This document shows positions 1-64,000 of a DNA stretch of 64,000 nt, piece by piece. The notes under the pieces were generated by a model. That model was not told the DNA's origin and ran no database searches. It worked only from the letters and a program-made list of their open reading frames with translations. The stretch comes from a virus. Every line of letters begins with the position of its first letter. Position 1 is the first letter of the stretch. The position numbers and the translations under genes were made by a program. The stretch lies in the IMG/VR virus record IMGVR_UViG_3300045988_182490, one strand, 5' to 3'.

Positions 1-53
1 TCTTGAAAAATGCCGAAAATATGCGGTTTGCAGGCATTTTTCTGTGCATGTTT

Positions 54-395
54 TTATTCCTGTTTCAGGGCTTTGGGCTGGTCGATATCGATACCGGACA
101 TGAGCCAGTCAAACTCTCTCCAGGTCAGATTTCTGACCTCAGAGTGTTTCCTCGGCCACTGGTATCCGCCATGCACTGTCAGCTTTTTATAGATCAGTAC
201 AAAACCATCTGCATCGCGGTACAAGGCCTTGATCCGGTCCCGGCGTCTGCCACAGAACAGAAACAGAGAACTGGATGCAGGATCCAGCTTCAGCTGTTCT
301 TCCACGACTGCACAAAGTCCGTCAATAGATTTGCGCATATCGGTGTAACCGCAGACAATGTAGATCCGTTCCAACCCTGAAATATCGCCTAACAT
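54..395 (-). CDS. IS66 family accessory protein TnpB (Orf2)
   Basis: 113 aa; YIVCGYTDMRKSIDGL ... LFLFCGRRRDRIKALY ... GFVLIYKKL motifs typical of IS66 Orf2. Confidence 0.8.
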   Translation of the reverse strand: MLGDISGLERIYIVCGYTDMRKSIDGLCAVVEEQLKLDPASSSLFLFCGRRRDRIKALYRDADGFVLIYKKLTVHGGYQWPRKHSEVRNLTWREFDWLMSGIDIDQPKALKQE

Positions 396-793
396 AAAGA
401 ACCTTTCAGAATCTGAAGCGTTCTGGAAAGCAGCTGGGGATCCGTTTCATTGGTAACGCGTATCGTTGCAGATCCTAGAATGATCTCTAATGTATGAGGA
501 TTGTCAAGGTACGGAGTATGCTGTACCGGGAAGCGTTCCGGTACTATGTCAATGGGAACCACGTCCTGTTTGGGGCGGGGATTCTCAGAATGACCATAGG
601 CAGGTGCCGGTATCTGGGCAGCTTCTTTTCGAAGCTGCTTTACCCAGTAGTAAAAGGTGCTGACAGCAATGCCGTGCTCGCGGCACCAGTCAATGTCTGT
701 CATGCCACTGGTCCGGCATTCATTGATAAGTTTCAACTGTTCTTCCTTTGGAACTCGAGATTTTCTGGTGTTTGCCATGATGTTGTCCTCCAT
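389..793 (-). CDS. IS66 family Orf1 (HTH transposase accessory protein)
   Basis: 134 aa; N-terminal HTH (STFYYWVKQLRKEA), 4-nt overlap with orf2 as in IS66 operons. Confidence 0.7.
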   Translation of the reverse strand: MEDNIMANTRKSRVPKEEQLKLINECRTSGMTDIDWCREHGIAVSTFYYWVKQLRKEAAQIPAPAYGHSENPRPKQDVVPIDIVPERFPVQHTPYLDNPHTLEIILGSATIRVTNETDPQLLSRTLQILKGSLC

Positions 794-1175
794 AATTGTA
801 GTTGTTGTAGTAAAATAGTCTAACTACGATTATGAAGTTAGAAGCGGTTGTTGGCTAGCCGCGGGATTATTTGGCGCTTACATTAAATGTGAAAGTCGAT
901 AAGCAAGGTTATCCTTGGGGTTATGAGTGTTTAAAATATGGAGATTCAGTATTTCAGGAGGAATTTAAGGATACTAAAGAATTTCCCGATTTTAGCACCA
1001 GATGAAACAGACATTAAAAGTAGAAATGTTGCAGAGAGCAAGTAAAAATTAAAAAAGATCAGATACGAGAAATTAAAGAGGAACCATAATTGGTTCCTTT
1101 TTGTATGCAGAAATATCCTTATATATTCATTATCTGTCATATTAATAAAAACAGAAAACATAGGAGGATTAAAAT

Positions 1176-1895
1176 ATGTCTACATTACTTATCTGGAGTG
1201 ACGAAATCCAGAAATTTACAGATCTGTTGAAGGAAAACAAAAAGCTCCCGTCTACATACGATCAGTTTATGGTCCTGGGAACAGAGTTACGCATCAGCGA
1301 TTATAATAAGCTCCGCCAGCTTCCTATTCCGGATGATAAGCTACGTCTTTCCACAGCCCTTTCTGAAAAGAGAGATACATTATTATTTGTTCTCGGAATG
1401 TTGAAGGCAAAAGAAGAAACCCGCGTATGTACGATTGCATCTGTTTCAAAAGAGTTATCTGATTTTGCAAAAGAACAAGATATGGAACTTTTATCCATGG
1501 CAGCTGCCGCAAAAGGATCAGATAAAAAGACTACAAAACCGAGAGTGCGAAATCTTCGAAAAAATGAATCGGTAGCAGAAGAGTCAAATAAAACATTGAA
1601 TCTTAATGATAATAATGGAACAGATTCTATCATTGAGCCAGTTAAAAATGAAAGTATTGATGAATCAGAAAAGACAGAAGAAACGGTCCCAGGGTTACTT
1701 GAAGATCTGGTAAAAGCAGCGGAAAAGAAGACTGGATATGACTATAGTAAGCGGATCGATGAAATCAGAAAAGCAGTTGCTGCAGCATCCGATGACAAGA
1801 TTGGACTTCCGTTCCAGATGCAGATGTTGTTTGGTGAAAAGGGACAAGCGTTGGCTGATGAGTTAACGGGATTTTTCCGGGAACTAAAGGGGTGA
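1176..1895 (+). CDS. hypothetical protein, member of LIWSD N-terminal paralog family
   Basis: 239 aa; RBS AGGAGG; N-terminus MSTLLIWSDEIQ shared with ORFs at 18819 and 19185. Confidence 0.5.
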   Translation: MSTLLIWSDEIQKFTDLLKENKKLPSTYDQFMVLGTELRISDYNKLRQLPIPDDKLRLSTALSEKRDTLLFVLGMLKAKEETRVCTIASVSKELSDFAKEQDMELLSMAAAAKGSDKKTTKPRVRNLRKNESVAEESNKTLNLNDNNGTDSIIEPVKNESIDESEKTEETVPGLLEDLVKAAEKKTGYDYSKRIDEIRKAVAAASDDKIGLPFQMQMLFGEKGQALADELTGFFRELKG

Positions 1896-2111
1896 TTAAA
1901 ATTGATAAATTTAATTGATATTTGTATGCTTTTTGTAGCTACTCTAGGAATATTTTCAATGATTCTTTTGATGATATCACCTTTTTTTAATGATGATGAA
2001 AAGAAAGGAAATATGAAATATATAGGAATTACAGAGTTAATAATAAGTGTTGTTGCGTATGAAGTATTATTTCTTATTTAACATAAAAGATTGTAAAAGA
2101 AAGGAAAAATA

Positions 2112-2771
2112 ATGGATCATAATTTTATTTCATGCTTGTTAATTACTTTTATTGTTCTATATCTAATAAAAGAATGTTTTACGATTCATATGGGACCAAT
2201 ATGTGCATACGATAACACTTTATATTTCGTTCTATTAATCGCCGTTCTTTTGATTGTAGCTATAGGTCGTTCTACCAACCTCATAGAATTTAATTTACCG
2301 GGTACTTTATTAGGAATTGTATGCTTTCTGATTTCGTTCATTATATCTTATTTTTCCTATAAAGCACAGGTTAAAAAATATGAAAAAGAATATCGTGATA
2401 AAAGAAAACTTGTTATTGAAAATATTGACGTTGATGCTCTCAAAGAAGTGATGAAAGAATGTAAAGAATCAGACGTTGATATTTCAAAAAAACAATGTAA
2501 TTGTGCTTGTAAATTTTCTGATAGGAATCCATCAAAAGAACAGTGTTTGGAAGACACATTGCCAACGCCAGATAAGTGTTGTCCTATTTTTGGATGTGAA
2601 AGCGCATATTGTTCCGTATTTAACACTACTGTAGATCATTACACAGATTGTGTATGGTGTGAGCAAAAAGGTTCACGAGAAAGCTGTAAATGTCTTTGTT
2701 TATTAACAAGGATAAATGAGAATAAAGAATTAAAGGATCTTGTTGACAATATTAATTCCAAATCATCGTAG
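2112..2771 (+). CDS. membrane protein with cysteine-rich C-terminal domain
   Basis: 219 aa; 3 predicted TM helices then about 20 Cys in last 100 aa. Confidence 0.45.
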   Translation: MDHNFISCLLITFIVLYLIKECFTIHMGPICAYDNTLYFVLLIAVLLIVAIGRSTNLIEFNLPGTLLGIVCFLISFIISYFSYKAQVKKYEKEYRDKRKLVIENIDVDALKEVMKECKESDVDISKKQCNCACKFSDRNPSKEQCLEDTLPTPDKCCPIFGCESAYCSVFNTTVDHYTDCVWCEQKGSRESCKCLCLLTRINENKELKDLVDNINSKSS

Positions 2772-2949
2772 AAGAAAACATAGCATAGGAGAACAGGCGA
2801 TTTTCTTTTCTATGTCACCGAGTAACAATTTCATTATAAGATATAGATAGTGTATTACTAAGATGGTTTTCATATATGAGACGGCTAATCATATGAGAAC
2901 CTTCTGCGAAGAGCATGGATTAATCTAAAACAAATTTTAATAAAACCTA

Positions 2950-2978
2950 TTGACAAATATAAGCAGAAGTGATATTCT
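2950..2978 (+). promoter_or_regulatory. sigma70-type promoter (TTGACA-17-TGaTATTCT, extended -10)
   Basis: consensus -35 TTGACA, 17-bp spacer, TG-extended -10 upstream of ORF 3136 and the tRNA array. Confidence 0.5.
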
Positions 2979-3135
2979 AATTACAGATGAACGGAGTGCC
3001 TGCCGTAAGTCTTAGATTGTTCTAAGATTTATTGTAAGCGCTCCGTATTTTGTTTTTCAAAAAAATCTGACATAATAATTATGAAGGATAGAAACTACTT
3101 CATACAATGAATTTTTAGAAAGGATAGAAAAGACC

Positions 3136-3381
3136 ATGACTACGATGATCATGAAACATGAACCTCAGTTTTTACAGACATCAGCACTGGAAACAGGGCT
3201 TGGTTCACTGTGCTCTAATTATCATTACGGATGGGATCGAATTGTCGATAATACACCGAAATATAGTCTTTTTGCGAGAAGTTTAGTAAACTTTACACAA
3301 TTGCATAAAACATTCAGTGGTTCTTTTCATAGCCTTTTTAAGCGGGCAGTAGGTATCGGAACAGGCACCCGAGAACTATAA
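3136..3381 (+). CDS. hypothetical protein
   Basis: 81 aa ORF with weak RBS; no motif. Confidence 0.3.
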   Translation: MTTMIMKHEPQFLQTSALETGLGSLCSNYHYGWDRIVDNTPKYSLFARSLVNFTQLHKTFSGSFHSLFKRAVGIGTGTREL

Positions 3382-3551
3382 TAAGAACCGCGCATAGATT
3401 GGAAATATGAAATCATGACCACTGGATTAGGAAATTATCTTAATTTAGTGGTCTTTTTTATGAATGAAAGAAAAATTTTTGTGCAGAAATTTCTATAAAA
3501 CTTATAATCTGTCATAATAAATATATAAGTATTTAACACAATCTTTGATAT

Positions 3552-3624
3552 GGGGCTGTAGCTCAGTTGGGAGAGCGCTTGTCTTGCGAACAAGATGTCG
3601 TGGGTTCAAATCCCACCAGCTCCA
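3552..3624 (+). tRNA. tRNA-Ala (UGC)
   Basis: GGGGCTGTAGCTCAG start, anticodon loop CTTGCGA, GGTTCAAATCC T-arm, 7-bp acceptor. Confidence 0.8.
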
Positions 3625-3630
3625 CTATAT

Positions 3631-3705
3631 GGCCGATTCGACTAGATGGTTTAGGTCACGAGGCTTTCAACCTCGTAGCAGCGGGTTCAAGTCCCCTATC
3701 GGTCA
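3631..3705 (+). tRNA. tRNA-Glu (UUC)
   Basis: anticodon stem CGAGG/CCTCG, loop CTTTCAA; acceptor GGCCGAT/ATCGGTC. Confidence 0.7.
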
Positions 3706-3776
3706 CTGCAGAATAATCTGCGATACAATTTAAAACAATGGGACTTATGGAACCAGGCACTCCGGGAGTCCCAGAT

Positions 3777-3849
3777 GCAGGTGTAGTATAACTGGTCAGT
3801 ACGGTGGCTTGCCAAGTCATAGACGCGGGTTCAAATCCCGTCGCTTGCT
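3777..3849 (+). tRNA. tRNA-Gly (GCC)
   Basis: loop TTGCCAA, GGTTCAAATCC T-arm, acceptor GCAGGTG/CGCTTGC; flanked by 13-bp direct repeat GAACCAGGCACTC. Confidence 0.7.
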
Positions 3850-3951
3850 TTAATTCTGAACCAGGCACTCAGAATTTAAAAAATCTATTACAGGAGAAAA
3901 TAATATGAACAAACGATTTAGCAAGGATAAAACCGAAAGTAATTTTATCCA

Positions 3952-4023
3952 GCCTCGTAAGCTAACTTGGTAGAAGCGCCAGTCTGAAAAACTGGAGGAT
4001 CGGATCGTAACCGAAACGAGGCA
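3952..4023 (+). tRNA. tRNA-Phe (GAA)-like, atypical T-arm (possible pseudo-tRNA)
   Basis: acceptor GCCTCGT/ACGAGGC, D-arm AGCTAACTTGGTAGAAGC, loop CTGAAAA; T-loop ATCGTAA non-canonical. Confidence 0.35.
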
Positions 4024-4027
4024 TTAT

Positions 4028-4102
4028 GGCTGCATCGCCTAGCTGGTTATGGCACCTCCCTGTCACGGAGGAATAACACGGGTTCAAGTCCCGTTGCAGT
4101 CG
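4028..4102 (+). tRNA. tRNA-Asp (GUC)
   Basis: loop CTGTCAC, GGGTTCAAGTCCC T-arm, acceptor GGCTGCA/TGCAGTC. Confidence 0.75.
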
Positions 4103-4109
4103 CTATTGT

Positions 4110-4185
4110 GCATGTGTGGTCCAGTGGTTTTGGACACCTGCCTTCCAAGCAGGACATCACGCGGGTTCGAATCCCGTCACATGCT
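4110..4185 (+). tRNA. tRNA-Gly (UCC)
   Basis: loop CTTCCAA, GCGGGTTCGAATCCCGT T-arm, acceptor GCATGTG/CACATGC. Confidence 0.75.
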
Positions 4186-4254
4186 CTATATCAAAAGTAA
4201 AGGAGATGAAAAAATATGCCAGACTATTATTATATGGGAACTGAATATTATTAA

Positions 4255-4342
4255 CGGCAGGTATGCAAAGGGCTGAAGCAAAGTGTCTGTAAAACACTGA
4301 CCCACGCGGTAAACATTGTGAGTCCGAATCTCACCCTGCCGA
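4255..4342 (+). tRNA. tRNA-Tyr (GUA), long variable arm
   Basis: loop CTGTAAA, variable arm about 14 nt, T-loop TCCGAAT. Confidence 0.6.
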
Positions 4343-4347
4343 CTTCT

Positions 4348-4430
4348 GGGCAGGTATCCCGTAATTGGCAGCGGTGCAGTCTGTAAAACTGTTGGCTTCG
4401 GCTTCTGGCGGTTCAAGTCCGTCTCTGCCC
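4348..4430 (+). tRNA. tRNA-Tyr (GUA)-like second copy, long variable arm
   Basis: acceptor GGGCAGG/TCTGCCC, loop CTGTAAA, GGTTCAAGTCC. Confidence 0.55.
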
Positions 4431-4442
4431 ATTAAAAAATAT

Positions 4443-4521
4443 GTCCTGATACGCAAATTGGCAAAGCGGCCACGCTAAGGACGTGGTGAATTGTTTGTGG
4501 GTTCGACTCCCACTCAGGATA
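4443..4521 (+). tRNA. tRNA, isotype unresolved (anticodon loop CTAAGGA)
   Basis: GGGTTCGACTCCCAC T-arm, acceptor GTCCTGA/TCAGGAT; anticodon ambiguous. Confidence 0.4.
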
Positions 4522-4528
4522 TTAAGAT

Positions 4529-4602
4529 GTCCATGTGGTGCAACTGGCAGACACGCTGGTTTCAGAGACCAGATGTTGGAAGTTCGAATCTTCTCATGGG
4601 CA
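4529..4602 (+). tRNA. tRNA with Leu anticodon (CAG) but short variable arm
   Basis: Leu-like D-arm GTGCAACTGGCAGAC, stem CTGGT/ACCAG, loop TTCAGAG, 5-nt variable region. Confidence 0.5.
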
Positions 4603-4608
4603 CTTTAT

Positions 4609-4681
4609 CGGGATGTGGCGCAATTGGTAGCGCGCGTGATTTGGGATCATGAGGCTGCAGGTTCGAGACCTGTCATTCCGA
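4609..4681 (+). tRNA. tRNA-Pro (UGG)
   Basis: loop TTTGGGA, GCAGGTTCGAGACCTGT T-arm. Confidence 0.7.
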
Positions 4682-4687
4682 CTGTAT

Positions 4688-4761
4688 GCATCAGTGCCGC
4701 AACTGGCAGACGGGACCGGCTCAAACCCGGTTTTCTATGGGTTCGAATCCCTTCTGGTGCA
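4688..4761 (+). tRNA. tRNA with Leu anticodon (CAA) but short variable arm
   Basis: paralog of 4529 tRNA; stem ACCGG/CCGGT perfect, loop CTCAAAC. Confidence 0.5.
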
Positions 4762-4776
4762 TTTGTTTTAAAATTT

Positions 4777-4848
4777 TGGTTTGTAGCTCAATGGTAGAGC
4801 AACCGGCTGTTAACCGGTAGGTTGTGGGTTCAAGTCCCACCATTCCAG
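4777..4848 (+). tRNA. tRNA-Asn (GUU)
   Basis: TAGCTCAATGGTAGAGC D-arm, loop CTGTTAA, GTGGGTTCAAGTCCCAC; acceptor has 2 mismatches. Confidence 0.55.
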
Positions 4849-4852
4849 CTAT

Positions 4853-4936
4853 GGAGGCTGTGGCCGAGTTGGTTAGGCAGCAGATTGTGGCTCTGCGGAA
4901 GTAATTCCTACGTGGGTTCGAGCCCCACTGGTCTCC
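4853..4936 (+). tRNA. type-II tRNA (Ser-like D-arm TGGCCGAGTTGGTTAGGC), anticodon reads GUG; identity uncertain
   Basis: long variable arm with GGAA/TTCC hairpin, GTGGGTTCGAGCCCCAC T-arm. Confidence 0.45.
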
Positions 4937-4950
4937 CTGAAATCAAATAT

Positions 4951-5022
4951 GCCGCTGTAGCACAATGGCAATGCACCTGCTTTGTAATCAGGGGATTAAG
5001 GGTTCGAGTCCCTTCTGCGGCT
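4951..5022 (+). tRNA. tRNA-Thr (UGU)
   Basis: loop TTTGTAA, AAGGGTTCGAGTCCCTT. Confidence 0.6.
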
Positions 5023-5024
5023 TA

Positions 5025-5095
5025 TAGGCGGTTAGGCTAGAGGTAAACCGTGCGGTTCTGAACCGTTAGACACCCGTTCGATTCGGTTACTGTCT
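5025..5095 (+). tRNA. tRNA-like, possibly Gln (CUG); acceptor stem not resolved
   Basis: loop TTCTGAA between CGG/CCG, T-loop TTCGATT; could not pair a clean acceptor. Confidence 0.3.
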
Positions 5096-5100
5096 GCTAT

Positions 5101-5172
5101 GTCCCCATAGCTTAATGGATAGAGTTTTCGGCTACGAACCGAAAGATTGGCGTTCGAGTCGCCATGAGGACA
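5101..5172 (+). tRNA. tRNA-Arg (ACG)
   Basis: stem TTCGG/CCGAA, loop CTACGAA, TGGCGTTCGAGTCGCCA. Confidence 0.7.
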
Positions 5173-5178
5173 TTAAAC

Positions 5179-5252
5179 GCCTGTGTAGCTCCAATTGGCA
5201 GAGCGTCTATCTCGTAAGTAGAGGGTTGCAAGTTCAAATCTTGTCACAGGCT
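5179..5252 (+). tRNA. tRNA-Thr (CGU)
   Basis: perfect acceptor GCCTGTG/CACAGGC, loop CTCGTAA, GCAAGTTCAAATCTTGT. Confidence 0.7.
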
Positions 5253-5265
5253 TTATAAAAATATT

Positions 5266-5335
5266 GTGGTGTATTTCAATGGTAGAAAGACCGTCTGATG
5301 AGCGGTTAATATCAGTTCAATTCTGTTCACCACAA
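5266..5335 (+). tRNA. tRNA-Ile (GAU)
   Basis: acceptor TGTGGTG/CACCACA, loop CTGATGA, T-loop TTCAATT. Confidence 0.55.
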
Positions 5336-5339
5336 CTAT

Positions 5340-5412
5340 GCTGATATAGCTCAACTGGGAGAGCACATGCCTTACAAGCATGGGGTTACAGGTTCGAGTC
5401 CTGTTATCAGCA
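5340..5412 (+). tRNA. tRNA-Val (UAC)
   Basis: TAGCTCAACTGGGAGAGC D-arm, loop CTTACAA, ACAGGTTCGAGTCCTGT. Confidence 0.8.
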
Positions 5413-5415
5413 TTT

Positions 5416-5490
5416 GCGGGTGAGTGGAACGGATTTACCATGCAGGGTTCATAACCCTTGCGATACCAGGCTTCGACTCCTGGACCCGCT
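5416..5490 (+). tRNA. tRNA-Met (CAU)
   Basis: loop TTCATAA, T-loop TTCGACT. Confidence 0.55.
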
Positions 5491-5492
5491 AC

Positions 5493-5564
5493 TCCAGGGT
5501 AGTATAGCGGCGAGTACGGCCGGTTCATGCCCGGTAGACCCGAGTTCGATTCTCGGCCTTGGAA
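5493..5564 (+). tRNA. tRNA-Met/Ile2 (CAU), second CAU tRNA
   Basis: stem GCCGG/CCGGT, loop TTCATGC, CCGAGTTCGATTCTCGG. Confidence 0.6.
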
Positions 5565-5645
5565 TCAAAAAATATTGATAAATGAGGAGAAAACAATCAT
5601 GAAACGAAAACAGTTATATAAGCGATTATCAAAGTTATAATGTAT

Positions 5646-5729
5646 GCATCCGTCGCCTAATTGGTATGGCACCAGACTTTTAATCTGGCGGAATTACTTT
5701 CCATGCGAGTTCGAGTCTCGTCGGGTGCA
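5646..5729 (+). tRNA. type-II (long-arm) tRNA whose anticodon reads UUU; identity uncertain (Leu-like body)
   Basis: stem CCAGA/TCTGG, loop CTTTTAA, 17-nt variable arm with GGAA/TTCC hairpin, GCGAGTTCGAGTCTCGT. Confidence 0.45.
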
Positions 5730-5751
5730 CTGACACTGTATGTGTATCCGC

Positions 5752-5824
5752 GGGTATGTAACTCAAGTGGCAGAGTAGCGGCCTCTTAAGCCGAAGGTTG
5801 CAGGATCATGGCCTGTCATGCCCA
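5752..5824 (+). tRNA. tRNA-Lys (CUU)-like with degenerate T-loop
   Basis: acceptor GGGTATG/CATGCCC, TAACTCAAGTGGCAGAGTA D-arm, loop CTCTTAA; T-loop ATCATGG. Confidence 0.45.
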
Positions 5825-5828
5825 TTAT

Positions 5829-5902
5829 GCGCCAGTAGCCCAATCGGCAGAGGCACAGGGTTTAAGCCCCTGTCAGTATCGGTTCGAATCCGATTTGGCG
5901 TA
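5829..5902 (+). tRNA. tRNA with anticodon UAA (Leu-type) and short variable arm
   Basis: perfect anticodon stem CAGGG/CCCTG, loop TTTAAGC, ATCGGTTCGAATCCGAT. Confidence 0.5.
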
Positions 5903-6221
5903 CTTTTTCAATATATTCAACAACAATTTATGAAAATTGTAAGAAAGGATAACCAATATGCGTAACACAAACATATGTAAAAGACAATCCAATAGTTCAT
6001 GGTCAGAGAGTAGACATAATAAGAAGATGTACTGCTTTATTTGTTGATGCAATTTTTTTGCATAACAATATTTGGCATTAGTTATTTTAGTAACAGCATC
6101 TTCTGATAAAAACATTATCGAAGGATGCTGTTTTTTGTATATAAAATTTCTGCATGAAAATTTATTAAAATCATTCATATTAATAATAAAAATAAAAAGT
6201 GCATTTTTTATAATTTTATAT

Positions 6222-6295
6222 GGGCATATAGTTTAATGGTTTAGAATACGAGATTCCAAATCTCGAAGATGTGGGTTCGAATCCTACTGTGCCTG
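6222..6295 (+). tRNA. tRNA-Trp (CCA)
   Basis: stem CGAGA/TCTCG, loop TTCCAAA, GTGGGTTCGAATCCTAC. Confidence 0.7.
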
Positions 6296-6325
6296 TTATA
6301 AGTCAATATTTAATAGACAGAAGGG

Positions 6326-6844
6326 ATGGTCGTAATGACAAATAATAATTGGATATCTCCAACATACGGACATTTAATTTTGGAAGAAATCCCTCAATAT
6401 ATCCGTGAATATTACAATAAAATGAAACAATATGATACAAATATACGAATTACGATTGGTACAGACTCTCAAAATTTCAACTATACAAAAGAAGTAAATG
6501 TCATTGCTGTTATCTGCGAGGGACATGGAGGCATATTCTTCTATAAAATCAATAATAGAGACCGTATTCTGGATGTAAGGACAAAATTGCAGATGGAAAC
6601 CGGAGACTCTTTGGAAATAGCAGATAAGCTGATTCATTTGTTAGAAGCAGAAGAGTACGAAGAAGTCTTTCTAAATACTACTTTTTCTATCCATATTGAC
6701 GCAGGATATTCTGAAAAAGGGAAAACCAAAGATTTGATACCTGAACTTGTCGGATGGGTAAAAGGAAGTATTTCAAATTGCGAAGTATATGTAAAACCAG
6801 ACAGCTACGTAGCATCTGGAATCGCTGATAAAATATCAAAATAA
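6326..6844 (+). CDS. YkuK/DUF458 family RNase H-like protein
   Basis: 172 aa; ITIGTDSQ motif and overall pattern of DUF458; embedded inside tRNA array. Confidence 0.5.
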   Translation: MVVMTNNNWISPTYGHLILEEIPQYIREYYNKMKQYDTNIRITIGTDSQNFNYTKEVNVIAVICEGHGGIFFYKINNRDRILDVRTKLQMETGDSLEIADKLIHLLEAEEYEEVFLNTTFSIHIDAGYSEKGKTKDLIPELVGWVKGSISNCEVYVKPDSYVASGIADKISK

Positions 6845-6867
6845 CAGGGGGTTCAAAAGCCCCAAAT

Positions 6868-6958
6868 GGAGCGGTGCCTCAATTGGTACAGGACCCGGTT
6901 GGAAGCCGGGCATGTCGTGTCAATCCACGCTTTGAGGGTTCAAGTCCCTCCCGTTCCG
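6868..6958 (+). tRNA. tRNA-Ser (GGA)
   Basis: stem CCCGG/CCGGG, loop TTGGAAG, long variable arm, GAGGGTTCAAGTCCCTC. Confidence 0.65.
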
Positions 6959-6963
6959 CTTTT

Positions 6964-7055
6964 GCTGTGATGGCTCAACTGGTACAGCACTGGTCTTGAA
7001 AACCGGCATGTCGGGTGAGATTCCCGCTTTCAGGGTTCGAATCCCTGTCACAGCG
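6964..7055 (+). tRNA. tRNA-Ser (UGA)
   Basis: perfect acceptor GCTGTGA/TCACAGC, loop CTTGAAA, long variable arm, CAGGGTTCGAATCCCTG. Confidence 0.75.
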
Positions 7056-7059
7056 CTAT

Positions 7060-7133
7060 GCCTCCGTAGTCTAATGGTTAGTGACGTCAGCTTCTCACGC
7101 TGAAGATGCGGGGTTCAAGTCCCCTCGGAGGTT
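7060..7133 (+). tRNA. tRNA-Glu (CUC)
   Basis: stem TCAGC/GCTGA, loop TTCTCAC, GGGGTTCAAGTCCCC. Confidence 0.6.
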
Positions 7134-7138
7134 CTTAT

Positions 7139-7212
7139 ACGGGCGTAGTCTAATTGGACAAAACAACGGTCTTCTAAATCGTACCTTGCGGGTTCGAGTC
7201 CCGTCGTCCGTA
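7139..7212 (+). tRNA. tRNA-Arg (UCU)
   Basis: loop CTTCTAA, GCGGGTTCGAGTCCCGT, acceptor ACGGGCG/CGTCCGT. Confidence 0.7.
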
Positions 7213-7219
7213 GTATTAT

Positions 7220-7295
7220 GGCATCGTGGTCGAGTGGTCTAAGGCGCCTGTCTGCAAAACAGGTTTTACCGTGGGTTCGAATCCCACCGATGTCT
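7220..7295 (+). tRNA. tRNA-Cys (GCA)
   Basis: stem CCTGT/ACAGG, loop CTGCAAA, GTGGGTTCGAATCCCAC. Confidence 0.65.
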
Positions 7296-7443
7296 TTGCA
7301 TTTAAGCTGTGCGAAGCAGATTAGTCACCTGTTTCTATTCAGTGTATATGCAAAAAGCCCGTGCTAAACGGTATTTCAGTCGAAATTGACTAACGGCTGC
7401 GGTATTCGTGATAAACCTGCCAATCTGCGGGGCACGGGAGTCT

Positions 7444-7534
7444 GCCAGTGTGGCTCAATTGGTACAGCACCTGCTTCGAACACAGGCAAGCCGGCATTTA
7501 TGTCGACGTACAGGTTCAAGTCCTGTCACTGGCG
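7444..7534 (+). tRNA. tRNA-Ser (CGA)
   Basis: perfect acceptor GCCAGTG/CACTGGC, loop TTCGAAC, long variable arm, ACAGGTTCAAGTCCTGT. Confidence 0.65.
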
Positions 7535-7540
7535 TTTTTA

Positions 7541-7609
7541 GTCCATTAGCATAGCGGTTAATGCACTGGGCCTTGACCCGGGGACTGCGGTTCGAATCCG
7601 CAATGGGCC
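7541..7609 (+). tRNA. tRNA, possibly Gln (UUG); short
   Basis: TGCGGTTCGAATCCGCA T-arm, acceptor GTCCATT/AATGGGC, anticodon region CCTTGAC. Confidence 0.4.
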
Positions 7610-7621
7610 GTTTATATTTTT

Positions 7622-7713
7622 TGCCGTGGTGGCTCAAATGGTAAAGCAGCGGATTGCTAATCCGCCATCTCGGAGTAAAATCCGGTTTCAGGGTTCGAGT
7701 CCCTGTCACGGCG
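7622..7713 (+). tRNA. tRNA-Ser (GCU)
   Basis: stem GCGGA/TCCGC, loop TTGCTAA, long variable arm, CAGGGTTCGAGTCCCTG. Confidence 0.7.
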
Positions 7714-7718
7714 TTTAT

Positions 7719-7747
7719 AGAGAAGTCCAATAGGACTTCTTTTTTGT
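7719..7747 (+). terminator. intrinsic terminator closing the tRNA array
   Basis: AGAAGTCC-AATA-GGACTTCT hairpin followed by TTTTTTGT. Confidence 0.6.
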
Positions 7748-7800
7748 ATATCTAAAATCTGACATATTAAATGTATCAATAAAGAAAAAAGGAGATTAAT

Positions 7801-7983
7801 ATGGAAGAAAAAATTAGAAAATATCTTGATCAGATATATGAAGAATGTGAAACTCTTCCTGAAAAATTTGGAGATGCAATTGTCAAAGAATTAAAGGCCA
7901 GATTTGATGAGGATGGTTATGAAATCACAAAGAAAACAGTACTGGAAGAAATGCTTTGGTGTTATATGTGCAAAATACAGTAA
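7801..7983 (+). CDS. hypothetical small protein
   Basis: 60 aa; AAGGAG RBS. Confidence 0.45.
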   Translation: MEEKIRKYLDQIYEECETLPEKFGDAIVKELKARFDEDGYEITKKTVLEEMLWCYMCKIQ

Positions 7984-7995
7984 AAGGAGAAAAAC

Positions 7996-10059
7996 ATGAC
8001 ATTAAAAGAAAAATTGGATCTTTGGGTAAAAATAACGGGTGTAAATCCAAGTGAAAAGAATAAAAAATATACGATCTATATGGATGGCCGTTTATCTGAT
8101 TATGACATTCAAAAGATGAATGAGCGGATTATGAATTCGTTAAAATACGATGAAACCGGATTATTTGCAGATACTTATCTAAAAATCTATCTTAAGAAAT
8201 TCATGAACGGAAAGAATGTTTCCTTCATGGAATTAATGGAAAATCCTGATCTCCAAGAGTATTTAAAGGATGTCAGAACATTATATGATTCCGTAAATAA
8301 TAGTAATGCAGAAGAAACAGTGCTGAATAATATGAAAGCAGCCATGGACTTTTATGATCTTCCGTCAGATAAATTAACATCGGAAGATGTTATGAGTGTT
8401 GTGTCGTCTGCTAAAAACTGCATGAACGGAAAATTGAAGTTGGATCAAATAACAAAGGGCTCATTTGCTGATGATGAGTTTAAAGGATCTCTTGATATCT
8501 ATATGTACAAGAGTATTGGCGATGTTATCCGTTTTGCTGCAAAAGGAGACATCTCAGGTATTTCGATGTGCTACATTTGTGATGATAAGAATCTTGAACA
8601 GAGTTTTTTTGCTTTTATAATCAGAAATGGAGAAAATCTGTATATATTGTCTGACCGTCCTATTTATAAACATCCACTACAGGCTAAAATGTCCAGGTGT
8701 CCGGGGAGAGATATGAGTGAAAGAATAGAAGGTAATTATTTCCCTTATAATTCTATCTCCGGTATCGATGTTAGTGATTTATGGGGCAGCGGAAGATATG
8801 GTGTATCCAAAAATGATGACAATATGGCTCCTGCTGTAAATAACGACTGCGTAAGAACAAAAATCGGAACGTTTGCTTCTTTAAATCAGGATGAAGCATT
8901 CTGGGCTATCTATATGTTTTCTTTGATTAAAGATCGGTTTTATAAGGAACATATTGAATTAGAGGATCTTTCTTTCTGTGAAGCAAATATTATTTATGAC
9001 AGGCTGGAAGAAAATGAAAAGAATGAGATTGCATTAAGAACAACTATTCCATATATTGTAGTGAAACCTGTTGAAAATCCAAAGAATATTGAAATGGAAT
9101 ACGGTAGAAAATCGGAACACCTGTATGATTATCTCATTGATAGATATGTTAATAAAGTAGACACAAATGTTTTTAATCTTATCAAACAAAGAGATAAGAC
9201 GTTACCTATGCTTACCGATAATAAATCAACTTGCTTCCGTCAGTATGAAACACTTGATTTAAGTTCGATGCGGACAGAAAAAGAACTCATTTATGATCAG
9301 CAATGGTTAGCAAGATATAACATGGCCGTATCCATAGGCGGTATGTTGAATTCTGATTTCGATAAAAATAAAAACCGAGTTATATCTGAAATGCTATCTA
9401 TGATTAGAAATTCGGCTGGGTATATTGTTAATCTCATTTTAACCAAAAAGTTTGATGGAAAAATCGATTCTTTTGAATATGCAGCCAAAAATATATCATA
9501 CAGAGATATTACTTTAGGTAAGGAATACGATGACGATTATAAGAGCAAATATCGTTGTTTCTTTACAGGGAAAAATCCAGCCGTCATCATTTCCTTTAAC
9601 GTTAAAACAGCCGAGGAACTTGCAACTCTGTGTGGAGTCGATATTAAAAGCATCCCGATAGAGCTGCAACATTATCACAAGAATAAACGTTGTTGCGGAA
9701 ATAGCATTCTTGATAACCTCGATCCATTGGATTGGGCTTTATCTGATCCATATGATGATCTTTCATTCTATTTTCATATAATTTTAAGTGGTAATGAAAT
9801 GTTAAGGCGCCAGGCAATAGCGGGTGTACAGCAGAATGCTTTTTGGAAGGAACAGATACCGTTATGTTATTTTGAAAAATATAGTTTTGATAAAGATCGT
9901 AGCTATATGAATAAAAAGGAGGCTAATTTAGAAAAAGAAAAATATTATAATACATGTCTTGGAATATTCAGAGGCTATGACGAAAACTATAAAGATAAAC
10001 TGCTAAAGAAATGCGAAAAATGTAAATATCACAGAGTCTCTAAAAATATGGAAGCATAA
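7996..10059 (+). CDS. large hypothetical protein
   Basis: 687 aa; AAGGAG RBS; no motif recognised. Confidence 0.6.
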   Translation: MTLKEKLDLWVKITGVNPSEKNKKYTIYMDGRLSDYDIQKMNERIMNSLKYDETGLFADTYLKIYLKKFMNGKNVSFMELMENPDLQEYLKDVRTLYDSVNNSNAEETVLNNMKAAMDFYDLPSDKLTSEDVMSVVSSAKNCMNGKLKLDQITKGSFADDEFKGSLDIYMYKSIGDVIRFAAKGDISGISMCYICDDKNLEQSFFAFIIRNGENLYILSDRPIYKHPLQAKMSRCPGRDMSERIEGNYFPYNSISGIDVSDLWGSGRYGVSKNDDNMAPAVNNDCVRTKIGTFASLNQDEAFWAIYMFSLIKDRFYKEHIELEDLSFCEANIIYDRLEENEKNEIALRTTIPYIVVKPVENPKNIEMEYGRKSEHLYDYLIDRYVNKVDTNVFNLIKQRDKTLPMLTDNKSTCFRQYETLDLSSMRTEKELIYDQQWLARYNMAVSIGGMLNSDFDKNKNRVISEMLSMIRNSAGYIVNLILTKKFDGKIDSFEYAAKNISYRDITLGKEYDDDYKSKYRCFFTGKNPAVIISFNVKTAEELATLCGVDIKSIPIELQHYHKNKRCCGNSILDNLDPLDWALSDPYDDLSFYFHIILSGNEMLRRQAIAGVQQNAFWKEQIPLCYFEKYSFDKDRSYMNKKEANLEKEKYYNTCLGIFRGYDENYKDKLLKKCEKCKYHRVSKNMEA

Positions 10060-10063
10060 AAAG

Positions 10064-10095
10064 AAAAGTCCCGTGAGAGGGACTTTTCTTTTTTC
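10064..10095 (+). terminator. intrinsic terminator
   Basis: AAAAGTCCCGTGAGAGGGACTTTT hairpin plus T-run, immediately followed by promoter box. Confidence 0.6.
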
Positions 10096-10098
10096 TTT

Positions 10099-10111
10099 TC
10101 TGTCATATTAA
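10099..10111 (+). promoter_or_regulatory. conserved promoter-like box TCTGTCATATTAA (representative instance)
   Basis: one of about 28 copies placed directly after a terminator and 25-40 nt before an RBS. Confidence 0.5.
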
Positions 10112-10140
10112 GATAAATTAATGATAGAAGGAGGAAACAT

Positions 10141-11547
10141 ATGGCTCTTTTAGATTTTCTTATGCGAAAAAGTAAAGAATCCATCTCTTTAGATGAAGCT
10201 GCGCAGATTCTAAAGACAGATCCGGAATTACTCCGGAAATTTGATGAAAAATATCAGGAATGTATCCTGTCTGAAACGGATTCTGATAATCTTTTTACTA
10301 TAAATGCTAAACAAGTAGCAGAAGAAAAAGAGGGAATCGAAGCAAGAAACTGCAATCAGAATATTATTGATAAAATCGTAGAGGAACTTATTTCTCAAAC
10401 ATCAGTGTGGAAATACGATGGTCGAAGTGTAAGCGGATCATTGAATACTGCGCTCCTTCCGGAAACAGCTCCTATAGTAACAAAAAATGATATTATGACT
10501 GTACCTGAGAGTATACGTCCTCAATTCACTGGATTTCTGATGCAGCGTGATATCAAAGAAAGTAGTTATAAAACGCTCTTATTTATGTTTGAACATTATG
10601 AAAAAGCAAAAGTATCTGGAAATATCAATCAAATGAGAGAATCTTATGGAATGTTCCGGCAGGGATTGGATATCTTGGATGTGGATGACGTTATGTATGA
10701 TATGATTGGACGTAATCGGAATTCAATGGGATATTGGCTGCCGAAAATTGTTGGACCAGTTACGGAACAGGGCTTCTTTAAGATCCCATCCACTACAATC
10801 ATTAAGATTCCACTCACAATGCTACAATTAACAAGGCAGGATTATATGTCTTTTAACAGAACAACATTGGATATTGTTGATCGATATTGCCAGAAAGTAT
10901 TTGGATTGAACGAAAATAAAGAATATTTCATTAAGACTGGAACCTATTCTTCAAAGTATGATTTTCGGAACGCTCATGTCCATGGTGTAAAAGAAGTCTG
11001 GGAATTAGGAGAGTATCTGCTTTTTATTCATTGGCAGGCTTTGCAGATGGCATCACCATTGACAAAACCACATCCCATTTATGGAGTTTCAACAACAAAT
11101 GAATGGGTGGTCCGTGATTTTATTCCAGATAAAGAAAATAATCCAACCATCTATAAAGGCATGCCGTTGCATACGGAGTACCGTGTGTTTGTGGATTTTG
11201 ACACTAAGCAAATTCTTGGAATTCATCCTTATTGGGATTCCGTAGTTATGAAAAAAAGATTTGCTGAAGACCACAGTTTACATGATCGACACGACTATGT
11301 AATCTATTCTATGCATGAGCAGGAATTATATAGACGATATGAGATAAATAAACAGACAGTTTTGGATAATATAAGTTCTTGGTTAGCAGAAGTGGAACTC
11401 ACGGGTCAATGGTCCATTGATATTATGCAAAATGGTGATGATTTCTGGTTAATCGACATGGCGGTTGCATCTGAATCAGCTTTTTATAAAGAAACAGTTG
11501 CACCAGAACTGTGGAAAAAATCGGAAGAAAATTGGCTTCCGGAATAA
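10141..11547 (+). CDS. hypothetical protein, possible C-terminal ATP-grasp-like fold
   Basis: 468 aa; C-terminal WSIDIMQNGDDFWLIDMA resembles ATP-grasp strand-loop motif (weak). Confidence 0.5.
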   Translation: MALLDFLMRKSKESISLDEAAQILKTDPELLRKFDEKYQECILSETDSDNLFTINAKQVAEEKEGIEARNCNQNIIDKIVEELISQTSVWKYDGRSVSGSLNTALLPETAPIVTKNDIMTVPESIRPQFTGFLMQRDIKESSYKTLLFMFEHYEKAKVSGNINQMRESYGMFRQGLDILDVDDVMYDMIGRNRNSMGYWLPKIVGPVTEQGFFKIPSTTIIKIPLTMLQLTRQDYMSFNRTTLDIVDRYCQKVFGLNENKEYFIKTGTYSSKYDFRNAHVHGVKEVWELGEYLLFIHWQALQMASPLTKPHPIYGVSTTNEWVVRDFIPDKENNPTIYKGMPLHTEYRVFVDFDTKQILGIHPYWDSVVMKKRFAEDHSLHDRHDYVIYSMHEQELYRRYEINKQTVLDNISSWLAEVELTGQWSIDIMQNGDDFWLIDMAVASESAFYKETVAPELWKKSEENWLPE

Positions 11548-11573
11548 AATAAAAGAATGAGAGGTATTAAAAT

Positions 11574-12410
11574 ATGAGTTATTATTATAAGGATTCGGGA
11601 TACGGAGGATGTGATTTTTTAATTACAACAGCCAAAGGACAGAAAGAAGGTGGATTGCCGAAAGGAATTATTATTCCTGGAGGATTACAATTCAGTGATA
11701 AGAATTTTAATATGTGGGTACAGGAGCAGAAAGATTTTTATATTTATCCGGTCAAACATTCCGACACAGATCAGCGAGAAATAACCCACATTGCAAAAAC
11801 AGGTTTTGTAAATCGTTTTGGATATTTTATTACAAAAGAAAATCTGTTCGCAAATGCAAATACCAATTATATTGATATAATTGATAGGTGTTGGTTTACA
11901 AGAAAGAATGCTAGAAGTTATGTGGAAGCTTTAAAATCTGTTTTTCCGGAACAAAAATGGAATAATTCATGTGTCGCTGCAAATGAAAATATAATAGACT
12001 ATGCAAACAGAATGGCCAGAAACCATTACAGAAGATGTACTTACGATCATGCAGTCAGGGTTGCAGATTATGTTAGGCAAAATGAATTAATTCCAAATGA
12101 TTTGCAGGAAAAATGCCAGGCAGTAGCTTATATGCATGATCTTTTAGAGGATACTGATTACGAAATTCCAAATGTAGTCAGACAAGAATACCCTGATATA
12201 GATGAGGCATTGGAATTATTAACAAAACCTTCTGGTATGTCGTATGACGAATATTGTAACCAAATCAATGTGTATGCCAGCACGAGTGTTGGAGGCCAGA
12301 TAGCGTATTGGGTTAAGCTTGCAGATATGAAAGATCACCTAAGTCAAAAAGAAACGCTGACCGAACACTTGAAAGAAAAATATCTTTCCGGACTGGCAAA
12401 ATTATTGTAA
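11574..12410 (+). CDS. protein with C-terminal Rel/SpoT-type HD hydrolase domain (small alarmone hydrolase-like)
   Basis: 278 aa; HAVRVADYV ... AYMHDLLEDTD ... KLADMKDHL matches RelA/SpoT HD motifs (HPLAVA ... LLHDVIEDT ... KLADRLHNM). Confidence 0.6.
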   Translation: MSYYYKDSGYGGCDFLITTAKGQKEGGLPKGIIIPGGLQFSDKNFNMWVQEQKDFYIYPVKHSDTDQREITHIAKTGFVNRFGYFITKENLFANANTNYIDIIDRCWFTRKNARSYVEALKSVFPEQKWNNSCVAANENIIDYANRMARNHYRRCTYDHAVRVADYVRQNELIPNDLQEKCQAVAYMHDLLEDTDYEIPNVVRQEYPDIDEALELLTKPSGMSYDEYCNQINVYASTSVGGQIAYWVKLADMKDHLSQKETLTEHLKEKYLSGLAKLL

Positions 12411-12518
12411 AAATTTAGGCAGCTATACTAAAAACAAAGGATCTCTTTTGAGGTCCTTTATTTTTTAAGCAGTTATTCTGTCATATTAATATCAAATTAG
12501 ACAATTGGAGGAAAAGAT

Positions 12519-12689
12519 ATGAAATATTTGGTTTACTTTAATGCAGATGAACAGCCCGGAAGAGCAATTGTAACATTACAAAATGTGGATGCTTTCACAG
12601 AAAAAGGTGTCTATTTTATTGAAGAACAGATTAAAAAGAAACAGCATTGTGAAAGTGTGATTCTGCTTAATATGATTCCACTGAGGGGG
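12519..12689 (+). CDS. hypothetical small protein
   Basis: 57 aa; GGAGG RBS, promoter box upstream. Confidence 0.4.
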
Positions 12690-12746
12690 TAAATGGTATG
12701 AGTATAATAGAAATTATTTGGATAATATTAATTATATTGGTATTCA

Positions 12747-13589
12747 TTGGCGTTTTTTTTTGCGTTATTTCTGGATAAGGACGCTTTATGTATGAGTATT
12801 TTGTGCTTTGCCACAGTAGGAGCAATCATTATGATACCTATCTCTATAATTGCAGATACGGAAGACAAAGCACAAAATGATTCGGTTACGGTTTGTGAAG
12901 AAGTGGTATCAGAATCAATAGAAAAAGAGCCTGCAGAAACAGTGGTCGATGAAACAGAGGATACTATTACTGAAGAAGATTCAGAGACAGAGGAAAGATT
13001 TGTGATTGTAGCAATTGTGTGTCTTTTTGTGATTTTCGTATTAGAACCGATTATCTTAATAGTAGAATCAGGTTTCTTTGAAGATGTGACATACGATATA
13101 AAAGAATCTGTTAGAAAGTTCAAAGAAAAGAAACAATTAAAAACAGAAACCAAAACAGAACAGAAAGAAAAAACCTCTTCGGATACTTCAAAAGAAGTTT
13201 TTACGAATACCGAAAAAATGTTAAAAAATATGGCATCTTCGGATTCCAAAGTAAAGTATATCCTTTGGGCGGTCAACTATTTAGATCAGAATGGAAAAGC
13301 GGATAATACCAGAAAACTTAAAAATTATTATATTCCGGAAATTCTGAAAGCTTATGAGCAATTTAAAAAGATAAAGGACTATGGCATGGACGAGATGACT
13401 ACAGAAGCGAAAAAGCATTATAAGAAGATTATCTCATTAGCTTATAGTGTCGCCAAAGCAGAAGTAAAGAAAGCAGCTTCAGAAATTCTGATGGATATGG
13501 ATTGCAACGCAGATGTATGTGAGGATATTTATAAGAAAGATGGATATTCCTCTATGCAGGAAGAATTTGAAAAAAACAATCAAAATTAA
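12747..13589 (+). CDS. membrane/acidic protein; N-terminus interrupted by T9 homopolymer frameshift (upstream piece 12698-12794)
   Basis: 280 aa from TTG; upstream 31-codon hydrophobic ORF would fuse in frame with +/-1 T at 12753-12761. Confidence 0.45.
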   Translation: MAFFFALFLDKDALCMSILCFATVGAIIMIPISIIADTEDKAQNDSVTVCEEVVSESIEKEPAETVVDETEDTITEEDSETEERFVIVAIVCLFVIFVLEPIILIVESGFFEDVTYDIKESVRKFKEKKQLKTETKTEQKEKTSSDTSKEVFTNTEKMLKNMASSDSKVKYILWAVNYLDQNGKADNTRKLKNYYIPEILKAYEQFKKIKDYGMDEMTTEAKKHYKKIISLAYSVAKAEVKKAASEILMDMDCNADVCEDIYKKDGYSSMQEEFEKNNQN

Positions 13590-13605
13590 AATAGGAGAAA
13601 ATAAA

Positions 13606-13758
13606 ATGGAATTATTTTATTCTTTAATTGGTTTAGGAGTTGTATTTTCTGAATTTTTACTCGGTGATTCTATTGATTGGTGGTTTTTAATTCTTACGTT
13701 TTGTTGCTCTATTTTGTATCACATAATATCCAATTGTATTTACACTAAAGGATTATAA
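13606..13758 (+). CDS. small membrane protein
   Basis: 50 aa, two hydrophobic segments, AGGAG RBS. Confidence 0.45.
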   Translation: MELFYSLIGLGVVFSEFLLGDSIDWWFLILTFCCSILYHIISNCIYTKGL

Positions 13759-13864
13759 CACTTTTAGGCAGATGCTATCTATCGTCTGGCGAATATGTAT
13801 ACGGATCCGGATAATCTGGAAGAATTAAGAAAAATGATCAATAATACTTAAGGAGGAAAATAAT

Positions 13865-14170
13865 ATGTTAATATCTGGTGTTGTAAGAAGATTTGATGAT
13901 CTGGGACGTATTGTGATTCCTAAAGAAATCAGAGCAAAGCTTTTTGGCACAAAAGGAAATATGCCATTGAGTGAAAATGAACCGATGGAAATTTTCTTAA
14001 ATGGCGAGGATATAATTCTTCGCCGATATAAAGGAGAGGAACTGTGCGAATGGAAGAAGAATCTGCTATATCCAGGAAAGATCAATAATCCGCATGTAGA
14101 TGAAAGCATGAACATTGCTACCACAAAATATTGTCCTTGCTGTGGAAAAGAGATTAAAATCGTAGATTAG
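13865..14170 (+). CDS. AbrB/MazE/SpoVT family DNA-binding protein with C-terminal zinc ribbon
   Basis: 101 aa; VVRRFDDLGRIVIPKEIR swapped-hairpin motif; CPCCGKE at C-terminus. Confidence 0.75.
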   Translation: MLISGVVRRFDDLGRIVIPKEIRAKLFGTKGNMPLSENEPMEIFLNGEDIILRRYKGEELCEWKKNLLYPGKINNPHVDESMNIATTKYCPCCGKEIKIVD

Positions 14171-14341
14171 CTAGACTTTCCATAATTAAAAAACAGTAGA
14201 GTATTGTACAAACCAATATCATTTTCAAAACACAATACAAAAAGGGACAGAACGATGACTTTTTAAAGCCTTCCGAAATGTTTTTTCGGGAGGTTTTTTT
14301 CTTTCATACTAATAGTATTAAAAGAAAATAGGAGGAATTGT

Positions 14342-14545
14342 ATGAGAAACATTAAAAATATCACATCAAATCAGTTACGAATTACTCCTGAGCAGAGAGA
14401 AGTTCTCGAATCAGGAGAAAGCATACTGTATACATGTGAAAACTACTTAGGAAATTTTAAAGAAAAAGAAGTTTTAAAATATGACGGGAAATACTATCGT
14501 GTACAAGCAAGCAATAAAATTTTAACGGAATATACGGAGGTATAA
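14342..14545 (+). CDS. hypothetical small protein
   Basis: 67 aa; AGGAGG RBS. Confidence 0.45.
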   Translation: MRNIKNITSNQLRITPEQREVLESGESILYTCENYLGNFKEKEVLKYDGKYYRVQASNKILTEYTEV

Positions 14546-14591
14546 AAAATGGAGCCTGCTATAGCATAAAATTAGCAGCAAAATTAAAGGA

Positions 14592-15407
14592 ATGGTACTG
14601 GAGACTGGAACTTTCAATCCACACCTGATGAAGGATCCTATGTTAGCATATCGGCCCTGGGGTTATCAGAAAGGACCGAATTATGGTTTCAGCAATACAA
14701 AGGCCATGGTCCTGAACAGAGACAACTATACCTGCCAGCATTGCAAAGGCAAGCATAAGGATTCTCATCTGGAGGTACATCATATCGTATATCGGAGTCA
14801 GGGAGGCGGCGATGATCCGGAGAATCTGATCACGCTTTGTCATACCTGCCACACCGGAGTTCATAAAGGTATCATAAAACTTCGGATTTCAGGTAAGAAG
14901 AAGGGATTCCTGAAGTATGCGACCCAGATGAACAGCATCCGCTGCCAGCTTCTTAAAAGCTATCCGGATGCCACAGAGACTTTCGGCTATATCACAAAAG
15001 AGAACCGGCAGCTTCTCGGAGTACCAAAAGAGCATTATTATGATGCCTGTACGATTGCATCCGGTGGAAATCCATTTGTTGTAAATACTCTGTTGTACCG
15101 GAAGAAATGTATTCCGGCCGGTGATTTTCAGCAGACAAAAGGTGTCCGTTCGGAGCAGAAAATAACTACCGGCAAGATCCTTGGCTTTCGGAAGTTTGAT
15201 AAAGTAAGCTATCTGGGATCTGCATATTTCATCAAAGGCCGTATGTCATCAGGATACGTAATACTTATGGACCTGGATGGTAACAAAACAGATTTTTCAC
15301 AGATGCCGAAGGGCTACAAAACGCCTAAGCTTTCGAATCTGACCAGACGGGAGGCAAGATCCACATGGATGACTATACCCGTGGCGGTCACTCAAAATAC
15401 AGCCTGA
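14592..15407 (+). CDS. IscB-derived HNH nuclease, N-terminally truncated (HNH + RuvC-III + C-terminal domain only)
   Basis: 271 aa; CQHCKGKHKD ... VHHIVYRSQGGGDDPENLITLCHTCH and KEHYYDACTIASGGNP, GFRKFDKVSYLGSAYFIKG align with the C-terminal 60% of the IscB ORFs at 45362/58613. Confidence 0.6.
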   Translation: MVLETGTFNPHLMKDPMLAYRPWGYQKGPNYGFSNTKAMVLNRDNYTCQHCKGKHKDSHLEVHHIVYRSQGGGDDPENLITLCHTCHTGVHKGIIKLRISGKKKGFLKYATQMNSIRCQLLKSYPDATETFGYITKENRQLLGVPKEHYYDACTIASGGNPFVVNTLLYRKKCIPAGDFQQTKGVRSEQKITTGKILGFRKFDKVSYLGSAYFIKGRMSSGYVILMDLDGNKTDFSQMPKGYKTPKLSNLTRREARSTWMTIPVAVTQNTA

Positions 15408-15599
15408 AAGTGCATATGATTATTGTAACCAAAGCTACTATTGAAACATATATAAGGAATCAGGGCTAAGCCCTGCACCTTACATCCACACACCATAATG
15501 GAGTGTGGTTTTACGGCGAAGATTATAAAAACCTTCCGGAATTTTCCGGAAGGCTTTTCTTTCATATTAACTATATCAAGGAAAACAGGAGGAAAATAA

Positions 15600-16301
15600 A
15601 TGACATTCAATAATTCAAACGAATTAAAAGAATATTTAAAATGCCAGGAAGATTTGTATTGTCCTGCATTAGAACTTTTTGTTACAGTTTCGGCAAATTG
15701 GATCGTTTGTTCAATGAAATGTTCTTTACCGGAGGCTAAAGAATCTGTATATTTATCGTTAAAAAATAGGACATACAGTTTGCCTCATACAGCTTTTGTA
15801 AATACAGATCTATTTGAAATCAATGATTTTTGCGGAAAATATTTTAATAAGGAATGGATGAGTTGGCCAGATTTTTCGGATAGCGTATTAATCAATGACA
15901 CAAAAAACCGGAAGGATTATGATTTTTCAGAGGAAATACAATATTATCTGGAAAACCTTCGATCAAATTGGTTTCCAGAATTACACGAAAATATGGATCC
16001 GGTACGGGGAGCTGCCGTTCTTGAAATTGGCTATGTAGACATCGAATTAAATATTCATTCTATAGCTCAGATCACAGACAAAGATTATATGAAAGAAAAT
16101 TTTTCTCCTGTTTGCAGTTATTTTTGCTGTATTAAACATGGAGATAGTGATGACGACTGGGAATCTGACGACTATATCGATGAATCCGTAAACGTAGACT
16201 GGAATACTGAGAACTGGAAGGAACAATTGGAAAACGATATGATTGTAAAACTTCATAAATACGCAGCAAAGAAAGGATATAGTTTTGATAAAGCAAATTA
16301 A
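15600..16301 (+). CDS. hypothetical protein
   Basis: 233 aa; AGGAGG RBS. Confidence 0.55.
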   Translation: MTFNNSNELKEYLKCQEDLYCPALELFVTVSANWIVCSMKCSLPEAKESVYLSLKNRTYSLPHTAFVNTDLFEINDFCGKYFNKEWMSWPDFSDSVLINDTKNRKDYDFSEEIQYYLENLRSNWFPELHENMDPVRGAAVLEIGYVDIELNIHSIAQITDKDYMKENFSPVCSYFCCIKHGDSDDDWESDDYIDESVNVDWNTENWKEQLENDMIVKLHKYAAKKGYSFDKAN

Positions 16302-16376
16302 AATATTAAGCAATCAAATTATCTACGAAGCATGCTATTTAATAAAAAAGAGAGCAAAAGCTCTCTTTTTTTATTG

Positions 16377-16697
16377 CTATTCATAATCATCAATATTTTG
16401 TCTAGATGAATTATTTTCTTCAGGTCCTTTTTCTTCCTTTTTTTCCTGATGAGTAATGATATCCTGCAAAAGAATTTTTAGATCACTATATAAGGCATCT
16501 TTTTCTTCTTGTCTTGCTTGGAAAAGAATGATGCTTCGATGGTCCGTTTTTTCAAAAAACAAAACTACATCATCATTTCCTTCAAAATCCTTTAATTGCT
16601 CATAAAGTTCACTTGCAGAATTCTTATATGTTGGAATGTCTAATACTTGATAAATTTCCAATAAAACATCTTTTAGTTCATCACCATTAATATACAT
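16377..16697 (-). CDS. hypothetical acidic protein (minus strand)
   Basis: 106 aa; divergent from HTH regulator gene at 16926. Confidence 0.45.
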   Translation of the reverse strand: MYINGDELKDVLLEIYQVLDIPTYKNSASELYEQLKDFEGNDDVVLFFEKTDHRSIILFQARQEEKDALYSDLKILLQDIITHQEKKEEKGPEENNSSRQNIDDYE

Positions 16698-16925
16698 AAC
16701 ATTTATTCCTCCTTGTATTTCTATTATACTTTAATTACAAATATATACAAGCGTTTTTTCATAGATGGTTTTGCATAAAAGATGCGAAAAAGCAATTGAA
16801 TATTTAAGTATAGGATTCCAAAATTTTATCTTATTATGTTCAATAAAAATAAATAAAATGCGGCGCAGTTGCATAAAGCAGAACAATACTATAGAATCAA
16901 TATGTATAAAATGTGAGGTGACAAT

Positions 16926-18104
16926 ATGAGCCTTAAGAGCTGGGCAGCCACAAATGAAAATCAAATAGAAGAGTGGTTGAATAATCGGGAATATACAAAA
17001 CTATTAAATGAATATTATAAGACATCGGATCAATCCATTACCAGATTAGCCGTGTCATTTCAGTGTTCCAGAAGAGCACTAAACAGGTATTTGTCCGGGC
17101 AAAGACAGGTCCCGTTTTCAATCATTAAAATCATGTTAAATACCCTTGGAATAAATACTGCCATTAATGATACAAATATAGATGATAATTCATACATGGT
17201 ATGGAGAGGTGAGCCCGATACACTCTTCAACCTTATGTTTGCATATAGAATATTGCATATGAAATGGAATAAATTCGAAGCGGCGTGCAACCTTAATATA
17301 CCTATCGAAAAAATTTCAGATTATGAATGTGGACTGCGAAAAATGCCGGTTTCCGATATCAAAAAAATTTTGGAAGTATATGGATTAAAAATAGAAGAAT
17401 TATTTCCAGAATTAGTGTCTTATGATGGAAGAAGAACATTTCTTCCTTTGCGTCCTGTTAGTGAATTTAGTATTGATGGAACCAAATATGACATCCTTTA
17501 TGATGAAAAGCCATTATATATGTCACCTCAAAAAGAAGAACTTTTGATTTGGCCTAGTTTTCCAATAATGAGATATAATTGTGACGGAACGCCATTGCTA
17601 AATTATATGCCGAATGAATTAACGATTGATGAATACATTAATACAAGTGATTTAATTTTTCTAAAAAAGGATTATGAAACATATTTCGAATACGATTTTT
17701 CCGGGAAAAAGCTCCCGCCATCATATCGTCATTTATTGGAAAAAAGCAAAAAATCATACTCAGTGAAAATCCATACAAAAGTAATTAGTGATATTATATT
17801 TACGGATGATTATAATGTAATATTGCAGGTCGGATCTAAAAATAATACATTTGATTTACATGATTATGTTTTTTCAGATAGTATTTGGTATTCCATGCTT
17901 CAAGATATAACTTATTTTTGGCAAGGTAAATTAAAATATATAGGACATCAAATATTCCAAAATCTAAGTATTGTATGGCCTGATGGACAATATGTTCGCA
18001 TTATCGAGCTATATTTGGATAAATATCCAAATCAGCATTTAACAAATAAAACAGGAATAGGTGGCAATGAATTTTATGATAACTGGACCGATTACGAAAT
18101 TTAA
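16926..18104 (+). CDS. tandem-HTH (XRE-like) domain protein with large C-terminal domain
   Basis: 392 aa; two HTH-like segments (residues about 35-75 and 105-150). Confidence 0.5.
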   Translation: MSLKSWAATNENQIEEWLNNREYTKLLNEYYKTSDQSITRLAVSFQCSRRALNRYLSGQRQVPFSIIKIMLNTLGINTAINDTNIDDNSYMVWRGEPDTLFNLMFAYRILHMKWNKFEAACNLNIPIEKISDYECGLRKMPVSDIKKILEVYGLKIEELFPELVSYDGRRTFLPLRPVSEFSIDGTKYDILYDEKPLYMSPQKEELLIWPSFPIMRYNCDGTPLLNYMPNELTIDEYINTSDLIFLKKDYETYFEYDFSGKKLPPSYRHLLEKSKKSYSVKIHTKVISDIIFTDDYNVILQVGSKNNTFDLHDYVFSDSIWYSMLQDITYFWQGKLKYIGHQIFQNLSIVWPDGQYVRIIELYLDKYPNQHLTNKTGIGGNEFYDNWTDYEI

Positions 18105-18116
18105 CCGAAAATACTT

Positions 18117-18141
18117 AAAGAGGCTTAGGCCTCTTTTTTTA
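18117..18141 (+). terminator. intrinsic terminator
   Basis: AAAGAGGCTTAGGCCTCTTT hairpin plus T-run. Confidence 0.6.
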
Positions 18142-18194
18142 TTTCTTTTTTCTGACATATTATTTTTATAAATAAAGAAAAAAGGAGAATAATT

Positions 18195-18773
18195 ATGGCA
18201 AATATTAACGGATTAAGTATCAAAAAGGTAAGAAGTTTTGTGGGCCCGGAAGGTCACGTATATCAGGGTGATTTATATCTTGGAAAGAAAAAGATTGCTT
18301 TCTGGAGCCAGGATGCAAATGGTGGTATCGAAGATCATCTTACCATGGAACCTGAATATAGCGAAGCAAAACTACGGAAGGCAATTATTGCTGCAAATTC
18401 TGATAAAGCTATAGTGTTGCACCCTAATGGTAGCAATAATTCATTCACCATCGATTACGACATTGAAGAACTTATGTATGATTTATTATTTCTTTTGGAT
18501 TCTGAAAAAGAATGGAAGAAAGGTATAAAGGGCGGTTATTCGGGGTTACTTCAGATTACCGACGGATATCATATAGCTGGATATCATCTGCCGGATGCAT
18601 GGAAGGAATTGGCGAAGACGACTGACGAAGCACTACATTTGATTGACCAGAATTCATTGAAGGAAGATTACGAAAAGATGCGCAAAGGTCGTGATATAAA
18701 AGCACAGATTTTCTGGAATGATTCTGATTTTTCTATTGGAAATCCAATTCTGTTGGAAAATATTTTGAAATAA
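18195..18773 (+). CDS. hypothetical protein
   Basis: 192 aa; AAGGAG RBS. Confidence 0.55.
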   Translation: MANINGLSIKKVRSFVGPEGHVYQGDLYLGKKKIAFWSQDANGGIEDHLTMEPEYSEAKLRKAIIAANSDKAIVLHPNGSNNSFTIDYDIEELMYDLLFLLDSEKEWKKGIKGGYSGLLQITDGYHIAGYHLPDAWKELAKTTDEALHLIDQNSLKEDYEKMRKGRDIKAQIFWNDSDFSIGNPILLENILK

Positions 18774-18818
18774 TAAAATTGAAAAAAGTACAGTTAGGCA
18801 ACTATGGAGGAAAATAGG

Positions 18819-19130
18819 ATGAAAGCTATATTAGTTTGGTCAGATAGAACAAATATGAAATACAGCTTATTTGATGATAAAGATGGAATATCCGGATATG
18901 AAAGAGCAGTAGAAGCGATGTATAAAGAATTTGATATCTATAATCAGAAGAACATTATTCCTAATCCTTATGTGTACAAAGGGAATGATTACTGTTACTT
19001 TGAAGCAAATGGGCAAGAACCTTATATTTGGAAGGTATTTAATGTTCCAGAAGAAAATACTATTATTTCATTTAGTTCGTGTCCAGATGCACAGGAATTT
19101 TTTGGACATTTATTTGCCGGGTGCCCTTAA
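18819..19130 (+). CDS. hypothetical protein, LIWSD paralog
   Basis: 103 aa; MKAILVWSDRTNMKYSLFDDKDGISGYERAVEAMYKEF parallels 19185 ORF. Confidence 0.5.
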   Translation: MKAILVWSDRTNMKYSLFDDKDGISGYERAVEAMYKEFDIYNQKNIIPNPYVYKGNDYCYFEANGQEPYIWKVFNVPEENTIISFSSCPDAQEFFGHLFAGCP

Positions 19131-19184
19131 TATCTAGATATTTTTAAATAGTTAAATTAATAATACAACGGAGGAAACTAAAAA

Positions 19185-19910
19185 ATGAAAGCAATGTTAA
19201 TTTGGTCCGATGGGACAGAAATCAATCAGTCTATTTATGAAGATAAAGACGGAGTAAGTGGAGTAGATAGAGCCGTAGCACAAATGCATAAAGAGTATGC
19301 AGAGCATGGCGATAACCCGGATGAAGAATATGGTTCCTATGAAGGAGATAGAGATTGCTGCTACTGTAATGATAGCGAAGATATGTGTCATTGGCAGGTA
19401 GTTGAACTGCCGGAAGATAAGAATTTTGTTTTACCGCTGTTATATCCTGATGCCATGGAGCTTCTCGGGACACTAATTGATAGCGTGGAATATTTCCTTG
19501 ATGATAAGGGCATTACTCCGGAAATGCTTCCGAATGCAGATAGAGAAAGCAATTCCGATGCCGCTCTTATTTATGGAACAGACTATGATGATCTTGCAAA
19601 CCGGTTTGCTGTCAATCTTGGAATCAGTATCGATCCAAATGATTACTATAATGACCCGGAAAAAGTGGCAAAAAAGATTGCAAATCATTTACCGAAAGAT
19701 ATACTGTATGCAGCATATAGACGGCAACAGATGCTTTATCGCGTGGATGATGTGTATAGCCATGCGGACGATCTCGGAATTGAAATTTCGGATGAAGAGG
19801 CTGAGCAGATTGCTGAAAAGTTTATTGAGAATTATGACTGTAATGTTGCGGAAAATGACCTGTTTCGGGAATTGATCAGAGATTTTAACAAAAACAGGAA
19901 AAGAAACTAA
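19185..19910 (+). CDS. hypothetical acidic protein, LIWSD paralog
   Basis: 241 aa; MKAMLIWSDGTEINQSIYEDKDGVSGVDRAVAQMHKEY. Confidence 0.55.
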   Translation: MKAMLIWSDGTEINQSIYEDKDGVSGVDRAVAQMHKEYAEHGDNPDEEYGSYEGDRDCCYCNDSEDMCHWQVVELPEDKNFVLPLLYPDAMELLGTLIDSVEYFLDDKGITPEMLPNADRESNSDAALIYGTDYDDLANRFAVNLGISIDPNDYYNDPEKVAKKIANHLPKDILYAAYRRQQMLYRVDDVYSHADDLGIEISDEEAEQIAEKFIENYDCNVAENDLFRELIRDFNKNRKRN

Positions 19911-19993
19911 ATAACAAATAGGAAAAAGGATCCTTATGGATCCTTTTTCTGACATATTATTTGCATCAAGGAAGAAAGGTGGAGAATCTATAG

Positions 19994-20176
19994 GTGAAAA
20001 AACATAAAATTGAGGCCAAAAACAAAATTGCAATTAAAGGGGATAGAGATGAACCCATTATAGTAGCAATTCAGGATATTAAACAAGCTCATCCAGAGTT
20101 ATACAGAGAGTTATCGAAAGTGATTGATATTGAGCTTTGGGACGGATATTCCCTTATGATTCAGGAAGAAGTTTAG
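19994..20176 (+). CDS. hypothetical small protein (GTG start)
   Basis: 60 aa. Confidence 0.35.
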   Translation: MKKHKIEAKNKIAIKGDRDEPIIVAIQDIKQAHPELYRELSKVIDIELWDGYSLMIQEEV

Positions 20177-20270
20177 AAAAAATTAAAAAATACCAAATTA
20201 TATGCCTACGGGCTGCCCGGTGTCATGCGACCAACCGGATATGCCCATTGGGGCATAGATTGGAAAATAT

Positions 20271-21848
20271 ATGAACGACAATTTTATAAATTTTTATCCT
20301 ACTCCGAAAGAGTTATTCAGAGATATTACTTCTAAACTTCATTGGTGGACGATCGATGGCATTCTGGAACCTTCTGCTGGCAAGGGAAATATGGTTGATT
20401 ACATACTGGAAGAGAGATTAGATCGAAATATTGATTGCATTGAAATTAATCCAGAATTACAAGCAACATTAAAAGGAAAGGGATATTCGGTTATCCATGA
20501 TGATTTTCTTACTTTCATTCCGAAGTACCATTATGATCTGATTCTCATGAATCCTCCGTTTGATATGGGAGCAGCACATCTTCTGAAAGCCATAGATATT
20601 CAAAAAAATGGTGGAAAAATCATTTGTATCCTGAATGCTGAAACTATTCGCAATCCGTATACGAATGAAAGAAAAGTGCTTGTACAAAAATTGGAGGATC
20701 TGAATGCAAAAATTGAATACCGAGAAGACGAATTTACATCTGCCGAACGAACAACAAATGTAGAAATCGCAGTTGTTTATATTGATATTCCTGAGAAAAA
20801 TGTAGCATCTGTTATTTTTGAGAATCTGAAACAAAAGTATTATACTGATCAGAAAGTAAAAGAAGTTACCGACATCGTAGATAACGATTATCTTTCCGCA
20901 GCCGTAACACGTTTTAATATTGAAGTGGATGCTGGCATTAAACTTATTCGTGAGTATAAAGCAATGAAACCGTACATTATGGAAACATTGAATAAAGATA
21001 ATGAATATGCTAAACCTACACTTTCCCTATATGTCGGAGATAAAGGCGATCTTTCGGAGATTTCTTATGTTCGTAAAGTACGAAGAAAATATTGGGAAGC
21101 CTTATTTAAAGATAAGCGCTTTATCGGTCCCATGACAGAATCCATGCGAACAGAATATAACTCTAAGGTTCGCAAATTAGAAAAGTATGACTTTAGTATT
21201 TCTAATATCAAGGAACTTCAAATTCAGATGTGCGGAAACTTGATCAAAGGAATCGAAGACACTATAATGTCTCTCTTTGATGAATTATCATATAAACACA
21301 GTTGGGCTGCTGAATTCGGGAATAATATTCATTATTATAACGGCTGGGCTACAAATAAAGCATGGTATGTTAATAACAAAGTAGTTCTCCCATCCTATGC
21401 ATGGAGCAAACTTTGGAATAAATTTGATTTTTCATATTCCGTTTCAGAAAAATTTGGAGATATAGAAAAAGCTTTTAATTATTTAGCCGGCTGCCCAGGT
21501 GCAGAAATTTCCATATATACAATTCTGCGTAACGCAGAACACTCTGGACAGACAAAAAATATTGAGTGTAAATATTTCACTTTAACATTTTATAAAAAAG
21601 GAACCGTGCATATTACATTCAAGGATCCGGATCTGGTAAAGAAGCTGAATATCTTTGCAGGAAAGAATAAAAATATGTTACCCCCTTCCTATGGAACGAA
21701 AGCGTATTCTGATATGACAACTGAAGAAAAAGCCGTTGTAGACGAGTTTGACGGTGGAGAAGAGGAGTATAATAAAATATATTCCAACCCAGAAAAGTAT
21801 TTAGTCCAGAATAAGTCAGACTTGCTTCGTTTAGAAGAAATAGCATAA
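20271..21848 (+). CDS. N6-adenine (or N4-cytosine) DNA methyltransferase, orphan
   Basis: 525 aa; motif I-like EPSAGKGNM and catalytic NPPF; no adjacent restriction enzyme. Confidence 0.7.
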   Translation: MNDNFINFYPTPKELFRDITSKLHWWTIDGILEPSAGKGNMVDYILEERLDRNIDCIEINPELQATLKGKGYSVIHDDFLTFIPKYHYDLILMNPPFDMGAAHLLKAIDIQKNGGKIICILNAETIRNPYTNERKVLVQKLEDLNAKIEYREDEFTSAERTTNVEIAVVYIDIPEKNVASVIFENLKQKYYTDQKVKEVTDIVDNDYLSAAVTRFNIEVDAGIKLIREYKAMKPYIMETLNKDNEYAKPTLSLYVGDKGDLSEISYVRKVRRKYWEALFKDKRFIGPMTESMRTEYNSKVRKLEKYDFSISNIKELQIQMCGNLIKGIEDTIMSLFDELSYKHSWAAEFGNNIHYYNGWATNKAWYVNNKVVLPSYAWSKLWNKFDFSYSVSEKFGDIEKAFNYLAGCPGAEISIYTILRNAEHSGQTKNIECKYFTLTFYKKGTVHITFKDPDLVKKLNIFAGKNKNMLPPSYGTKAYSDMTTEEKAVVDEFDGGEEEYNKIYSNPEKYLVQNKSDLLRLEEIA

Positions 21849-21939
21849 AATTAGAAGAAGCCCGTGAGGGCTTTTTCTATGCAGAAAAAATTGGCCTCTA
21901 AATAAATCTTTCATATTAATTATAAATTTGGAGGTTAGA

Positions 21940-22806
21940 ATGGCAATCGTTTACAGATATATTGATTTACGCGATAATATCATTAAATATGTTGGAATCG
22001 TATGGGCAAATAATCGAACTTTAGATGATAGGATCCGGGAGCATAGTGCAAATGATTCCTGGTGCAAAGGTGGATATTGGAAAGTAGAATATCTAAACCG
22101 GGATATTCAAAACCGTATGGATGCCGAACTTTTAGAAGCACATTATATAGGAAAATTTGATACGGGTAAATGGTATAATACCTATAAATCTTCCTGGGGA
22201 CGATCTACATTATTAGATGATTCAAATGATCAATGGATCGAATATGGAATTATCTGCAATACATTTTCAAATACCGTATCTTCGAAATATGATTCGTTAA
22301 AAATTCAATGGATTGGAACACCCAATGATACATATTCTGTGCAGCTATCTGTAATAGATATTAAAGAGCAGCGTGAAATTTGCCTATCTTTAAATCATTG
22401 GATGGATGCTAGGATAAAAGAAAATAAAAACATCGCTTTTGCAAGCATAAAAGTTTTTTATCTATGGTTTCTTGAAAATATTGCATGTATTAATAATCCA
22501 GAATTAATGATAAATCATATTATTTGCAGCAAATCTCCAGTAGTGATAAACGCGGATATCGAGTTATTTCCAACTGCTATAACAGGAGAGTATAATAAAA
22601 TAATTATAAACGGCATTCCTCTCGAAATTGAAGGAAATAGTATATTAATAAAGTATGAAAATGCTTCTAAAGGAACCACTTATAGAGATTTTGTATATTC
22701 TCCTTTTATAGAAAATAGTAATGATATAATTTGTTCACTACATAGCCTAGAATCATATTTAGATCCCAATAATTTTTATGATGAATTTATGTATTCAGAA
22801 GAATAA
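21940..22806 (+). CDS. GIY-YIG domain endonuclease (homing endonuclease-like)
   Basis: about 288 aa; N-terminal VYRYID...NIIKYVGIV...RIREH GIY-YIG signature. Confidence 0.55.
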   Translation: MAIVYRYIDLRDNIIKYVGIVWANNRTLDDRIREHSANDSWCKGGYWKVEYLNRDIQNRMDAELLEAHYIGKFDTGKWYNTYKSSWGRSTLLDDSNDQWIEYGIICNTFSNTVSSKYDSLKIQWIGTPNDTYSVQLSVIDIKEQREICLSLNHWMDARIKENKNIAFASIKVFYLWFLENIACINNPELMINHIICSKSPVVINADIELFPTAITGEYNKIIINGIPLEIEGNSILIKYENASKGTTYRDFVYSPFIENSNDIICSLHSLESYLDPNNFYDEFMYSEE

Positions 22807-22868
22807 ACAAAAATTATATATATTTTTCTGTCATTATAAATATATCAAGAAAATAGGAGGAAAATAAT

Positions 22869-23471
22869 ATGAGTTGGATTGGTGGAGGTATTGTTATTGA
22901 TGACATTTCTGAAAAGAGTCTTTCTTATGCAAAGGCCATGATCAGATCCCGTGTTCTCGATGAGGGAAATTGCGGTGAATTTCCCAATCTTTGGAATTCT
23001 ATTTTTCCGATTATAGATTTTGCCCCTGGAGTAATTTTTTCGAGTTATACTGCGGCAGAAAATTATTTGGAAAAGAACAGGAATAAATGGGGACGAAAAA
23101 CTAATGTAGCGGTAGCTTTCAGAAATACCATTGAAGCAAAAAATACAAAGAGAATGGAAGAATTGAAAAATAGACAGGCAACGGAACTTGTAAAAGTAAA
23201 TGAAATGACGAAGGCTTCTTATATCAAGAATTACAAGTCAGCTATTATCAGTTGTGCTAAATGTAATTCCAAAATTAATAAGGAGTATATTCCTGATTAC
23301 AGATGCCCGATTTGTAACGCAGATATGCGGTCTGAATCGACAATTAAACGAATCGATGCACACAGAAAAAATGTTGAAACGATTCAGAAAGAAATTGATG
23401 CTGAAGTGAAGAAACAGGAAAGAAAATTACCGGTAAAATATCTGGTGATGTACGAAGAATATGTTGGCTAG
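22869..23471 (+). CDS. hypothetical protein with C-terminal zinc ribbon
   Basis: 200 aa; CAKC...CPIC. Confidence 0.5.
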   Translation: MSWIGGGIVIDDISEKSLSYAKAMIRSRVLDEGNCGEFPNLWNSIFPIIDFAPGVIFSSYTAAENYLEKNRNKWGRKTNVAVAFRNTIEAKNTKRMEELKNRQATELVKVNEMTKASYIKNYKSAIISCAKCNSKINKEYIPDYRCPICNADMRSESTIKRIDAHRKNVETIQKEIDAEVKKQERKLPVKYLVMYEEYVG

Positions 23472-23671
23472 ATGGAAATGGTAAAATCAAGAAAATTTGA
23501 TAAAGTATAAAAACCTGGCTATTTAATAGTCAGGTTTTTTAAAATCTATTTTCTGTCATATTAGAGATATCAAAATAAAGATAAATGGAGGATATATAAT
23601 ATGATAATTTATAATAATGGAACGATTTCTGTTCCGGAAAAAATTATGCCACATTAGCAAATGCTGTAAGT

Positions 23672-24178
23672 ATGTCAGATATTTGCATGGATACATGTAA
23701 TTTAGAAGATATTCGTTATGAAAATGGAAGAGCTTATTTTGATTTGGATTGTGATCGCTGTATGGGTGATTTAGAAAATAAACTGAATAAGTTGATTGAT
23801 TTTTTGCATGAAATTGGAATAACAGATATTTTGATAGATATTAACATTTCCGGAGAATGTGAAGGAAAATATATTTACGAAGATAGAAAAATCGTTTATT
23901 TGTCTCCGGATGAAGTTGCTGTTAGAGAAATGGCTTCCACTGATGAATTAATTGCCGAACTCAAAAGAAGAGGTTGTGATGTTATTAAAACGGACGATCT
24001 TATCAAGAAGTTGAGAGAATCTCAGGTAAAAGCAGCTAAATGTATTGGTTTTATTGCCGGCATGGTATCTCAGATATGGGTCATTAATGATCTTCTCGGA
24101 AAATTAATCGAAGATTATGGTGGAGAACCATACAAGGTTGAAAACGGGAAGCTTGTTATAAAAAACAAAGAAAATTAA
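23672..24178 (+). CDS. hypothetical protein
   Basis: 168 aa; no RBS of its own, an 18-codon ORF with strong RBS lies just upstream (23601-23657). Confidence 0.4.
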   Translation: MSDICMDTCNLEDIRYENGRAYFDLDCDRCMGDLENKLNKLIDFLHEIGITDILIDINISGECEGKYIYEDRKIVYLSPDEVAVREMASTDELIAELKRRGCDVIKTDDLIKKLRESQVKAAKCIGFIAGMVSQIWVINDLLGKLIEDYGGEPYKVENGKLVIKNKEN

Positions 24179-24194
24179 AAGGTGGTAAAGCGAG

Positions 24195-24572
24195 ATGATT
24201 TTGAATGCGAAATGTATAGATTGCAAGGAACCCACGAAATTCGTGGCAGGCTTTTTTGATGGAGAGAATGGAAGCCACGGTTGCCTTTACGACTGCCATA
24301 ACAAAAAATGCGAAATAAAGCAAATAAAGGAAATATCTGCGTCAAAGGAAGTGCAAGAAAGATCGAGAGTACAGCTTGCCAACGGTGATAAGGGCATGTA
24401 TGCTGGATATATTGCGGCACTACGGAGAGATGCGAAAGTAACCATGTTTAGAATGGCGCAGATCGGTGGTTGCAGTTCGGCAGATTACAGTGCATATGAA
24501 AATGAGCGGAAAGAATTTGATCCGGAAGTGTATCGGAAATGCAAAGAGTACCTGAATGCAGTGAGGAATTAA
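24195..24572 (+). CDS. hypothetical Cys-rich protein
   Basis: 125 aa; AAAGGTGG RBS. Confidence 0.5.
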   Translation: MILNAKCIDCKEPTKFVAGFFDGENGSHGCLYDCHNKKCEIKQIKEISASKEVQERSRVQLANGDKGMYAGYIAALRRDAKVTMFRMAQIGGCSSADYSAYENERKEFDPEVYRKCKEYLNAVRN

Positions 24573-24616
24573 GTATGTAACTTAGGAGTTTCTTTGGGAG
24601 AATGGAGGCAGTGAAA

Positions 24617-24871
24617 ATGTCAGACATTACAGAAATTATCAATATTATAGAAAAATCATGGGGAGTGAATTCTATTGGTAGTCCTTTCGGTTCATGCACA
24701 GAAAAATTTGCGAATGAAAAGATGATAGAAATTGCCAATAAAAATAATTTTCCTGATGATGTACTTAAATTGATTAAAGCTAATCCGATTAAGTTTCATA
24801 AATATCAGAAATTTGACAATGGGCGTGGTATAGGTAGATACTATGCAAATTTGGTAAGACAAATAAATTAG
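24617..24871 (+). CDS. hypothetical small protein
   Basis: 84 aa; GGAGG RBS. Confidence 0.45.
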   Translation: MSDITEIINIIEKSWGVNSIGSPFGSCTEKFANEKMIEIANKNNFPDDVLKLIKANPIKFHKYQKFDNGRGIGRYYANLVRQIN

Positions 24872-24959
24872 GAGAATACATGAAAGTAAAAAATGAAGAA
24901 GTCAGATATTATCAGCCAAGATTTAAAAGGTGGTAACTTGGGATTTAGCGGAGGTATGC

Positions 24960-25181
24960 ATGGATATCAAGAGTAATAAAGAGGATTATAAAAAGGCATT
25001 AAAGAAAGCACATGAAGAATATCCTTTAATGAAAGGTAAATACAGAAATAAGCCAGATGAATGCGATCATAATTATTCTTTCTGCGTATTTTGCGATGGC
25101 GGGGATTGGGACATTATGCGCTGTCCAAAATGCGGATCAGAAAGAGTTATGAGATGCACTTTCGATGATGATTTTGATTAA
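24960..25181 (+). CDS. small zinc-ribbon protein
   Basis: 73 aa; CDHN...CVFCDG...CPKCGS. Confidence 0.45.
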   Translation: MDIKSNKEDYKKALKKAHEEYPLMKGKYRNKPDECDHNYSFCVFCDGGDWDIMRCPKCGSERVMRCTFDDDFD

Positions 25182-25204
25182 CATTTAGCGGAGGAGACAA
25201 TATT

Positions 25205-25564
25205 ATGTGGAAAAGAGGTAAAACTGTTACGGAATTGGAACGAGATAAAATTGCAGAAATTGCAGATAAATACGAAGTTCCAAAGCGAGACGTAACATCT
25301 ATGTTTCAAAGCGGACTGAATTTCAATAAAAAAAATGACAATTTTGTCATAGGTAAAAAAGGAACAGGAATGGTTCGACTTTTTATAAAACCGATTAATA
25401 AAATCCAGATTGGAGATATTGTAGAAATTAAAGCGCAAGTCGTTGATTATAATGACGGGGACAAAAAAATAAAGCTTAGAATCACTGGTTATGCACCGAA
25501 TAAGATAACTCCCGTAGATAGATATATCTGGGTAAAATATACTGATATTAATAATTTAAACTAA
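25205..25564 (+). CDS. hypothetical protein
   Basis: 119 aa; AGCGGAGG RBS context. Confidence 0.5.
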   Translation: MWKRGKTVTELERDKIAEIADKYEVPKRDVTSMFQSGLNFNKKNDNFVIGKKGTGMVRLFIKPINKIQIGDIVEIKAQVVDYNDGDKKIKLRITGYAPNKITPVDRYIWVKYTDINNLN

Positions 25565-25587
25565 CGATTTAAGGAGAAACAGAATAT

Positions 25588-25851
25588 ATGGTCAGAAGTG
25601 TAGATACATTCTTCATAAACGGAGAAAGCTTTATTAATTATTGCTCAGATAATGACTTTAATTATACAATTTATATTGGACAAAAATGTAAAGTTTTGAG
25701 AAATGGAAAGTGTTTTATAGGTACGCTGCACGAAGTAGACTCAAACAAAAATACATTCTCGATAAAACAAAATAATGGAGAAATAATAGAAATAAATTGT
25801 GCTGATGTAGAAAAAGTTTTCAGCGAAGAGGAAATTGGAACGATAAATTAG
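25588..25851 (+). CDS. hypothetical small protein
   Basis: 87 aa. Confidence 0.45.
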   Translation: MVRSVDTFFINGESFINYCSDNDFNYTIYIGQKCKVLRNGKCFIGTLHEVDSNKNTFSIKQNNGEIIEINCADVEKVFSEEEIGTIN

Positions 25852-25873
25852 GATTTAGCGGAGGAAATAAATT

Positions 25874-26785
25874 ATGGGAATGACGAGAAATCAACTTGCC
25901 TTAGTGCGATATGTGGCTGAAAACAATATACAAAAAGCAAAAGATGCAGCTCTTTGCTGTTGCGCTGAGGATACAACTCAGAAAAATCATTATGCAGTCA
26001 CAAAATATCAAAGTTTGTTACGATCTGGTGGAATGAATCTTATGGAGCTACCAGCAAATGTTTCCAGTTTTGCAACGATGGAAGATCTGACAAATACATA
26101 TTTGGAAAACAGATATTATTTAACGCAGGATGAAAGAAAGTTATTTGAGCTAATCAAGAACATGAACGATGTGAGTTTACAGCTTATGGAGAAACAGATC
26201 CCGTATTTGAATGCAACATTGCTCTATGGCGAGAGCGGAGTCGGGAAGACGGCTTTTTCCAGGTATGTAGCATATAAACTTGAAATGCCGTATTTATATG
26301 TGAATTTTTCAAGAATGCTTGATAGTTATCTTGGTGGAACTGCAAAAAATCTTACGAATCTGTTTAATTTCATCAATCAGCATCAATGCGTTGTAATGTT
26401 GGATGAAATCGACAGCTTGGCAGTAAAGAGGGAATATGGTGGAGGAGGAGCGAGCGCAGAGGTTTCCAGAAGTACAACATGCTTGTTACAGCTGTTAGAT
26501 GCAGTTACTAACGACCATGTAATCATTGCCGCAACAAACCTCATAGATGATGTTGATACTGCAGTGAAGCGTAGATTTACAGAAAAGCATGAATTGCATC
26601 GTCTTTCATCAGAAGATAATGAACGGTTTATCAGACAGTACCTTGATGATGCAGGCTTTTCTTATGATTTGGATTCTATTAGAAAGTATGCTACAGAAAA
26701 TCATTCACAGGCTGAAATTATGACACATGTAACAAGAAGTATTGCCAGTACGCTTATCAACAAGGGTGAACTGGTAATGTTGTAA
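25874..26785 (+). CDS. AAA+ family ATPase
   Basis: 303 aa; Walker A GESGVGKT, Walker B VVMLDEID, sensor/Arg-finger region AATNLIDDVDTAVKRRF. Confidence 0.8.
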   Translation: MGMTRNQLALVRYVAENNIQKAKDAALCCCAEDTTQKNHYAVTKYQSLLRSGGMNLMELPANVSSFATMEDLTNTYLENRYYLTQDERKLFELIKNMNDVSLQLMEKQIPYLNATLLYGESGVGKTAFSRYVAYKLEMPYLYVNFSRMLDSYLGGTAKNLTNLFNFINQHQCVVMLDEIDSLAVKREYGGGGASAEVSRSTTCLLQLLDAVTNDHVIIAATNLIDDVDTAVKRRFTEKHELHRLSSEDNERFIRQYLDDAGFSYDLDSIRKYATENHSQAEIMTHVTRSIASTLINKGELVML

Positions 26786-26811
26786 ATTAGGATTTAACGG
26801 AGGAAGTGAAG

Positions 26812-27249
26812 ATGGCTATATTAAATTATACCACTACGGTGGATAGCTTAAAGACGGTGTCAGAAATTGAATATATCTTGGTGAAGCACAATGCCAAAAG
26901 CATCATGAAAAATTATGATGGTGAGAGTATTATGGGGTTGTCCTTTTTAATCGATACTGGCGTCCAGCAGATTCCGGTAAGACTGCCGGTGAGAGTAGAT
27001 GAATGTCTGGAAGTGCTGAAGAAAGAAAAGAAAAACAGCCCTCGCAGCAACATTAAAGCAACCAGGGAACAGGCTGAGCGTGTGGCGTGGAGGATCCTGA
27101 AGGACTGGGTAGAAGCGCAGATGGCGCTGCTGGATATTCAGATGGTGCGATTTGAAGAAATATTTCTGCCGTACATAGAAACCGAAAATGGACAGACCAT
27201 TTATGAGAGACTGGAAGAAAAACAGTTCCTTCTTAAAGCGATAAACTGA
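26812..27249 (+). CDS. hypothetical protein
   Basis: 145 aa; GGAGG RBS. Confidence 0.5.
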   Translation: MAILNYTTTVDSLKTVSEIEYILVKHNAKSIMKNYDGESIMGLSFLIDTGVQQIPVRLPVRVDECLEVLKKEKKNSPRSNIKATREQAERVAWRILKDWVEAQMALLDIQMVRFEEIFLPYIETENGQTIYERLEEKQFLLKAIN

Positions 27250-27276
27250 AATATTAAGATTTATGGAGGCATTTGT

Positions 27277-27510
27277 ATGAGAAAAATACATGAATGTGCA
27301 GAAGATATAAAAAATATTTTAAATGATGCAGAACGAACCGAAGAGGTTGACGGAGATATGTTATGTAGTATTAATGAGTTGGTGGATGAAATTTTATCAA
27401 TATATTGTTTAGAAAAACAACAAAGAAAAATGGCTATAGCTGAAGAAAATGAGATTCTATCAGAAGAGGCTAAAAAAGCAGGATGGAAGTCTGGTGTTAT
27501 GAACATCTAA
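27277..27510 (+). CDS. hypothetical small protein
   Basis: 77 aa. Confidence 0.45.
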   Translation: MRKIHECAEDIKNILNDAERTEEVDGDMLCSINELVDEILSIYCLEKQQRKMAIAEENEILSEEAKKAGWKSGVMNI

Positions 27511-27559
27511 ACTGAAAGTTAAATTACAATATTTAAAAAATTCATGGAAACATGAATTT

Positions 27560-27603
27560 TTTTGTGCAGAAAAATCTAAAATCCATAAAATCTGTCATAT
27601 TAA
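27560..27603 (+). promoter_or_regulatory. bipartite promoter cassette TTGTGCAGAAA-N17-weak -10 followed by TCTGTCATATTAA box (representative)
   Basis: same architecture at 3476-3520, 32887-32929, 50296-50340, 1103-1145. Confidence 0.45.
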
Positions 27604-27634
27604 AGATAGCAAATAACATTCAGGAGGAAAAATA

Positions 27635-27862
27635 ATGAAAAAAGTATTAGTAAAACTATCAAGCGTAGAAATGGTAAAAGATTTCAATTCCAAATTATTC
27701 CCGTTGGAAGGAGAATTTGATCTTGGGACCGGCCATTATATTGTGGATGCAAGGAGTATTATGGGTATCTTCAGCCTGGATTTGTCTAAACCTTTAAACC
27801 TGACAATCCATTCTTCTGATCCCGATGCCGTTGTAGCTGCTTTAAAAGATTTTATCGTTTAA
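27635..27862 (+). CDS. HPr-like phosphocarrier-fold protein
   Basis: 75 aa; VDARSIMGIFSLDLSKPLNLTIHSSDPDAVVAAL parallels HPr NLKSIMGVMSLGVAKDAEITI...DEADAIQAI. Confidence 0.4.
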   Translation: MKKVLVKLSSVEMVKDFNSKLFPLEGEFDLGTGHYIVDARSIMGIFSLDLSKPLNLTIHSSDPDAVVAALKDFIV

Positions 27863-27871
27863 AAGTCGCCT

Positions 27872-28189
27872 ATGAAAACTTCTAATCATGCTAAAACACG
27901 GATTAAAGAACGTTGTGGACTGGGAAAAAATAGCGGTGATCGTTTAGCTGCTATTGCTTTAGAAAAAGGATTAAAAAGGAATGAAGCAAATGGGCAGCTA
28001 AAAAGATATATGGATAAGCTGTATTTCACTAATCCCGATGCAGGAAATATTCGAATATATGCGGAAAAAGTTTGGATATTTTCCGAAGACAAATTGGTTA
28101 CTGTTTTTGGAATTTCCAAAGGTCTTAAGGATCAAGCCAATACGCAAATCAAAAGAAAATCAAGAAAGGAGAATTATATGGGAAACTAA
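27872..28189 (+). CDS. hypothetical basic protein
   Basis: 105 aa. Confidence 0.4.
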   Translation: MKTSNHAKTRIKERCGLGKNSGDRLAAIALEKGLKRNEANGQLKRYMDKLYFTNPDAGNIRIYAEKVWIFSEDKLVTVFGISKGLKDQANTQIKRKSRKENYMGN

Positions 28190-28382
28190 GAATACGTAAT
28201 TTTATTTCTATAATAAGTCTTTCATTAACACTAATTATTATGGTAACACTGATGTTAAGCTCTGTTGCAATGATGGTTCCAACATCATCTATAGTGGTTA
28301 CCGACAACAAATAGCCCTATTAAAAATACACATATAAAAGGAGAAACTAAAGTGACGAGTTTATCGTAAAGTAGGAGGAAGC

Positions 28383-29138
28383 ATGAGAACAAAAAAACGC
28401 AGAGTATTGTCTTTTATTAGTCTGAGTTTTGCGTTGATCATCATGACAACATTGATGTTGGGATCTGTGGTAATGGCAGCTCCCACATCGGATATGTTGG
28501 TGATTGACAATGCGGATATGCTGACAAAAGAAGAAGAACAGACAATCGAAAGTGCATTATATCAGATTTATAAACAAACCGATATCGAATATGTCGTATA
28601 TTTAGCACCATCACTAGACGGCAAAACTGTCGAAGAAGCATCTTTGGAAGCCGGTAGAAAATTAGGCATCGGTGATAAAGAGGATAACACAGGATTACTT
28701 ATTTATGTAGCTCTGGCAGACAGAGAATTTCGAATGGAAGTAGGTTATGGACTGGAAGGCGTGATTCCGGATTCACAGGCAAAAAAGATTATCGATTGTA
28801 TGCCATCTTTCTTTAAAGAAGAAAAATATGCGGACGGTCTTTTAGCTGCGATTACTAAGACAGTATCCGTTTTAAATGATTCTGGGGAATATACCATTTC
28901 GCAGGATGACAACTATGTTGTAGAGACAGACACAGATGATGACGACCTACTGGTAGGAATGATTGTCGTCATTGTATTTATTGTTGTATTATGTGTGATT
29001 TCAGCATTCGTTGATGGTGGTTCTGGTTCCTTATTATCAGGTCATTATTATTCAAGCGGATATAGCAGTAGTTCCCATTCGAGCGGATCCTTTGGCGGTG
29101 GTAGCTTTGGAGGCGGTGGCGCTTCGGGAGGTTGGTAA
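28383..29138 (+). CDS. TPM-domain (YgcG/Psb32-like) membrane protein with Gly/Ser-rich tail
   Basis: 251 aa; signal/TM, TPM motifs VIDNADMLTKEEEQ...GLLIYVALADREFRMEVGYGLEG, C-terminal TM and GGGS tail. Confidence 0.8.
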   Translation: MRTKKRRVLSFISLSFALIIMTTLMLGSVVMAAPTSDMLVIDNADMLTKEEEQTIESALYQIYKQTDIEYVVYLAPSLDGKTVEEASLEAGRKLGIGDKEDNTGLLIYVALADREFRMEVGYGLEGVIPDSQAKKIIDCMPSFFKEEKYADGLLAAITKTVSVLNDSGEYTISQDDNYVVETDTDDDDLLVGMIVVIVFIVVLCVISAFVDGGSGSLLSGHYYSSGYSSSSHSSGSFGGGSFGGGGASGGW

Positions 29139-29139
29139 A

Positions 29140-29328
29140 ATGGCTTTAGTAGATGTATCACTTGTGGCGGTGATTGTGCTATCCATTACGATGACTCTTG
29201 TATATGGATTGCCACTTATTGAGCAAATAAAGAATAAAAAAGTTAATATAATACAAATGTTAGCTGTATGTTTATTTATTTGCGCAACAATATCAGGAAT
29301 AATTATTTTATATTTTATAAGGAGATAA
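29140..29328 (+). CDS. small two-TM membrane protein, flanked by 30-bp direct repeats
   Basis: 62 aa; start overlaps TPM stop (TAAAATG). Confidence 0.4.
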   Translation: MALVDVSLVAVIVLSITMTLVYGLPLIEQIKNKKVNIIQMLAVCLFICATISGIIILYFIRR

Positions 29329-29364
29329 TTTGGCGGTAGCGCTTCGGGAGGTTGGTAAAGAAAA

Positions 29365-29604
29365 GTGAATAAAGAAAATGTGTATGATTTAGCAAAAAGG
29401 CTGGCTGAACCATATTTTGACGAACAACAGATTCCAATGATTGGCGCCACGATAGTAGATGGATATCTGTATGCAAAAGGAGAAGACAGAGGATTTCCAC
29501 ATAGAAGTGATGCTATAAAAATTGATTTGAGTACTGAGAAAATTATTGAAAGTTATGGGGCTAGAGGATGTCCAGTAACTATCAACAAAATTGAAATTTC
29601 ATAA
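29365..29604 (+). CDS. hypothetical protein (GTG start)
   Basis: 79 aa. Confidence 0.4.
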   Translation: MNKENVYDLAKRLAEPYFDEQQIPMIGATIVDGYLYAKGEDRGFPHRSDAIKIDLSTEKIIESYGARGCPVTINKIEIS

Positions 29605-29618
29605 GAAGGAGATAACAT

Positions 29619-30176
29619 ATGAAAAATAAAGGATGGGTAGTATTAGTTGTAGTAATCTGCGCAATTGTGCTTTTGTTTGGAGGTTCTTATAACTCTTTAC
29701 AGCGTGCAGATGAAAATGTAAATGAAAAATGGGCACAGGTGGAAAATCAGTTACAGCGTAGATATGATCTGATTCCACAGTTGGTATCCGTAGTAAAGCA
29801 GTACTCCGATTATGAAGCATCTACATTGGAAAGTGTTGTTGCTTTGCGCGGGGATGGCACTTTGGGTGAAGAAGCTGCCGCAGATTCCGCTTATCAGTCC
29901 GCAATGAAAGAATTCAATATTGCGGTGGAAGCATATCCGGAATTAAAGGCAAGTGAAGAGTATAGTCAGTTGATGACTGATCTTGCAGGCACCGAAAATC
30001 GAATTGCCGTAGCAAGAAAAGACTATAATGACGCCGTAAGTTCCTTAAACAAAAAGATTCGTTCCTTCCCCATGAATATCATTGCAAATATGAGTGGTGT
30101 AGATAGCAGATATTATTTTGAAGCAAGTGACAATGCCTCAGAAGTACCCAATGTATCGGAGCTATTTAATCAGTAA
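29619..30176 (+). CDS. lemA: LemA family protein
   Basis: 185 aa; N-terminal TM then YNSLQRADENVNEKWAQVENQLQRRYDLIPQLV signature. Confidence 0.85.
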   Translation: MKNKGWVVLVVVICAIVLLFGGSYNSLQRADENVNEKWAQVENQLQRRYDLIPQLVSVVKQYSDYEASTLESVVALRGDGTLGEEAAADSAYQSAMKEFNIAVEAYPELKASEEYSQLMTDLAGTENRIAVARKDYNDAVSSLNKKIRSFPMNIIANMSGVDSRYYFEASDNASEVPNVSELFNQ

Positions 30177-30199
30177 GGCAACTAAAAAAGGAAGAATAT

Positions 30200-30403
30200 A
30201 TGAGATATTTATTATATATTTTACCACCTATAAGTTTTATTATGGGAATTTGGAGAATCGTATCTGCAATAAAACATTGTCATGATCCGGATTTTGCGAT
30301 TCAGTTGGTTCTTGGATTCTTTTTAATCCTTGCGAGTGTAGTATTCTTCTTCTGTAATATAGTAACATGGGAGTTTAATGTAATTCCTCCAGCAGGATAT
30401 TGA
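30200..30403 (+). CDS. small membrane protein
   Basis: 67 aa, two hydrophobic helices. Confidence 0.45.
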   Translation: MRYLLYILPPISFIMGIWRIVSAIKHCHDPDFAIQLVLGFFLILASVVFFFCNIVTWEFNVIPPAGY

Positions 30404-30477
30404 TAGGAGAAAGAAAATAGAAAATAAAAATATAGATTACGAATCAAAACAAAAAAACACAAAAGGAGAAAATTAAA

Positions 30478-31188
30478 ATGAAGAAAAATGCATTAATTAT
30501 TTTAACAACAGTTATTTTATGTATGACTGGATGTGGATACAAACCAATAAATACTGAAAGTACATTAGAAAATTATATTGATACAATCGCAAATGACATT
30601 CCCACGGAAAATTATATATCATTGGAAACTTCAGAAACTGAAGCTACTTTAGATTCGGTTTCTGAAACACCTCGGGAAATCGATTTTCCAGTTTACCGTG
30701 TAAACTCTGTATTTTCGCAGGAATATTTTTATGTCCCGTATAACGGAGATGCAACAACTTATGAAGTAAAGAGTGGCAAAAAAGACGAAATAGAAAATTA
30801 TAATACTAACGGAAATTTTCTTATATGTGAAGAAAATGGAACTGAAGTTTATTACGCAGATTCACGCGTTGAAAACGAAGACGTAACTGATGCAAATGAT
30901 CCCTTTATTTCATTGAATATATATAACATTGGCGATGAAAAAGACTGCGAAGAATATTCCACAAAATCCGGCGCACCGGTATACATATTCCACAAAAATC
31001 TCGAAGATAAATTCTATGTCTGCATTATGCAGAAAGTAAGAGATTTAGATGACAATGATCTTTTACGAATAGAGATACTTACACCTGATTTTGAAGCGGA
31101 TATACATGAACTAGCTGATAAATATGCGCTTGATATGACCAAAACACAGGATGAATTAAGAGAAATTTACGAAAGTAATACAAAATAA
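30478..31188 (+). CDS. lipoprotein
   Basis: 236 aa; signal peptide with lipobox LCMTGC. Confidence 0.6.
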   Translation: MKKNALIILTTVILCMTGCGYKPINTESTLENYIDTIANDIPTENYISLETSETEATLDSVSETPREIDFPVYRVNSVFSQEYFYVPYNGDATTYEVKSGKKDEIENYNTNGNFLICEENGTEVYYADSRVENEDVTDANDPFISLNIYNIGDEKDCEEYSTKSGAPVYIFHKNLEDKFYVCIMQKVRDLDDNDLLRIEILTPDFEADIHELADKYALDMTKTQDELREIYESNTK

Positions 31189-31210
31189 TATATTAAAGGA
31201 GAAAATTAAA

Positions 31211-32845
31211 ATGAATGGAATTAACATTGGAGTAATCGTAGCAGTTGTAGCTGTTGTGGCGGTGCTTGGCATTTTGATGTCCGGGTATGTAAAGGCATCC
31301 CCGGATAAGGCGTACATCATTTCCGGTCTCAAAAAGGAACCTAAAGTACTTATTGGTCGTGCCGGTATTAAGATTCCCTTTTTAGAGAAAAAGGATGAAT
31401 TGATGCTAAGACAGATCAGTATCGATATTAAGACAAACGGATATATTCCCACCAAGGATTTTATCGGTGTAGATATTGATGCAGTAGCAAAGGTCAGAGT
31501 TTTGACCGCAAAAGATATTACCGTAAATAAAGAGGGAAATATTCTGCCTGGTTGTGATCCAAATAAGAGAGTTACCCATGAAATGGTACAGGCAGCGATG
31601 AAGAACTTCTTAAATATGAAGGAACAGCAGATTCGTGAAGCACTGACCGATTCCTTACAGGGTAATATGCGTGAGATTATCGGTACCCAGTGTTTAAAGG
31701 AGTTGTGTAACGATCGTAAGACCTTTGGTGACGAGGTACAGGCAAAAGCACAGAAAGATATGAATGCTCTGGGTATCTGGATCGAGTCCTGTAACATCCA
31801 GAAGATCGAGGATGAGAACAACCTGATCACTGCTTTGGGACAGGATAACATGTCCCAGATCCAGAAGGACGCTTCCGTAGCAAAGGCACAGGCAGACAGA
31901 GATGTGGCCATCGCCAGAGCACAGGCACAGAAGGATGCCAATGATGCACAGGTCATCGCAGAGACCGAGATCGCACAGAAGCAGACTGAGCTGGCGATCA
32001 AGAAGGCAGAACTGAAGAAAGAGTCCGATATCAAGAAGGCAGAAGCTGACGCAGCATATAAGATCCAGGAAGAGGAACAGCGTAAGACCGTGGAGATCAC
32101 CACAGCGAATGCGAACCTGGCCCGTCAGGAGAAGGAACTGGAATTAAAGGAGAGAGAAGTATCCATCAAGGAGAAAGCTCTGGAAGCTGAGGTCAAGAAG
32201 ACCGCAGAAGCAAACAAATACGCAGCACAGCAGAAGGCAGATGCCGAGCAGTATGAGAGACAGAAGAGAGCGGAGGCCGAACTCTTCGAGATCCAGAGAC
32301 AGGCAGAGGCAGAAAAGGCAAAATCCGAGGCAGAAAGATTCGCCAAGGAGCAGGCGGCAGAGGCAGTCAAGGCAGCAGGCCTGGCAGAGGCAGCAGCTGT
32401 AGCAGCCAAAGGTAAGGCGGAAGCAGAAGCCATTCAGGCAAAAGCAGAGGCAGAGGCAGCCGGTATTCTGAAGAAAGCGGAAGCTATGAAACAGTACGGC
32501 GATGCTGCAAGACAGCAGATGGAGCTGGATACTTTGAAAGTATACTTCGAACAGCTGCCTAAGATTGCAGAGGCAGTGGCAAAGGGCTACACCAATGTTG
32601 ACTCCATTAAGATGTTTGGTGGAAATACCAGCCAGCTTGCAGGGGATATTATGACCACCATTACACAGGTATCTGATGGTATTAAAGAATCTACCGGTAT
32701 TGATCCGACTGAAGCACTGAAAGGTGCTTTAAAAAAGAAGGACTCTAATGTAAAAACATCTGATCTTAAGGATGATTATACAGAAGTAACCACCTTATCA
32801 AACGCATCAACGGAAACCGATACAGATATGCTTTCTGAAGAATAA
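31211..32845 (+). CDS. flotillin-like SPFH/band-7 protein (FloT/YuaG-like)
   Basis: 544 aa; N-terminal TM, SPFH start PDKAYIISGL, long Ala/Glu-rich coiled coil (AEAEKAKSEAER...), FloT-like C-terminus. Confidence 0.85.
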   Translation: MNGINIGVIVAVVAVVAVLGILMSGYVKASPDKAYIISGLKKEPKVLIGRAGIKIPFLEKKDELMLRQISIDIKTNGYIPTKDFIGVDIDAVAKVRVLTAKDITVNKEGNILPGCDPNKRVTHEMVQAAMKNFLNMKEQQIREALTDSLQGNMREIIGTQCLKELCNDRKTFGDEVQAKAQKDMNALGIWIESCNIQKIEDENNLITALGQDNMSQIQKDASVAKAQADRDVAIARAQAQKDANDAQVIAETEIAQKQTELAIKKAELKKESDIKKAEADAAYKIQEEEQRKTVEITTANANLARQEKELELKEREVSIKEKALEAEVKKTAEANKYAAQQKADAEQYERQKRAEAELFEIQRQAEAEKAKSEAERFAKEQAAEAVKAAGLAEAAAVAAKGKAEAEAIQAKAEAEAAGILKKAEAMKQYGDAARQQMELDTLKVYFEQLPKIAEAVAKGYTNVDSIKMFGGNTSQLAGDIMTTITQVSDGIKESTGIDPTEALKGALKKKDSNVKTSDLKDDYTEVTTLSNASTETDTDMLSEE

Positions 32846-32857
32846 TATGTAGCTATA

Positions 32858-32890
32858 ATCCCACGGTTTATTCATGCCGTGGGATTTTTG
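32858..32890 (+). terminator. intrinsic terminator
   Basis: ATCCCACGG-loop-CCGTGGGAT hairpin plus TTTTTG. Confidence 0.6.
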
Positions 32891-32992
32891 TGCAGAAAAA
32901 TACATTTAATCATAAATCTGTCATAATAAAGATAAAGAACATAAATGGTAATTAGATGGTACATTAAACTAAAATTTAAAGGAGAACATAAA

Positions 32993-33142
32993 ATGAAAAA
33001 AGATATTTTTTATTACGGGATGAATATTCACACTGGAAAACCTATTTACTATGACAGAAGGCAATCTGCTTATTCGAATAGTTTAATTACTGGAACTTCT
33101 GAAACTGGAAAAAGTACCTTTGCAATAAAAGAAATTGAATAA
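32993..33142 (+). pseudogene. N-terminal fragment of a P-loop NTPase (Walker A GTSETGKST), truncated exactly at the TnpB element insertion
   Basis: 49 codons, stop codon TAA abuts IS left end at 33143; no continuation downstream of the IS. Confidence 0.45.
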
Positions 33143-33240
33143 CTTCCGGCGCATTCCCCGTCTATAGCGTAACTTAGGCGGGGTAAGCCGGTTAATCTCT
33201 TGTTAACCAATAACACTATATAAGGAAAGGATTAAACTGT

Positions 33241-34569
33241 ATGAAGATCATTACTTCCTACAATGTACGTCTGAAAACAGAATACATTTCAGCCATGAAG
33301 CAGACCGTAATGCTTTATACAGATGCAGTCTGTTTCTATATGGATGTCATTCTGGAGGAGTGGAACACGTTTGCAGGCTTGAGCACCAATGAAGCCGTTC
33401 TGTGTGCCGAGAGGTTATCCCATGCCACCACAGCACATCCGGCTCCGAAGTATGACTTTGATGGACGATTTCCAAAGTTCCCATGTTACCTGCGCAGGGC
33501 TGCTATCAGTAGTGCATTTGGTAAATGCTGTGCTTACATCAGCAGTCTTGCTAACTGGGAAAAGCTGGATCCTGCAGTCAGAAAGAAAGCTCCCGGCAGG
33601 CCGCGTATTACCATGGAGATGCCGGCTTTCTACAAAGGAAACATGTTTGTGCGGACCGGTGACTATACCGCAAGACTGAAGTTATTTTACCGGAATGACT
33701 GGCAGTATGTGGACGTCGGCCTGCGTAAGTGTGATGTGGATTATTTATTACGACACTGTGGATCCCGGAAGGAATCCTCACCGGTGCTGCGGCATTGCCA
33801 CAAGGTATGGGAACTGTGCTTTTCTTATGAAGAGGACCGGATGCTCAATAAGACACCGGTTTCCGGCCAACGAATCCTTGCTGTGGATCTTGGCATCCAT
33901 AATCCCTGTACCTGCTGCGTTATGACTTCGGATGGTACTGTCCTGGGGCGGCATTTCCATAAAGCCCCGGTAGAAGAAGACTCTCTGAATCATAAACTCG
34001 GCAAGATCAGGAAGGCTCAGCGCCAAGGCAGTCAGCGCATACCTAAGAAATGGGCTTCCATCCATGGTTCGAATACCAGTATTTCCCGGAAGACTGCGGA
34101 TTTCATTATCAGCATGGCCGTACTCTATAACGTAGATGTCATCGTTATGGAGTATCTGGATACTTCAGGAAAGAAACACGGCTCCGGTAAGCAGCGTCTG
34201 CATATGTGGCGTAAGGCAGCCATCTGGAAGCAGACAGAGCTTCAGGCCCACAGACTCGGGATCCGTGTCAGCCGGGTATGTGCCTATAATACCTCAAGAC
34301 TGGCATTCGACGGATCCGGAAGTGTACTGCGCGGCCGGGAAGCAGATCTGGGTTCCTACAGTATCTGCCAGTTCCGGACCGGCAAGATATATAACTGTGA
34401 CCTGAATGCATCCTACAACATAGGAGCTAGATATTTCATAAGAGAACTCTTAAAACCTTTTTCTGAAAAGGAAAAGTTGCCCGTCCTGGCAAAAGTCCCG
34501 GACTGTGGTAAGAGAAGCACCTGCACCCTGGCTTCGCTCATTAGACTGAATGCGGTTCTGGCAGCGTAA
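33241..34569 (+). CDS. tnpB: TnpB (OrfB_IS605) RNA-guided nuclease
   Basis: 442 aa; RuvC-I LAVDLGIHN, RuvC-II VIVMEYLD, Zn-finger Cys cluster, RuvC-III CDLNASYNIG. Confidence 0.85.
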   Translation: MKIITSYNVRLKTEYISAMKQTVMLYTDAVCFYMDVILEEWNTFAGLSTNEAVLCAERLSHATTAHPAPKYDFDGRFPKFPCYLRRAAISSAFGKCCAYISSLANWEKLDPAVRKKAPGRPRITMEMPAFYKGNMFVRTGDYTARLKLFYRNDWQYVDVGLRKCDVDYLLRHCGSRKESSPVLRHCHKVWELCFSYEEDRMLNKTPVSGQRILAVDLGIHNPCTCCVMTSDGTVLGRHFHKAPVEEDSLNHKLGKIRKAQRQGSQRIPKKWASIHGSNTSISRKTADFIISMAVLYNVDVIVMEYLDTSGKKHGSGKQRLHMWRKAAIWKQTELQAHRLGIRVSRVCAYNTSRLAFDGSGSVLRGREADLGSYSICQFRTGKIYNCDLNASYNIGARYFIRELLKPFSEKEKLPVLAKVPDCGKRSTCTLASLIRLNAVLAA

Positions 34570-34710
34570 AGCTGTTATGTGCTGAGTCCAGACTGTATCC
34601 AAGTCAGGTATTCCAAGTCCCTAAAGGACAAAATAAAATCTATCCGTATGGGTATGTTTTATACTTTGGAAGCACCGCCTATAGCATGAAATGTTTAGGC
34701 GGGGAGTCTT
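34570..34710 (+). ncRNA. putative TnpB right-end guide RNA (reRNA/omega RNA) scaffold
   Basis: non-coding, GC-enriched 140 nt between tnpB stop and RE hairpin, the position of reRNA in IS200/605 elements. Confidence 0.45.
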
Positions 34711-35096
34711 CACAAGCTATGTAGCTTTCAATTAGGAAGAATAATACTTTATAATACCTCTTTCTTAATCAGTTTTAATCAAAGAGCAGCTGGCAGGGAT
34801 ATAATTCAAAAATTATTCAATATAAATGATCAAGTTATGAGCTGTATGCAAAAGGGGTTAGGAGTCGGAAAAGGGTTACAATACATTCATGATAAAAATG
34901 ATGAAATAATTGTATTTCGACAATAGTAGTTATGAAGTGGACCGGTTCTTAACATAAATGTTTATATTTTCGCATTTGCAGACTAAAACCATCTATGAGT
35001 AATCCAAAAATATCTGTCATATTAATTATGGAACAATGAATAAAGGGTTTCGATCTTAACTCTTTAACTATGAGGAAAACCTCTGGAAAGGAGTTT

Positions 35097-35687
35097 ATGA
35101 TCGAAACCTATCAGAATTACCAAAATTACACAAAACTTCTTGATTTATTAAAACAATATGATTTTACCACATACACCCACAGTATGAGAGTAGCTAAAAA
35201 TGCTGCCGTTCTCACCAAAACGACCGATCTCATAAATACGGATCCAGAAATATTTATAATGGGTTGTGCTTTACATGATATCGGAAAACTTAAAGTACCC
35301 TTGGATATCATTAATAAACCAGAGAAACTATCTAATGTAGAAAAACTCATTATAAATTCGCATACAAGTGATGGGATTAGTTTTGTGACAGAGTTCCCAT
35401 TGGATATACATATGTGTGTTCTTCTCCATCATGAACGGGAAGATGGAACGGGATATCCACTAGGTTTAATGGGTGACCAGATTCCAAATTTCTGTAAAGT
35501 TTTATCTGTTCTGGATGTATTGGATGCATTAACATCTCAACGATCATATAATCACCCAATAACAGACTTTAATGAACTAAATAAAGAGATGAGTGAATTA
35601 AATTTAAACGGATATTATGTAAAAAAAATCATGGATTTAGTTAAAAACGGAAGTATTGTAACGGAAAAGGAGCTTATTTATGATTAA
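35097..35687 (+). CDS. HD-GYP domain protein (c-di-GMP phosphodiesterase family), stand-alone
   Basis: 196 aa; HSMRVAKNA...LHDIGK...HHEREDGTGYPLGL signature. Confidence 0.85.
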   Translation: MIETYQNYQNYTKLLDLLKQYDFTTYTHSMRVAKNAAVLTKTTDLINTDPEIFIMGCALHDIGKLKVPLDIINKPEKLSNVEKLIINSHTSDGISFVTEFPLDIHMCVLLHHEREDGTGYPLGLMGDQIPNFCKVLSVLDVLDALTSQRSYNHPITDFNELNKEMSELNLNGYYVKKIMDLVKNGSIVTEKELIYD

Positions 35688-36342
35688 TAAAATCAGAAAC
35701 TCAAAAATTATTTATCTTATAATTACACTTGTTATTATTTTAATAATTGTTTTTACTATCATACATTTTTCAAATAATAAAGCACTATCAGATACAACAG
35801 ATATACTGGATGTATCCGGAAATGATATTTCCGGTAATGATATCTCAGGCAACGATTTTGCTGATAATATTTCTGAAACGGAACAACAAGAAGAAAAAAA
35901 TATTATGCCAAACGTCATTGGAATGAAAATAGATGATGCAACTTATGAGCTGGTAAACAATGGTATCACTTTTTACGATATTGAATGGATTGACGACGAA
36001 CAGCATCCAGGTCAGGTTCTTGAACAGAATATACCAGAAGGAGAAGAAGTAGATGTTTCTATTCCCATATTAATTAAAGTCAGCAGTGCAGAGTACTTCG
36101 AAGAGTCGGAGAAAGACATAAATAATAAAATATATATTCCAGGGGTAGTGGGAGAAAATATTGATGATGCAATTATTGATATCAGTGAAGCCGGATTGAA
36201 AATAGGAGGTATTCTTCCGTATGAAGGATATATTGAATATTCTGATTTTTTTGAAATTGGAAGTGTAGTAGCGCAGGACCCTTCATCCAATACCGAGGTA
36301 GATGCCGGGACAGAAGTAATACTTTATTATAAAGGAGAATAA
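35680..36342 (+). CDS. membrane-anchored protein with two PASTA-like domains and (SGNDI)x3 repeat
   Basis: 220 aa; N-terminal TM; MPNVIGMKIDDATYELVNNGI... and IPGVVGENIDDAIIDISEAGLKIGG... PASTA-like units. Confidence 0.55.
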   Translation: MINKIRNSKIIYLIITLVIILIIVFTIIHFSNNKALSDTTDILDVSGNDISGNDISGNDFADNISETEQQEEKNIMPNVIGMKIDDATYELVNNGITFYDIEWIDDEQHPGQVLEQNIPEGEEVDVSIPILIKVSSAEYFEESEKDINNKIYIPGVVGENIDDAIIDISEAGLKIGGILPYEGYIEYSDFFEIGSVVAQDPSSNTEVDAGTEVILYYKGE

Positions 36343-36347
36343 CGTCA

Positions 36348-36995
36348 ATGATGTATACCGCACTTAAAGGTACATGTTTCCTTTTATGTAACCTTTTAAC
36401 TACATCTGCCGTTAACTCTACTTTATTATGTTCGGCAGATCATTCTGAACAAAAAACAGTAAAATGTATTGAATATCATAATTCCATGCAGGAAGATATT
36501 ATAATCAACGTATTGGAAAATACACAGGAAAAAGAACTGCGGAGATTTCAAAAAGCATTAGATCAACTTCCAAAAGAAGCCAGAAGTTTATTTGCGGATG
36601 AAGATTTTCAGTTAAACTTTCTGCAGATATGTCAGGATTATGAGCTTGATCCTTATCTGATGCTATGTCTTATTAAAAAGGAATCTGCTTTTCTTCCTGA
36701 TGTATCAAACGGACATTGTTTAGGGTTATGTCAGATCAATGAATATTCACATAAATCAAGAATGGAAAGACTTGAATGTGATGATTTATATGATCCTTAT
36801 CAAAATATAATAGTTGCTGCTGATTATCTTGCTGAGCTTATATCCACAAAAAGAGATATGACCGAAGTGCTTATGTATTACAATATGCCTTCAGAGACGG
36901 CCCGGAAACGATATGAAGCCGGAAACTATAGCAACTATGCAATAAATATACAAAAAGAAGCCATACAACTAAGAGAAATAGCTGAAGCAGAATAG
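36348..36995 (+). CDS. lytic transglycosylase (SLT domain)
   Basis: 215 aa; CLIKKESAF...GLCQIN...DPYQNIIVAADYLAELI...YYNM SLT motifs. Confidence 0.75.
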   Translation: MMYTALKGTCFLLCNLLTTSAVNSTLLCSADHSEQKTVKCIEYHNSMQEDIIINVLENTQEKELRRFQKALDQLPKEARSLFADEDFQLNFLQICQDYELDPYLMLCLIKKESAFLPDVSNGHCLGLCQINEYSHKSRMERLECDDLYDPYQNIIVAADYLAELISTKRDMTEVLMYYNMPSETARKRYEAGNYSNYAINIQKEAIQLREIAEAE

Positions 36996-37004
36996 GAGCG
37001 TTTC

Positions 37005-37568
37005 ATGAATAATTTACCTAGTAGACCTGGAGAAGTGTTTTATATTATTAGAAGGACGCCATACAGCGAATCAATACTAAGTACTAAGGCTGTTATTTGT
37101 GAACAGTCATACATGCGCTGGGGGCGTCGAAAATCCCAGTATCGATTAGTTGATATTGATAACGGTGAGATTTTGGATTTTAAGGCTCAAACATTTTCTG
37201 AAATGTTGGATTTTGTGGAAGACGTTATTTCTGTTCCAGTTTCCTTTGAACGAAGATACACTGATTATAATTATGTCATTAATTTGCAAAAAGGATTAAA
37301 AGAAATTGCACAGGATTCCAATTTTGCTAACGATTTTCCTCAACGTTTTGTTGTTGGCGTATACTCAATTGGAAAATTTAAAGCTGAAATTAACGTGAGT
37401 CGAATCGGAATTACTTTGGAGTTTATTCATGATAAACCGATGCCAAATGGAATTCCGCCGGTTGGACTTCAGTATCTGAAAAACTTCCCTAAAACAGAAA
37501 AAGAAATGATTGAAGCGGTGGAAAAAGAGTTAAGACAGTTTATTAAAAAATATGATACGCTGTTGTAA
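37005..37568 (+). CDS. hypothetical protein
   Basis: 187 aa. Confidence 0.5.
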   Translation: MNNLPSRPGEVFYIIRRTPYSESILSTKAVICEQSYMRWGRRKSQYRLVDIDNGEILDFKAQTFSEMLDFVEDVISVPVSFERRYTDYNYVINLQKGLKEIAQDSNFANDFPQRFVVGVYSIGKFKAEINVSRIGITLEFIHDKPMPNGIPPVGLQYLKNFPKTEKEMIEAVEKELRQFIKKYDTLL

Positions 37569-37586
37569 GAATTTCTATGCAGAAAT

Positions 37587-37614
37587 TTGCATCTATAGAA
37601 CCATTTGTTATAAT
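37587..37614 (+). promoter_or_regulatory. sigma70 promoter (TTGCAT-16-TATAAT) driving sRNA copy A
   Basis: consensus -35/-10 with TG-extended -10 (TGTTATAAT). Confidence 0.6.
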
Positions 37615-37620
37615 AAGAAT

Positions 37621-37703
37621 ATCAAATGAGTTAATCATTTGTTTCTTCCATCTTTTATCTTTGATACAATCTCCGGATATTTTTATCCGGAGAATTTTTT
37701 TTT
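37621..37703 (+). ncRNA. small RNA, family copy A (5' hairpin, conserved core CTTTTATCTTTGAT, intrinsic terminator)
   Basis: promoter-to-terminator unit about 83 nt; terminator CTCCGGATATTTTTATCCGGAG + T9. Confidence 0.55.
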
Positions 37704-37769
37704 GCTATTTTCTGTCATATTATAAATAACATAAGAAAATAGGAGAATTTATTTTGGAGGATAAATAAT

Positions 37770-37970
37770 ATGAATTGGAATAATGCTTTTGCTATGAAGA
37801 AAAACATAAACGGTAAGATCGTTACTGTAGGACAGCAGGACTTTGATAATATGACTATTATGATTAAAGAGGAAAATGGAAATGTTATTAGCTGTCCTAT
37901 GGATTTTGATAATGACGGTGACTGTTACTTCATTTATGATTCTACTCAAGTGTACATAAGAGAAGTATGA
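37770..37970 (+). CDS. hypothetical small protein
   Basis: 66 aa; GGAGG RBS. Confidence 0.45.
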   Translation: MNWNNAFAMKKNINGKIVTVGQQDFDNMTIMIKEENGNVISCPMDFDNDGDCYFIYDSTQVYIREV

Positions 37971-37999
37971 TTAATTGCTGAATGGAGGAAAATAAAAGT

Positions 38000-38152
38000 A
38001 TGATTATAGAAGCTAAATTTACAGTAGCTGGTATGACGAGAGGCAAGAGATACGATGTCATTGACCTCATCAATGATAGATATTACAAAATTGTACTCGA
38101 CGGAGGCATTATAGGAATTCGGCATAGATGTAACTTCAATATTATTAAATAA
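38000..38152 (+). CDS. hypothetical small protein
   Basis: 50 aa; GGAGG RBS. Confidence 0.4.
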   Translation: MIIEAKFTVAGMTRGKRYDVIDLINDRYYKIVLDGGIIGIRHRCNFNIIK

Positions 38153-38173
38153 ATATAAGAAAGGAAAATAAAA

Positions 38174-38332
38174 ATGAGAACAAATAATGGTTGCATATGG
38201 GCATATAATACCGAAGTTGAGTGTAAACATAAAGAATGTACAGATTGCCCTTATTACAGGGCTGGGTACCAGAATAATAGATACGGATCTTTTAGTAACC
38301 CCTATGACGATAGTGGATGGGACGGAGAGTAA
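38174..38332 (+). CDS. hypothetical small Cys-rich protein
   Basis: 52 aa; AAGGAAA RBS. Confidence 0.4.
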   Translation: MRTNNGCIWAYNTEVECKHKECTDCPYYRAGYQNNRYGSFSNPYDDSGWDGE

Positions 38333-38411
38333 TCACTATCCACAATAAAAGGTGTGGTTTTACATCAAAAATTATAAATCAAAAAGAAAAGAGGAAATTA
38401 AAGTGAATAAT

Positions 38412-38573
38412 ATGTTTGAAGAAATGGGTAAAGCAAATATCAGAGCATTTTGTGATAAGCTGGAAGACAAGGTGTTAAATCATACACCTGATGTAATTGC
38501 CGAGTGTCCATTATTGGAAACAACAACCGTAATTAATATTATCAGAGAGTTGCGGAAAGAAATGGCTGAATAA
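38412..38573 (+). CDS. hypothetical small protein
   Basis: 53 aa. Confidence 0.4.
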   Translation: MFEEMGKANIRAFCDKLEDKVLNHTPDVIAECPLLETTTVINIIRELRKEMAE

Positions 38574-38653
38574 GAGGTAACGTAATAATCTATGAGATGA
38601 AGATATAGAGGCAGACAAAATTCGCATTTCTTTAGAAGATTGGAGGTAATATT

Positions 38654-38806
38654 ATGTCAAAAAGAGAACGAAGAGAATTTACAAAAGAACTAATTGAAAA
38701 ATGTATTGCTGCTATCAATGAACTGCCTAATTGTCCAAATGGACATTCAGATGTGTATGATAAGGCAACAATTGAAAGAGTTTTGAAAAATGTAATTGAT
38801 AATTAA
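38654..38806 (+). CDS. hypothetical small protein
   Basis: 50 aa; GGAGG RBS. Confidence 0.4.
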   Translation: MSKRERREFTKELIEKCIAAINELPNCPNGHSDVYDKATIERVLKNVIDN

Positions 38807-38884
38807 GAGGATTTTGAAAATTGGATTTACGAAATAAAAAATAGCCATTGAAACTAAGATTTCTTAGGAAAGTAGTGAAGAGAA

Positions 38885-39106
38885 ATGAGTAAAAACAATT
38901 ATGAAAAATATGCTGAAGCAAAACAGCAGGAATTATTGCATACAGAAAGGAGTCTACTACAGGCAATCAGTTGTCTAAGGTGTAGACAGAAGTTTACATC
39001 CTTGCAATGTATGGATAGTGCAATAGATTTTGTTGCAGACTTATATGATTTATCCATTGATGAAGTGAAGCGAGCAATGGATGGAGAAGAATACTGGTGT
39101 ATATAA
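38885..39106 (+). CDS. hypothetical small protein
   Basis: 73 aa. Confidence 0.4.
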   Translation: MSKNNYEKYAEAKQQELLHTERSLLQAISCLRCRQKFTSLQCMDSAIDFVADLYDLSIDEVKRAMDGEEYWCI

Positions 39107-39141
39107 AAATTGCATTTCTTTTAGATTAGAGGTAAGAGGAA

Positions 39142-39363
39142 ATGATTGTAAATGCTTATTTGAATGTAACGCAAGAGCAATGGGAGGGAATCAAAGAGAA
39201 GTACGTAGAACAGAATATGTATCATATTGTGAGCAATTCAAAGCGAAAGTGTAAACGCTGTGATGATTGCAAAATGTATAATCCTTGTTCTACTTATGAA
39301 GGATTTTGTTTAGAGACAAATGAATTGGTTGACGGAAATTTCACCTGCGAAAGTTGGTATTAA
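39142..39363 (+). CDS. hypothetical small Cys-rich protein
   Basis: 73 aa; CKRCDDC...C...C. Confidence 0.4.
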   Translation: MIVNAYLNVTQEQWEGIKEKYVEQNMYHIVSNSKRKCKRCDDCKMYNPCSTYEGFCLETNELVDGNFTCESWY

Positions 39364-39393
39364 AAATGGAGAAACCATAAGAGGGAAATAATA

Positions 39394-39543
39394 ATGTGGA
39401 CACCATGTGACGAACCTATTGAAGAGTATAATGAAGAAACCGGTAAAATGGAAACACGATACCATTGTCCTTATACAGATACTTACACTGGATACGAAGA
39501 TGAAATGTGTAGAAACTGCTGTGGGCTTGGTGTAGATGAATGA
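39394..39543 (+). CDS. hypothetical small Cys-rich protein
   Basis: 49 aa; GAGGG RBS. Confidence 0.35.
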   Translation: MWTPCDEPIEEYNEETGKMETRYHCPYTDTYTGYEDEMCRNCCGLGVDE

Positions 39544-39556
39544 GAGGAATAATATA

Positions 39557-40345
39557 ATGAATACAAGCAAAACAAGAAATTTATACTATGTAATGGATGA
39601 AAAAGAAGAAATGTTTGTAAAAGGAAACCTAAATAATCATGAAAACTCCTATACTGGAGAAATTGATCGAGCTTTTCGAACATATAGTAAAGAAGAAGCA
39701 ATTCATATATCCAATGAGTGTAATGACATTGGTATGAATACAAAGGTGGTTATGTTTACATGGAGATGCACTCTGGTAGCCAGAAATGTTAAAGGTATTG
39801 AAAATAATTCTGGTATCAAAGGTGATAGAAAACTTTCTGAGCTAAATGCAGGGGAAACATTCAAAGATGGAAATGGAATTGAATACATTGTATGCCAACA
39901 GTTTGAGAATGGGACTGCAGCAGTTGTAAGAAAGGGTCTTTTTGATCACAGACTATATTTTGGAGATACAAATGATTGGCGTGATAGTAATATTCGAGAA
40001 TATTTAAACAAAGAATATTTTAAGGAGCTTGCAGCACAATTCGGAGAAGATAATATCGTTGAATTCACTAGAGACCTGATATCTCTTGATGGATACGATG
40101 ATTATGGTAAATGTAGAGACAAGGTAAGTATTATGAGTCTTTTAGACTACATGAAGTACCATAAGGACATTGGCGATTGTGAAAATATTTACTATTTATT
40201 GACTCCCGCAACGATTCTTTCTGGCTGCAGTTATAAAACTGTTCTGTATATTGATGACAATGATTTACCTAACTATACATTATGCAGTTCCATTATGGCT
40301 GTACGCCCGTTTTTCGTCCTTAAATCTGATATCTACGTTTTCTAA
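39557..40345 (+). CDS. hypothetical protein
   Basis: 262 aa. Confidence 0.55.
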   Translation: MNTSKTRNLYYVMDEKEEMFVKGNLNNHENSYTGEIDRAFRTYSKEEAIHISNECNDIGMNTKVVMFTWRCTLVARNVKGIENNSGIKGDRKLSELNAGETFKDGNGIEYIVCQQFENGTAAVVRKGLFDHRLYFGDTNDWRDSNIREYLNKEYFKELAAQFGEDNIVEFTRDLISLDGYDDYGKCRDKVSIMSLLDYMKYHKDIGDCENIYYLLTPATILSGCSYKTVLYIDDNDLPNYTLCSSIMAVRPFFVLKSDIYVF

Positions 40346-40346
40346 T

Positions 40347-40371
40347 AAAAAGAAGCCTTTTGGCTTCTTTT
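40347..40371 (+). terminator. intrinsic terminator
   Basis: AAAAGAAGCCTTTTGGCTTCTTTTT. Confidence 0.6.
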
Positions 40372-40432
40372 TATTTTGTCTTGTTTCATCTGTCATATTA
40401 ATTACATCAAAAAGATAAATGGAGGAAATAAT

Positions 40433-41431
40433 ATGAAAGAAACAACGAACATTTTGGAATTATTTGGAGGTGTAGGAGCTCCACGTAGAGCGTTGGAATT
40501 ATGTGGGCTGAACATCAAATCCATCGATTATGTTGAGATTCTTCCTTATGCCGTATTAGCTTATAACAATATTTTTGATATTAGCTATAAACCGCAGAAT
40601 ATCATAAACTGGAATATGGATGTTGATATTCTAATTCATGGATCTCCTTGCCAGGACTTTACAAAAGAAGGTAAAAATGACATTAATACCGGTCGCTCTA
40701 TCCTTTATAACCGGACACTTGAAATTATCGAAAAGGGATTACATAAGAGACCTCCGGTAGTCATCTGGGAAAATGTCCCGAATCTGGCTTCTCAGGGTAA
40801 AAAGGTATCTCATAAACACCATTTGGACCATTATATCGAAACAATGGAAGCTATGGGATATAAAAGCACATATGCTATTCTTGATGCAAGTAAATACGGG
40901 ATTCCACAGGCAAGAGAACGGTTATATGTCGTGAGCTTATTATCTGGAAATGAATTTGAATTTCCGGATGAAATACCCCTTAAATTTCATCTACGGGATT
41001 TCCTTGATAAAACAGTGAATCCAGCTGATTACCAGCTCTCTGATGCAGAAAAACAGCTTTTCTTTACGAATAATGGAAAACTATATGTAAAGGAAGCTAC
41101 AAAAATTGGATATAAGCTCGTGGAAGATGGAGATTGCATCAATGTAGCTTTTCCTAATTCCAAAACAAGACGCGGTAGAGTAGGAAAAGGTGTTGCCAAA
41201 ACACTTACTACAGCCCCTAGACAAGCTGTATATACAAATGGTGTCCTTCGGATGTTGACTGCAAAGGAATATTGGCGGCTTATGGGTTTTAAGGATCGTG
41301 ATTATGCAGCAATGAAAAAAGTTGGTTTGACTGATGCTCAGATCTGTCATCTGGCCGGTAATTCAATTTGTGTTCCGGTACTTCAACATATTTTTACAAA
41401 ACTTATTGCCATGGGTGAAATCGAAAGATAA
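40433..41431 (+). CDS. DNA (cytosine-5)-methyltransferase, orphan
   Basis: 332 aa; motif I LFGGVGA, motif IV PCQDFT, motif VI ENVPNL, motif [13 protein letters not shown]. Confidence 0.9.
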
Positions 41432-41445
41432 AAAGGAGAAAAATA

Positions 41446-41667
41446 ATGGAAAACAAAAACAATTGGATCCCTGTTAGTTCTGGACTTTATCCAGAAGAAA
41501 ACGAGGCCGTGCAAGTCACTTATCTTGGATATAATGATCATGTGCCATATTGTGACCAATTTGCATATAGGTGTTCAGGAGAATGGCATTGGGTATATGA
41601 TAATACCATTCCCAATATAGAAATTACTGCATGGAAAAGTAATTGTGAACCATATAGTAAAAATTAA
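41446..41667 (+). CDS. hypothetical small protein
   Basis: 73 aa; AAAGGAG RBS. Confidence 0.45.
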   Translation: MENKNNWIPVSSGLYPEENEAVQVTYLGYNDHVPYCDQFAYRCSGEWHWVYDNTIPNIEITAWKSNCEPYSKN

Positions 41668-41750
41668 AAGAAGTCTCTTGGCTTCTTTTTCTTTTATATT
41701 CCTTTATCTGTCATATTAACTATATCAAACAGATAATAGGAGGAAATTAT

Positions 41751-42074
41751 ATGGAATTTTCGGATTTTTATGACATAGCTGAATATGGAAATAAACACTG
41801 GAAGGGTGCATATTCTCAAAAAGAGGTTAAGCAGAACGCTTATGATTATTATACGGATTTTCTTGCCTGTATGGACGAAGGAGAATTAACACCAGTTATC
41901 AAAGAATTAGCCAGACTTCTTGCCGATGATGGCAGCGATGAAGCAAAATACTGGTTGTTTATGATCGCAAGTTCTCTGAATCTTATTAATATAACCTTTG
42001 CTGATTGCCTGAAGACTGATGAATGGTTAAAAAATTTTTTATTATGTAAGGAGAACGGTTATGAAAATTACTAA
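41751..42074 (+). CDS. hypothetical protein
   Basis: 107 aa; AGGAGG RBS. Confidence 0.5.
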   Translation: MEFSDFYDIAEYGNKHWKGAYSQKEVKQNAYDYYTDFLACMDEGELTPVIKELARLLADDGSDEAKYWLFMIASSLNLINITFADCLKTDEWLKNFLLCKENGYENY

Positions 42075-42270
42075 TATCAAATGGGATACTGATGGTGATG
42101 AAGAAGTTTTTGCAACTCTTCCTCAAGAAATCGATGTTCCGGAATATTTTCTAGAAAAGAAAAATTTCGAAGTTGACGGAGAATATAGTAGAGATGAAAT
42201 GTTAGATCAATTGTCTGATTGGCTTTCTGATGAATATGGATTCTGCCATGGCGGATTCGATGTCGAATAG
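42061..42270 (+). CDS. hypothetical acidic small protein
   Basis: 69 aa; overlaps upstream gene. Confidence 0.4.
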   Translation: MKITNIKWDTDGDEEVFATLPQEIDVPEYFLEKKNFEVDGEYSRDEMLDQLSDWLSDEYGFCHGGFDVE

Positions 42271-42279
42271 GAGGCAGAT

Positions 42280-42483
42280 ATGCAGTATCAATTATATGCT
42301 AGATATGGCAAAAAAGATAATGTATGGCATTCTCTCGGATTATTCCAGAAAAGAAAAGAAGCTGAAAAGAATCAGAAGAAGCACAATCCCGATTGGCTAT
42401 ATAGAGTAGCTCCTTATTATGGAAAAATAATTTACGCAGATTTGCCACCGGCATATGAATTGTGGCCGAGAATGTGTGGATAA
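42280..42483 (+). CDS. hypothetical small protein
   Basis: 67 aa. Confidence 0.4.
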   Translation: MQYQLYARYGKKDNVWHSLGLFQKRKEAEKNQKKHNPDWLYRVAPYYGKIIYADLPPAYELWPRMCG

Positions 42484-42577
42484 GAAAGAAGCCTTTTGGT
42501 TTCTTTTCTTTTATTTTATGCAGAAATTTGCAATAACACTACTTTTAATTTATAATTGGTCTATCAGGAGGAAAATA

Positions 42578-42832
42578 ATGGAAACCTTAAATATAGAAAT
42601 TGTCAAAACAGAAGAACCACAGGTATGCGTGCTCCCTAATATCGCTGCCATGAAAGTTAAAGATTTTCTGGACGAAAAGAAAATTGAATACAGATGTGTA
42701 GGACAGGAAAAATTTGTAGACGGTTGGCCTGGAGGATGCACCTTCAATGGTAAAGTGTATACCCGTTTCGTTCAGGCAATAATCACCTGTATTGACAGTG
42801 AATGCTTACATGATCTTGCTGCAATGTTATAA
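42578..42832 (+). CDS. hypothetical small protein
   Basis: 84 aa; AGGAGG RBS; TTGCAA-17-TATAAT promoter upstream. Confidence 0.45.
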   Translation: METLNIEIVKTEEPQVCVLPNIAAMKVKDFLDEKKIEYRCVGQEKFVDGWPGGCTFNGKVYTRFVQAIITCIDSECLHDLAAML

Positions 42833-42923
42833 GTTAGAAAAAGAAGTCAAAAGGCTTCTTTTTCTTTTATCCTCCTTTATCTGTCATATTAACTATATCA
42901 ACAGATAACAGGAGGAAAATAAT

Positions 42924-43523
42924 ATGGGATGGACAGGATATCAGCCAACTCACTTTAAAAAAGGTGGAATAGTAGACCGTAAAGCAGAATGTGATGCTTA
43001 TTTTATGGAAGGCCTCAATAGAGGTAACTTCCAGGTATTGAAATCTTCAATAAAAGGCAGCGTGTATTATGCAGCCGTAAAGGATATGGTACGATATGCA
43101 GGTGAAGATGAAAAAGAACACAGTATCTATGTCCCGATAGATGACGGAAAAGTACGGGGATATGTTTTTCTTACGTCCGTCAAAGATGGAATGTTTTATT
43201 ACAAGGACATTTCTGAAGACATGGGCCCAGGCTACTATGATTGTCCGGAGTCTATTTTAAAGCTTCTTAGCGAGACGCATTCCGAGTATGCTCTGAATTG
43301 GAGAAAACATTGCTGGGAAGAAAATGAGAAAAAGAAAACACATAATCTTTCCAAGTTACCAATTGGAACAAAAATCATTTGGACGAGAAAAGATGGAGTT
43401 GAGGTAGAGTTATTGAAACATGCTCCAGCATATCAGTTCAAAAGACCATTTTGGTTCAATGCAGCGGATCGGACTTATATGTCTGCAAAATGGATCGTTG
43501 ACTGGGAAGTGAAGGAGGACTAA
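42924..43523 (+). CDS. hypothetical protein
   Basis: 199 aa; AGGAGG RBS. Confidence 0.55.
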   Translation: MGWTGYQPTHFKKGGIVDRKAECDAYFMEGLNRGNFQVLKSSIKGSVYYAAVKDMVRYAGEDEKEHSIYVPIDDGKVRGYVFLTSVKDGMFYYKDISEDMGPGYYDCPESILKLLSETHSEYALNWRKHCWEENEKKKTHNLSKLPIGTKIIWTRKDGVEVELLKHAPAYQFKRPFWFNAADRTYMSAKWIVDWEVKED

Positions 43524-43660
43524 CGATGAGTAAGGTAGAGCTGAATATCTGGCAGATTACGAAGGATATTCATTAACTGAAGGCTGCAAAATTGCAGAAA
43601 AAGAGTGGAATGAGATGTATAAGTAAATGGACATTCTAACGTGAAGTGAGGAGAAATGAT

Positions 43661-43894
43661 ATGGATAGACGAAATATTGCAATAACAAATAAAATGACAG
43701 AAATATTGAATAATGTAAAAGGGTTCGAAGCTGCAATGTCAAATCCAAAACAAGGGAAAATGCTGGTGCGTCATAATGGTGTTACTTTTTATGTTACAGT
43801 TGAACCAGTATTTAATGACAATGCCGAAGGAAATAGAGCTGAAAGTAAATCATTTGAAGATATCGTAGATTCACATAGTTGGATTTGGAACTAA
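43661..43894 (+). CDS. hypothetical small protein
   Basis: 77 aa. Confidence 0.4.
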   Translation: MDRRNIAITNKMTEILNNVKGFEAAMSNPKQGKMLVRHNGVTFYVTVEPVFNDNAEGNRAESKSFEDIVDSHSWIWN

Positions 43895-43959
43895 GTTATA
43901 TTAATACATTGGGCGGCAGATAACTGCCGTCCTTCAGTATATTACGAAAGGAGTAATAC

Positions 43960-44319
43960 ATGATACATCTCGAAAACGGGCATATTTATGAACTCACGAG
44001 TGATTTCGATATTTATTCATGTGATGACGGAAAGATAACAGTAAAAGCCGGTGCCGTTTTTGTAGCTGAGCGTGGAAATAATAGAATAATAAATGGCAGA
44101 GAATTGCCTTTTTACAATATATATATTTTACGGTCAAAAAGTTATCTTCCTTATTCATCCGCCTGTATATTTCAATCAATCAGTGGTATAACAATTAAAG
44201 AAATCACGATGGATATGTTGGATAAAGAAGCATTTGCAGGGTATCTACCATGGAATATCCGATTCGGAACAAATAGCAGTATCAGAGCAATGCAAAAAAT
44301 GATGGAGGAACGAAAATGA
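43960..44319 (+). CDS. hypothetical protein
   Basis: 119 aa. Confidence 0.45.
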   Translation: MIHLENGHIYELTSDFDIYSCDDGKITVKAGAVFVAERGNNRIINGRELPFYNIYILRSKSYLPYSSACIFQSISGITIKEITMDMLDKEAFAGYLPWNIRFGTNSSIRAMQKMMEERK

Positions 44320-45101
44320 TCTATATTACAGGAGATATTCATGGAGATCCCACAAGATTTTCCAAAGAAGCGTTTCCAGAACAATCAAAAATGACAAAAG
44401 AGGATTACGTTATTGTCTGTGGAGATTTTGGACTCGTATGGGATCAAATGGAATCAAGAACAGAAGAATATTGGCTTAACTGGCTTCAGAATAAGCCGTT
44501 CACTACATTATTCGTGGATGGTAATCATGAAAATCATGATAGATTGGATGCTATGCCAGTATCTGAATGGAATGGAGGAAATGTTCACTTTGTAAGACCT
44601 AATGTTATTCATTTAATGCGAGGCCAGGTATTTACTCTTTGTGAAAAAACATTCTTTACGTTTGGAGGAGCATCTTCCCATGATATCCAGGATGGTATTT
44701 TGGATCCTGATAATTATCAGTACGGAATTAAAGATCCTCTATTCAAAGAAGATAAAAAGAAGTTAGATGATAGAAGAGCCATGTACCGTATCAAGAGAGT
44801 ATCCTGGTGGGAACGTGAGCTTCCTAGCGAACAGGAGATGTCTGAAGGAATCGAAAATCTTAAGAAATACGGAAATAAAGTGGACTATATTATTTCCCAT
44901 AGTCCGTGCACCAGTGATATGTTCCTAATGGGCGGTAAAGGCATTTACCAGCCGGATATTATTTCGAACTATCTGGAAGAAGTAAGAGCCACAACGGAGT
45001 ATAAGAAATGGTATTTTGGACATATGCATATCAATAAGCAGGTGTCTATGCAGGATATTTGCTTGTATGAGCAAATTTTATTTGTCCCTACTTGTCAATA
45101 A
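44316..45101 (+). CDS. calcineurin-like metallophosphoesterase
   Basis: 261 aa; GDIHGD, GDFGLVWD, GNHENHD motifs; stop codon lies within first bases of IscB element copy 1. Confidence 0.8.
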   Translation: MIYITGDIHGDPTRFSKEAFPEQSKMTKEDYVIVCGDFGLVWDQMESRTEEYWLNWLQNKPFTTLFVDGNHENHDRLDAMPVSEWNGGNVHFVRPNVIHLMRGQVFTLCEKTFFTFGGASSHDIQDGILDPDNYQYGIKDPLFKEDKKKLDDRRAMYRIKRVSWWERELPSEQEMSEGIENLKKYGNKVDYIISHSPCTSDMFLMGGKGIYQPDIISNYLEEVRATTEYKKWYFGHMHINKQVSMQDICLYEQILFVPTCQ

Positions 45102-45361
45102 CCCATCACTAAAGTGACGGGCTTGTAAAAGCCCGATATTGACTAGCCTAAGTGTTTCGAACACTACGTTACGAGAGAATATATAGTCACCTGCGGATGT
45201 AATACCTAGTCTGCAGCTCTGAGGTCCGTGATTAAACAGTCCTGTTGGATAGGGACAGTGTTGCGGATATCCAAAACCTCTCATTAACATTGGCGAAGGT
45301 ATCATTACAGAGGAATGACCTCTGATTTATGTGATTTGGTTCACAGAAAGGAGTGCCTGTT
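45100..45361 (+). ncRNA. putative omega RNA (IscB guide scaffold), copy 1
   Basis: about 260-nt non-coding, GC-enriched, hairpin-rich region between IS left end and iscB start, canonical omega-RNA position. Confidence 0.6.
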
Positions 45362-46633
45362 ATGGTATATGTTCTTAACATTGACGGACAGCCGCTTATG
45401 CCCACTGACAGGCATGGAAAGGTCCGGCATCTTTTGAAAGACGGCCGGGCGGAAGTAGTAAAGCGCTGTCCGTTTACCATACGACTGTTGTATGACAGCA
45501 CGCACTATACACAGGATATCGTATTAGGTGTGGATGCCGGCAGCAAACATATCGGTTTGTCGGCCACCACAGAAACAAAAGAACTCTATGCTTCCGATGT
45601 GGAGCTAAGAAATGACATTGTGGATCTGATTTCCACACGCAGACAGAACCGCCGGTCACGGCGTAATCGTAAGATTCGTTATCGGAAGGCTCGTTTTCAG
45701 AACAGGGTATCCGGAAAGAAAAACTGGTTGGCTCCCAGTATCCGGCAGAAAGTCGATACACATATGACCGTGGTATCCAGAGTATGCATGATACTTCCGG
45801 TTACAAAGATCATCGTGGAGACAGCTTCTTTTGATATCCAGAAGATCAAGGATCCGGATATCAGTGGTACTGGTTATCAGCAGGGAGAGCAGCTCGATTT
45901 CTGGAACGTCCGGGAGTATGTATTATCCCGGGATGGTCATACCTGCCAGTGCTGCAAAGGCAAATCCAAGGATCCGGTGCTCAATGTACATCATATCGAG
46001 AGCCGAAAGACTGGTGGCGATGCTCCCAATAACCTGATCACCTTATGTGAGACATGCCATAAGAGTTATCACTCAGGTGCGGTGCAGCTGCCGAAAGCCA
46101 TCCATCGTGGCATGAGATTCAAGGATGCTGCATTCATGGGAGTCATGCGATGGAATTTCTATAACAAACTGAAGGAAATCTATGAGCTACAGGGCATTGA
46201 GATACGTATGACATTTGGGTATCTCACAAAGAATACCCGTATCCGTCATCATCTGCCAAAGGAGCATTACATAGATGCCAGGTGCATCAGCGGTCATCCG
46301 GAAGCAATACCCAGCAACGAAGTTTTCTATCAGAAGAAGGTTCGCTGCCATAACCGCCAGATACATAAGAACACTATCCTTAAAGGTGGTATCCGAAAAC
46401 GAAATCAGGCCGGCTATCTGGTAAAAGGCTTCCGGCTGTTCGATAAAGTAGCTTACAAAGGCAGAGAGTACTTCATTTTTGGACGCAGGCAAAGTGGATT
46501 CTTCGATTTGCGGAATCTGTCCGGATGCAAAGTAAACAAAGGCAGTCTCAGTTACCGGAAGATCGGATTTCTGGAACCGAGACAATACTATTTATGTGAA
46601 AGGAGAGTAATGGACACCCAGGGCTGTGCTTAA
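45362..46633 (+). CDS. iscB: IscB RNA-guided nuclease (PLMP-RuvC-BH-HNH-RuvC)
   Basis: 423 aa; PLMP (GQPLMP), RuvC-I GVDAGSKHIGLS, Arg-rich bridge helix, RuvC-II IIVETASFD, HNH CQCCKG...HHI...NLITLCETCH, RuvC-III EHYIDARC. Confidence 0.9.
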   Translation: MVYVLNIDGQPLMPTDRHGKVRHLLKDGRAEVVKRCPFTIRLLYDSTHYTQDIVLGVDAGSKHIGLSATTETKELYASDVELRNDIVDLISTRRQNRRSRRNRKIRYRKARFQNRVSGKKNWLAPSIRQKVDTHMTVVSRVCMILPVTKIIVETASFDIQKIKDPDISGTGYQQGEQLDFWNVREYVLSRDGHTCQCCKGKSKDPVLNVHHIESRKTGGDAPNNLITLCETCHKSYHSGAVQLPKAIHRGMRFKDAAFMGVMRWNFYNKLKEIYELQGIEIRMTFGYLTKNTRIRHHLPKEHYIDARCISGHPEAIPSNEVFYQKKVRCHNRQIHKNTILKGGIRKRNQAGYLVKGFRLFDKVAYKGREYFIFGRRQSGFFDLRNLSGCKVNKGSLSYRKIGFLEPRQYYLCERRVMDTQGCA

Positions 46634-46981
46634 CAGCACTCCTCCCACGACTAAAGTCACGGGTGCCCGTGCTAAGCGAATTTATGAAATATTACCTATA
46701 ATAACGAAGAGGGACAGATAGCTGTTCCTCTTTGTTATTATCTAAAAGGGATAGTATATTGGTACTTTCGATGTAAACGGGACAATAATCTGTGCCGGTT
46801 GCATAAAGGGATAATATACTATTCCTTTAAATTTATTAATTAAAGGAACATAATTCTATCACTTTCAATCATATAAGGGATATAATATTATCCTTTTAAC
46901 ATATAGCTTATAATTTTTAGAAATGATCTTTTTGTCTCTTTATCTGTCATATTAATGGTAGAAAAACAAACGGAGGTGCTT

Positions 46982-47770
46982 ATGTTAAAAGAATTACGCA
47001 GCAGATCCTTTACAAATGGAAAGGTATATGCATTAGAAACAGAGGATGGATATCCATTGGAAGTCACCGATACTTTTTTACCAAATTATACAAAGGACGC
47101 AATCAATAACAATGAAAACACACTGAAGACATATGAAGTTGGAGACCGGACCAATCGCTGGATGATTGGTGTTAGTTGTATGAGCGGCTGTCCTGTGCAT
47201 TGTAAGTTCTGCGCAACCGGAAAACTTAAAAGATGGCGTTGCTTAACAGCCGAAGAGATTGTAGCTCAGGTGGAATTTATTATCAAACAGAATCCGGAAT
47301 ATCGATTTGAAGATGCTTGGGAACATAAAATCAATTACACCAGAATGGGAGAGCCGTTCCTAAATATAGAAGAAGTAAAAAAAGCTATTCAGATGATTGA
47401 CGAAAAGTATCCAGGAACGCATCATTATATCTCTACAGTTGGATTACAGGGAAGCGATTTTAGCTGGATTAAAGACAATATTACGTTACAAGTTAGCTTA
47501 CATAGTCTTGATGAGGAAAGACGACACAATTTAATTCCTATCAGTAATCTGATGTCTATCGAAGAACTGGGCCAGATTCGGACAAATAGTAATTTAAAAA
47601 CAACTGTCAATATGACATTAGTTGACTATGAAGATTTTGACATCAATATCTTGACCAAATATTTTGATCCTAGATATTTTTTTATAAAATTAAGTCCTAT
47701 TAACGAGAACGAGATTTCTGAGAAAAATCATATGGGATCTGGTATTATCGAGAAAAGAAATTTGATGTAA
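46982..47770 (+). CDS. RlmN/Cfr-like radical SAM methyltransferase, N-terminal and core part (split gene)
   Basis: 263 aa; SCMSGCPVHCKFCATG (CxxxCxxC in RlmN-specific context), MGEPFLN, ISTVGL, VSLHSLDEERRHNLIPI align with RlmN residues about 60-320. Confidence 0.65.
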   Translation: MLKELRSRSFTNGKVYALETEDGYPLEVTDTFLPNYTKDAINNNENTLKTYEVGDRTNRWMIGVSCMSGCPVHCKFCATGKLKRWRCLTAEEIVAQVEFIIKQNPEYRFEDAWEHKINYTRMGEPFLNIEEVKKAIQMIDEKYPGTHHYISTVGLQGSDFSWIKDNITLQVSLHSLDEERRHNLIPISNLMSIEELGQIRTNSNLKTTVNMTLVDYEDFDINILTKYFDPRYFFIKLSPINENEISEKNHMGSGIIEKRNLM

Positions 47771-47791
47771 TACGCAAAGGAGGAAAAACTC

Positions 47792-47917
47792 ATGGAGAAA
47801 ATCGCAAATCAGTTAAGGGCAGCAGGTTATGATTACGCAGTTGCCATTGCGACTGAAGCAGAAATTACTGCAAAAGCTGCATGCGGCCAGTTAGCCATTA
47901 TTACTGAGGATAAGTAA
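47792..47917 (+). CDS. RlmN-like C-terminal fragment carrying conserved ACGQL cysteine motif (separate micro-ORF)
   Basis: 41 aa with own AAAGGAGG RBS; LRAAGYDYAVAIATEAEITAKAACGQLAI parallels RlmN ...[27 protein letters not shown]. Confidence 0.55.
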   Translation: MEKIANQLRAAGYDYAVAIATEAEITAKAACGQLAIITEDK

Positions 47918-47968
47918 TCGTTAACAGGAAATGCCCCACTCAGGGGCATTTTCTATGGAGGAAAAAAT

Positions 47969-48769
47969 ATGTTACATAATCATAGAGTGTTCCGGTATCG
48001 AATTATCACGAATTTTCATTGTAATCAGAACTGTTATTTTTGCTTTCAGCCGGAAAAGCGAGAAAAGATATTAGATATTGAAAAAATGGAAGATACTATG
48101 AAAAAGGTAGGTATGTTGGAAAGAGCTACCATTATGGGCGGAGAGAGTTTACTTTTACCGAATATCGTAGATTATTTCAAAGTAGTGCATAAATATGTAA
48201 ATACAATTTGCCTGGTAACAAACGGTACGAAGTTAACTGAAGATTTGACAAAAGCTTTAGTAGAAAATGGACTGGAAGAAATGGCAATCTCTATATCTTC
48301 TAAAGAACAATATAAGGCCAGAAGAGAACAGATACTGATTGCAAAAAAGTACGTGCCTAATTTACGCATCAATCTTCCAAAATCTTGGGAGTCTACTGGG
48401 GAAAAGTTATATGAACTTGTTGATATGATTTTAGCAGATGATATCGGCGTGGTTGTATGTGAAGATCTTATGGGCAGATACAATTTAAACTATAAAAACA
48501 GCTATGAAGATCTGCTTTATGGTATGGGCGCTAAATTATTACGCAGTGATGGACATAATTTCTTCACGTTTGAGTGGAAGGGAAAAGAATTTGGGTTGTT
48601 TGGGTATCACGGAGATAAAAACGCATCCGCAGATACGGAAGAAGCCGGATACGAAAAGACAGATATTATCATTGCACCGAATTGTCATTCTGATGAACGG
48701 TATTCCCATAAAGTCTATTCTGTGTGGGAAGATTACTGCCATGATATAGGAAACCACGACTTGGCATAG
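47969..48769 (+). CDS. radical SAM domain protein (MoaA/PqqE-like core, no SPASM extension)
   Basis: 266 aa; ITNFHCNQNCYFCF (CxxxCxxC), MGGESLLL, LVTNGTKL. Confidence 0.65.
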   Translation: MLHNHRVFRYRIITNFHCNQNCYFCFQPEKREKILDIEKMEDTMKKVGMLERATIMGGESLLLPNIVDYFKVVHKYVNTICLVTNGTKLTEDLTKALVENGLEEMAISISSKEQYKARREQILIAKKYVPNLRINLPKSWESTGEKLYELVDMILADDIGVVVCEDLMGRYNLNYKNSYEDLLYGMGAKLLRSDGHNFFTFEWKGKEFGLFGYHGDKNASADTEEAGYEKTDIIIAPNCHSDERYSHKVYSVWEDYCHDIGNHDLA

Positions 48770-48778
48770 GAGTGCAGT

Positions 48779-49213
48779 ATGCTTAAAATTGATTTTGGCA
48801 GCGGATATAATCCATATCCTGGATATAAAACATGTGATATTACTCAAGGTCCCTATTTAGATTATGTATACAATACAGAGACAAACGAAATTATTGGATT
48901 GCAAGAAGGATCCGTTGATGAATTTCGCCTTAAAAACGTACTACATCATGCTGATATACCGAAGGTGATTCAGTGTCTCCACAGATATTTAAAATCAGGC
49001 GGAATTCTGCAAATTATTGAACCAAGGACGGAGTATTACGAACAAAACCGGTGTCTGGATCTGTTTTGGTATCGTTACATTTATCCGAGATATGAAATAG
49101 CAATTCCTCCCAAAAGGAGAGTTGACTACTTAAAAATATGCGAGGCATATTTTAAAATCTCATCACATCAAAATGCAGATGTTTATGACGTTTATTTTTT
49201 TGTTAACCGATAA
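48779..49213 (+). CDS. small class I SAM-dependent methyltransferase-fold protein
   Basis: 144 aa; motif I KIDFGSGYNP, motif III LKSGGILQI. Confidence 0.5.
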   Translation: MLKIDFGSGYNPYPGYKTCDITQGPYLDYVYNTETNEIIGLQEGSVDEFRLKNVLHHADIPKVIQCLHRYLKSGGILQIIEPRTEYYEQNRCLDLFWYRYIYPRYEIAIPPKRRVDYLKICEAYFKISSHQNADVYDVYFFVNR

Positions 49214-49248
49214 TAATTAGCAGAACCTTATATAAGGAGTAAATATAT

Positions 49249-49974
49249 ATGCTATCTTTTTTACAAAAATTAATTAATAGTAAAAATAATACAGTAATAT
49301 CTTCAAAACAAGATGCTGTCACTGCAAATAGTGACGACTTAATTCAGGAAAAGCCAATACCTAACTGCAAAAATGCTTTCCATATATTAATCATTACAGA
49401 TACGCATTGTCATATGAGAAAAGAACAAATAGAAGACTTTCTCTCTGACATCGAAGATAAAATTGATATTGTCTTTATATTAGGTGATATGAGCGAAAGA
49501 GATATGTTCGTTGCAAAAGAAATAGCTAAAAAATATAAAGCTCTCATCTATGGAATTCTTGGTAATCATGATTATGATGGACAATTAGAAGAAATGGATA
49601 TTCCAAATTTTGAAGGAAAGATGATAGAATTTAATGGAGTTACGTTTACAGGAATGCACGGAAGCTTTAAATATAAGAACTCTGACGCACCTATGTTAAC
49701 TAACGAAGAGAGTATAGAATTAGCAAAAATACTACCAACTTGTGATATTTTTCTTACTCACGATAAAGCTAGAACAAATAATGAAGAAAATTCGCATAGT
49801 GGATTAGAAGGCATAACTCAGTATATTTTAGATAAAAAACCAGAATATCATATTCATGGACATCTTCATGAAAATATGAACGAAAATATTGGCGGAATTA
49901 GTTCTTTGGGATTTTGTAGATATGCATATATCGAAGTATCTAAAAATGGATTAAAAATCAAAAAGATTTTTTAA
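49249..49974 (+). CDS. calcineurin-like metallophosphoesterase
   Basis: 241 aa; ILIITDTHCH, ILGDMSE, ILGNHDYD, GMHGS motifs. Confidence 0.75.
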   Translation: MLSFLQKLINSKNNTVISSKQDAVTANSDDLIQEKPIPNCKNAFHILIITDTHCHMRKEQIEDFLSDIEDKIDIVFILGDMSERDMFVAKEIAKKYKALIYGILGNHDYDGQLEEMDIPNFEGKMIEFNGVTFTGMHGSFKYKNSDAPMLTNEESIELAKILPTCDIFLTHDKARTNNEENSHSGLEGITQYILDKKPEYHIHGHLHENMNENIGGISSLGFCRYAYIEVSKNGLKIKKIF

Positions 49975-50087
49975 AGATAGTTCACTGAAATAAAGTACGA
50001 CAAAAAGCTCCTGTTACAAAGAGGTAAAATCAGATAAAGAACAATAAATCATTAAAAACATGGACGTAAAAATTTCTGTGCAGAAAT

Positions 50088-50115
50088 TTGCAATAATTTT
50101 CAAAGCTGTTATAAT
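50088..50115 (+). promoter_or_regulatory. sigma70 promoter (TTGCAA-16-TATAAT) driving sRNA copy B
   Basis: consensus -35/-10, TGTTATAAT extended -10. Confidence 0.6.
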
Positions 50116-50121
50116 AGCATT

Positions 50122-50203
50122 ATCAGATGAAGAACACATCTGATTTCCCCTTTTATCTTTGATGAAGATCCCCGGAACTTTCCCCTCCGGGGATCATTTT
50201 TTA
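50122..50203 (+). ncRNA. small RNA, family copy B
   Basis: 5' hairpin TCAGATG-AAGAACA-CATCTGA, core CCCTTTTATCTTTGATGAAGATC, terminator ATCCCCGGAACTTTCCCCTCCGGGGAT + T6. Confidence 0.55.
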
Positions 50204-50361
50204 TACATATATTTTCTTCCATATTATTTGTATAAACAAAGGAATTCAAAATAAAAACCAATATACTCAAAATCAAGATATTTTACGGTGAATTTTGTGC
50301 AGAAATTTACAGTGTTTTTAAATTTAATCTATCATATTAATATCAGAAAGGTGGTATAATT

Positions 50362-50634
50362 ATGACATGTTATGACAGTAAAGAAGGATCATTCCCTATT
50401 AGTTATAAAGATTGCCAGTTACTGGCTGATGCCTGCGAAGAGCAAATAATTCAAATGGAGAAAAACCTGGAAGAGATTAGTCCGGAAAAATATTTGCGCT
50501 ACAAGGAATTGCATCAGTATTTTCTTGGTATTCGGAAACTTATGGAAGCTCGTAAAATCAAGGAAGAAAATGCCAAAAAAGAAGAGGAAAATTTTCGAAA
50601 GCAGCTTACTGAAAGCTTGCAGAATCAGCAGTAA
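50362..50634 (+). CDS. hypothetical coiled-coil protein
   Basis: 90 aa. Confidence 0.45.
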   Translation: MTCYDSKEGSFPISYKDCQLLADACEEQIIQMEKNLEEISPEKYLRYKELHQYFLGIRKLMEARKIKEENAKKEEENFRKQLTESLQNQQ

Positions 50635-50706
50635 TTGCTATATAATAGCAATAGTCAAAAATTTAAAGCTGGGAAAAATCCCAGCTTTTGTTATGAGGAG
50701 AAAATT

Positions 50707-51162
50707 ATGTTTGATGGATTAAAATTAATGGATGCTCACGGATCCAGATTAGATATGGAATTTGAATTCGATTGGTTTTTGAGAACAATAGAAGTGAATT
50801 GTCCCAATAGATGGAATGAAGTAAGGGATGCTTTATATCATCTATTTTGTGGCGCCATGCGAGTGATTACAGATTATCGGTGGATTCCAGAATGCAAGGA
50901 AACAATTCTTTCAGGAATCAACATAACCTGTGAATTAAAAGAAGACGAAAACGGAAAAAGAGAAAGTAAGTCACTCGGTAAATGGACATTTTATCTAAAC
51001 GTAAAATCCGGGACGACTTCAAAAGAAACTATAGAAAATCTGGAAAAAGATATGGAACGTTTCCTTCGTGCAAGATTTAATATTAAAGAGTCTCATGATC
51101 TGAATGTTGTACGAGAAGAGTATGAACGGAAGAAATTGCTGGAGAAGATTATTTTGCAGTAA
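50707..51162 (+). CDS. hypothetical protein (weak HEPN-like Rx6H near C-terminus)
   Basis: 151 aa; GAGGAG RBS. Confidence 0.45.
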   Translation: MFDGLKLMDAHGSRLDMEFEFDWFLRTIEVNCPNRWNEVRDALYHLFCGAMRVITDYRWIPECKETILSGINITCELKEDENGKRESKSLGKWTFYLNVKSGTTSKETIENLEKDMERFLRARFNIKESHDLNVVREEYERKKLLEKIILQ

Positions 51163-51201
51163 AAGACCTATAATAGCATAATATATATAGGAGGATTTTC
51201 T

Positions 51202-51549
51202 ATGAATTTTGTTATTCCGAGCGAAAGACATCAAAAGTCATTAGAATACGCTGTTAATAAAGCATCTGCTTCACCGATTTTTCCATATATAAGAAATATT
51301 GTTTTATTTGGTAGCTGTGCAAGAGGAGATTTTCATTGGTCCAGTGATGTAGATTTGCTATTTATTATGGATGATTCGTTTAATGATCACACCGAATTAA
51401 AGAGCGATTTGTTTACGTTACGGGGGAATATAAGTCCAATTGATTCTGAATGCCCGGAAGTCGATGCTAAATTCTATTCAGAGTCAAATTGGAAAAATCA
51501 AAACAGTTTCTTTTTGCAGAACGCTAGAAAGGATGGGATTGTGTTATGA
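51202..51549 (+). CDS. minimal nucleotidyltransferase (MNT/Pol-beta superfamily)
   Basis: 115 aa; LFGSCARGDFHWSSDVDLLF motif. Confidence 0.75.
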   Translation: MNFVIPSERHQKSLEYAVNKASASPIFPYIRNIVLFGSCARGDFHWSSDVDLLFIMDDSFNDHTELKSDLFTLRGNISPIDSECPEVDAKFYSESNWKNQNSFFLQNARKDGIVL

Positions 51550-51773
51550 TAAATACAAATAATGATATCAATTACTTCAGAAGGCTCTATAGATGATACA
51601 ATCGCGAATGCCAGGCAAAAGACTGCCGAAATTAACACTCAGCAATCATTGCCAATACAAAAGCATGATTCTAGCATACATTAAAAATATATACTTCACA
51701 TTTAATTTAAATGGAATTTTTTATCTTGCATATTATAACGGTTATCCGTTATAATATATATGAGGTGATTTTT

Positions 51774-52340
51774 ATGCTTAAAACATTATGTAATTTAAAA
51801 GAAATAAGCGTATATAGATGCTCTAAAGACACAAATATTCCGTATTCGACATTAAGTGACATTGCAAATCATAAAACGGACCCCAATAATATCAACGCAC
51901 TTATACTAAAACGATTGGCTGAATATTTTTCTTTATCTATGGATGATTTATATACAATTTTAAATCTAAAACAGCGGGTTCCTTTTTCTTCATTTAGAAG
52001 CGAAATGTGTCACAAGCTTCACAGAAATGGCGATATAGAAATGCTATCATTTATTAGGAAAAATAATTATATTCCCATATTATGGAATATAAGATGGTAT
52101 CCGGAAGCCCTATATACATTGGCCATGTTCGATGAAATAACAGAAAAAAATAACGCAAGCTTATGTATGGATTATGAACAATATAGGAAGACAAAAATGA
52201 AAGAGCTGATCGTCTCTCCTGATATTATTTTAATGGAGAAGCTAACAGGCAAAGACGATGAGCGTCAAAAACTGATTGCAAATGCCAATCCATATTTTTT
52301 ACAGTACAACATATTGGAAGGAGATATTTATGCCGAGTGA
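51774..52340 (+). CDS. XRE-type HTH protein, putative antitoxin of NTase pair
   Basis: 188 aa; N-terminal HTH ISVYRCSKDTNIPYSTLSDIANHK; stop overlaps start of downstream NTase gene. Confidence 0.45.
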   Translation: MLKTLCNLKEISVYRCSKDTNIPYSTLSDIANHKTDPNNINALILKRLAEYFSLSMDDLYTILNLKQRVPFSSFRSEMCHKLHRNGDIEMLSFIRKNNYIPILWNIRWYPEALYTLAMFDEITEKNNASLCMDYEQYRKTKMKELIVSPDIILMEKLTGKDDERQKLIANANPYFLQYNILEGDIYAE

Positions 52341-53148
52341 AAATGATATACAACTTGACCGTGAACTAATGCTTACGTGTTTAAAAGAAGTAGCAAAAGA
52401 ATATCACAAACAGTTTAAAGGAGGAAATATTGAAATTATTATAGTCGGCGGAGCATCATTGGCTATGAATTATAATTTTCGACCGGGAACGACAGATATA
52501 GACGCTTTTATTGTAGCTAGGGAAGATTTAAAAGACATCATCAATAAAATCGGTGACAAATACAATTTACCAAATGGTTGGCTAAATCAGGATTTTAAAT
52601 ATACAGATTCTTACAGCCCTAACATCCGTCAATATAGTAAATATTATGCTTCTTATTCTCATTGTATGGAAGTTCGGACGATAAAAGACGAATATCTTAT
52701 AGCTATGAAATTAGCTTCTTATCGTCCTTATAAGCATGATCGATCTGATATTATTGGCATTATTATTGAAAATGATCGACAGGGCAGATCAATCACTTTC
52801 GACAAGGTAGATAAAGCTGTCCGGGATTTGTATGGAAACTGGAACAAAATATCTGTTGAGGCAAAGCTTTCGCTTAAATCGCTCCTTGCTGCACATAGTC
52901 TTGAAACTGTTTACGATGAGATAACCAAACAGGAGCAGATAAGTAAAAATACTTTGATAAACTTTGAAGAAAAATATCCAGGGATTCTTTCTGAAGACAA
53001 TGTTTCCGATATAGTAAACTGTCAAACTCCTAAAGAAGATGTTTTATCCGTTGATGATTTAATAGCTAAAGCAACAGAAAAAGTTCAACAGTCAAATTCC
53101 AGAAATGTGCATACTCAATCCCTGAGTATCGACGATTTCATTTTATAA
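52330..53148 (+). CDS. AbiEii/MenT-like nucleotidyltransferase (DUF1814-like) putative toxin
   Basis: 272 aa; IIIVGGASLAMNYNFRPGTTDIDAF resembles AbiEii KGGTAL...RFSEDIDF core. Confidence 0.5.
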   Translation: MPSENDIQLDRELMLTCLKEVAKEYHKQFKGGNIEIIIVGGASLAMNYNFRPGTTDIDAFIVAREDLKDIINKIGDKYNLPNGWLNQDFKYTDSYSPNIRQYSKYYASYSHCMEVRTIKDEYLIAMKLASYRPYKHDRSDIIGIIIENDRQGRSITFDKVDKAVRDLYGNWNKISVEAKLSLKSLLAAHSLETVYDEITKQEQISKNTLINFEEKYPGILSEDNVSDIVNCQTPKEDVLSVDDLIAKATEKVQQSNSRNVHTQSLSIDDFIL

Positions 53149-53203
53149 CAAATTTTACACCGTCTATTTCTGTCATATTAACAGCAGAAAGGACGGTGTT
53201 TTT

Positions 53204-54073
53204 ATGTATATAGAAAAGTTAAGATCACTAATGGAAAAAGCTCCCGGTGAAGCAGCAGATATTGCAGAATACGCACAAATGTTAACAAAATACGTAAACA
53301 CAGTGGCAGATCAAGTACTGGCAACAGAAAGAAATCGAGCTTTTCTAATTTCTGAACGTATAGATCAGACTGAATACATTGCCAGAATCGAGCGAGCAAA
53401 TGATGAAAGAAACAAAGCACATGACAAAGCATGTGCTGCCTGCAAAAATATCAATGATATCGCAGCTAGGAACGGGAAGCAGAAGATATTCGATTTTGAG
53501 CCACAGATAGAAACTATAAACGGAAGAATGGTTTTCACACAGGATAATCATTATCATGTGGCAAAATTTTGCGCGGATCTTACAAATGAATTATTCGAAC
53601 AGGGCGCTTTACAAAAATCCGAGCATTTGATTGACGAAGTAGTGGAAAAAGCCAAAGAGAAACCATATCCGATCCTGCAGACTGCCGAAATGAGAGAAAA
53701 AATTACAGAATATGAGAACTTGAATAAGACAGAAGAATTACAAGGTTTTATGAATGATAGAAAATCCGGATCCATCAAATTAAGAGATGGAAGCATGCTT
53801 GAACTATCAAAGCCTAATTCTTATGGTGAATATGATGTAAAAACAGCAAATATTTCCGATCTTGGATCAGCTGATTTTTATTTTATAAAACGGGACAACA
53901 GTTTTATCGGAGAAGAAATTCCAAAAAATGTTATACAGGAAATAGCTGCCGATCATGGTGGTCCTATAGACATTAAAGAAACGGAACCTATGCGGTCACA
54001 ATTATTAGAGTCCATATTAAATGGAGATTATGATAGAACAGAAAATGAAGAAATTCCGGACATTTCTCATTAA
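53204..54073 (+). CDS. hypothetical protein
   Basis: 289 aa. Confidence 0.55.
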   Translation: MYIEKLRSLMEKAPGEAADIAEYAQMLTKYVNTVADQVLATERNRAFLISERIDQTEYIARIERANDERNKAHDKACAACKNINDIAARNGKQKIFDFEPQIETINGRMVFTQDNHYHVAKFCADLTNELFEQGALQKSEHLIDEVVEKAKEKPYPILQTAEMREKITEYENLNKTEELQGFMNDRKSGSIKLRDGSMLELSKPNSYGEYDVKTANISDLGSADFYFIKRDNSFIGEEIPKNVIQEIAADHGGPIDIKETEPMRSQLLESILNGDYDRTENEEIPDISH

Positions 54074-54170
54074 AAAAGAGGCGGATGTCACTTTGACACC
54101 ACCTTTTCTATTTTTTCATATTTGTTTTCTATCATATTAGTGTTAGAATAATAGAAAAACGGAGGAAGAA

Positions 54171-54518
54171 ATGCAGGGTATTAAATTGATAGAAGAAACA
54201 AAAACGGATAATCCCTGGGGCGGAAAACATATTATCCGTAAAATGCAGGGATATGGATATGATATCCGGATTGTTTTTGATACGGAAGGAGACTTTCCAT
54301 TACGACAAGTTTTTTTTGAACCAACAAAATGCAAAAATGAATTCCATTTTTTATTCAAACCGGTATATAATCCATCATTTCAGGAAAAAGGCATTGAGAG
54401 CATCTCAACTGTGAAACTTAACGTTGAAAAGCTGGATGAAATAACAGCGGAATTTGTTAATATTAAAGAAATGTTCCATGAGTTAAAAGAAAGAGAGGCA
54501 GAGCTATTTCATGAATGA
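54171..54518 (+). CDS. hypothetical protein
   Basis: 115 aa; ACGGAGG RBS. Confidence 0.5.
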   Translation: MQGIKLIEETKTDNPWGGKHIIRKMQGYGYDIRIVFDTEGDFPLRQVFFEPTKCKNEFHFLFKPVYNPSFQEKGIESISTVKLNVEKLDEITAEFVNIKEMFHELKEREAELFHE

Positions 54519-54849
54519 TAATATTTTCGAAAATATTATGCTATTAGTTATTGATGGAACTAATTCAACAGATCCAGATACATCCGAGCTTGCAATAGAT
54601 GTATTAAAATCGGCAATCCGTTACGCAAAATACCGGATGGATTTCGCAATCAATGATAATGCATGGAAAATGGAGAATGACAAATATCGGACCTCGGCAC
54701 ATAACCGTTTCATGGACTGTCTCAATATCTATTTACGGTATTTGAAGAATAGTGGAATGAAAGTTATTGATTTGTCTGAATATGATCGGAAAACGCTGGG
54801 AGATATCGCTTGTTATATAGCATATAAAACAGCAATTTTGCAAAGATAA
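54511..54849 (+). CDS. hypothetical protein
   Basis: 112 aa; overlaps upstream gene. Confidence 0.45.
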   Translation: MNDNIFENIMLLVIDGTNSTDPDTSELAIDVLKSAIRYAKYRMDFAINDNAWKMENDKYRTSAHNRFMDCLNIYLRYLKNSGMKVIDLSEYDRKTLGDIACYIAYKTAILQR

Positions 54850-54868
54850 GAAAAGACCAATGATTAAT

Positions 54869-55435
54869 TCATTGGCCTTTTTTATCGCATTTTAATTCGG
54901 GATGAGCATATAAATATTTTTTAACATGATACTGTATACATCCAACAGAGCAGTTATATTTTTGAGACATTTGCGCATAAGATATTTTATTATAAAGATA
55001 ATCTTCTGCAATAGTAATTGTTTTTTGACCCAATTTTTCAGGCAGAATAGAACAAATTTTCTTTTGTCTCATTTGATCTTTTTTATGAAATTTAATATAT
55101 CTTTCTACGGTTGATAATGAAAGCTGATATTTTTCAGCAAGAACTCGCATTGATACTTTATTTTCATTATTATATTCTTCTATTATTTTCTTTTTAATCA
55201 AATCTCGTTTTGTTTCTGCAAAAGTATTTTTATTTTTATACAAATTCACATAATGCTGCACAAGGCTAATGCTGCAATTATGAGATAATGATATTTCTTT
55301 CCATGTTTTGCCTTCTTTAAAATATTCTTCCCCTATCTGATTGGAAATTTCAGTAATATATTTTTTGCTCCTATGACTATCATTAATGAGTGGATTGACA
55401 ATAATAGTCTCTACTTTATTTTCTTGATTTTGCAT
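54869..55435 (-). CDS. DNA-binding protein with three HTH repeats (minus strand; repressor/transposase-HTH-like)
   Basis: 188 aa; three approx 50-aa repeats each with an HTH-like segment; one of only three minus-strand genes right of the IS66 fragment. Confidence 0.5.
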   Translation of the reverse strand: MQNQENKVETIIVNPLINDSHRSKKYITEISNQIGEEYFKEGKTWKEISLSHNCSISLVQHYVNLYKNKNTFAETKRDLIKKKIIEEYNNENKVSMRVLAEKYQLSLSTVERYIKFHKKDQMRQKKICSILPEKLGQKTITIAEDYLYNKISYAQMSQKYNCSVGCIQYHVKKYLYAHPELKCDKKGQ

Positions 55436-55581
55436 GTAATATTACCTCTGATCTAAATAATATTTATTCCATAATAACAAAAATAATTCACAATAACAAT
55501 ATTTTTGCATACATTTTCTTTCATATTAATTTTGTATATATGAAAAATGGAGAAAACCATTAAAAACAGAAAGGATTTTTT

Positions 55582-56526
55582 ATGAATATCGTATTACTTG
55601 TTATTGGTGTTGTAGCTGCAATTTTGGGAATTATAATTAGAATTTTGACGAAGGATACTGGTTATGTAAAGCTCGGCAAACATTATGCACATCCTATGAT
55701 TATCGGTGGCCTTATACTACTGGTATTTAGTCAGTCGTTTGCAATTATTCCAACTGGATATACCGGAGTACGAATTACATTCGGACAGATTGATAATCGA
55801 ACGGTTCAGAATGGATTTAACTGGAAGATTCCTTTTGTGCAGTCTATTAATCAGGTCAACAATAAACAGCAGGATATTTCCTATACCGGCCAGGTTTGGA
55901 GTGAGACTGCTGAGCGTACCGTTTTATACTATGAAGGAATAACTGTCACATACACAATTAACCCCGAAAAGAGCGCCTGGATCTATGCGAACGTATCAGA
56001 TTATAAGAAAAATCTGATTTCAGATAATCTTGTTGCATCCGCAATCAAGAGTAGCAGTAAGGAACTGAATTCTACAGATGCAACCAATCGTGGAATCATT
56101 GAACCTATTGCACAGGAAAAGATTCAGGAAGCTTTAGATCAAAAGTATGGTCCCGATGTGGTATTTATCAATAAGGTAGTTATCGCAAATACTGACTTTG
56201 AAGAAAGCTATAATCAGGCCATTGCAGATAAACAGACTGCGCAGCTTGCGTATGAAAAGCAGCAGATTGAAAATAAACGGCAGATTGAAGCGGCGGAAGC
56301 AGATGCTCAGGTTAAAACGACGCAGGCAAAAGCTGAAGCTGACGCAGCTGTAATTAAGGCGCAGGGCGAGGCGGATGCAAATAAACTTTTGAATGATTCC
56401 ATTACGGATAAGATTTTGAGACAGCAGTATTATGAAAAGTGGAACGGACAGCTACCTAATGTTATTACCGGTGATTCCAGTGACATTATTATGGATATTG
56501 GAAAAACAACATTGGGAGAAGAATAA
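55582..56526 (+). CDS. SPFH/band-7 (prohibitin/HflC-K-like) membrane protein
   Basis: 314 aa; two N-terminal TM, TGYTGVRITFGQI...NWKIPFVQSI SPFH core, Ala/Gln-rich coiled coil. Confidence 0.8.
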   Translation: MNIVLLVIGVVAAILGIIIRILTKDTGYVKLGKHYAHPMIIGGLILLVFSQSFAIIPTGYTGVRITFGQIDNRTVQNGFNWKIPFVQSINQVNNKQQDISYTGQVWSETAERTVLYYEGITVTYTINPEKSAWIYANVSDYKKNLISDNLVASAIKSSSKELNSTDATNRGIIEPIAQEKIQEALDQKYGPDVVFINKVVIANTDFEESYNQAIADKQTAQLAYEKQQIENKRQIEAAEADAQVKTTQAKAEADAAVIKAQGEADANKLLNDSITDKILRQQYYEKWNGQLPNVITGDSSDIIMDIGKTTLGEE

Positions 56527-56693
56527 TTTGAAAAAGAAACATTAAACTTTCTTCAGACTGTATAATAAACGCTTTTGGCCAGCTGGCCAGAAGCGTTTAT
56601 TATACACATACATATTCATGATAACAATATTTTTGCATGTATTTTCTTTCATATTAATTTTATAAAATAACTTTTCGATAGGAGAATGAGTAT

Positions 56694-57326
56694 ATGTATG
56701 GAAAAATGATGATTGAGGAATTGAAACGTTTCTTTAATACAGATGAGCTAAAGCCAAGTATTGTGGTGCTGGATGTCGGTGTTTTCTTCCCATATGCGAA
56801 TCAGGATATTTTGAAGTTTGATATGGGTTTGAACGAACTCCCTCTGGATGCAGGACGGTTTGATGATATGAAGTTCAACCATAGATATCCGAACCGTAAT
56901 TATGTGACTCTGTCCTGTATTAACGAGCGGAAAATCAGTCGTGTGGGCTATCCTATTATAGGCGAAGTTGCGGAAATGACTGGAGAGAAGTATCTGTGTA
57001 TGGATTATGGCATTGGGGATTCTAATAAAATTTCTATTGTGGTTCCTATCATGTTCAATTTAACAGAGGATGCTCCCTGTGCGACAATACAGGTAAGAAT
57101 GAATCTGCGGAATCCAAATGAGCCGACTTTCAGTATTCATGTACATATTCCGTTAGATAAGGAAGAATGGAAAGTCATGAACTATTGGTCTCATGACGAG
57201 GTGCCGGAAGATGATTATAATGAACTGCTTATACCAGATGTGGCATTAACTTCCGAGAAAGATTGCAGAATCGTATATGAGCCGATTGTAATAAATGGCT
57301 ACGGAGAAAACGATATGGTCGTTTAG
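56694..57326 (+). CDS. hypothetical protein
   Basis: 210 aa. Confidence 0.55.
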   Translation: MYGKMMIEELKRFFNTDELKPSIVVLDVGVFFPYANQDILKFDMGLNELPLDAGRFDDMKFNHRYPNRNYVTLSCINERKISRVGYPIIGEVAEMTGEKYLCMDYGIGDSNKISIVVPIMFNLTEDAPCATIQVRMNLRNPNEPTFSIHVHIPLDKEEWKVMNYWSHDEVPEDDYNELLIPDVALTSEKDCRIVYEPIVINGYGENDMVV

Positions 57327-57639
57327 ATGCAATCTGCATCAGCTGAAGAAGCATCAAACAGAGAGCTAATAAGGTTTCTTTTTTTATGAGAAAAGTGGTT
57401 AATACAGATCAAGATATTGCATATTTTTTAAATTGATTTTCAAACAATTACTTTTACAAAAGTCTATTGTTTATGCTGTGTTGCAAGCATTTACATCCAC
57501 TTAACGGATGTATTTTAAACATCAATATTTTTATTCTTATTTTTAAGGAATATAAAATATGAAATATTATTTTTTCAAATAATTGTTTCCATAATTTCTT
57601 TCATATTAATTGTATCAAAAGAAAATTGGAGGAAACGAA

Positions 57640-58236
57640 ATGGACAAATTTGAAATATTTAATAACACAAATTTAGGACAGCTCACCGCTATATTTGGAG
57701 ACAATGGCAATATTTGGTTCCTGACAAAAGATGTTGCTAAAATTTTGTGTATGAAGGCAGAGCATGCTCTTCGTTTAGTTGATCCTGAAGATAGAACTGA
57801 ATTTTTCATCAATATCGGAACCGGCAGACGTAAATATCAGTGTGTAAATGAATACGGTATTTATGAAATGATTTTCGCATCCAAGAAACAGGAAGCAAAA
57901 ACATTCCGTAAGTGGGTGACTCATGAAGTATTGCCGTCTATTCGTAAAAACGGTGGTTATATCATTGGACAGGAAGAATTGAAAGGAGAAGAGAAAGAAA
58001 AACTGGAAGAACAGATTCGTCAGTTGGCAAAGCAGGTAAACGCTTACAGAGAAGACGGAAATCTTTGGATGAATATGTATTTTAACATTCAGAAAGATTA
58101 TCTGGATGCTGTTGAAAAAATCTATGGAAAAAAGACCAATATTGCAAACGATAAAACAACAAAGACAGAATATGTTGTTTCCCCCGAAGGATGGATTCTT
58201 CCAAAATCCCTATATTTATTGAACGATAATGATTAA
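57640..58236 (+). CDS. Bro-N domain antirepressor-like protein
   Basis: 198 aa; Bro-N motifs FNNTNLGQLTAIFGDNGNIWFL ... FRKWVTHEVLPSIRKNGGY. Confidence 0.8.
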   Translation: MDKFEIFNNTNLGQLTAIFGDNGNIWFLTKDVAKILCMKAEHALRLVDPEDRTEFFINIGTGRRKYQCVNEYGIYEMIFASKKQEAKTFRKWVTHEVLPSIRKNGGYIIGQEELKGEEKEKLEEQIRQLAKQVNAYREDGNLWMNMYFNIQKDYLDAVEKIYGKKTNIANDKTTKTEYVVSPEGWILPKSLYLLNDND

Positions 58237-58354
58237 TTTAGGCAGCTTTGGCTGCCTTTTTTATATAAAACCGTGAAAAAGCAGACTGTATAATTGGTAT
58301 AGGATTCCATAAAAATAATGTCATATTAATTATATATAATATAAGTCAATAACC

Positions 58355-58612
58355 CATCACTAAAGTGACGGGTTTGTAAAAGCCCGATATTGACTAGCCT
58401 AAGTGTTTCGAACACTACGTTACGAGAGAATATATAGTCACCTGCGGATGTAATACCTAGTCTGCAGCTCTGAGGTCCGTGATTAAACAGTCCTGTTGGA
58501 TAGGGACAGTGTTGCGGATATCCAAAACCTCTCATTAACATTGGCGAAGGTATCATTACAGAGGAATGACCTCTGATTTATGTGATTTGGTTCACAGAAA
58601 GGAGTGCCTGTT
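58355..58612 (+). ncRNA. putative omega RNA, copy 2
   Basis: same sequence as copy 1 scaffold. Confidence 0.6.
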
Positions 58613-59884
58613 ATGGTATATGTTCTTAACATTGACGGACAGCCGCTTATGCCCACTGACAGGCATGGAAAGGTCCGGCATCTTTTGAAGGACGGCCGGG
58701 CGGAAGTAGTAAAGTGCTGTCCGTTTACCATACGACTGTTGTATGACAGCACGCACTATACGCAGGATATCGTATTAGGCGTGGATGCCGGCAGCAAACA
58801 TATCGGTTTGTCGGGCACCACGGAAACAAAAGAACTCTATGCTTCCGATGTAGAGCTCAGAAATGACATTGTGGATCTTATTTCCACACGCAGACAGAAC
58901 CGCAGGTTCCGTCGTAATCGTAAGACACGGTACCGGAAAGCCCGATTCCTGAACCGGTTATCCGATAAGAAGGACTGGTTGGCTCCCAGTATCCGGCAGA
59001 AAGTCGATACCCACATGACCGTGGTATCCAGAGTATGTAAGATACTTCCGGTCACAAAGATCATCGTGGAGACAGCATCCTTTGATATCCAGAAGATCAA
59101 GGATCCGGATATCAGTGGTACTGGTTATCAACATGGTGAGCAGCTCGATTTCTGGAACGTCCGGGAGTATGTATTATTCCGGGATGGACATACCTGCCAG
59201 TGCTGCAAAGGCAAATCCAAGGATCCGGTACTCAATGTACATCATATCGAGAGCCGTAAGACTGGCGGCGATGCTCCCAATAACCTGATCACCTTATGTG
59301 AGACCTGTCATAAGGGTTATCACTCAGGTGCGGTGCAGCTGCCGAAAGCCATCCATCGTGGCATGAGATTCAAGGATGCTGCATTCATGGGAGTCATGCG
59401 ATGGAATTTCTATAACAAACTGAAGGAAATCTATGAGCTACAGGGCATTGAGATACGTATGACATTTGGGTATCTCACAAAGAATACCCGTATCCGTCAT
59501 CATCTGCCAAAGGAGCATTACATAGATGCCAGGTGCATCAGCGGTCATCCGGAAGCAATACCCAGCAACGAAGTTTTCTATCAGAAGAAGGTTCGCTGCC
59601 ATAACCGCCAGATACATAAGAACACTATCCTTAAAGGTGGTATCCGAAAACGAAATCAGGCCGGCTATCTGGTAAAAGGCTTCCGGCTGTTCGATAAAGT
59701 AGCTTACAAAGGCAGAGAGTACTTCATTTTTGGACGCAGGCAAAGTGGATTCTTCGATTTGCGGAATCTGTCCGGATGCAAAGTAAACAAAGGCAGTCTC
59801 AGTTACCGGAAGATCGGATTTCTGGAACCTAGACAATACTATTTATGTGAAAGGAGAGTAATGGACACCCAGGGCTATGCTTAA
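58613..59884 (+). CDS. iscB: IscB RNA-guided nuclease, copy 2
   Basis: 423 aa, all IscB motifs intact. Confidence 0.9.
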   Translation: MVYVLNIDGQPLMPTDRHGKVRHLLKDGRAEVVKCCPFTIRLLYDSTHYTQDIVLGVDAGSKHIGLSGTTETKELYASDVELRNDIVDLISTRRQNRRFRRNRKTRYRKARFLNRLSDKKDWLAPSIRQKVDTHMTVVSRVCKILPVTKIIVETASFDIQKIKDPDISGTGYQHGEQLDFWNVREYVLFRDGHTCQCCKGKSKDPVLNVHHIESRKTGGDAPNNLITLCETCHKGYHSGAVQLPKAIHRGMRFKDAAFMGVMRWNFYNKLKEIYELQGIEIRMTFGYLTKNTRIRHHLPKEHYIDARCISGHPEAIPSNEVFYQKKVRCHNRQIHKNTILKGGIRKRNQAGYLVKGFRLFDKVAYKGREYFIFGRRQSGFFDLRNLSGCKVNKGSLSYRKIGFLEPRQYYLCERRVMDTQGYA

Positions 59885-60284
59885 CCGCACTCCTCCCACG
59901 ACTAAAGTCACGGGTGTCCGTGCTAAGCGAATTTATGAATATAGCCACGTATCAAACAACGCCAGAACTGGAAAGAAAAACTCAATTCATCAAACAATAA
60001 GTAACAAGTAAATAAGATTGATTATATTGTTTTCTGCAACCAAAACTTTTATACACTTTTTCTGACATAATATAGTTGAAGAGAAAACTGGAGAAACTTT
60101 TTTACGGATTTAAGATAAAAAATCCGTTTGACCTTATAGATTTTACTTTTATAACTCCGGAATGTGACCGGAGATAACATAAACCAACCTTTTTCTTAAG
60201 ATACAGTCCAACCGGATGGACAAAATGTACTGCTTCATCCGGTTACGGAAGCAGTTACAATAATTAATAAAGAGGGAAAATGCA

Positions 60285-60659
60285 ATGAATAGAAAAGACA
60301 AAAACGAAATGGCCAACAAAAACGTAAAAGACTTCCACGTTCCGAAGGCAGAGAACATGCTTAAAGAAACAGAACCGAATACACTTATTAAATGGGTGGA
60401 CTTAATTACTAAAGCTAAGGATAGCGGAAACACATATTGTTACTTATGTTCTGATGACGGTAGAGTAACAAGAAATGCCGTTATAAAAATCCTCGAAGCA
60501 GGATATGATCTTAAATACTCATTCTTTAAGGATGAAATGACCGGACAGTCTCTTTTTATAAAGGCATTCTGGCAAGAAGGTTGCAGTGGCAGACTTTATG
60601 ATGAACGGTCAAAAGAATATGTAGACGTTGACACAATGTTTTATAGAATCATGGCATAA
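60285..60659 (+). CDS. hypothetical protein
   Basis: 124 aa. Confidence 0.5.
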   Translation: MNRKDKNEMANKNVKDFHVPKAENMLKETEPNTLIKWVDLITKAKDSGNTYCYLCSDDGRVTRNAVIKILEAGYDLKYSFFKDEMTGQSLFIKAFWQEGCSGRLYDERSKEYVDVDTMFYRIMA

Positions 60660-60761
60660 TTGTTGAGTAATTCCTTCCAAACTATATAGTGCTCCCGCCG
60701 AGCGAAACATTTCTTACTGTTTCCGGCGGGGAAACAGTATGGCCAATATGGAGGGCAAAAT

Positions 60762-61112
60762 ATGAAAAACTTAAATGAAACCAATCTGTTAAAAGCACTG
60801 AATACCCAGCCGAGACTTGCTTTTGAATTAATCAAAGCATTGGGAAAAGCTTCGGAAGATCTGATGATTTATGAAAGAATCAACAGCAGACCTGATCGCG
60901 AACTGGCGCGTCAGAGTAAACTCGGAGAAGCTATCAAATTCTCCAATAAAGTCGTAGGAGTCGTGTCTCGTATGGAACGCGAGACAGGTTGGACCATTAT
61001 AAAAAAATATCTGCATAATGACAGCGAAAAACTGGAATTCATGCAGGATCTGGACGATTTCTTTAACGAGCTCTATGCAGAGCAGGAAGAAAAAACAGTT
61101 AACAATGTTTAA
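60762..61112 (+). CDS. hypothetical protein
   Basis: 116 aa. Confidence 0.5.
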   Translation: MKNLNETNLLKALNTQPRLAFELIKALGKASEDLMIYERINSRPDRELARQSKLGEAIKFSNKVVGVVSRMERETGWTIIKKYLHNDSEKLEFMQDLDDFFNELYAEQEEKTVNNV

Positions 61113-61152
61113 AATAATAGCCCCGAGGATGTTTATCCTTAGGGCTATTTTC

Positions 61153-61453
61153 TTATAATTCAGAAATAATCTTGCAAATCTTATCCTGTAATTCTCCAGC
61201 TTCCTTAGCATAAGCAATTCCGGAAAGAAATTCCTTATTCTGTGATGCCTCTTCAATTGTTTCCGGAGTTTTTCTCATGGAAGCTCTTGCAAGATTTGCA
61301 TATCCTTCTGTAGAAACTGCCCGGTACAGGTTAATCAGTTCTTTTAATTTCGGGTGGTTCTCATATTCCTCAAGAACCTTATTAAATTCTTCATTCTCCA
61401 TAAAAATCAGATCATCGTAATTTCTTTTCTTTCTGAATTCTTTGATTTCTGCC
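61153..61453 (-). CDS. hypothetical protein (minus strand)
   Basis: about 100 aa from internal Met with AAGAGG RBS. Confidence 0.4.
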
Positions 61454-61597
61454 ATTTTCTTTTTCCTCTTTATCTTTGCTGTATTCTGTTTTCTATAGAT
61501 AATATAACACGATTTGGAATGAACGGCAAATTTCTGCACAGAAATTTCAATTTATTTTTCAGTCATATTAACTATAACAATCGATAAAAGGAGAAAA

Positions 61598-61789
61598 TTC
61601 ACGAAACAGAAGATAGCAAATAAATTATATCATGTTACTACAAAGGAATCCGCCGATCATATCCTTAACGAAGGCTTGTTTCCACAAATAGGTGATAATT
61701 CAAGAAAAGCAGGAGAAGAGGATCCAGTTGTTTTCCTTTGTAATCGATTTCCGAGGAAGAAAAAGAAACAGTCCGAAAGAAAGCTCTGA
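61598..61789 (+). pseudogene. DarT-like (DUF4433 ssDNA ADP-ribosyltransferase) N-terminal remnant, no canonical start codon, truncated at about 60 codons
   Basis: frame encodes KLYHVTTKESADHILNEGLFP ... VVFLCNRFP resembling DarT N-terminus (LYHFTHIDNL..IL..GLL ... FYFCPRSP); RBS present but no ATG/GTG/TTG. Confidence 0.4.
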
Positions 61790-61873
61790 AGGATGTAACC
61801 CCGGCATTTTTGTCATTATATTATATGACTGAATTTGACGATTTTTCTTATTGTAACGGAAGGAGAAATGTTT

Positions 61874-62347
61874 ATGCAGCTAAAAGAAGAAAAAAGAGAT
61901 CTATTTTCAGTTAATAACGAAAAAGATATGTGGTATGTACAGTGTATCTCGGCAGATTTTGCCTGTGGTAAGGGAATTGCTCTGGAGTTCAATAAAAGAG
62001 GAGATGTTAAAAATCTCTTAATGAAAAATTATAAAAAGAATATGTGGAACGGCTATGGATATTGTCTTCCAACTTGTTCTTTACCGGAGACAAATGAAGA
62101 TAGAGAATATTTCAAAGTATTCAATCTGGTAACAAAGGCTAAATATTATATGAAACCATCTGAAAGAACCATACGAACTGCATTAATGTCATTACATGAC
62201 ATGGTTAAAGCATATGGAATTAAAAAAATGGCCATGCCACAGATTGGGTGTGGGTTGGACCGAATGGATTGGAATAATGTTAGAGAAATAATCCAACACA
62301 TTTTCCAGGATATTCAAGATCTTGAAATTTTAGTATGTAGAAAATAG
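61874..62347 (+). CDS. TARG1/DarG-type macrodomain protein (ADP-ribose glycohydrolase family)
   Basis: 157 aa; YVQCISADFACGKGIALEFNKR and MAMPQIGCGLDRMDWNNVREIIQHIF align closely with human TARG1 [21 protein letters not shown] and [26 protein letters not shown]. Confidence 0.75.
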   Translation: MQLKEEKRDLFSVNNEKDMWYVQCISADFACGKGIALEFNKRGDVKNLLMKNYKKNMWNGYGYCLPTCSLPETNEDREYFKVFNLVTKAKYYMKPSERTIRTALMSLHDMVKAYGIKKMAMPQIGCGLDRMDWNNVREIIQHIFQDIQDLEILVCRK

Positions 62348-62441
62348 AAGAGTTGCAGCATTGCTGCAACTTTTCTTTATATGCATCTTTTCTTACATAA
62401 TAAAGATATAAAGATAATCGGAGAAGAAAGCGAGGTATTTT

Positions 62442-62777
62442 ATGATGAATGCAAAAGAAATTGCAAATATTTGGAAAGAAGTTGTTAAGATTTACAATAA
62501 TACAAGAGAAAACAATCTGCCTGAAAAAACTATGGAAGAAATAATTCGTAAGTTTGGTTTAGAGAAAACAAAAGAAGTGTTTGCAACAGTAGCAGCTATC
62601 AAAAAACATGACGGTAGAATTTATGGAAAGAACAGAGAGTATATGAACAGTATTCCTGTTGATTCAGAGATTGTAGAATGGAGAAGCGGAAATCCCGTAG
62701 TATATGCAGGACTTGATGATATTCATACGACGCATATCAACCAGCTGATTACCGAATTAAGGAAACTGGATAACTAA
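62442..62777 (+). CDS. hypothetical protein
   Basis: 111 aa. Confidence 0.5.
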   Translation: MMNAKEIANIWKEVVKIYNNTRENNLPEKTMEEIIRKFGLEKTKEVFATVAAIKKHDGRIYGKNREYMNSIPVDSEIVEWRSGNPVVYAGLDDIHTTHINQLITELRKLDN

Positions 62778-62809
62778 ATACATCATTCATTTAGAAGGAA
62801 GGAAATAAT

Positions 62810-63100
62810 ATGTTAGGATATAAGATTTATTTTAATGGAGATAAATTTGTAGCAGATAATGCTGCAACAGAAGTTCAGACGATGCCATGCGATTCAACTG
62901 TTTCATGGATGGCTAATAAGGCATCTGCGGATGATGCCGTAGAAAAGCATAATGCAAATGATTTAAAGGATGTTAAAAAATGTAAGGAATGCGGCGAATA
63001 CTTCTGGCAGACAGACGAAGAAAGAACCTGGTTTGCTGATAGGAATATGAAAGCACCTTGCAGATGTTATTCTTGCAGAAAAAAGAAAAATAAACACTGA
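62810..63100 (+). CDS. hypothetical Cys-rich protein
   Basis: 96 aa; CKECGEY...CRCYSCRKK zinc-ribbon-like. Confidence 0.5.
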   Translation: MLGYKIYFNGDKFVADNAATEVQTMPCDSTVSWMANKASADDAVEKHNANDLKDVKKCKECGEYFWQTDEERTWFADRNMKAPCRCYSCRKKKNKH

Positions 63101-63135
63101 AATGGATATTTCATAAGGAAAATGGAGGAACAGAT

Positions 63136-63315
63136 ATGGAATTTACAGAAATGGATGAAATAAGGGTAAGAACCTATGGTGGTGCTATTGGCACTATTGA
63201 AAAAGTTGTATATGAAATGGTAGATGGAAAAGAAACAGATAATGTATATTGCTATGAAATGGAAATCAATGGTAAACATGGAGTCATAGTCTATCCAGAC
63301 GAGATTGACGAATAG
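63136..63315 (+). CDS. hypothetical small protein
   Basis: 59 aa; GGAGG RBS. Confidence 0.4.
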   Translation: MEFTEMDEIRVRTYGGAIGTIEKVVYEMVDGKETDNVYCYEMEINGKHGVIVYPDEIDE

Positions 63316-63371
63316 GGCTGATCATAGAACGGCAAATGCTCGTTTCCTATGGATTAGAAAGGAGAAATGGA

Positions 63372-63518
63372 ATGAGTATTATTGAAGAGAATGCAAAAAC
63401 AATTAAGGACTGGTTAAAACATTTAGATTTTGAACACGAACATCCAGGCTATGGCAAAGATGTTTATAAAAAGTTAGACGAAATTATTACAGAGGCACAG
63501 AAGATAAAAGAGGACTAA
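63372..63518 (+). CDS. hypothetical small protein
   Basis: 48 aa; AAAGGAG RBS. Confidence 0.4.
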   Translation: MSIIEENAKTIKDWLKHLDFEHEHPGYGKDVYKKLDEIITEAQKIKED

Positions 63519-63553
63519 ATGCGTGTTTCAACAGTTTAGAAAGAGGTAAAAGT

Positions 63554-63814
63554 ATGAGAAAATTACTGAAAAAAATATCCGATTTAAAAAATGCATATAG
63601 AGTTCTTGAAATAATGGACAAAGCAGGATGCGATATTGAACAAGTATCAAATATGAATGGATATTATAAACTCAAACCCAAATGGTATGTATCAGAAAGA
63701 GATGCAAAAGACCTACAAAAGATAGTTTTACATAAAAAAAATTATTATGGTAATCATCACATGTTTTGGAAAATTTGGTTTAAAAATATTCGTGACGGAT
63801 ATAGATATTTATAA
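63554..63814 (+). CDS. hypothetical protein
   Basis: 86 aa. Confidence 0.45.
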   Translation: MRKLLKKISDLKNAYRVLEIMDKAGCDIEQVSNMNGYYKLKPKWYVSERDAKDLQKIVLHKKNYYGNHHMFWKIWFKNIRDGYRYL

Positions 63815-63851
63815 TTAAATTCGCAGTTCTTTAAAAGATTGGAGGAAATAT

Positions 63852-63986
63852 ATGTTTGAATATAATGGATATCATTTTGAATCAGTAAGAAAACTAAAAG
63901 AATCAGAAAAGAAGGATATATGCACATTCTCTAAACATATCAGAAGCGATAGAGAACTTGGGATATGTGATTATGATGTTGATTGA
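63852..63986 (+). CDS. hypothetical small protein
   Basis: 44 aa; GGAGG RBS. Confidence 0.35.
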   Translation: MFEYNGYHFESVRKLKESEKKDICTFSKHIRSDRELGICDYDVD

Positions 63987-64000
63987 AAAAAACATGATTA

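Follow-up and report, generated by a model that had tools for sequence, protein, structure and literature searches.

Within the window, a 64,000-nt stretch of viral DNA (IMG/VR record IMGVR_UViG_3300045988_182490), two near-identical iscB genes are found at separate sites of a phage-like genome: This raises the question of what kind of element they belong to, how it came to occupy both sites and what it may do in the phage population. Both units are canonical non-autonomous IscB elements, each made up of a full-length HEARO-type omega RNA gene, an intact iscB for a 423-aa protein and two hairpin-bearing ends (the right-hand one of 50 nt), without a transposase (Table 1). The two copies are direct repeats of 1,590 bp that differ by 51 substitutions and no indel, i.e. 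they are 96.8% identical; the preliminary description was right about the pair and its orientation, whereas its identity value (about 98%) was too high and its unit ends (45092-46687 and 58347-59938) are replaced by those of Table 1. The differences are not scattered, as 46 of the 51 fall in element positions 346-971, a single one in the first 345 nt and none in positions 972-1485. The GC content of the unit is 46.6% versus 36.2% for the whole window, and the flanking DNA of the two copies is unrelated.

Table 1. Features of the two IscB elements and their insertion sites (window coordinates).
Feature	Position	Strand	Remarks
Calcineurin-like phosphoesterase gene	44316..45101	+	Pfam Metallophos; last 12 codons replaced by copy 1
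Inferred guide, copy 1	45078..45093	+	TTATTTGTCCCTACTT; phage flank directly 5' of scaffold; HEARO model begins 45094
IscB element copy 1	45094..46683	+	non-autonomous, IS200/IS605 (ISC) type; bounds from empty site and extent common with copy 2
Omega RNA (HEARO) scaffold, copy 1	45094..45324	+	RF02033 match 45094-45308, 142.1 bits, model positions 1-211 of 211
iscB copy 1	45362..46633	+	423 aa; AGGAG ribosome-binding site upstream; Pfam RRXRR and HNH
Right-hand end, copy 1	46634..46683	+	transposase-defined left end on minus strand; carries motif ACTAAAGTCACGGG
Target/TAM pentanucleotide ATGAA, site 1	46684..46688	+	TTCAT on minus strand; present in empty allele
Segment between copies	46684..58344	+	11,661 bp; absent from variants L031, L049, L060, L037
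Terminator-like hairpin after Bro-N	58240-58257	+	upstream of copy 2
Promoter-like motif, variant of one repeated in the phage	58314-58328	+	AATAATGTCATATTA; directly upstream of guide 2
Inferred guide, copy 2	58329..58344	+	ATTATATATAATATAA; HEARO model begins 58345
IscB element copy 2	58345..59934	+	1,590 bp; identical insertion and context in assemblies from many other samples
Omega RNA (HEARO) scaffold, copy 2	58345..58575	+	RF02033 match 58345-58559, 140.3 bits; terminal hairpin 58559-58575
iscB copy 2	58613..59884	+	423 aa; 13 amino-acid differences from copy 1
Right-hand end, copy 2	59885..59934	+	hairpin CACGGGTGTCCGTG at 59909-59922
ATGAA TAM, site 2	59935-59939	+	doubles as start of 75-aa gene
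75-aa gene remnant	59935..59966	+	32 nt left before 158-nt deletion junction 59966/59967; comparison with L026, L032, L035, L038

Repeats that exceed read or k-mer length confuse assemblers, many contigs break within the element, and one scaffold (ERZ28597643 scaffold_391, L054 plus L028) reads A-IscB-B-IscB-B like a walk through a repeat loop. An assembly artefact, by duplication (as considered in the preliminary description) or by wrong joining of one repeat, is nevertheless effectively refuted by the 51 differing positions, the four different flanks and the recurrence of the junctions in other samples and assemblers (L018, L020-L027, L040, L053, L061-L067). The two-copy arrangement is also present in other assemblies, including a 51-kb scaffold and an independent 172.6-kb contig, where the copies are 13,256 bp apart (13,251 bp here).

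In both copies, the region directly upstream of iscB on the same strand matched the Rfam HEARO family (RF02033) over its full length, with scores above the gathering score of 83; the covariance-model check thus bears out the proposed nature of the leader as omega RNA. The scaffold of copy 1 ends in a terminator-like hairpin (CAGAGGAATGACCTCTG, 45308-45324) followed by a T-rich tail. The sequence GTCAATAA, previously taken as the common flank and candidate TAM on the 5' side, is the first helix of the scaffold and lies inside the element: GTCAAU corresponds to HEARO model position 1, pairs with 45135-45141 and is missing from the empty site (see below). The minus-strand ORFs predicted in the leaders, previously supposed to be artefacts, are not conserved in relatives (open frame of 42-65 codons versus 82-83 codons here). 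The 16 nt that directly precede each copy are putative guides; from the sequence, we infer their length, the transcription start and the nuclease activity of both copies. No other match of guide 1 plus ATGAA was found in the window with up to 4 mismatches.

Both proteins contain the Pfam domains RRXRR (219 and 215 bits for copies 1 and 2) and HNH, match solved IscB structures in the PDB (E=1e-47) and possess the motifs PLMP (11-14), D58, E153, C195/C198, H210/H211 and H302/D305, which agrees with the complete IscB with split RuvC described before; the 13 amino-acid differences all lie outside these motifs. The catalytic residues align with those of OgeuIscB and other solved IscB-omega RNA complexes (PDB 7utn, 7xht, 11hr; E=1e-45 to 1e-47) in the same domain order as in OgeuIscB (PLMP, RuvC-I, bridge helix, RuvC-II, HNH, RuvC-III), whereas the sequences are divergent and the phage protein is shorter (423 versus 495-496 aa). 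According to published residue numbers, GstIscB (Geobacillus stearothermophilus, IS605 family) has its catalytic Asp at the same position 58 (dead mutant D58A), and the two His residues of HNH are numbered 210/211 here versus 209/210 there. The TAM of OgeuIscB is different and looser.

Between the copies, the dN/dS ratio of iscB is 0.107 at a dS of 0.13, and 98 of the 120 matches listed are distinct 423-aa alleles with at least 93% identity. The population also contains IscB alleles with frameshifts, nonsense interruptions or internal deletions. That both copies are inert relics that neither move, cut nor home and matter only as passive repeats would fit the absent TnpA and the circulation of such damaged alleles together with a miniature derivative; this reading is improbable in view of the intact ORFs, motifs, omega RNA and ends of both window copies, the low dN/dS ratio (0.11) across this dS, and the numerous distinct full-length alleles among the matches listed.

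The ends carry the related motifs ACTAAAGTGACGGG (45108-45121 and 58359-58372) and ACTAAAGTCACGGG (46650-46663 and 59901-59914), each followed by a hairpin, consistent with the earlier notion of a right end related to the left one; the right-hand subterminal hairpin of copy 1 is CACGGGTGCCCGTG (46658-46671), and the right end of copy 2 has a single difference located in the hairpin loop. The boundaries could be fixed exactly because an empty allele of site 1 is available: In L055, from another gut metagenome, CCCTACTT is directly followed by ATGAAATATTACC, with guide 1 (TTATTTGTCCCTACTT) abutting the latter, so that its 16 nt are contiguous with ATGAAA; exactly the 1,590 bp of copy 1 are missing and a target duplication is absent. 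Among the site-1 alleles seen, 21 were occupied and only this one was empty. As noted earlier, the upstream phosphoesterase gene takes its stop codon (TAA, 45099-45101) from copy 1; the element contributes two codons plus this stop in place of the native last 12 codons, and the protein of 261 aa terminates in LFVPTCQ (271 aa and LFVPTYEILPIITKRDR in L055).

Both copies start with GTCAAT and end with GAATTT, and the true common flank is the 3' pentanucleotide ATGAA. It also adjoins the ends of the related elements L059, L001, L002/3/5 and L004 and of a miniature copy (R3) in L060, where a third site is occupied by a 369-nt derivative that lacks the gene but retains the omega RNA and the two ends. 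Its minus-strand form TTCAT equals the TAM of wild-type GstIscB (Meers et al., bioRxiv 10.1101/2023.03.14.532601). The GstIscB element is likewise non-autonomous, with a HEARO-type omega RNA upstream of iscB, a bounding transposon end, a flank-derived guide and the target TTCAT (ATGAA on the iscB strand), and is co-oriented with the upstream gene, as was found for iscB elements (Meers et al., bioRxiv 10.1101/2023.03.14.532601).

The locus of site 2 is rearranged, and no simple empty allele was seen among the IscB-less genomes compared: In place of the element, these carry genes for 210 aa and 75 aa on a 923-nt cassette, so that the occupied allele also involves deletions of 733 nt and 158 nt. 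In the IscB-less alleles the same promoter-like motif precedes the 210-aa gene; the four alleles (L026, L032, L035, L038), possibly of one lineage, carry ATTATATATgATATAA followed by ATGAAA, i.e. a mismatched protospacer in every case. The deletions adjoining site 2, the absence of a transposase and the evident recombination between the copies might suggest that copy 2 stems from phage DNA that was duplicated as a segment or recombined ectopically, and not from transposition to a new target. This origin is highly improbable, however, since the similarity is bounded at identical nucleotides (GTCAAT to GAATTT) with only ATGAA common in the flanks, the empty site 1 is without precisely the element, and the third site in L060 as well as related elements elsewhere have the same relation to ATGAA.

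With respect to mobilisation, no Y1_Tnp was detected among the 71 window ORFs (best 25 of 48 matched Pfam families, the 25th at E=2.5e-6), as previously stated for both units, and a cognate TnpA was found neither in the window nor in the source contig or any of the fetched loci. This differs from the GstIscB element, which moreover resides in a bacterial chromosome instead of a large gut phage; in general, tnpA lies close to iscB in only about 1.5% of cases (Meers et al., bioRxiv 10.1101/2023.03.14.532601). The core of the former interpretation, TnpA-less IS200/IS605-type elements mobilised in trans in a phage-like genome, is retained; the attribute "recent" is not, given the inter-copy dS of 0.13 and the presence of both insertions in assemblies from many different samples. 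Very probably, the two units are canonical non-autonomous IS200/IS605 IscB elements with flank-derived guides, which are mobilised in trans, home and recombine with each other.

The carrier is a large, probably temperate phage. Each copy lies directly 5' of ATGAA on the iscB strand, i.e. 3' of TTCAT on the strand that a Y1 TnpA would use; the transposase must have been supplied in trans, most likely by the bacterial host of the phage. The transcript of the omega RNA would include some 16 nt of the phage DNA upstream, which becomes the guide; it would arise by read-through from the phosphoesterase gene for copy 1 and from the promoter-like motif for copy 2. The IscB-omega RNA complex would recognise guide plus ATGAA, a combination expected only in genomes without the element at that site: Occupied genomes have the guide followed by GTCAAT and would be spared, while the intact combination in the empty allele suggests that copy 1 is programmed to cut it. 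Cleavage of an empty allele (sister chromosome, co-resident or co-infecting relative) and repair from the occupied copy would reinstall or spread the element along with some flanking DNA.

Free-standing phage homing endonuclease genes (reviewed in PMC13565253) resemble the present case in their presence or absence at a fixed locus among related phages, in a target confined to the element-free allele and in a short patch of near-identical flanks in a divergent genome (cf. their localized marker exclusion or co-conversion); the IscB element differs from them in that recognition would depend on an RNA guide and a 5-nt TAM instead of protein, and that new loci can also be reached by transposition. 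A candidate for such a patch is found in L030: A stretch of about 2.8 kb centred on copy 2 has 98-100% identity with the window in most 100-nt intervals (two exceptions: 85% and 94%), versus only about 60-80% beyond, and L030 is 94-96% identical to the IscB-less L029 over most compared stretches. The 124-aa gene on the right side of the patch is conserved in L029 too. The patch could come from ordinary homologous recombination without help of the nuclease.

The occupancy of site 1 in 21 of 22 alleles, the strong purifying selection (dN/dS 0.11) on elements that have no linked transposase, the location of copy 2 directly behind a phage promoter-like motif, the mismatched protospacer in 4/4 IscB-less site-2 alleles and this converted patch in a divergent phage could also indicate that the elements are kept for a phage benefit and are not purely selfish, e.g. 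as RNA-guided weapon against related competitor phages or for accessory-gene turnover. On balance, this is unlikely: The guides are simply the sequences adjoining each copy, as with any selfish IscB element, neither an extra or reprogrammed guide nor an off-target with TAM in the window was seen, selfish homing alone explains the purifying selection, and inactivated alleles occur.

Aside from homing, the 1.6-kb direct repeats and, in relatives, the 369-nt third copy provide portable homology. The segment between the copies encodes two radical SAM proteins, a phosphoesterase, nucleotidyltransferases and SPFH/Band_7, HTH and Bro-N proteins. Of the deletion or inversion anticipated for it, the former is found as deletion-type junctions in L031, L049, L060 and L037 from other metagenomes; the latter is not expected, because simple recombination between direct repeats can yield deletion, not inversion. 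In L060 the switch from copy-1 to copy-2 type falls across the 514-nt identical stretch, where L049 also changes type; an identical 1-nt frameshift occurs at site 2 (L023, L025) and in the deletion-type L049, and the diagnostic SNP table revealed patchy exchange between site-1 and site-2 copies. The miniature copy resembles PATEs, which are related to ISGst elements (Meers et al., bioRxiv 10.1101/2023.03.14.532601), and other miniature IS200/IS605 derivatives in being gene-free with both ends and omega RNA; it differs from PATEs by its complete guide-RNA gene, and could in principle be served by the IscB of full-length copies.

Relatives of the phage IscB (67-72% identity) are located on IMG/VR contigs of 73-202 kb. 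Goltsman et al. 2022 (PMC9755519), who catalogued the nucleases for editing, assigned more than 16% of the fragments encoding HEARO to viruses or prophages; sites free of the element, a match of guides to such alleles and exchange between copies within a population of phages do not appear to be described there. The element type is ordinary, and the pair sits in a common human-gut phage: To judge from the related phage genomes, the element is missing from some, present in others, recombined in some and apparently copied from one lineage to another, and recombination between its copies homogenises parts of them and deletes the accessory segment of 11.7 kb from some lineages of the phage.

The window is part of an 80,216-bp human-gut metagenome scaffold (ENA ERZ28596134, LIJU14-1 scaffold_186), and related contigs were found via exact-protein look-ups of the genes neighbouring the two IscB units. 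In one of these, the 99.7-kb scaffold L055, site 1 is empty: the phosphoesterase gene is directly joined to the radical-SAM gene (...ATTTTATTTGTCCCTACTT|ATGAAATATTACCTATAATAACG...), and in the window the same two flanks are parted by GTCAAT...GCGAATTT. Copy 2, situated at site 2 between the Bro-N gene and a 124-aa gene, begins and ends with the same bases (...ATATAATATAA|GTCAAT...GCGAATTT|ATGAATATAGCC). Judged from the empty and the occupied site 1 together with the ends of copy 2, the element is a clean 1,590-bp insertion without target duplication. The stretch GTCAATAA, regarded in the preliminary description as the flank common to both insertions, lies within the element, at position 1 of the HEARO (omega RNA) model in the 5' strand of its first helix; the flank that the two insertions really have in common lies 3' of the element, namely ATGAA. 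The proposal to map a shared 5' flank as candidate motif beside the target (TAM) was therefore placed on the wrong side. ATGAA is found in the empty allele and at both copies, and it adjoins the same end of four related IscB elements in other loci (L059, L001, L002/3/5 and L004; 67-77% protein identity) as well as of a miniature element that locus L060 carries at a third site. The last 50 nt of each unit (ACTAAAGTCACGGG plus a hairpin) mirror the opposite end (ACTAAAGTGACGGG plus a hairpin); both ends share the motif ACTAAAGTSACGGG and a subterminal hairpin, and terminal inverted repeats are absent. At copy 1, the phosphoesterase gene has lost its last 12 codons and ends instead with two codons plus a stop that belong to the element (261 aa here vs 271 aa in the empty allele), in agreement with the earlier view that the copy supplies the stop codon of this gene.

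Coordinates of the two IscB-omega RNA elements and their parts in the window
Feature	Coordinates	Strand	Sequence, match or remark
Element copy 1 (site 1)	45094-46683		1,590 bp
Element copy 2 (site 2)	58345-59934		1,590 bp
Omega RNA, copy 1	45094-45308	+	Rfam HEARO RF02033, 142.1 bits
Omega RNA, copy 2	58345-58559	+	Rfam HEARO RF02033, 140.3 bits
Terminator-like hairpin behind omega RNA, copy 1	45308-45324		
Terminator-like hairpin behind omega RNA, copy 2	58559-58575		
Putative guide 1	45078-45093		TTATTTGTCCCTACTT; 16 nt directly upstream of omega scaffold
Putative guide 2	58329-58344		ATTATATATAATATAA; 16 nt directly upstream of omega scaffold

The supposition that the leader represents an omega RNA was borne out by covariance-model comparison: both matches span model positions 1-211 of 211 and exceed the gathering score of 83 for RF02033. 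The match is positioned directly upstream of iscB on the same strand and ends 54 nt before the start codon; the terminator-like hairpin is followed by an AGGAG ribosome-binding site and the ATG of iscB. The 423-aa open reading frames match Pfam RRXRR (219 and 215 bits) and HNH, and solved IscB structures in the PDB at E=1e-47. All parts previously ascribed to a complete IscB were recovered, i.e. PLMP (residues 11-14), the arginine-rich bridge helix (93-110), the split RuvC and the inserted HNH domain, with intact catalytic residues (D58, E153, H210/H211 and H302/D305 align to the OgeuIscB motifs; C195/C198 are also present). The two proteins differ at 13 amino acids, all of them outside the PLMP, bridge-helix, catalytic and Cys motif residues, and the dN/dS value between the copies (0.107; dN 0.014, dS 0.133) shows, as far as codon comparison can, purifying selection on iscB. 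Both units would encode an IscB nuclease predicted to make double-strand breaks in a guide- and TAM-dependent manner. The antisense reading frames in the leaders (45078-45305, 58326-58556) are best read as artefacts, as formerly assumed: related elements do not keep them open.

Relatives of the protein in IMG/VR attain at most 72% amino-acid identity, and no near match to the element was found in INPHARED phages. The exact 28-mer of the omega RNA 5' end is absent from IMG/VR and occurs at five loci in GTDB genomes; these were rejected as the same insertion sequence, since they match just 29-63 nt of the element (L011-L014, without a confirmed iscB) or carry a diverged iscB (L015, 64% amino-acid identity). 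Very short remnants with the exact 28-nt 5' end and no iscB, located in MAGs of Clostridiaceae and Acholeplasmataceae (L012 at ~4213 and L014 at ~294, reverse-complement coordinates; ATGAAA follows 10 nt after the 28-mer in L012), might represent footprints or mini-elements.

As had been noted, neither unit carries a Y1 TnpA: no Y1_Tnp was present among the 71 window ORFs in the best 25 of 48 matched Pfam families (weakest E=2.5e-6). The search for a cognate IS200/605 tnpA yielded none in the window, in that part of the source contig which extends past its right end, or in the fetched loci; near the iscB of L059 (356-kb NCBI contig, IscB 77% identical) there are just an IS607-type resolvase and a TnpB. 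Only about 1.5% of iscB genes are located near tnpA (Meers et al., bioRxiv 10.1101/2023.03.14.532601). Since absence of the transposase is the usual state of iscB elements, and all sequence-testable features that define an IscB nuclease and a non-autonomous ISC element were found, the units are classified on that basis as non-autonomous (ISC-type) elements of the IS200/IS605 superfamily. Their transposition would depend on a Y1 transposase acting in trans, and excision by such an enzyme would leave the donor joint ...CCCTACTT|ATGAAAT. A composite transposon (IS-11.7-kb segment-IS) was considered and rejected: the radical-SAM contigs all have the same phage context, and no transposed copy was seen. 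A 442-aa ORF at 33241-34569 weakly matches a PHROG family annotated as 'transposase' (phrog_506, E=5.7e-10) and is unlike a Y1 HUH transposase in both size and match.

The wild-type TAM of GstIscB is TTCAT, the reverse complement of ATGAA, and iscB elements are mostly co-oriented with the upstream gene (Meers et al., bioRxiv 10.1101/2023.03.14.532601); the TAM, the scarce linkage to tnpA and the co-orientation all fit the units described here. From the start of the omega scaffold, ATGAA as TAM and these published GstIscB features, the 16-nt upstream flanks are interpreted as putative guides, with transcription and guide length being predicted. Guide 1 and the adjoining ATGAAA are unbroken in the empty allele L055, and GTCAAT comes directly after the guide once the site is occupied. 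No window site with four or fewer mismatches to either guide, followed by ATGAA, was detected.

The presence of two direct copies with unrelated flanks was confirmed by repeat search and pairwise alignment; their identity, formerly put at about 98%, amounts to 96.8% (51 substitutions and no indels over 1,590 bp). The differences are unevenly spread: one falls within the first 345 nt of the element, 46 at positions 346-971 (the 5' half of iscB), none at 972-1485 and four close to the 3' end. The G+C content is 46.6% in the unit vs 36.2% in the window, and 11,661 bp separate the copies. Assembly duplication as their source is excluded, because all four junctions were seen again in other samples and an independent 172.6-kb contig carries both copies, 13,256 bp apart. 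The window holds two copies, and L060 has the miniature copy with the same ends. Site 1 contained the element in 21 loci and lacked it in one (L055); a metagenome scan with the site-1 left flank retrieved seven loci, all of them occupied, and empty-site patterns gave no match in IMG/VR in either search.

When the 51 diagnostic positions were scored in all fetched copies, copy-1-type patches appeared in site-2 copies of many samples, and vice versa; this patchy exchange explains the mosaic divergence in the window. The deletion between the copies that had been predicted does occur: L031, L049, L060 and L037 have the order phosphoesterase-IscB-124-aa gene without the 11.7-kb segment, and the switch from copy-1 to copy-2 type in L060, like the type change in L049, falls across the 514-nt identical stretch. 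Recombination between the copies and its deletion products are thereby shown at the level of genotypes. A frameshift (G lost at CDS position 975) is common to the site-2 copies of L023 and L025 and the deletion-type L049. The miniature element in L060 (5138-5506; GCA_964261755.1, CAXVQW010019366.1), which has an HU gene on one side and a sigma-70/PARP module on the other, comprises 369 nt: the omega RNA together with 76 nt of iscB and, from the end of the element, the final ~25 nt. It is an element with a guide RNA only, which might be served in trans by the full-length copies. L019 and L051 represent recombinants of the miniature with copy 2 and copy 1, respectively; in both (L019 8038-12597, L051 8591-12317) the element leader is joined to genes of a sigma-70-like factor, a PARP-domain protein, an excisionase and a tyrosine integrase, a module which suggests that the phage is temperate and that large accessory parts can be lost. 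One scaffold (L054 plus L028) reads A-IscB-B-IscB-B; it may be an assembler loop and was given no weight.

The best reading of the source is a large, probably temperate phage of a gut bacterium: candidate ORFs of the window are mostly on one strand, PHROG matches include anti-repressor, methyltransferase and virion-protein families, related contigs reach 172-176 kb (some with integrase and excisionase), and protein matches are remote only (jumbo Caulobacter phages, 24% identity; SPbeta-like phages, 38%). The window further contains one plus-strand array of 33 tRNA genes (3552-7714) that covers most amino acids, including several long-arm Ser, Tyr and Leu tRNAs; at 7539-7611 the predicted tRNA has an unusual anticodon of 2 nt, and suppressor tRNAs are absent from the calls. 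In the stretch 51202-53148, a nucleotidyltransferase gene (NTP_transf_2/Polbeta) is followed by a 188-aa and a DUF6036 gene, and in the relatives L026 (1663-2542) and L035 (1-596) by a HEPN-domain gene instead; these partners look like exchangeable modules of toxin-antitoxin or defence type. The phage lineage also harbours a mobile element of another kind: one relative, L034, encodes a group II intron reverse transcriptase (10819-12102; 427 aa, RVT_1 and GIIM), downstream of the equivalent of the window's right end.

The slot between the Bro-N and the 124-aa gene is polymorphic and exhibits three states: the IscB element in many contigs; a 923-nt cassette with a 210-aa and a 75-aa gene in L026 (~6706-7628), L032, L035 and L038; and another cassette in L029 (4166-5724) with an Endonuclea_NS_2 gene and two small genes. 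The 210-aa gene is a distant paralogue of window 56694-57326, and the 75-aa gene is Cys-rich. In the IscB-less allele, the left flank (...ATTATATATgATATAA|ATGAAAGG) corresponds to guide 2 with one mismatch, followed by the TAM; all four alleles with the 923-nt cassette have this protospacer variant, ATTATATATGATATAA. The 75-aa gene persists behind copy 2 as its first 32 nt (ATGAATATAGCC...CCAGA), fused to its 3' end over a 158-nt deletion. From this remnant and the comparison with the cassette, the occupied site 2 differs from the IscB-less allele by an insertion and two deletions. The element may have entered at the promoter-proximal ATGAA, with 733 nt being deleted afterwards, or at the ATGAA with which the 75-aa gene starts, in which case sequence upstream of it was deleted later.

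Thirty copies of the motif TCTGWCATATTA are present in the window, where 1.5 would be expected; it is nearly always on the plus strand and ~30-40 nt upstream of start codons (e.g. 1133, 10099, 40389, 41707, 42880, 46943 and 53169), and is probably a phage-specific promoter. A variant of it directly precedes copy 2, and a sigma-70 promoter scan around both copies gave matches no more numerous than in shuffled sequence; TCTGWCATATTA is the better candidate for expression of copy 2. A sigma-70-like factor is encoded in related contigs.

Cleavage and homing by IscB and its omega RNA are predicted from the arrangement of targets: at site 1, the element-free allele contains the target, which insertion destroys, and in IscB-less alleles the site-2 target has one mismatch. 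A possible trace of such homing is found in a single case, L030. Its neighbouring DNA is ~60-80% identical to the window and, over most stretches compared, 94-96% identical to the IscB-less L029. A patch of ~2.8 kb (~57,950-60,750 of the window), comprising the element with ~400 nt to the left and ~800 nt to the right, is 98-100% identical to the window over most 100-nt intervals, with two intervals at 85% and 94%. This is what co-conversion in nuclease-induced repair would leave; ordinary recombination would also produce such a patch, and part of its right flank, the 124-aa gene, is kept in the IscB-less L029 anyway. With somewhat less than even confidence, we propose that in this widespread lineage of gut phages the IscB-omega RNA elements constitute a natural gene drive, guided by RNA and operating among related phages or prophages, and that they are portable recombination sites in addition. 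In the proposed drive, element-free alleles would be cut, and the element would be copied into them with a few hundred flanking bases; the L030 patch and the protospacer mismatch in four of four IscB-less site-2 alleles would be its traces. As portable recombination sites, the copies would allow accessory gene cassettes to be deleted or exchanged. That the elements benefit the phage is a less probable reading.

The element itself is not new, since IscB elements, their homing mechanism and their occurrence on viral contigs have been described. More than 16% of HEARO-encoding fragments are viral or prophage-derived according to Goltsman et al. (2022, PMC9755519), and the homing role of OMEGA nucleases has been published (Meers et al., bioRxiv 10.1101/2023.03.14.532601) and reviewed (PMC13565253). 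No publication describing RNA-guided homing between phages was found, which is weak evidence given the incomplete coverage of the literature. To our knowledge, the natural genotype set around one phage-borne IscB element is new relative to the literature compared: empty and occupied sites, a miniature, inactivated alleles, gene-conversion mosaics and deletion products are found side by side in a well-sampled natural case, the flanking genes being represented in well over a thousand blocks of a public assembly index. As a resource, it offers a compact 423-aa IscB with a TAM defined by sequence (ATGAA), a known omega RNA and at least 98 natural full-length variants among the matches listed. It is also well suited to studying whether RNA-guided nucleases are the drivers of their own phage-to-phage spread and whether they shape accessory regions of phages; if the proposed drive and recombination hold true, the copies would be a main cause of the hypervariability in this region of the phage genome.

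Follow-up and report, generated by a model that had tools for sequence, protein, structure and literature searches.

A phage RlmN/Cfr-like radical SAM protein with its C-terminal cysteine loop encoded as a separate 41-residue peptide

The virus genome stretch analyzed here (IMG/VR record IMGVR_UViG_3300045988_182490; 64,000 nt, hereinafter the window) encodes, side by side, an RlmN/Cfr-like radical SAM core and a 41-residue peptide that aligns with the cysteine-bearing tail of RlmN (Table 1). With moderate confidence, we interpret the two products as a two-subunit radical SAM enzyme that has a trans-acting Cys-carrier peptide and a probably non-ribosomal substrate. Neither frameshifting nor an artefact accounts for the split, and we regard the pair as a genuine two-gene phage enzyme of ancient origin. 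It combines three unusual traits: the predicted methyl-carrier Cys is on a separate protein of some 40 residues, the resolving Cys, indispensable in the known enzymes, is replaced by glycine, and the RNA-binding domain is absent. The two-gene design, which thousands of phages have in common, the loss of Cys118, and the frequent embedding in NAD+-salvage operons point to an undescribed function.

Table 1. Features of the locus, in window coordinates
Feature	Position	Strand	Description
Shine-Dalgarno GGAGG, large gene	46972..46976	+	5 nt 5' of ATG 46982; read from the sequence
Large subunit gene	46982..47770	+	262-aa radical SAM core of RlmN/Cfr type; lacks both the N-terminal domain and the C-terminal tail of RlmN
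Gly63 codon	47168..47170	+	At the position of RlmN resolving Cys118; aligned by phmmer with the C118A chains of E. coli RlmN
CX3CX2C [4Fe-4S]/SAM cluster motif	47189..47212	+	Cys70, Cys74, Cys77; read from the sequence
Shine-Dalgarno AAAGGAGG, peptide gene	47776..47783	+	Within the 21-nt in-frame spacer; read from the sequence
41-aa Cys-carrier peptide gene (putative)	47792..47917	+	Helix, beta-strand, AACGQL loop; apparent homolog of RlmN ~327-359
Cys31 codon of peptide	47882..47884	+	Equivalent to RlmN Cys355 (methyl carrier); aligns at AACGQLA
Hairpin, possible terminator or attenuator	47926..47954	+	12-bp stem, U-rich 3' side, 3' of peptide gene
Second radical SAM protein, 266 aa	47969..48769	+	PF04055, 52 bits
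Mini SAM-methyltransferase-like protein, 144 aa	48779..49213	+	phrog_5399, 83 bits; Methyltransf_11 weak
Metallophosphoesterase, context gene	49249..49974	+	PF00149, 47.5 bits

A preliminary description of this DNA had listed both open reading frames (ORFs), the 21-nt spacer, and the ribosome-binding site, all of which were borne out when the sequence was read. Homologs of 261 to 265 aa begin at the Met equivalent to ATG 46982, and the large gene stops with TAA at 47768-47770. Its product contains the motifs VSCMSGCPVHCKFCATG, RMGEPFLN, ISTVGL, and VSLHSLDEERRHNLIPI; the cysteines of the C70-X3-C74-X2-C77 motif are invariant in 180 of 180 family members and are the sole invariant cysteines of the family. 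As initially described, the large ORF resembles RlmN/Cfr, in profile searches as well as in its sequence and predicted fold. Its best profile matches are RlmN/Cfr models (TIGR00048, E = 9e-22), whereas in Pfam it matches PF04055 only (34.3 bits versus a cut-off of 29.5). In a Foldseek search of the PDB with the AF2 model (pLDDT 88.6), the best 8 matches were all RlmN or Cfr, with E values from 3e-12 to 7.6e-7; they were the only significant fold matches, the next one being at 2e-3, and the best PDB sequence matches were likewise RlmN/Cfr. Among 2,726 homologs of the large protein, the best 120 all measure 257 to 281 aa.

The closest known system is RlmN, the C2-methyltransferase of 23S rRNA A2503 and tRNA A37 (E. 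coli structures 3RF9/3RFA and 5HR6/5HR7), which is the best match in profile, sequence, and fold and has in common with the pair the CX3CX2C core, the GEP SAM-binding motif, and the S-L-H motif. Cfr, the C8-methyltransferase of 23S rRNA A2503 responsible for multidrug resistance (PDB 9P0P), has the same class A fold (E = 7.6e-7), and its two-SAM ping-pong chemistry may in principle be common to the pair; however, it is the weaker match, as the Cfr models score about 50 bits.

Nevertheless, the family of the pair is not bona fide RlmN or Cfr. The large ORF remains far under every curated cut-off (77.5 bits versus 290 for TIGR00048, i.e., about 4-fold lower; 46.6 versus 633 for PRK11194; 51.0 versus 530 for NF000424; and 46.7 versus 550 for TIGR04432). 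Profile searches with the pieces apart and joined had been proposed at the outset; concatenation raises the scores to 82.2, 52.3, 55.6, and 52.5 bits, respectively, all still under the cut-offs, whereas the small ORF alone matched no Pfam or NCBIfam model. The RlmN N-terminal accessory domain, PF21016, gave no Pfam match in the large ORF even at E<=1, although it is present in the canonical RlmNs compared. Profile alignments to RlmN/Cfr models begin only at model positions 91 to 105, the cluster motif falls at residue 70 versus ~125 in RlmN, and the C-terminal end falls at about RlmN residue 326, close to the original estimate of 320. Further differences from RlmN are the tail being in a separate gene, the invariant Gly in place of Cys118, and the setting: the pair is phage-borne and its neighbors are NAD-salvage genes or a second radical SAM gene rather than housekeeping genes. 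Cfr differs in the same way, by the separate tail gene and the lack of the N-terminal domain and of the resolving Cys in the pair.

The small ORF, whose C terminus reads ...EAEITAKAACGQLAIITEDK, is in the same frame as the large one, and not in a different frame as previously stated, the spacer consisting of TAA and 7 sense codons. Its relationship to RlmN is visible only in the concatenation and in comparisons with fused relatives (see below). In the concatenation, the peptide aligns with RlmN residues 327 to 359, with aacgqla/AACGQLA matched at 353-359 (phmmer, E. coli RlmN C118A chains), so the earlier assignment of this ORF to the RlmN C-terminal Cys segment holds, and by alignment the peptide is homologous to the helix-strand-loop that bears Cys355. 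Thus, the segment with the methyl-carrier Cys and AACGQL loop, which in RlmN and Cfr is part of the same polypeptide, is conserved here on a separate product. All 47 unique peptide homologs align without gaps and retain the Cys (47/47), including the GSACGQL and GAACGML variants, and the sequence is nearly invariant between phages of different phyla. The best 120 of 231 peptide database clusters are all 38 to 71 aa long. Deposited phages yielded no tblastn match to the peptide, presumably an effect of the low-complexity filter of BLAST, as the gene is present in loci L001 and L002. The hairpin that follows it is stable (dG -21.8 kcal/mol, z -4.39; equaled in 0 of 200 shuffles). A terminator had been predicted at 47930-47955; the hairpin itself stood up, but a simple terminator scan did not call it. 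The pI is 4.7 for the peptide and 5.6 for the large protein (family median 7.0), values uninformative with respect to nucleic-acid binding.

A free-standing peptide gene was found in 84 of 86 viral loci, so the split is conserved across homologous loci, a comparison that the preliminary description had proposed, and the pairing goes far beyond chance. After de-replication, the peptide gene accompanies the large gene in 36 of 37 lineages (at 85%) and 53 of 56 lineages (at 80%); it is present in all readable phage-type genome loci of the L086-L132 set. Adjacent pairs are separated by 2 to 23 nt, with relative frames 0, 1, and 2 all represented, and non-adjacent peptide genes are located 0.2 to 2.8 kb downstream, or upstream, in some cases with intervening genes. 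Hundreds of divergent loci thus have the peptide as a gene of its own, which supports the genuine two-piece enzyme that had been offered as one of two readings. The two-ORF architecture is repeated in at least 9 independent assemblies of relatives with 90 to 98% identity, including four (L166-L169) with a junction identical to that of the window, whereas in a 90%-identical lineage (L170-L174) the spacer, which contains AAAGGAGG, is 20 nt long, so that the two ORFs there do not share a frame. Both ORFs are under purifying selection (dN/dS of 0 to 0.15 for the small one), and the divergence of the large protein correlates with that of the peptide (Mantel r = 0.70, a value reached in 0 of 2000 permutations). 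No fusion of the two was found among the best 120 large-protein homologs or among the best 120 peptide homologs.

The two-cysteine, single-chain mechanism of RlmN and Cfr is textbook knowledge. In RlmN, Cys355 is the methyl carrier and Cys118 the resolving cysteine, roles that had been confused when Cys355 was first described as resolving the intermediate, and when Cys118 is mutated, no m2A is formed and the covalent adduct stays trapped (PMC5130265). In E. coli, Cys118 precedes the first cluster Cys by 7 residues; the equivalent position is occupied by Gly in 180 of 180 family members and by Cys in all canonical RlmNs of the L133-L165 set. Three residues past this position, the window protein has Cys66, which is found in 126 of 180 members and could serve as the resolving cysteine in those that have it. 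To our knowledge, RlmN and Cfr are the sole characterized class A radical SAM methylases, and we know of no precedent in this class for chemistry without a resolving Cys.

In ~30% of lineages, the pair is found inside NAD+-salvage operons (NadV, NMNAT-Nudix, PncA-NadE). Among 56 lineages, the neighbors include NAMPT in 16, NMNAT+NUDIX in 14, and Isochorismatase+NAD synthase in 4; the genes frequently abut or overlap, and their order varies. The pair thereby shares its gene string with NARP2 (Nampt plus Nmnat/Nudix), which occurs in only ~1.1% of phage genomes and has been published as a two-enzyme pathway that includes no radical SAM protein; our literature search found neither a radical SAM partner of NARP2 nor a split or phage RlmN-like system. 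The link to NAD may hold for just a part of the family, because the window has a different context, with a second radical SAM protein, a mini-methyltransferase, and a phosphoesterase, and tblastn detected no NAD-salvage gene in it. The second radical SAM protein, which has weak viperin/MoaA/NrdG-type matches, all under cut-off, is co-located with the pair in 17 of 56 lineages, and in crAss-like loci it lies 3' of the large gene with an ATGA overlap; the mini-methyltransferase accompanies it and is found in 9 of 56. The metallophosphoesterase is also present in L166/L167 and is replaced in L170-L173 by a Thg1-like gene (32.3 bits versus a cut-off of 29.2). An SPFH/Band-7 gene, present in the window (55582-56526) and in Kehishuvirus, showed no recurrence in neighborhood clustering.

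One alternative is a canonical RlmN or Cfr that happens to be made in two pieces and methylates C2 or C8 of 23S A2503 and/or tRNA A37, in the service of the phage tRNAs or of drug resistance. We consider this unlikely, even though no known relatives are closer in sequence and fold than RlmN and Cfr and the window phage carries 33 tRNAs. These tRNAs, mapped by ARAGORN to 3552-7714, are ~39 kb away from the locus, which the preliminary description had placed next to a 34-tRNA array, and a tRNA lies within 4 to 6 kb in only 9 of 60 related loci, so a link of the pair to the array is not supported. A tRNA substrate retains some plausibility, since the 90%-identical lineage has the Thg1-like (tRNA-end) gene and 4 of 60 loci (L015, L025, L033, and L105) are inside tRNA arrays. 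However, the conserved neighbors are NAD-salvage genes and not translation genes, the TIGR00048 cut-off that is missed so widely is an equivalog cut-off, PF21016 is absent and the cluster motif is not at its usual residue position, and the invariant change at the Cys118 position is of a kind that inactivates RlmN (PMC5130265). The rRNA or tRNA methylation and Cfr-type resistance implied at the outset are therefore unsupported.

Fused relatives of the pair suggest how the two products may fit together. The 41-aa peptide matches modules within four proteins, P0303, P0350, P0346, and P0259; the module is at the C terminus in P0303 and P0350, whereas in P0259 it is at the N terminus, ahead of the core, after which comes a second radical SAM domain. 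We used P0303, a natural fused relative, as a proxy for the complex of the large protein with the peptide. In its AF2 model, the module helix (residues 281-293) and strand (296-299) have pLDDT values of 92 to 97, compared with 66 to 72 for the Cys loop. With the module, 313 to 347 columns align in the fit to RlmN, versus 273 to 288 without it. The second radical SAM protein of the window is marginally similar (E = 0.006 over 82 aa) to the C-terminal radical SAM domain of P0259, so P0259 shows only that some second radical SAM domain partners with the core. Fused short RlmN-like proteins form a sister clade encoded on cellular chromosomes (P0303/P0350 type, ~85 clusters) and also occur in phages, e.g., Salmonella phage Arash gp133c, Vibrio phage 249E41-1 P0171, and Aeromonas phage Ahp1 AHP1_741. 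As in the window family, they consist of an N-terminal beta-sheet, the core, and the helix-strand-ACGQ module and have no RlmN N-terminal domain (PF21016 is absent from the sister clade as well), but the module is in one chain with the core. In the sister clade, the Cys118 position is again not a Cys but Thr, and there is an extra invariant Cys11 that corresponds to Asn12 in the window family, whereas the Arash-type phage proteins retain Cys at the Cys118 position. Fusions of relatives to Isochorismatase, NUDIX, and HD domains also occur.

These observations are consistent with the following mechanism. The 262-aa product would be a class A (RlmN/Cfr-type) [4Fe-4S]/SAM core that no longer has the RNA-binding N-terminal domain or the C-terminal tail, the latter being made as a separate polypeptide, the 41-aa product. 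Judging from the fused relatives, the helix and beta-strand of the peptide would dock onto the core in trans, and the flexible AACGQL loop would bring Cys31 into the active site. By analogy with RlmN Cys355, Cys31 would be S-methylated by one SAM; a second SAM would yield a 5'-deoxyadenosyl radical that converts the S-methyl to a thiomethylene radical, which would attach a single carbon to the substrate at an sp2 carbon. Because Cys118 is an invariant glycine here, product release would have to depend on a different group, for which an external thiol, a second copy of the peptide, and some other residue are candidates, unless a peptide-substrate adduct is itself an intended product. With regard to the substrate, we consider 23S rRNA A2503 less likely than a non-ribosomal target, such as an adenine or pyridine nucleotide from the NAD pathway, because the RNA-binding domain is lost, NAD+-salvage operons recur, and relatives are fused to nicotinamidase-type, NUDIX, and HD domains. 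In a more specific version, which is tentative and rather doubtful, the pair is a radical SAM system of a new kind, in which the free 40-residue peptide is an exchangeable, possibly consumable S-methyl-Cys one-carbon carrier for a Cys118-less core acting on an NAD-pathway adenine or pyridine nucleotide, not on the ribosome, as a hitherto unrecognized accessory module of phage NAD+ reconstitution and counter-defense. If so, a C-methylated NAD+, NMN, or ADPR derivative might escape host NADases, or ADPR-derived immune signals might be disabled.

The small protein could instead be the substrate or a consumable of the system, either a RiPP-like precursor that one or both radical SAM enzymes modify or a sacrificial one-carbon carrier that stays bound to its target for want of a resolving cysteine. 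A small peptide gene together with two radical SAM genes and a methyltransferase gene does resemble a RiPP cluster, the peptide gene has a strong ribosome-binding site and is followed by a hairpin, the absence of Cys118 predicts a stable adduct, and an ORF of Vibrio phage D479 has two tandem copies of the module, which would fit stoichiometric use. Yet this option appears quite improbable, as the entire peptide is homologous to a structural element of RlmN, the module is confidently docked in models of fused relatives, and natural 1:1 fusions exist at either terminus. For a RiPP in particular, there is no leader/core architecture, no protease or exporter/transporter clusters with the peptide, most loci have a single radical SAM gene, and the peptide is nearly invariant across phyla, unlike RiPP cores. 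That the locus is an inactivated gene or an assembly artefact, or that its parts are joined by TAA read-through, is hardly credible: the ORFs are in frame here and the read-through product would be exactly collinear with fused relatives such as P0303 (SP[IL]N through G[FY] is 46 residues in each), but frameshifting, the second of the readings first offered, is ruled out along with pseudogene and artefact by the independent assemblies, the divergent split loci without fusions, the dN/dS values, and the Shine-Dalgarno sequence of each ORF, and read-through as a general mechanism is ruled out by relatives that use all frames, distant or upstream positions, and intervening genes.

A two-subunit enzyme with a trans-acting peptide would offer a natural and easily expressed two-component system for dissecting the loading and delivery steps of the methyl-Cys loop, and it raises the question of what resolves the adduct when there is no Cys118. 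The recurrent embedding in NAD+-salvage operons suggests either a missing component of phage NAD+ counter-defense or a new nucleotide modification. The "RlmN" labels on such genes, as seen in JGI names, probably mis-assign their function, and the small gene is easily overlooked by annotation pipelines. PHROGs has no dedicated family for the large or the small piece, and the window region gave no megablast match in deposited phages. At least 2,700 clusters of the large protein and 231 of the peptide make up the family, which extends over crAss-like, Felix-O1-like, and T4-like Vibrio phages, jumbo phages, and contigs that binning assigned to DPANN archaea and CPR bacteria. Cultured phages available for direct tests include Kehishuvirus 'tikkala', Moorella phage MTATph1, Pectobacterium phage Arno162, Yersinia phage P778, and Vibrio phage D479.

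The large and small ORFs of the radical SAM locus share one frame, not two as the preliminary description had it, and are separated by TAA plus seven sense codons (YAKEEKL); an alternative upstream ATG at 46955 would lengthen the large product by 9 residues. The motifs quoted earlier from both ORFs are all present (sequence reading and ORF listing), and folding confirms the hairpin 3' of the small ORF, which a simple terminator scan did not call.

Features of the window and their coordinates
Feature	Coordinates	Strand	Details	Basis
tRNA array	3552-7714	+	33 genes, all on this strand	ARAGORN
HEARO/omega RNA (RF02033)	45094-45308		142 bits	
IscB	45353-46633		426 aa; PLMP-type RRXRR domain (219 bits) and HNH	
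GGAGG before the large-ORF ATG	46972-46976	+		Sequence reading
Large ORF	46982-47770	+	262 codons	Sequence reading, ORF listing
AAAGGAGG preceding the small ORF	47776-47783	+		Sequence reading
Small ORF	47792-47917	+	41 codons	Sequence reading, ORF listing
Hairpin 3' of the small ORF	47926-47954		12-bp stem, dG -21.8 kcal/mol, z -4.4	Folding
Second radical SAM gene, 3' of the pair	47969-48769		Weak viperin/MoaA/NrdG-like matches	
Mini-methyltransferase, after the second radical SAM gene			144 aa; phrog_5399	
Metallophosphoesterase, after the mini-methyltransferase			Thg1-like gene instead in the 90%-identical lineage	

Profile searches of the pieces, separate and concatenated, bear out the proposed relationship. 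The best NCBIfam match of the large product is RlmN (TIGR00048; 77.5 bits, E = 9e-22), with ~50 bits for the Cfr models, all scores being far under the curated cut-offs (290 to 633 bits). In Pfam, it matches PF04055 only, and the RlmN N-terminal domain PF21016 is not detected. The peptide alone has no significant match in Pfam or NCBIfam; when it is joined to the large product, alignments extend to the ends of the RlmN/Cfr profiles (model position 342/355). A phmmer comparison with PDB sequences aligns residues 58-297 of the concatenation to RlmN and places the peptide's AACGQLA on RlmN 353-359, including Cys355, which in RlmN is the methyl carrier and not the resolving cysteine that had been assumed (PMC5130265). 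When the large protein is modelled with AlphaFold2 (AF2; pLDDT 88.6), the only PDB structures that match significantly are RlmN and Cfr (E 3e-12 to 8e-7).

The separation into two genes is both ancient and conserved. Kehishuvirus “tikkala” (64% identity) and Moorella phage MTATph1 (44%) both carry an annotated 40-43-aa gene directly 3' of the large gene, encoding ...AVATxxEIxxxAACGQL.... The best 120 of 2,726 database homologs of the large protein are all 257-281 aa long, and the best 120 of 231 peptide clusters are all 38-71 aa, with no fused peptides among them. Comparison of 86 viral loci (80 from IMG/VR, 5 phage records, and the window) reveals the peptide gene in 84, always on the strand of the large gene. 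It is adjacent in ~35 loci, with gaps of 2-23 nt and relative frames 0, 1, and 2; ~40 crAss-like loci place it 1.1 kb downstream, with a second radical SAM gene in between, and in others it is 0.2-2.8 kb away. In the readable genome and metagenome-assembled loci, phage-type members likewise all carry the peptide as its own gene, which in some cases is upstream (L093 at -1.7 kb, L127 at -0.8 kb). After de-replication, the gene is found in 36 of 37 lineages at 85% and 53 of 56 at 80%. At least 9 independent assemblies of 90-98% identical relatives show the same junction as the window; two related lineages differ in spacer length, with 21 nt in one and 20 nt, hence a different frame, in the other. 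The small-ORF dN/dS is 0 against the 98%-identical relative L166 and 0.15 against L086 and L087, and that of the large ORF is 0.105. Divergence of the large protein correlates with that of the peptide (Mantel r = 0.70; 0 of 2000 permutations as high), and 47 unique peptides align without gaps (consensus m..ik.qL...GydyAvAiAT.aEi.agAACGQL.ii.e). The conserved separate gene, its varied frames and distances, the independent assemblies, selection, and co-divergence therefore exclude a pseudogene (including the frameshift-inactivated gene once considered), an artefact, and obligatory read-through. The other reading in the preliminary description, a genuine two-piece enzyme, is supported by the conserved separate peptide gene, the co-divergence, and the RlmN-type fold and motifs; conservation of the core and of the Cys peptide and their gene linkage are likewise established.

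This family is not, however, bona fide RlmN/Cfr, as both Cys118 and the N-terminal domain are absent. The Cys118 column is Gly63 in the window protein and Gly in 180/180 family members; in PDB chains, it is Ala in the C118A crystals and Cys in 6FZ6. All 33 cellular RlmNs compared (L133-L165) have Cys there, and 20 have a fused AACGQ tail, the other 13 showing neither the searched tail motif nor a separate peptide gene. RlmN needs Cys118 to form its product, and mutating that residue traps a protein-RNA adduct (PMC5130265). Apart from the three cluster ligands, no cysteine of the large protein is invariant. Cys66, found in 126/180 members (T or V in the rest), looks like a bystander because canonical RlmNs that retain Cys118 also have it, but may play a part in the window protein. 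The fused, chromosomal sister clade (P0303 type) has an extra invariant Cys11, a position occupied invariantly by Asn in the window family. A third phage type (Salmonella phage Arash, Vibrio 249E41-1, Aeromonas Ahp1) keeps the Cys118-column Cys and has a fused GGGCGQLW tail. Among the loci examined here, a separate peptide gene occurs only in families with Gly in that column; other Cys118-less relatives (P0303, P0340, and P0350) are fused.

Exhaustive representative search and sequence inspection uncovered three kinds of natural fusions. P0303 and P0350 combine the core with a C-terminal module; read-through of the window junction is exactly collinear with P0303 (by sequence reading), which fits an origin of the split by gene fission within the linker. 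In P0306, P0346, and P0362, the module is fused and an Isochorismatase domain is present. P0259 is circularly permuted: the module sits at the N terminus (13-48), followed by the core (84-327) and a second radical SAM domain (404-521). This permutation shows the module to be an autonomous docking unit. The P0303 clade (~85 clusters, chromosomal) lacks PF21016; in its AF2 model (pLDDT 87.8), the module forms a helix (281-293) and a strand (296-299) at pLDDT 92-97, with a less certain Cys loop (pLDDT 66-72). With the module, the fit to E. coli RlmN covers 313-347 columns (TMt 0.60-0.64), versus 273-288 (0.47-0.54) for the large protein alone.

We propose that the peptide docks in trans, supplying the missing helix-strand element, and that its Cys31 would be S-methylated by SAM. 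Hydrogen abstraction by the 5'-dA radical would then allow the Cys31 methylene to add to a substrate sp2 carbon. The role of Cys118 in resolution would fall to an external thiol, a second peptide, or another residue; failing that, the adduct would persist. Stoichiometric use of the peptide would fit the strong RBS and hairpin flanking its gene and the tandem duplication of the module in Vibrio phage D479, in one 93-118-aa ORF (L004 3737-4084; ...AGAACGQMAILDEVKEAGFDAGLAIATDAEVDAGAACGQMAIL...) overlapping the large gene at its 3' end, although natural 1:1 fusions speak for the peptide being a subunit. This phage radical SAM system is class A-like and split, and it lacks both Cys118 and the N-terminal domain.

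The partners in the 56 de-replicated lineages are the peptide (53), the second radical SAM (17), NAMPT/NadV (16), NMNAT+NUDIX (14), the mini-methyltransferase (9), and Isochorismatase+NAD synthase (4). The NAD genes often abut or overlap, and their order is variable: NatV-NadV-rSAM-pep (L020, L025, and L033), NatV-rSAM-pep-NadV (L008), pep directly followed by NadV (L085), PncA/NadE-rSAM-pep-NatV (DPANN-binned L128 and L129), and NatV-rSAM-pep-MT-rSAM2 (L126). Only ~1.1% of phage genomes encode NARP2, a phage NAD+ reconstitution pathway (PMC13464706). Fusions to Isochorismatase, NUDIX, or HD/dNTPase-like domains occur in more distant relatives, and tRNA genes lie nearby in only 9/60 loci. On these grounds, we tentatively favor a substrate outside the ribosome, perhaps a nucleotide of the NAD pathway; tRNA is a live alternative. 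No NAD-salvage gene was found in the window, the published NAD-reconstitution accounts examined mention no radical SAM partner, and a literature search found no description of the split system. The absence of Cys118 and the N-terminal domain supports a biology other than the rRNA/tRNA methylation or Cfr-type resistance first suggested, and the tRNA array, said to comprise 34 genes next to the locus, has 33 and lies ~39 kb away. The JGI name “adenine C2-methylase RlmN of 23S rRNA A2503 and tRNA A37,” given to 262-aa proteins and several 40-aa peptides (P0170, P0175, P0179, P0212, and similar), is probably functionally wrong, because Cys118 and the N-terminal domain are lacking.

The second radical SAM, mini-methyltransferase, and phosphoesterase genes form one cassette (47969-49974). 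The version in the 90%-identical lineage ends in the Thg1-like gene (tRNA-His guanylyltransferase family; L170 5418-6095) and has an NAD-dependent DNA ligase upstream. The family member P0241 (601 aa) carries a LAGLIDADG/Hint intein at the cluster-binding motif, and an 816-aa NadV-like ORF (L008 5523-7973) has a candidate intein-like insert.

Just upstream of the locus is a complete IscB element (45094-46633; flanks ~45088-46684), a recent insertion or replacement, since that site in L166 holds a 179-aa gene instead. The motif AAGGGATA(N)TATA has 5 matches in the window versus 0.68 expected; three + strand copies (46746, 46806, 46875) are intergenic, in the stretch 46746-46887 upstream of the large gene, with an inverted copy at 46815-46827. 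These could be promoter or operator repeats. The tRNA array includes two tRNA-Tyr, four tRNA-Ser, and four tRNA-Leu genes, and ARAGORN called an irregular two-base anticodon at 7539-7611. An accessory-gene island around the locus (40376-41431, 44316-45101, 52276-53148, 55582-56526) encodes a C5 cytosine DNA methylase, a second metallophosphoesterase, a DUF6036 nucleotidyltransferase, and an SPFH/Band-7 protein; “tikkala” also has an SPFH gene just upstream of the pair.

Follow-up and report, generated by a model that had tools for sequence, protein, structure and literature searches.

RlmN and Cfr, class-A radical SAM methyl synthases that act at C2 or C8 of 23S rRNA A2503 and tRNA A37, are known from textbooks for a covalent mechanism that relies on two cysteines. 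Cfr also has clinical importance as a resistance enzyme. In RlmN, Cys355 carries the methyl group and Cys118 resolves the covalent enzyme-RNA adduct; the characterised class-A radical SAM methylases all act on RNA adenines (PMC5130265). Here we describe a cassette of four genes, g1 to g4, within a 64-kb stretch of DNA that we refer to as the window. Its first gene encodes a radical SAM core of the RlmN/Cfr type, and the cysteine that corresponds to the methyl carrier lies on a separate small peptide encoded by g2. The cassette is absent from the curated families and the literature that we searched. NCBIfam contained no family that matched g1-g4 at its cut-off, nor one for the other RlmN-like classes or for rSAM3, an alternative second radical SAM gene found in related loci. 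In the full-text literature we found no paper describing a split or phage RlmN-like enzyme, and none among the papers listed joined 'NARP2' with 'radical SAM'.

Organization of the locus

The initial annotation had described five co-directional genes, g1 to g5, forming a single tight operon with a promoter box at 46943 and lying between two IscB elements. We found that the five co-directional open reading frames were borne out, with intergenic gaps of 21, 51, 9 and 35 nt (Table 1), and that the domain calls made for g1-g5 hold in profile and fold matches. The g1 start at 46982 is preferable to that at 46955 because a GGAGG box lies 5 nt upstream of it and a length of 262 aa is typical of the homologues. 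Since the entire window is coded on one strand, the co-direction of the cassette genes alone carries little weight. Any assignment of the replicon type is tentative: large ORFs of the window match phage families for DNA methyltransferases and a transposase, but no structural gene was seen within the 64 kb.

Table 1. Positions of the cassette genes and of the elements around them in the window.
Feature	Position	Strand	Description
g1	46982-47770 (alternative start 46955)	+	Split RlmN/Cfr-type radical SAM core, 262 aa
g2	47792-47917	+	41 aa, detached RlmN/Cfr C-terminal strand and loop with conserved Cys
g3	47969-48769	+	266-aa radical SAM enzyme, MoaA/viperin/twitch structural clade
g4	48779-49213	+	144-aa minimal class I SAM-methyltransferase-like protein
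g5	49249-49974	+	Calcineurin-like metallophosphoesterase, lineage-specific neighbour of the cassette
IscB element	45094-46688	+	HEARO/omega RNA 45094-45308 and 426-aa RRXRR-HNH ORF
Second IscB copy	58352-59939		96.8% identical to first copy
Three AAGGGATAnTATA boxes	46746..46887	+	Imperfect palindromes, 60-69 nt apart, between IscB end and g1
GC-rich hairpin	47926-47954	+	12 bp, then UUUUCU, between g2 and g3

The single operon with a defined promoter was not supported. The box at 46943 was absent among the consensus promoter matches, and promoter-like matches around the cassette were at chance level (34 against 30.9 expected in a consensus scan). In addition, the hairpin between g2 and g3 has a folding energy of -21.8 kcal/mol and a z score of -5.26, and 0 of 200 shuffled sequences folded equally well. 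This hairpin is a candidate terminator- or attenuator-like, or RNA-stabilising, element, and because of its position an uninterrupted five-gene transcript is unconfirmed. A simple terminator scan missed it because the stem extends into the T tract. Of 5 matches to AAGGGATAnTATA in the window (0.68 expected), four fall upstream of g1 within 46746..46887, a stretch that lies outside the duplicated IscB element. We infer that the AAGGGATAnTATA boxes may serve the cassette as an operator or promoter region.

Both IscB copies exist, and the second lies 8.4 kb past g5. The IscB ORF matches PF14239 at 4.9e-65 together with HNH, and RF02033 scores 142 bits (gathering score 83). The first element sits between a metallophosphoesterase gene (44316-45101) and the cassette, and the relative L099/L258 carries no IscB at the corresponding place. 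The IscB element is context and lies outside the module.

An RlmN/Cfr-type core and its detached C-terminal peptide

g1 matched TIGR00048 with an E value of 9e-22 over profile positions 101-244, the Cfr models at about 1e-13 and the solved RlmN chains in the PDB at 4.6e-12 (HMMER). Its cluster motif CxxxCxxC reads CPVHCKFC and is invariant in the family, and the three cluster ligands are the only invariant cysteines of g1. The protein has neither the N-terminal accessory domain of RlmN nor the C-terminal Cys tail, and about 25 family-specific residues are inserted ahead of its cluster loop. Identity to RlmN/Cfr is 25-35%, and the score lies well under the family cut-off of 290 bits, at 77.5 bits for g1 and 82.2 bits for a g1+g2 fusion. 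We found 2275 relatives of g1, the best 120 of which are all 257-281 aa long, and g1 proteins from many sources share about 70% identity.

When g1 and g2 were fused in silico, the TIGR00048 match extended to 342/355 and those to the Cfr models to 337/338. g2 is an acidic peptide (…GYDYAVAIATEAEITAKAACGQLAIITEDK) with the motif AACGQL and one Cys at the methyl-carrier position; the equivalent of E. coli Cys355 is therefore present, but in trans. This Cys motif is kept in 18 of 20 distinct g2 sequences, and the homologue L089 is without the CGQL motif. Across phyla g2 is 70-80% identical over its whole length. It comes with a Shine-Dalgarno box and a start codon of its own and adjoins g1 in 78 of 79 viral g1 loci. 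In one relative (P0295) g2 is fused to the N terminus of g1, and Vibrio phage D479 carries a tandem double g2. A search of the PDB with g2 alone gave no match. Isoelectric points range from 4.5 to 9.6, the copies in the window being acidic, and gave no usable indication of RNA binding.

Loss of the resolving cysteine accompanies the split

To RlmN chains g1 was aligned with HMMER, and the Cys118 column (Cys/Ala118) was assigned from this alignment. We found Gly at this position in 211 of 213 split-family g1 sequences, and g1 has no second, resolving Cys. Among the distant representatives, Gly coincided with a missing CGQ tail in 23 of 23, and Cys occurred mostly together with a CGQ tail. Judged by these alignments, the family as a whole retains the split, and the split goes together with loss of the resolving Cys, a point which the initial annotation had missed. 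A sizeable class of unsplit relatives is also without Cys at the 118 column, which suggests that the residue may be dispensable in this branch.

g3 and g4 encode a second radical SAM enzyme and a small methyltransferase-like protein

In agreement with the first description of g3, a domain search identified it as a radical SAM protein without a SPASM domain. Its C-terminal half is its own and conserved, with Cys81, Cys164 and Cys257 invariant or near-invariant, and many homologues carry a Cx11-12CxxC cluster loop. Neither its sequence score nor a three-Cys C-terminal cluster with GTP-binding tail places g3 in the MoaA family. A resemblance to viperin had also been proposed, and this shrank to the generic N-terminal half (17-116). 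g3 scored 49.5 bits against NF038283 (cut-off 180) and 20.2 against TIGR04278 (cut-off 450), and Foldseek gave a TM of 0.51 to viperin. MoaA and the lipid synthase Tes are structurally closer to g3 than viperin is, and its structural neighbours include the RiPP maturases SuiB, SkfB and PqqE. A PADLOC scan returned only partial pVip matches, restricted to the N-terminal half of g3, and a weak PDC-S10 match for g5, and otherwise made no defence-system assignment for the cassette genes. The relatedness of rSAM3 to g3 is likewise restricted to the generic N-terminal half. A scan of viral contigs for close relatives with g3 alone found nothing and a profile was required; in the isolated-phage collection g3 was absent, save for weak matches to Campylobacter phage radical SAM proteins.

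g4 keeps IDFGSGY (motif I), Asp20 and NVLHH, the first two of which are invariant. It matched phrog_5399 at 3e-23 and Methyltransf_11 at 20.2 bits, just below the cut-off of 21.2. The predicted model (pLDDT 95) is missing the early Rossmann-fold helices and matched methyltransferase structures with a probability of 1.0 and a TM of 0.6-0.68. Across loci g4 is always paired with g3, the two genes overlapping or abutting. g4 may be a scaffold or a Cys S-methylase for g2.

Conservation and distribution of the cassette

The initial annotation had staked its multi-enzyme module on conserved co-occurrence elsewhere. We collected 87 loci that carry g3, drawn from phages and from genomes of Firmicutes and Bacteroidales. 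g1 was present in 83 of these, g2 in 81 and g4 in 83, in three gene orders, so that g1-g4 were found together across phages and bacteria. Because the four genes co-occur in nearly every g3 locus, a dedicated multi-enzyme module is supported. g1-g4 make up a conserved four-protein module, in which g1+g2 form the wider core and g3/g4 are optional but tightly linked.

The phosphoesterase, g5, had been counted as a member of this module. It belongs to the metallophosphoesterase family (Metallophos, 47.5 bits against a Pfam cut-off of 21.5), but it was in none of the 87 g3 loci, and a comparison of about 90 related loci gave no homologue of it. In close relatives an RNA ligase or Thg1-like gene occupies its place, and in a natural deletion variant (g3/g4 deletion) g3 is fused to g5. 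By this comparison g5 is a bystander and not a cassette member.

We found the g1+g2 pair in 266 IMG/VR contigs; isolated phages of Bacteroides, Moorella, Pectobacterium and Vibrio also carry it, among them the crAss-like Kehishuvirus. When g1 was sorted into 49 lineages, 22 had g1+g2 only, 18 had g3 and 13 had rSAM3, in many cases placed between g1 and g2. Human-gut phages (crAss-like, Prevotella phages) commonly carry the family, as do gut Firmicutes.

Gene neighbourhood

NAD salvage genes are the commonest recognisable class of neighbour. They lie near the cassette in 16 of the 49 lineages and are absent from 33. In three lineages (five loci: L112, L115, L118/L121/L122) Nampt lies directly beside g1, about 0-13 nt away, and in one bacterial operon the cassette lies between PncA-PncB-Nudix and NadE-NadK-NadD-CinA-NrtR. 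Conversely, among 79 phage loci seeded with Nampt, g1 occurred in 4-7 only and is thus a rare accessory there. The window itself contained no NAD salvage gene, and showed a weak macro-like match at 61967-62314. In 5 of the 49 lineages the flanks of the cassette contain RNA-repair genes (RNA ligase, Thg1-like, Tpt1).

Discussion

We favour, with a probability of about 0.5, the reading that g1 and g2 carry out a peptide-borne transfer of one carbon to adenine, the adduct being released in trans or by g3/g4. By extrapolation from RlmN/Cfr, the Cys of g2 would be S-methylated by SAM, through g1 (as in RlmN) or through g4, and g2 would dock onto g1 by strand complementation. A 5'-deoxyadenosyl radical would then abstract hydrogen from the S-methyl group of g2, and the thiomethylene radical would add to an sp2 carbon of adenine (C2 or C8). 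Since a second conserved thiol is lacking in g1+g2, either a second g2, a cellular thiol or g3/g4 would have to free the g2-CH2-adenine thioether in trans, or g3/g4 would have to convert it to a product other than a plain methyl group. The detached tail would make the peptide an exchangeable and possibly consumable co-substrate. If the resolving thiol were supplied in trans, g1+g2 would simply be a two-piece methyltransferase. The roles proposed here for g3 and g4 are guesses.

As substrate, an adenine nucleotide of the NAD/ADP-ribose pool is tentatively preferred on the strength of the neighbourhood; RNA (tRNA A37/rRNA), suggested by homology, is somewhat less probable, as is any other substrate. 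The initial proposal of an RNA- or nucleotide-modification or anti-defence module was the right class of idea, compatible with the homology to RlmN as well as with the neighbours for NAD salvage and RNA repair. Its viperin and five-gene-unit readings were each rejected for the cassette, and a pseudogene was rejected on comparative data.

A possible but doubtful alternative is that g1+g2 constitute a two-subunit RlmN/Cfr making m2A/m8A in tRNA (A37) or 23S rRNA of the phage or host, with a second g2 or a cellular thiol as the resolving group and g3/g4 performing a separate modification. The class-A precedent points this way, as do the presence of RNA-repair genes in 5/49 lineages, the 33 tRNA genes in the window and an unsplit short phage relative (L011) that sits inside a tRNA gene cluster; the double g2 of phage D479 would fit a two-thiol scheme. 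However, g1 has no N-terminal accessory domain, the most frequent recognisable neighbours are NAD salvage genes and tRNA genes are not enriched near the cassette, being found in the flanks of 24 of 179 loci. This alternative also leaves the strict coupling of Cys118 loss to the split without account.

PqqA and MftA are ribosomal precursor peptides. That g2 is likewise a RiPP or cofactor precursor, modified by two radical SAM enzymes and a methyltransferase, is improbable: although the layout resembles such clusters and g3 has SuiB, SkfB and PqqE among its neighbours, g2 lines up colinearly with the RlmN/Cfr tail, occurs as a fusion to g1 and is uniformly conserved, unlike a leader and core, and g1+g2 occur without g3/g4 in 22 of the 49 lineages. 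The domain search gave no SPASM or RRE match and the neighbours included no conserved protease, exporter or transporter, and the cassette does not qualify as a RiPP cluster. Still less credible is a role for g3 in making a ddh-nucleotide or similar analogue, trimmed by g5 and independent of g1/g2. The match to viperin is partial, MoaA and Tes are nearer, g3 occurs almost only with g1/g2/g4, and g5 is not conserved with g3. The idea that g1 and g2 are a decaying or frameshifted rlmN pseudogene beside unrelated accessory genes could draw on the one-strand coding of the window and on the variability of g5 and the flanks. It is scarcely tenable and is refuted by the comparative data, since hundreds of contigs and unrelated isolated phages share the split, g2 has its own translation signals, g1 is conserved at about 70% identity and the four genes keep together in three orders.

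A split carrier Cys, a missing resolving Cys and a frequent second radical SAM enzyme point to either a new finishing step or a new product. A more speculative extension, to which we give a small chance, is that g2 is a consumable reagent which would be left methylene-bridged to adenine and converted by g3/g4 (or rSAM3) to a new C-substituent, such as a thiomethyl-type group formed by C-S cleavage followed by S-methylation. Phages use NAD-salvage and RNA-repair islands against bacterial immunity. If consumption of g2 were true, phages would rewrite the adenine of NAD+/ADP-ribose nucleotides or tRNA and so escape NAD-depleting or RNA-targeting immunity, in a small-molecule counterpart of DNA hypermodification. 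Because the cassette comprises four small proteins and g1+g2 occur in cultured phages, direct testing by biochemistry and phage-defence assays is possible, and the frequency of the family in gut phages and Firmicutes makes it readily obtainable.

Comparison with known systems

Several described systems share features with the cassette. In about a third of lineages g1+g2 lie inside or directly after phage NAD+ reconstitution operons (Nampt with NMNAT-Nudix, 'NARP2' type); however, they are not a described component of these operons and most Nampt-bearing phages are without g1. g4, a putative methyltransferase, resembles small class I SAM methyltransferases (Methyltransf_11 type, PDB 3i9f; PHROG 5399) in its Rossmann-like core, Gly-rich motif I and acidic residue after strand 2, but has only 144 aa and is missing the helices between the first strands. 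The fold and the N-terminal half of g3 are closest to the nucleotide-acting enzymes MoaA and viperin, and its three further conserved Cys could, as in MoaA, hold an auxiliary cluster. In contrast, the C-terminal half is unrelated in sequence, the scores fall 4-6 times under the cut-offs and g3 is nearly always linked to g1, g2 and g4.

The peptide-plus-radical-SAM systems (PqqA/PqqE, MftA/MftC, sactipeptides) likewise pair a separate peptide of about 40 aa with radical SAM partners. g2 differs in that it is a detached enzyme segment with the catalytic Cys, and no peptidase or exporter accompanies it. The closest likeness is to RlmN and Cfr, with which g1 shares a homologous barrel, CxxxCxxC, GEP and downstream motifs, and to which g1+g2, when concatenated, are colinear over profile positions 101-342 of 355, through the Cys motif. 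The cassette departs from RlmN and Cfr in being split before the last strand and loop (permuted in P0295), with the iron-sulfur/SAM barrel on g1, and in that a second radical SAM gene often accompanies g1/g2.

Gene layout and the g1/g2 split

ORF calling on the window placed five ORFs, all in the same direction, between 46955 or 46982 and 49974, with gaps of 21, 51, 9 and 35 nt from g1 through g5. For g1 we prefer the start at 46982 given by the initial annotation, since it has a GGAGG box 5 nt upstream and yields a 262-aa product that agrees with the homologues in length and N-terminus (MLKE…). The domain calls made there agree with our Pfam, PHROGs and NCBIfam results: g1 is an RlmN/Cfr-type radical SAM core, g2 a detached RlmN C-terminal tail, g3 a second radical SAM enzyme, g4 a minimal methyltransferase-like protein and g5 a metallophosphoesterase. 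No NCBIfam model covered any of g1 to g4.

Features of the window and of related loci
Feature	Location	Coordinates	Description
g1	window	46982-47770	radical SAM; top NCBIfam match RlmN TIGR00048, E 9e-22, profile 101-244 of 355
g2	window	47792-47917	41 aa; C-terminal end AACGQLAIITEDK
g3	window	47969-48769	radical SAM; viperin/MoaA resemblance limited to N-terminal ~100 residues
g4	window	48779-49213	PHROG 5399 'SAM-dependent methyltransferase' (3e-23)
g5	window	49249-49974	calcineurin-like phosphoesterase
Palindromes AAGGGATAnTATA…	window	46746-46887	three, imperfect; 60-69 nt spacing
Motif GTGCAGAAATTT	window	3481, 21499, 50078, 50297, 61528(-)	plus three 1-mismatch sites
Promoter-like site	window	50087-50115	
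Candidate small RNA	window	50118-50205	~88 nt; three hairpins, -29.7 kcal/mol, z -5.6
Terminator	window	50180-50193	downstream of the five genes
tRNA array	window	3552-7714	33 tRNAs
ARAGORN tRNA	window	7539-7611	inside array; undetermined, two-base anticodon (tt)
IscB copy 1	window	45094-46688	upstream of cassette; full HEARO (omega) RNA just before ORF, Rfam 142 bits
IscB copy 2	window	58352-59939	96.8% identical to copy 1; each ~1.59 kb
IscB-like ORF fragment	window	14583-15365	third, diverged; 37% identity
Accessory genes	window	51202-53148	minimal nucleotidyltransferase (NTP_transf_2), HTH protein, DUF6036 nucleotidyltransferase
ORF after g1	Vibrio phage D479 (L010)	4315-4596	two tandem g2 units, …AACGQMAILDEV… and …AACGQMAILEDA
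SPFH/Band 7 gene	Kehishuvirus (L001)	4281-5498	1-2 genes from g1 and g2
g2 homologue	L089	9991-10101	CGQL motif absent (…AGAASIITEE)

By itself g2 gave no match in NCBIfam or PDB searches. When it was fused to g1 in silico, the RlmN profile match grew to 101-342 of 355 and Cfr models were matched up to 337 of 338. This lengthening, together with a ribosome-binding site of its own, indicates that g2 is a real C-terminal piece of RlmN, as had been proposed. The same two-gene arrangement was found in four isolated phages, where the pairs are annotated as 'hypothetical protein': Kehishuvirus tikkala (crAss-like, 262 + 43 aa), Moorella phage MTATph1 (274 + 40 aa), Pectobacterium phage Arno162, in which g2 lies a few genes downstream of g1, and Vibrio phage D479. 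A split-type g1 is carried by 266 viral contigs in total, and g2 was present in 78 of the 79 IMG/VR loci seeded with g1. In one lineage a 315-aa protein (P0295) has g2 fused onto the N-terminus of g1, a circular permutation relative to RlmN. Conservation in isolated phages, in the IMG/VR loci and in the fusion lineage excludes a pseudogene reading of the split. The g1/g2 split is a family trait.

Two unusual members were also seen. In a 265-aa protein (P0338) the g1 sequence stops just after the CKFC cluster motif and is followed by unrelated, intein-like sequence starting CFVPGT. The L089 locus, whose g2 homologue has no CGQL motif, also carries NADAR, NMNAT-Nudix and Nampt genes.

The resolving cysteine is absent from g1

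In RlmN a thiomethylene radical from pre-methylated Cys355 adds to adenine, the covalent adduct is resolved by a second conserved cysteine, Cys118, and a C118A variant forms no m2A, leaving the crosslink trapped (PMC5130265). HMMER alignment to RlmN chains placed the glycine of the g1 sequence 'MIGVS', Gly63 in 262-aa numbering, on the Cys118 column. This column holds Cys in 6fz6 and Ala in 4pl1, which we take to be the C118A variant.

Glycine occupied the column in 211 of 213 family sequences. Among the best 150 representatives at 50% identity, drawn from a library of 1.8 billion proteins, all 23 with glycine lacked a CGQ tail at the C-terminus and those with cysteine mostly had one attached, like canonical RlmN/Cfr, with the caveat that a third, unsplit RlmN/Cfr-like class of about 300-320 aa (P0357, P0361, P0377, P0395 and ~16 other representatives) has Ile, Val, Thr, Met or Asn at this column yet keeps the C-terminal CGQ cysteine. 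Invariant cysteines in g1 are limited to the three cluster ligands, and g2 contains one cysteine, Cys31; a second thiol is therefore lacking within the g1:g2 pair. There is also a second split branch (KIGVSLxSGC…) with proteins of about 256-284 aa.

g1 to g4 recur together

More than 120 full-length g3 homologues were found. From their contigs, and by scanning GTDB genomes and IMG/VR with profiles, we collected 87 g3-bearing loci. These contained g1 in 83, g4 in 83 and g2 in 81; a missing partner mostly reflected a contig end or lay further along the same contig. Conserved co-occurrence elsewhere, which the initial annotation had set as a check, is thus borne out for g1 to g4. Its inclusion of g5 in the module did not hold: we found 0 g5 homologues in any related locus, and only g1 to g4 were recurrent families when all neighbouring ORFs were clustered. 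The most frequent order is g1-g3-g4-g2; the window has g1-g2-g3-g4 and one locus (L007) g2-x-g1-x-g3-g4. Hosts of the cassette include Clostridia, Bacilli, 'Tenericutes' MAGs, Prevotella, Segatella copri and many phage contigs.

We then clustered g1 at 85% identity into 49 lineages. g1 and g2 only were present in 22, g3 also in 18, and a different second radical SAM gene of about 297 aa (rSAM3) in 13, therefore g1 and g2 form the core and g3 and g4 a dependent accessory pair. A near-identical strain (98% identical) has an in-frame deletion that fuses g3 residues 1-186 to g5 39-241 and removes g4 (P0010, 378 aa), an indication that some strains can do without g3 and g4. rSAM3 (for example in L100, L104, L106, L107, L114, L148, L151, L085 and L091) is often flanked by g1 and g2, or by Nampt and g1, and alignment of its homologues showed conserved extra cysteines at C14, C167 and a CxC at 242/244. 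It is apparently an alternative to g3/g4.

The g3 model (pLDDT 93) had MoaA as its closest structure in Foldseek (TM 0.66) and viperin at 0.51, with sequence scores 4-6 times under every curated cut-off. Many homologues carry an 8-residue insert in the SAM cluster motif. A viperin-like reading is weak, as is a RiPP reading. Outside the cluster motif, Cys81 and Cys164 do not vary and Cys257 hardly does; by analogy with MoaA these may be ligands of a candidate auxiliary cluster. The g4 model (pLDDT 95) has a class I methyltransferase-like sheet without the early helices. Small SAM methyltransferases are the structures nearest to it, and IDFGSGY, Asp20 and NVLHH are invariant.

Transcription signals and other elements

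A tight five-gene operon with a promoter box at 46943 had been proposed. At 46943 there is no consensus promoter match, such matches being at chance level, and the g2-g3 gap contains a 12-bp hairpin with a U-tract (-21.8 kcal/mol, z -5.3). A single g1-g5 transcript is possible. The three palindromes occur in the window only upstream of g1 and are possible operator sites controlling it.

The motif GTGCAGAAATTT occurs 8 times in the window versus 0.66 expected. At 50078 and 50297, the two sites with flanks read, a TATAAT-like box follows ~17-18 nt later. One copy precedes the tRNA array by 70 nt; the cassette has none immediately upstream. The motif appears to be a promoter motif of the element itself. 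The hairpin region between the promoter-like site and the terminator matched no Rfam family and may be a small RNA. A related IscB is also found in L078, a relative from the Prevotella phage group, and the downstream accessory genes resemble toxin-antitoxin or defence-type pairs.

Genes near the cassette and possible substrates

NAD salvage genes (Nampt, NMNAT-Nudix, PncB, NadE; Pfam-verified) were found in the flanks of 16 of the 49 g1 lineages. Nampt lies immediately 5' of g1, with gaps of ~0-13 nt, in L112, L115 and L118/121/122, and in one bacterial MAG group PncA-PncB-Nudix, g1-g3-g4-g2 and NadE-NadK-NadD-CinA-NrtR form one run. Other genes near the cassette are those for ADP-ribose processing (NADAR, ADP-ribosylglycohydrolase) and Tpt1. 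This neighbourhood favours a nucleotide of the NAD/ADP-ribose pool as the substrate, to which we give a probability of about 0.4. The reverse direction is weak, with g1 in only 4-7 of 79 Nampt-seeded phage loci, so the NAD link is one-sided; no NAD salvage gene was found in the window, and other bacterial MAGs have the four genes by themselves, among unrelated neighbours. Homology favours RNA, which we regard as a somewhat less likely substrate. RNA-repair genes (RNA ligase, Thg1-like, Tpt1) lie near g1 in 5 of 49 lineages, and in close relatives the position following g4 or g2 is taken by a gene for either a Thg1-like protein (L258) or RNA ligase (L097). Separately, SPFH/Band 7 genes accompany g1 and g2 in Kehishuvirus and six related viral contigs (L125, L133, L134, L146, L147, L153), two g1 lineages in all.

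We infer that the cysteine of g2 would carry a one-carbon unit, which g1 would join to a carbon of an adenine. For this unit to be released or processed further, a partner in trans would be required: a second g2, some cellular thiol, g3/g4, or rSAM3. The tandem g2 units of D479 hint at the first of these.

Full-text literature searches turned up no description of an RlmN-like enzyme that is split or phage-borne, and in public records the proteins are annotated as 'hypothetical protein', 'radical SAM protein' or 'RlmN'. That the chemistry or product of the split enzyme is truly new seems improbable. The data show that g1 to g4 form a conserved module of four components, at the core of which is a split class A radical SAM enzyme lacking the resolving cysteine.
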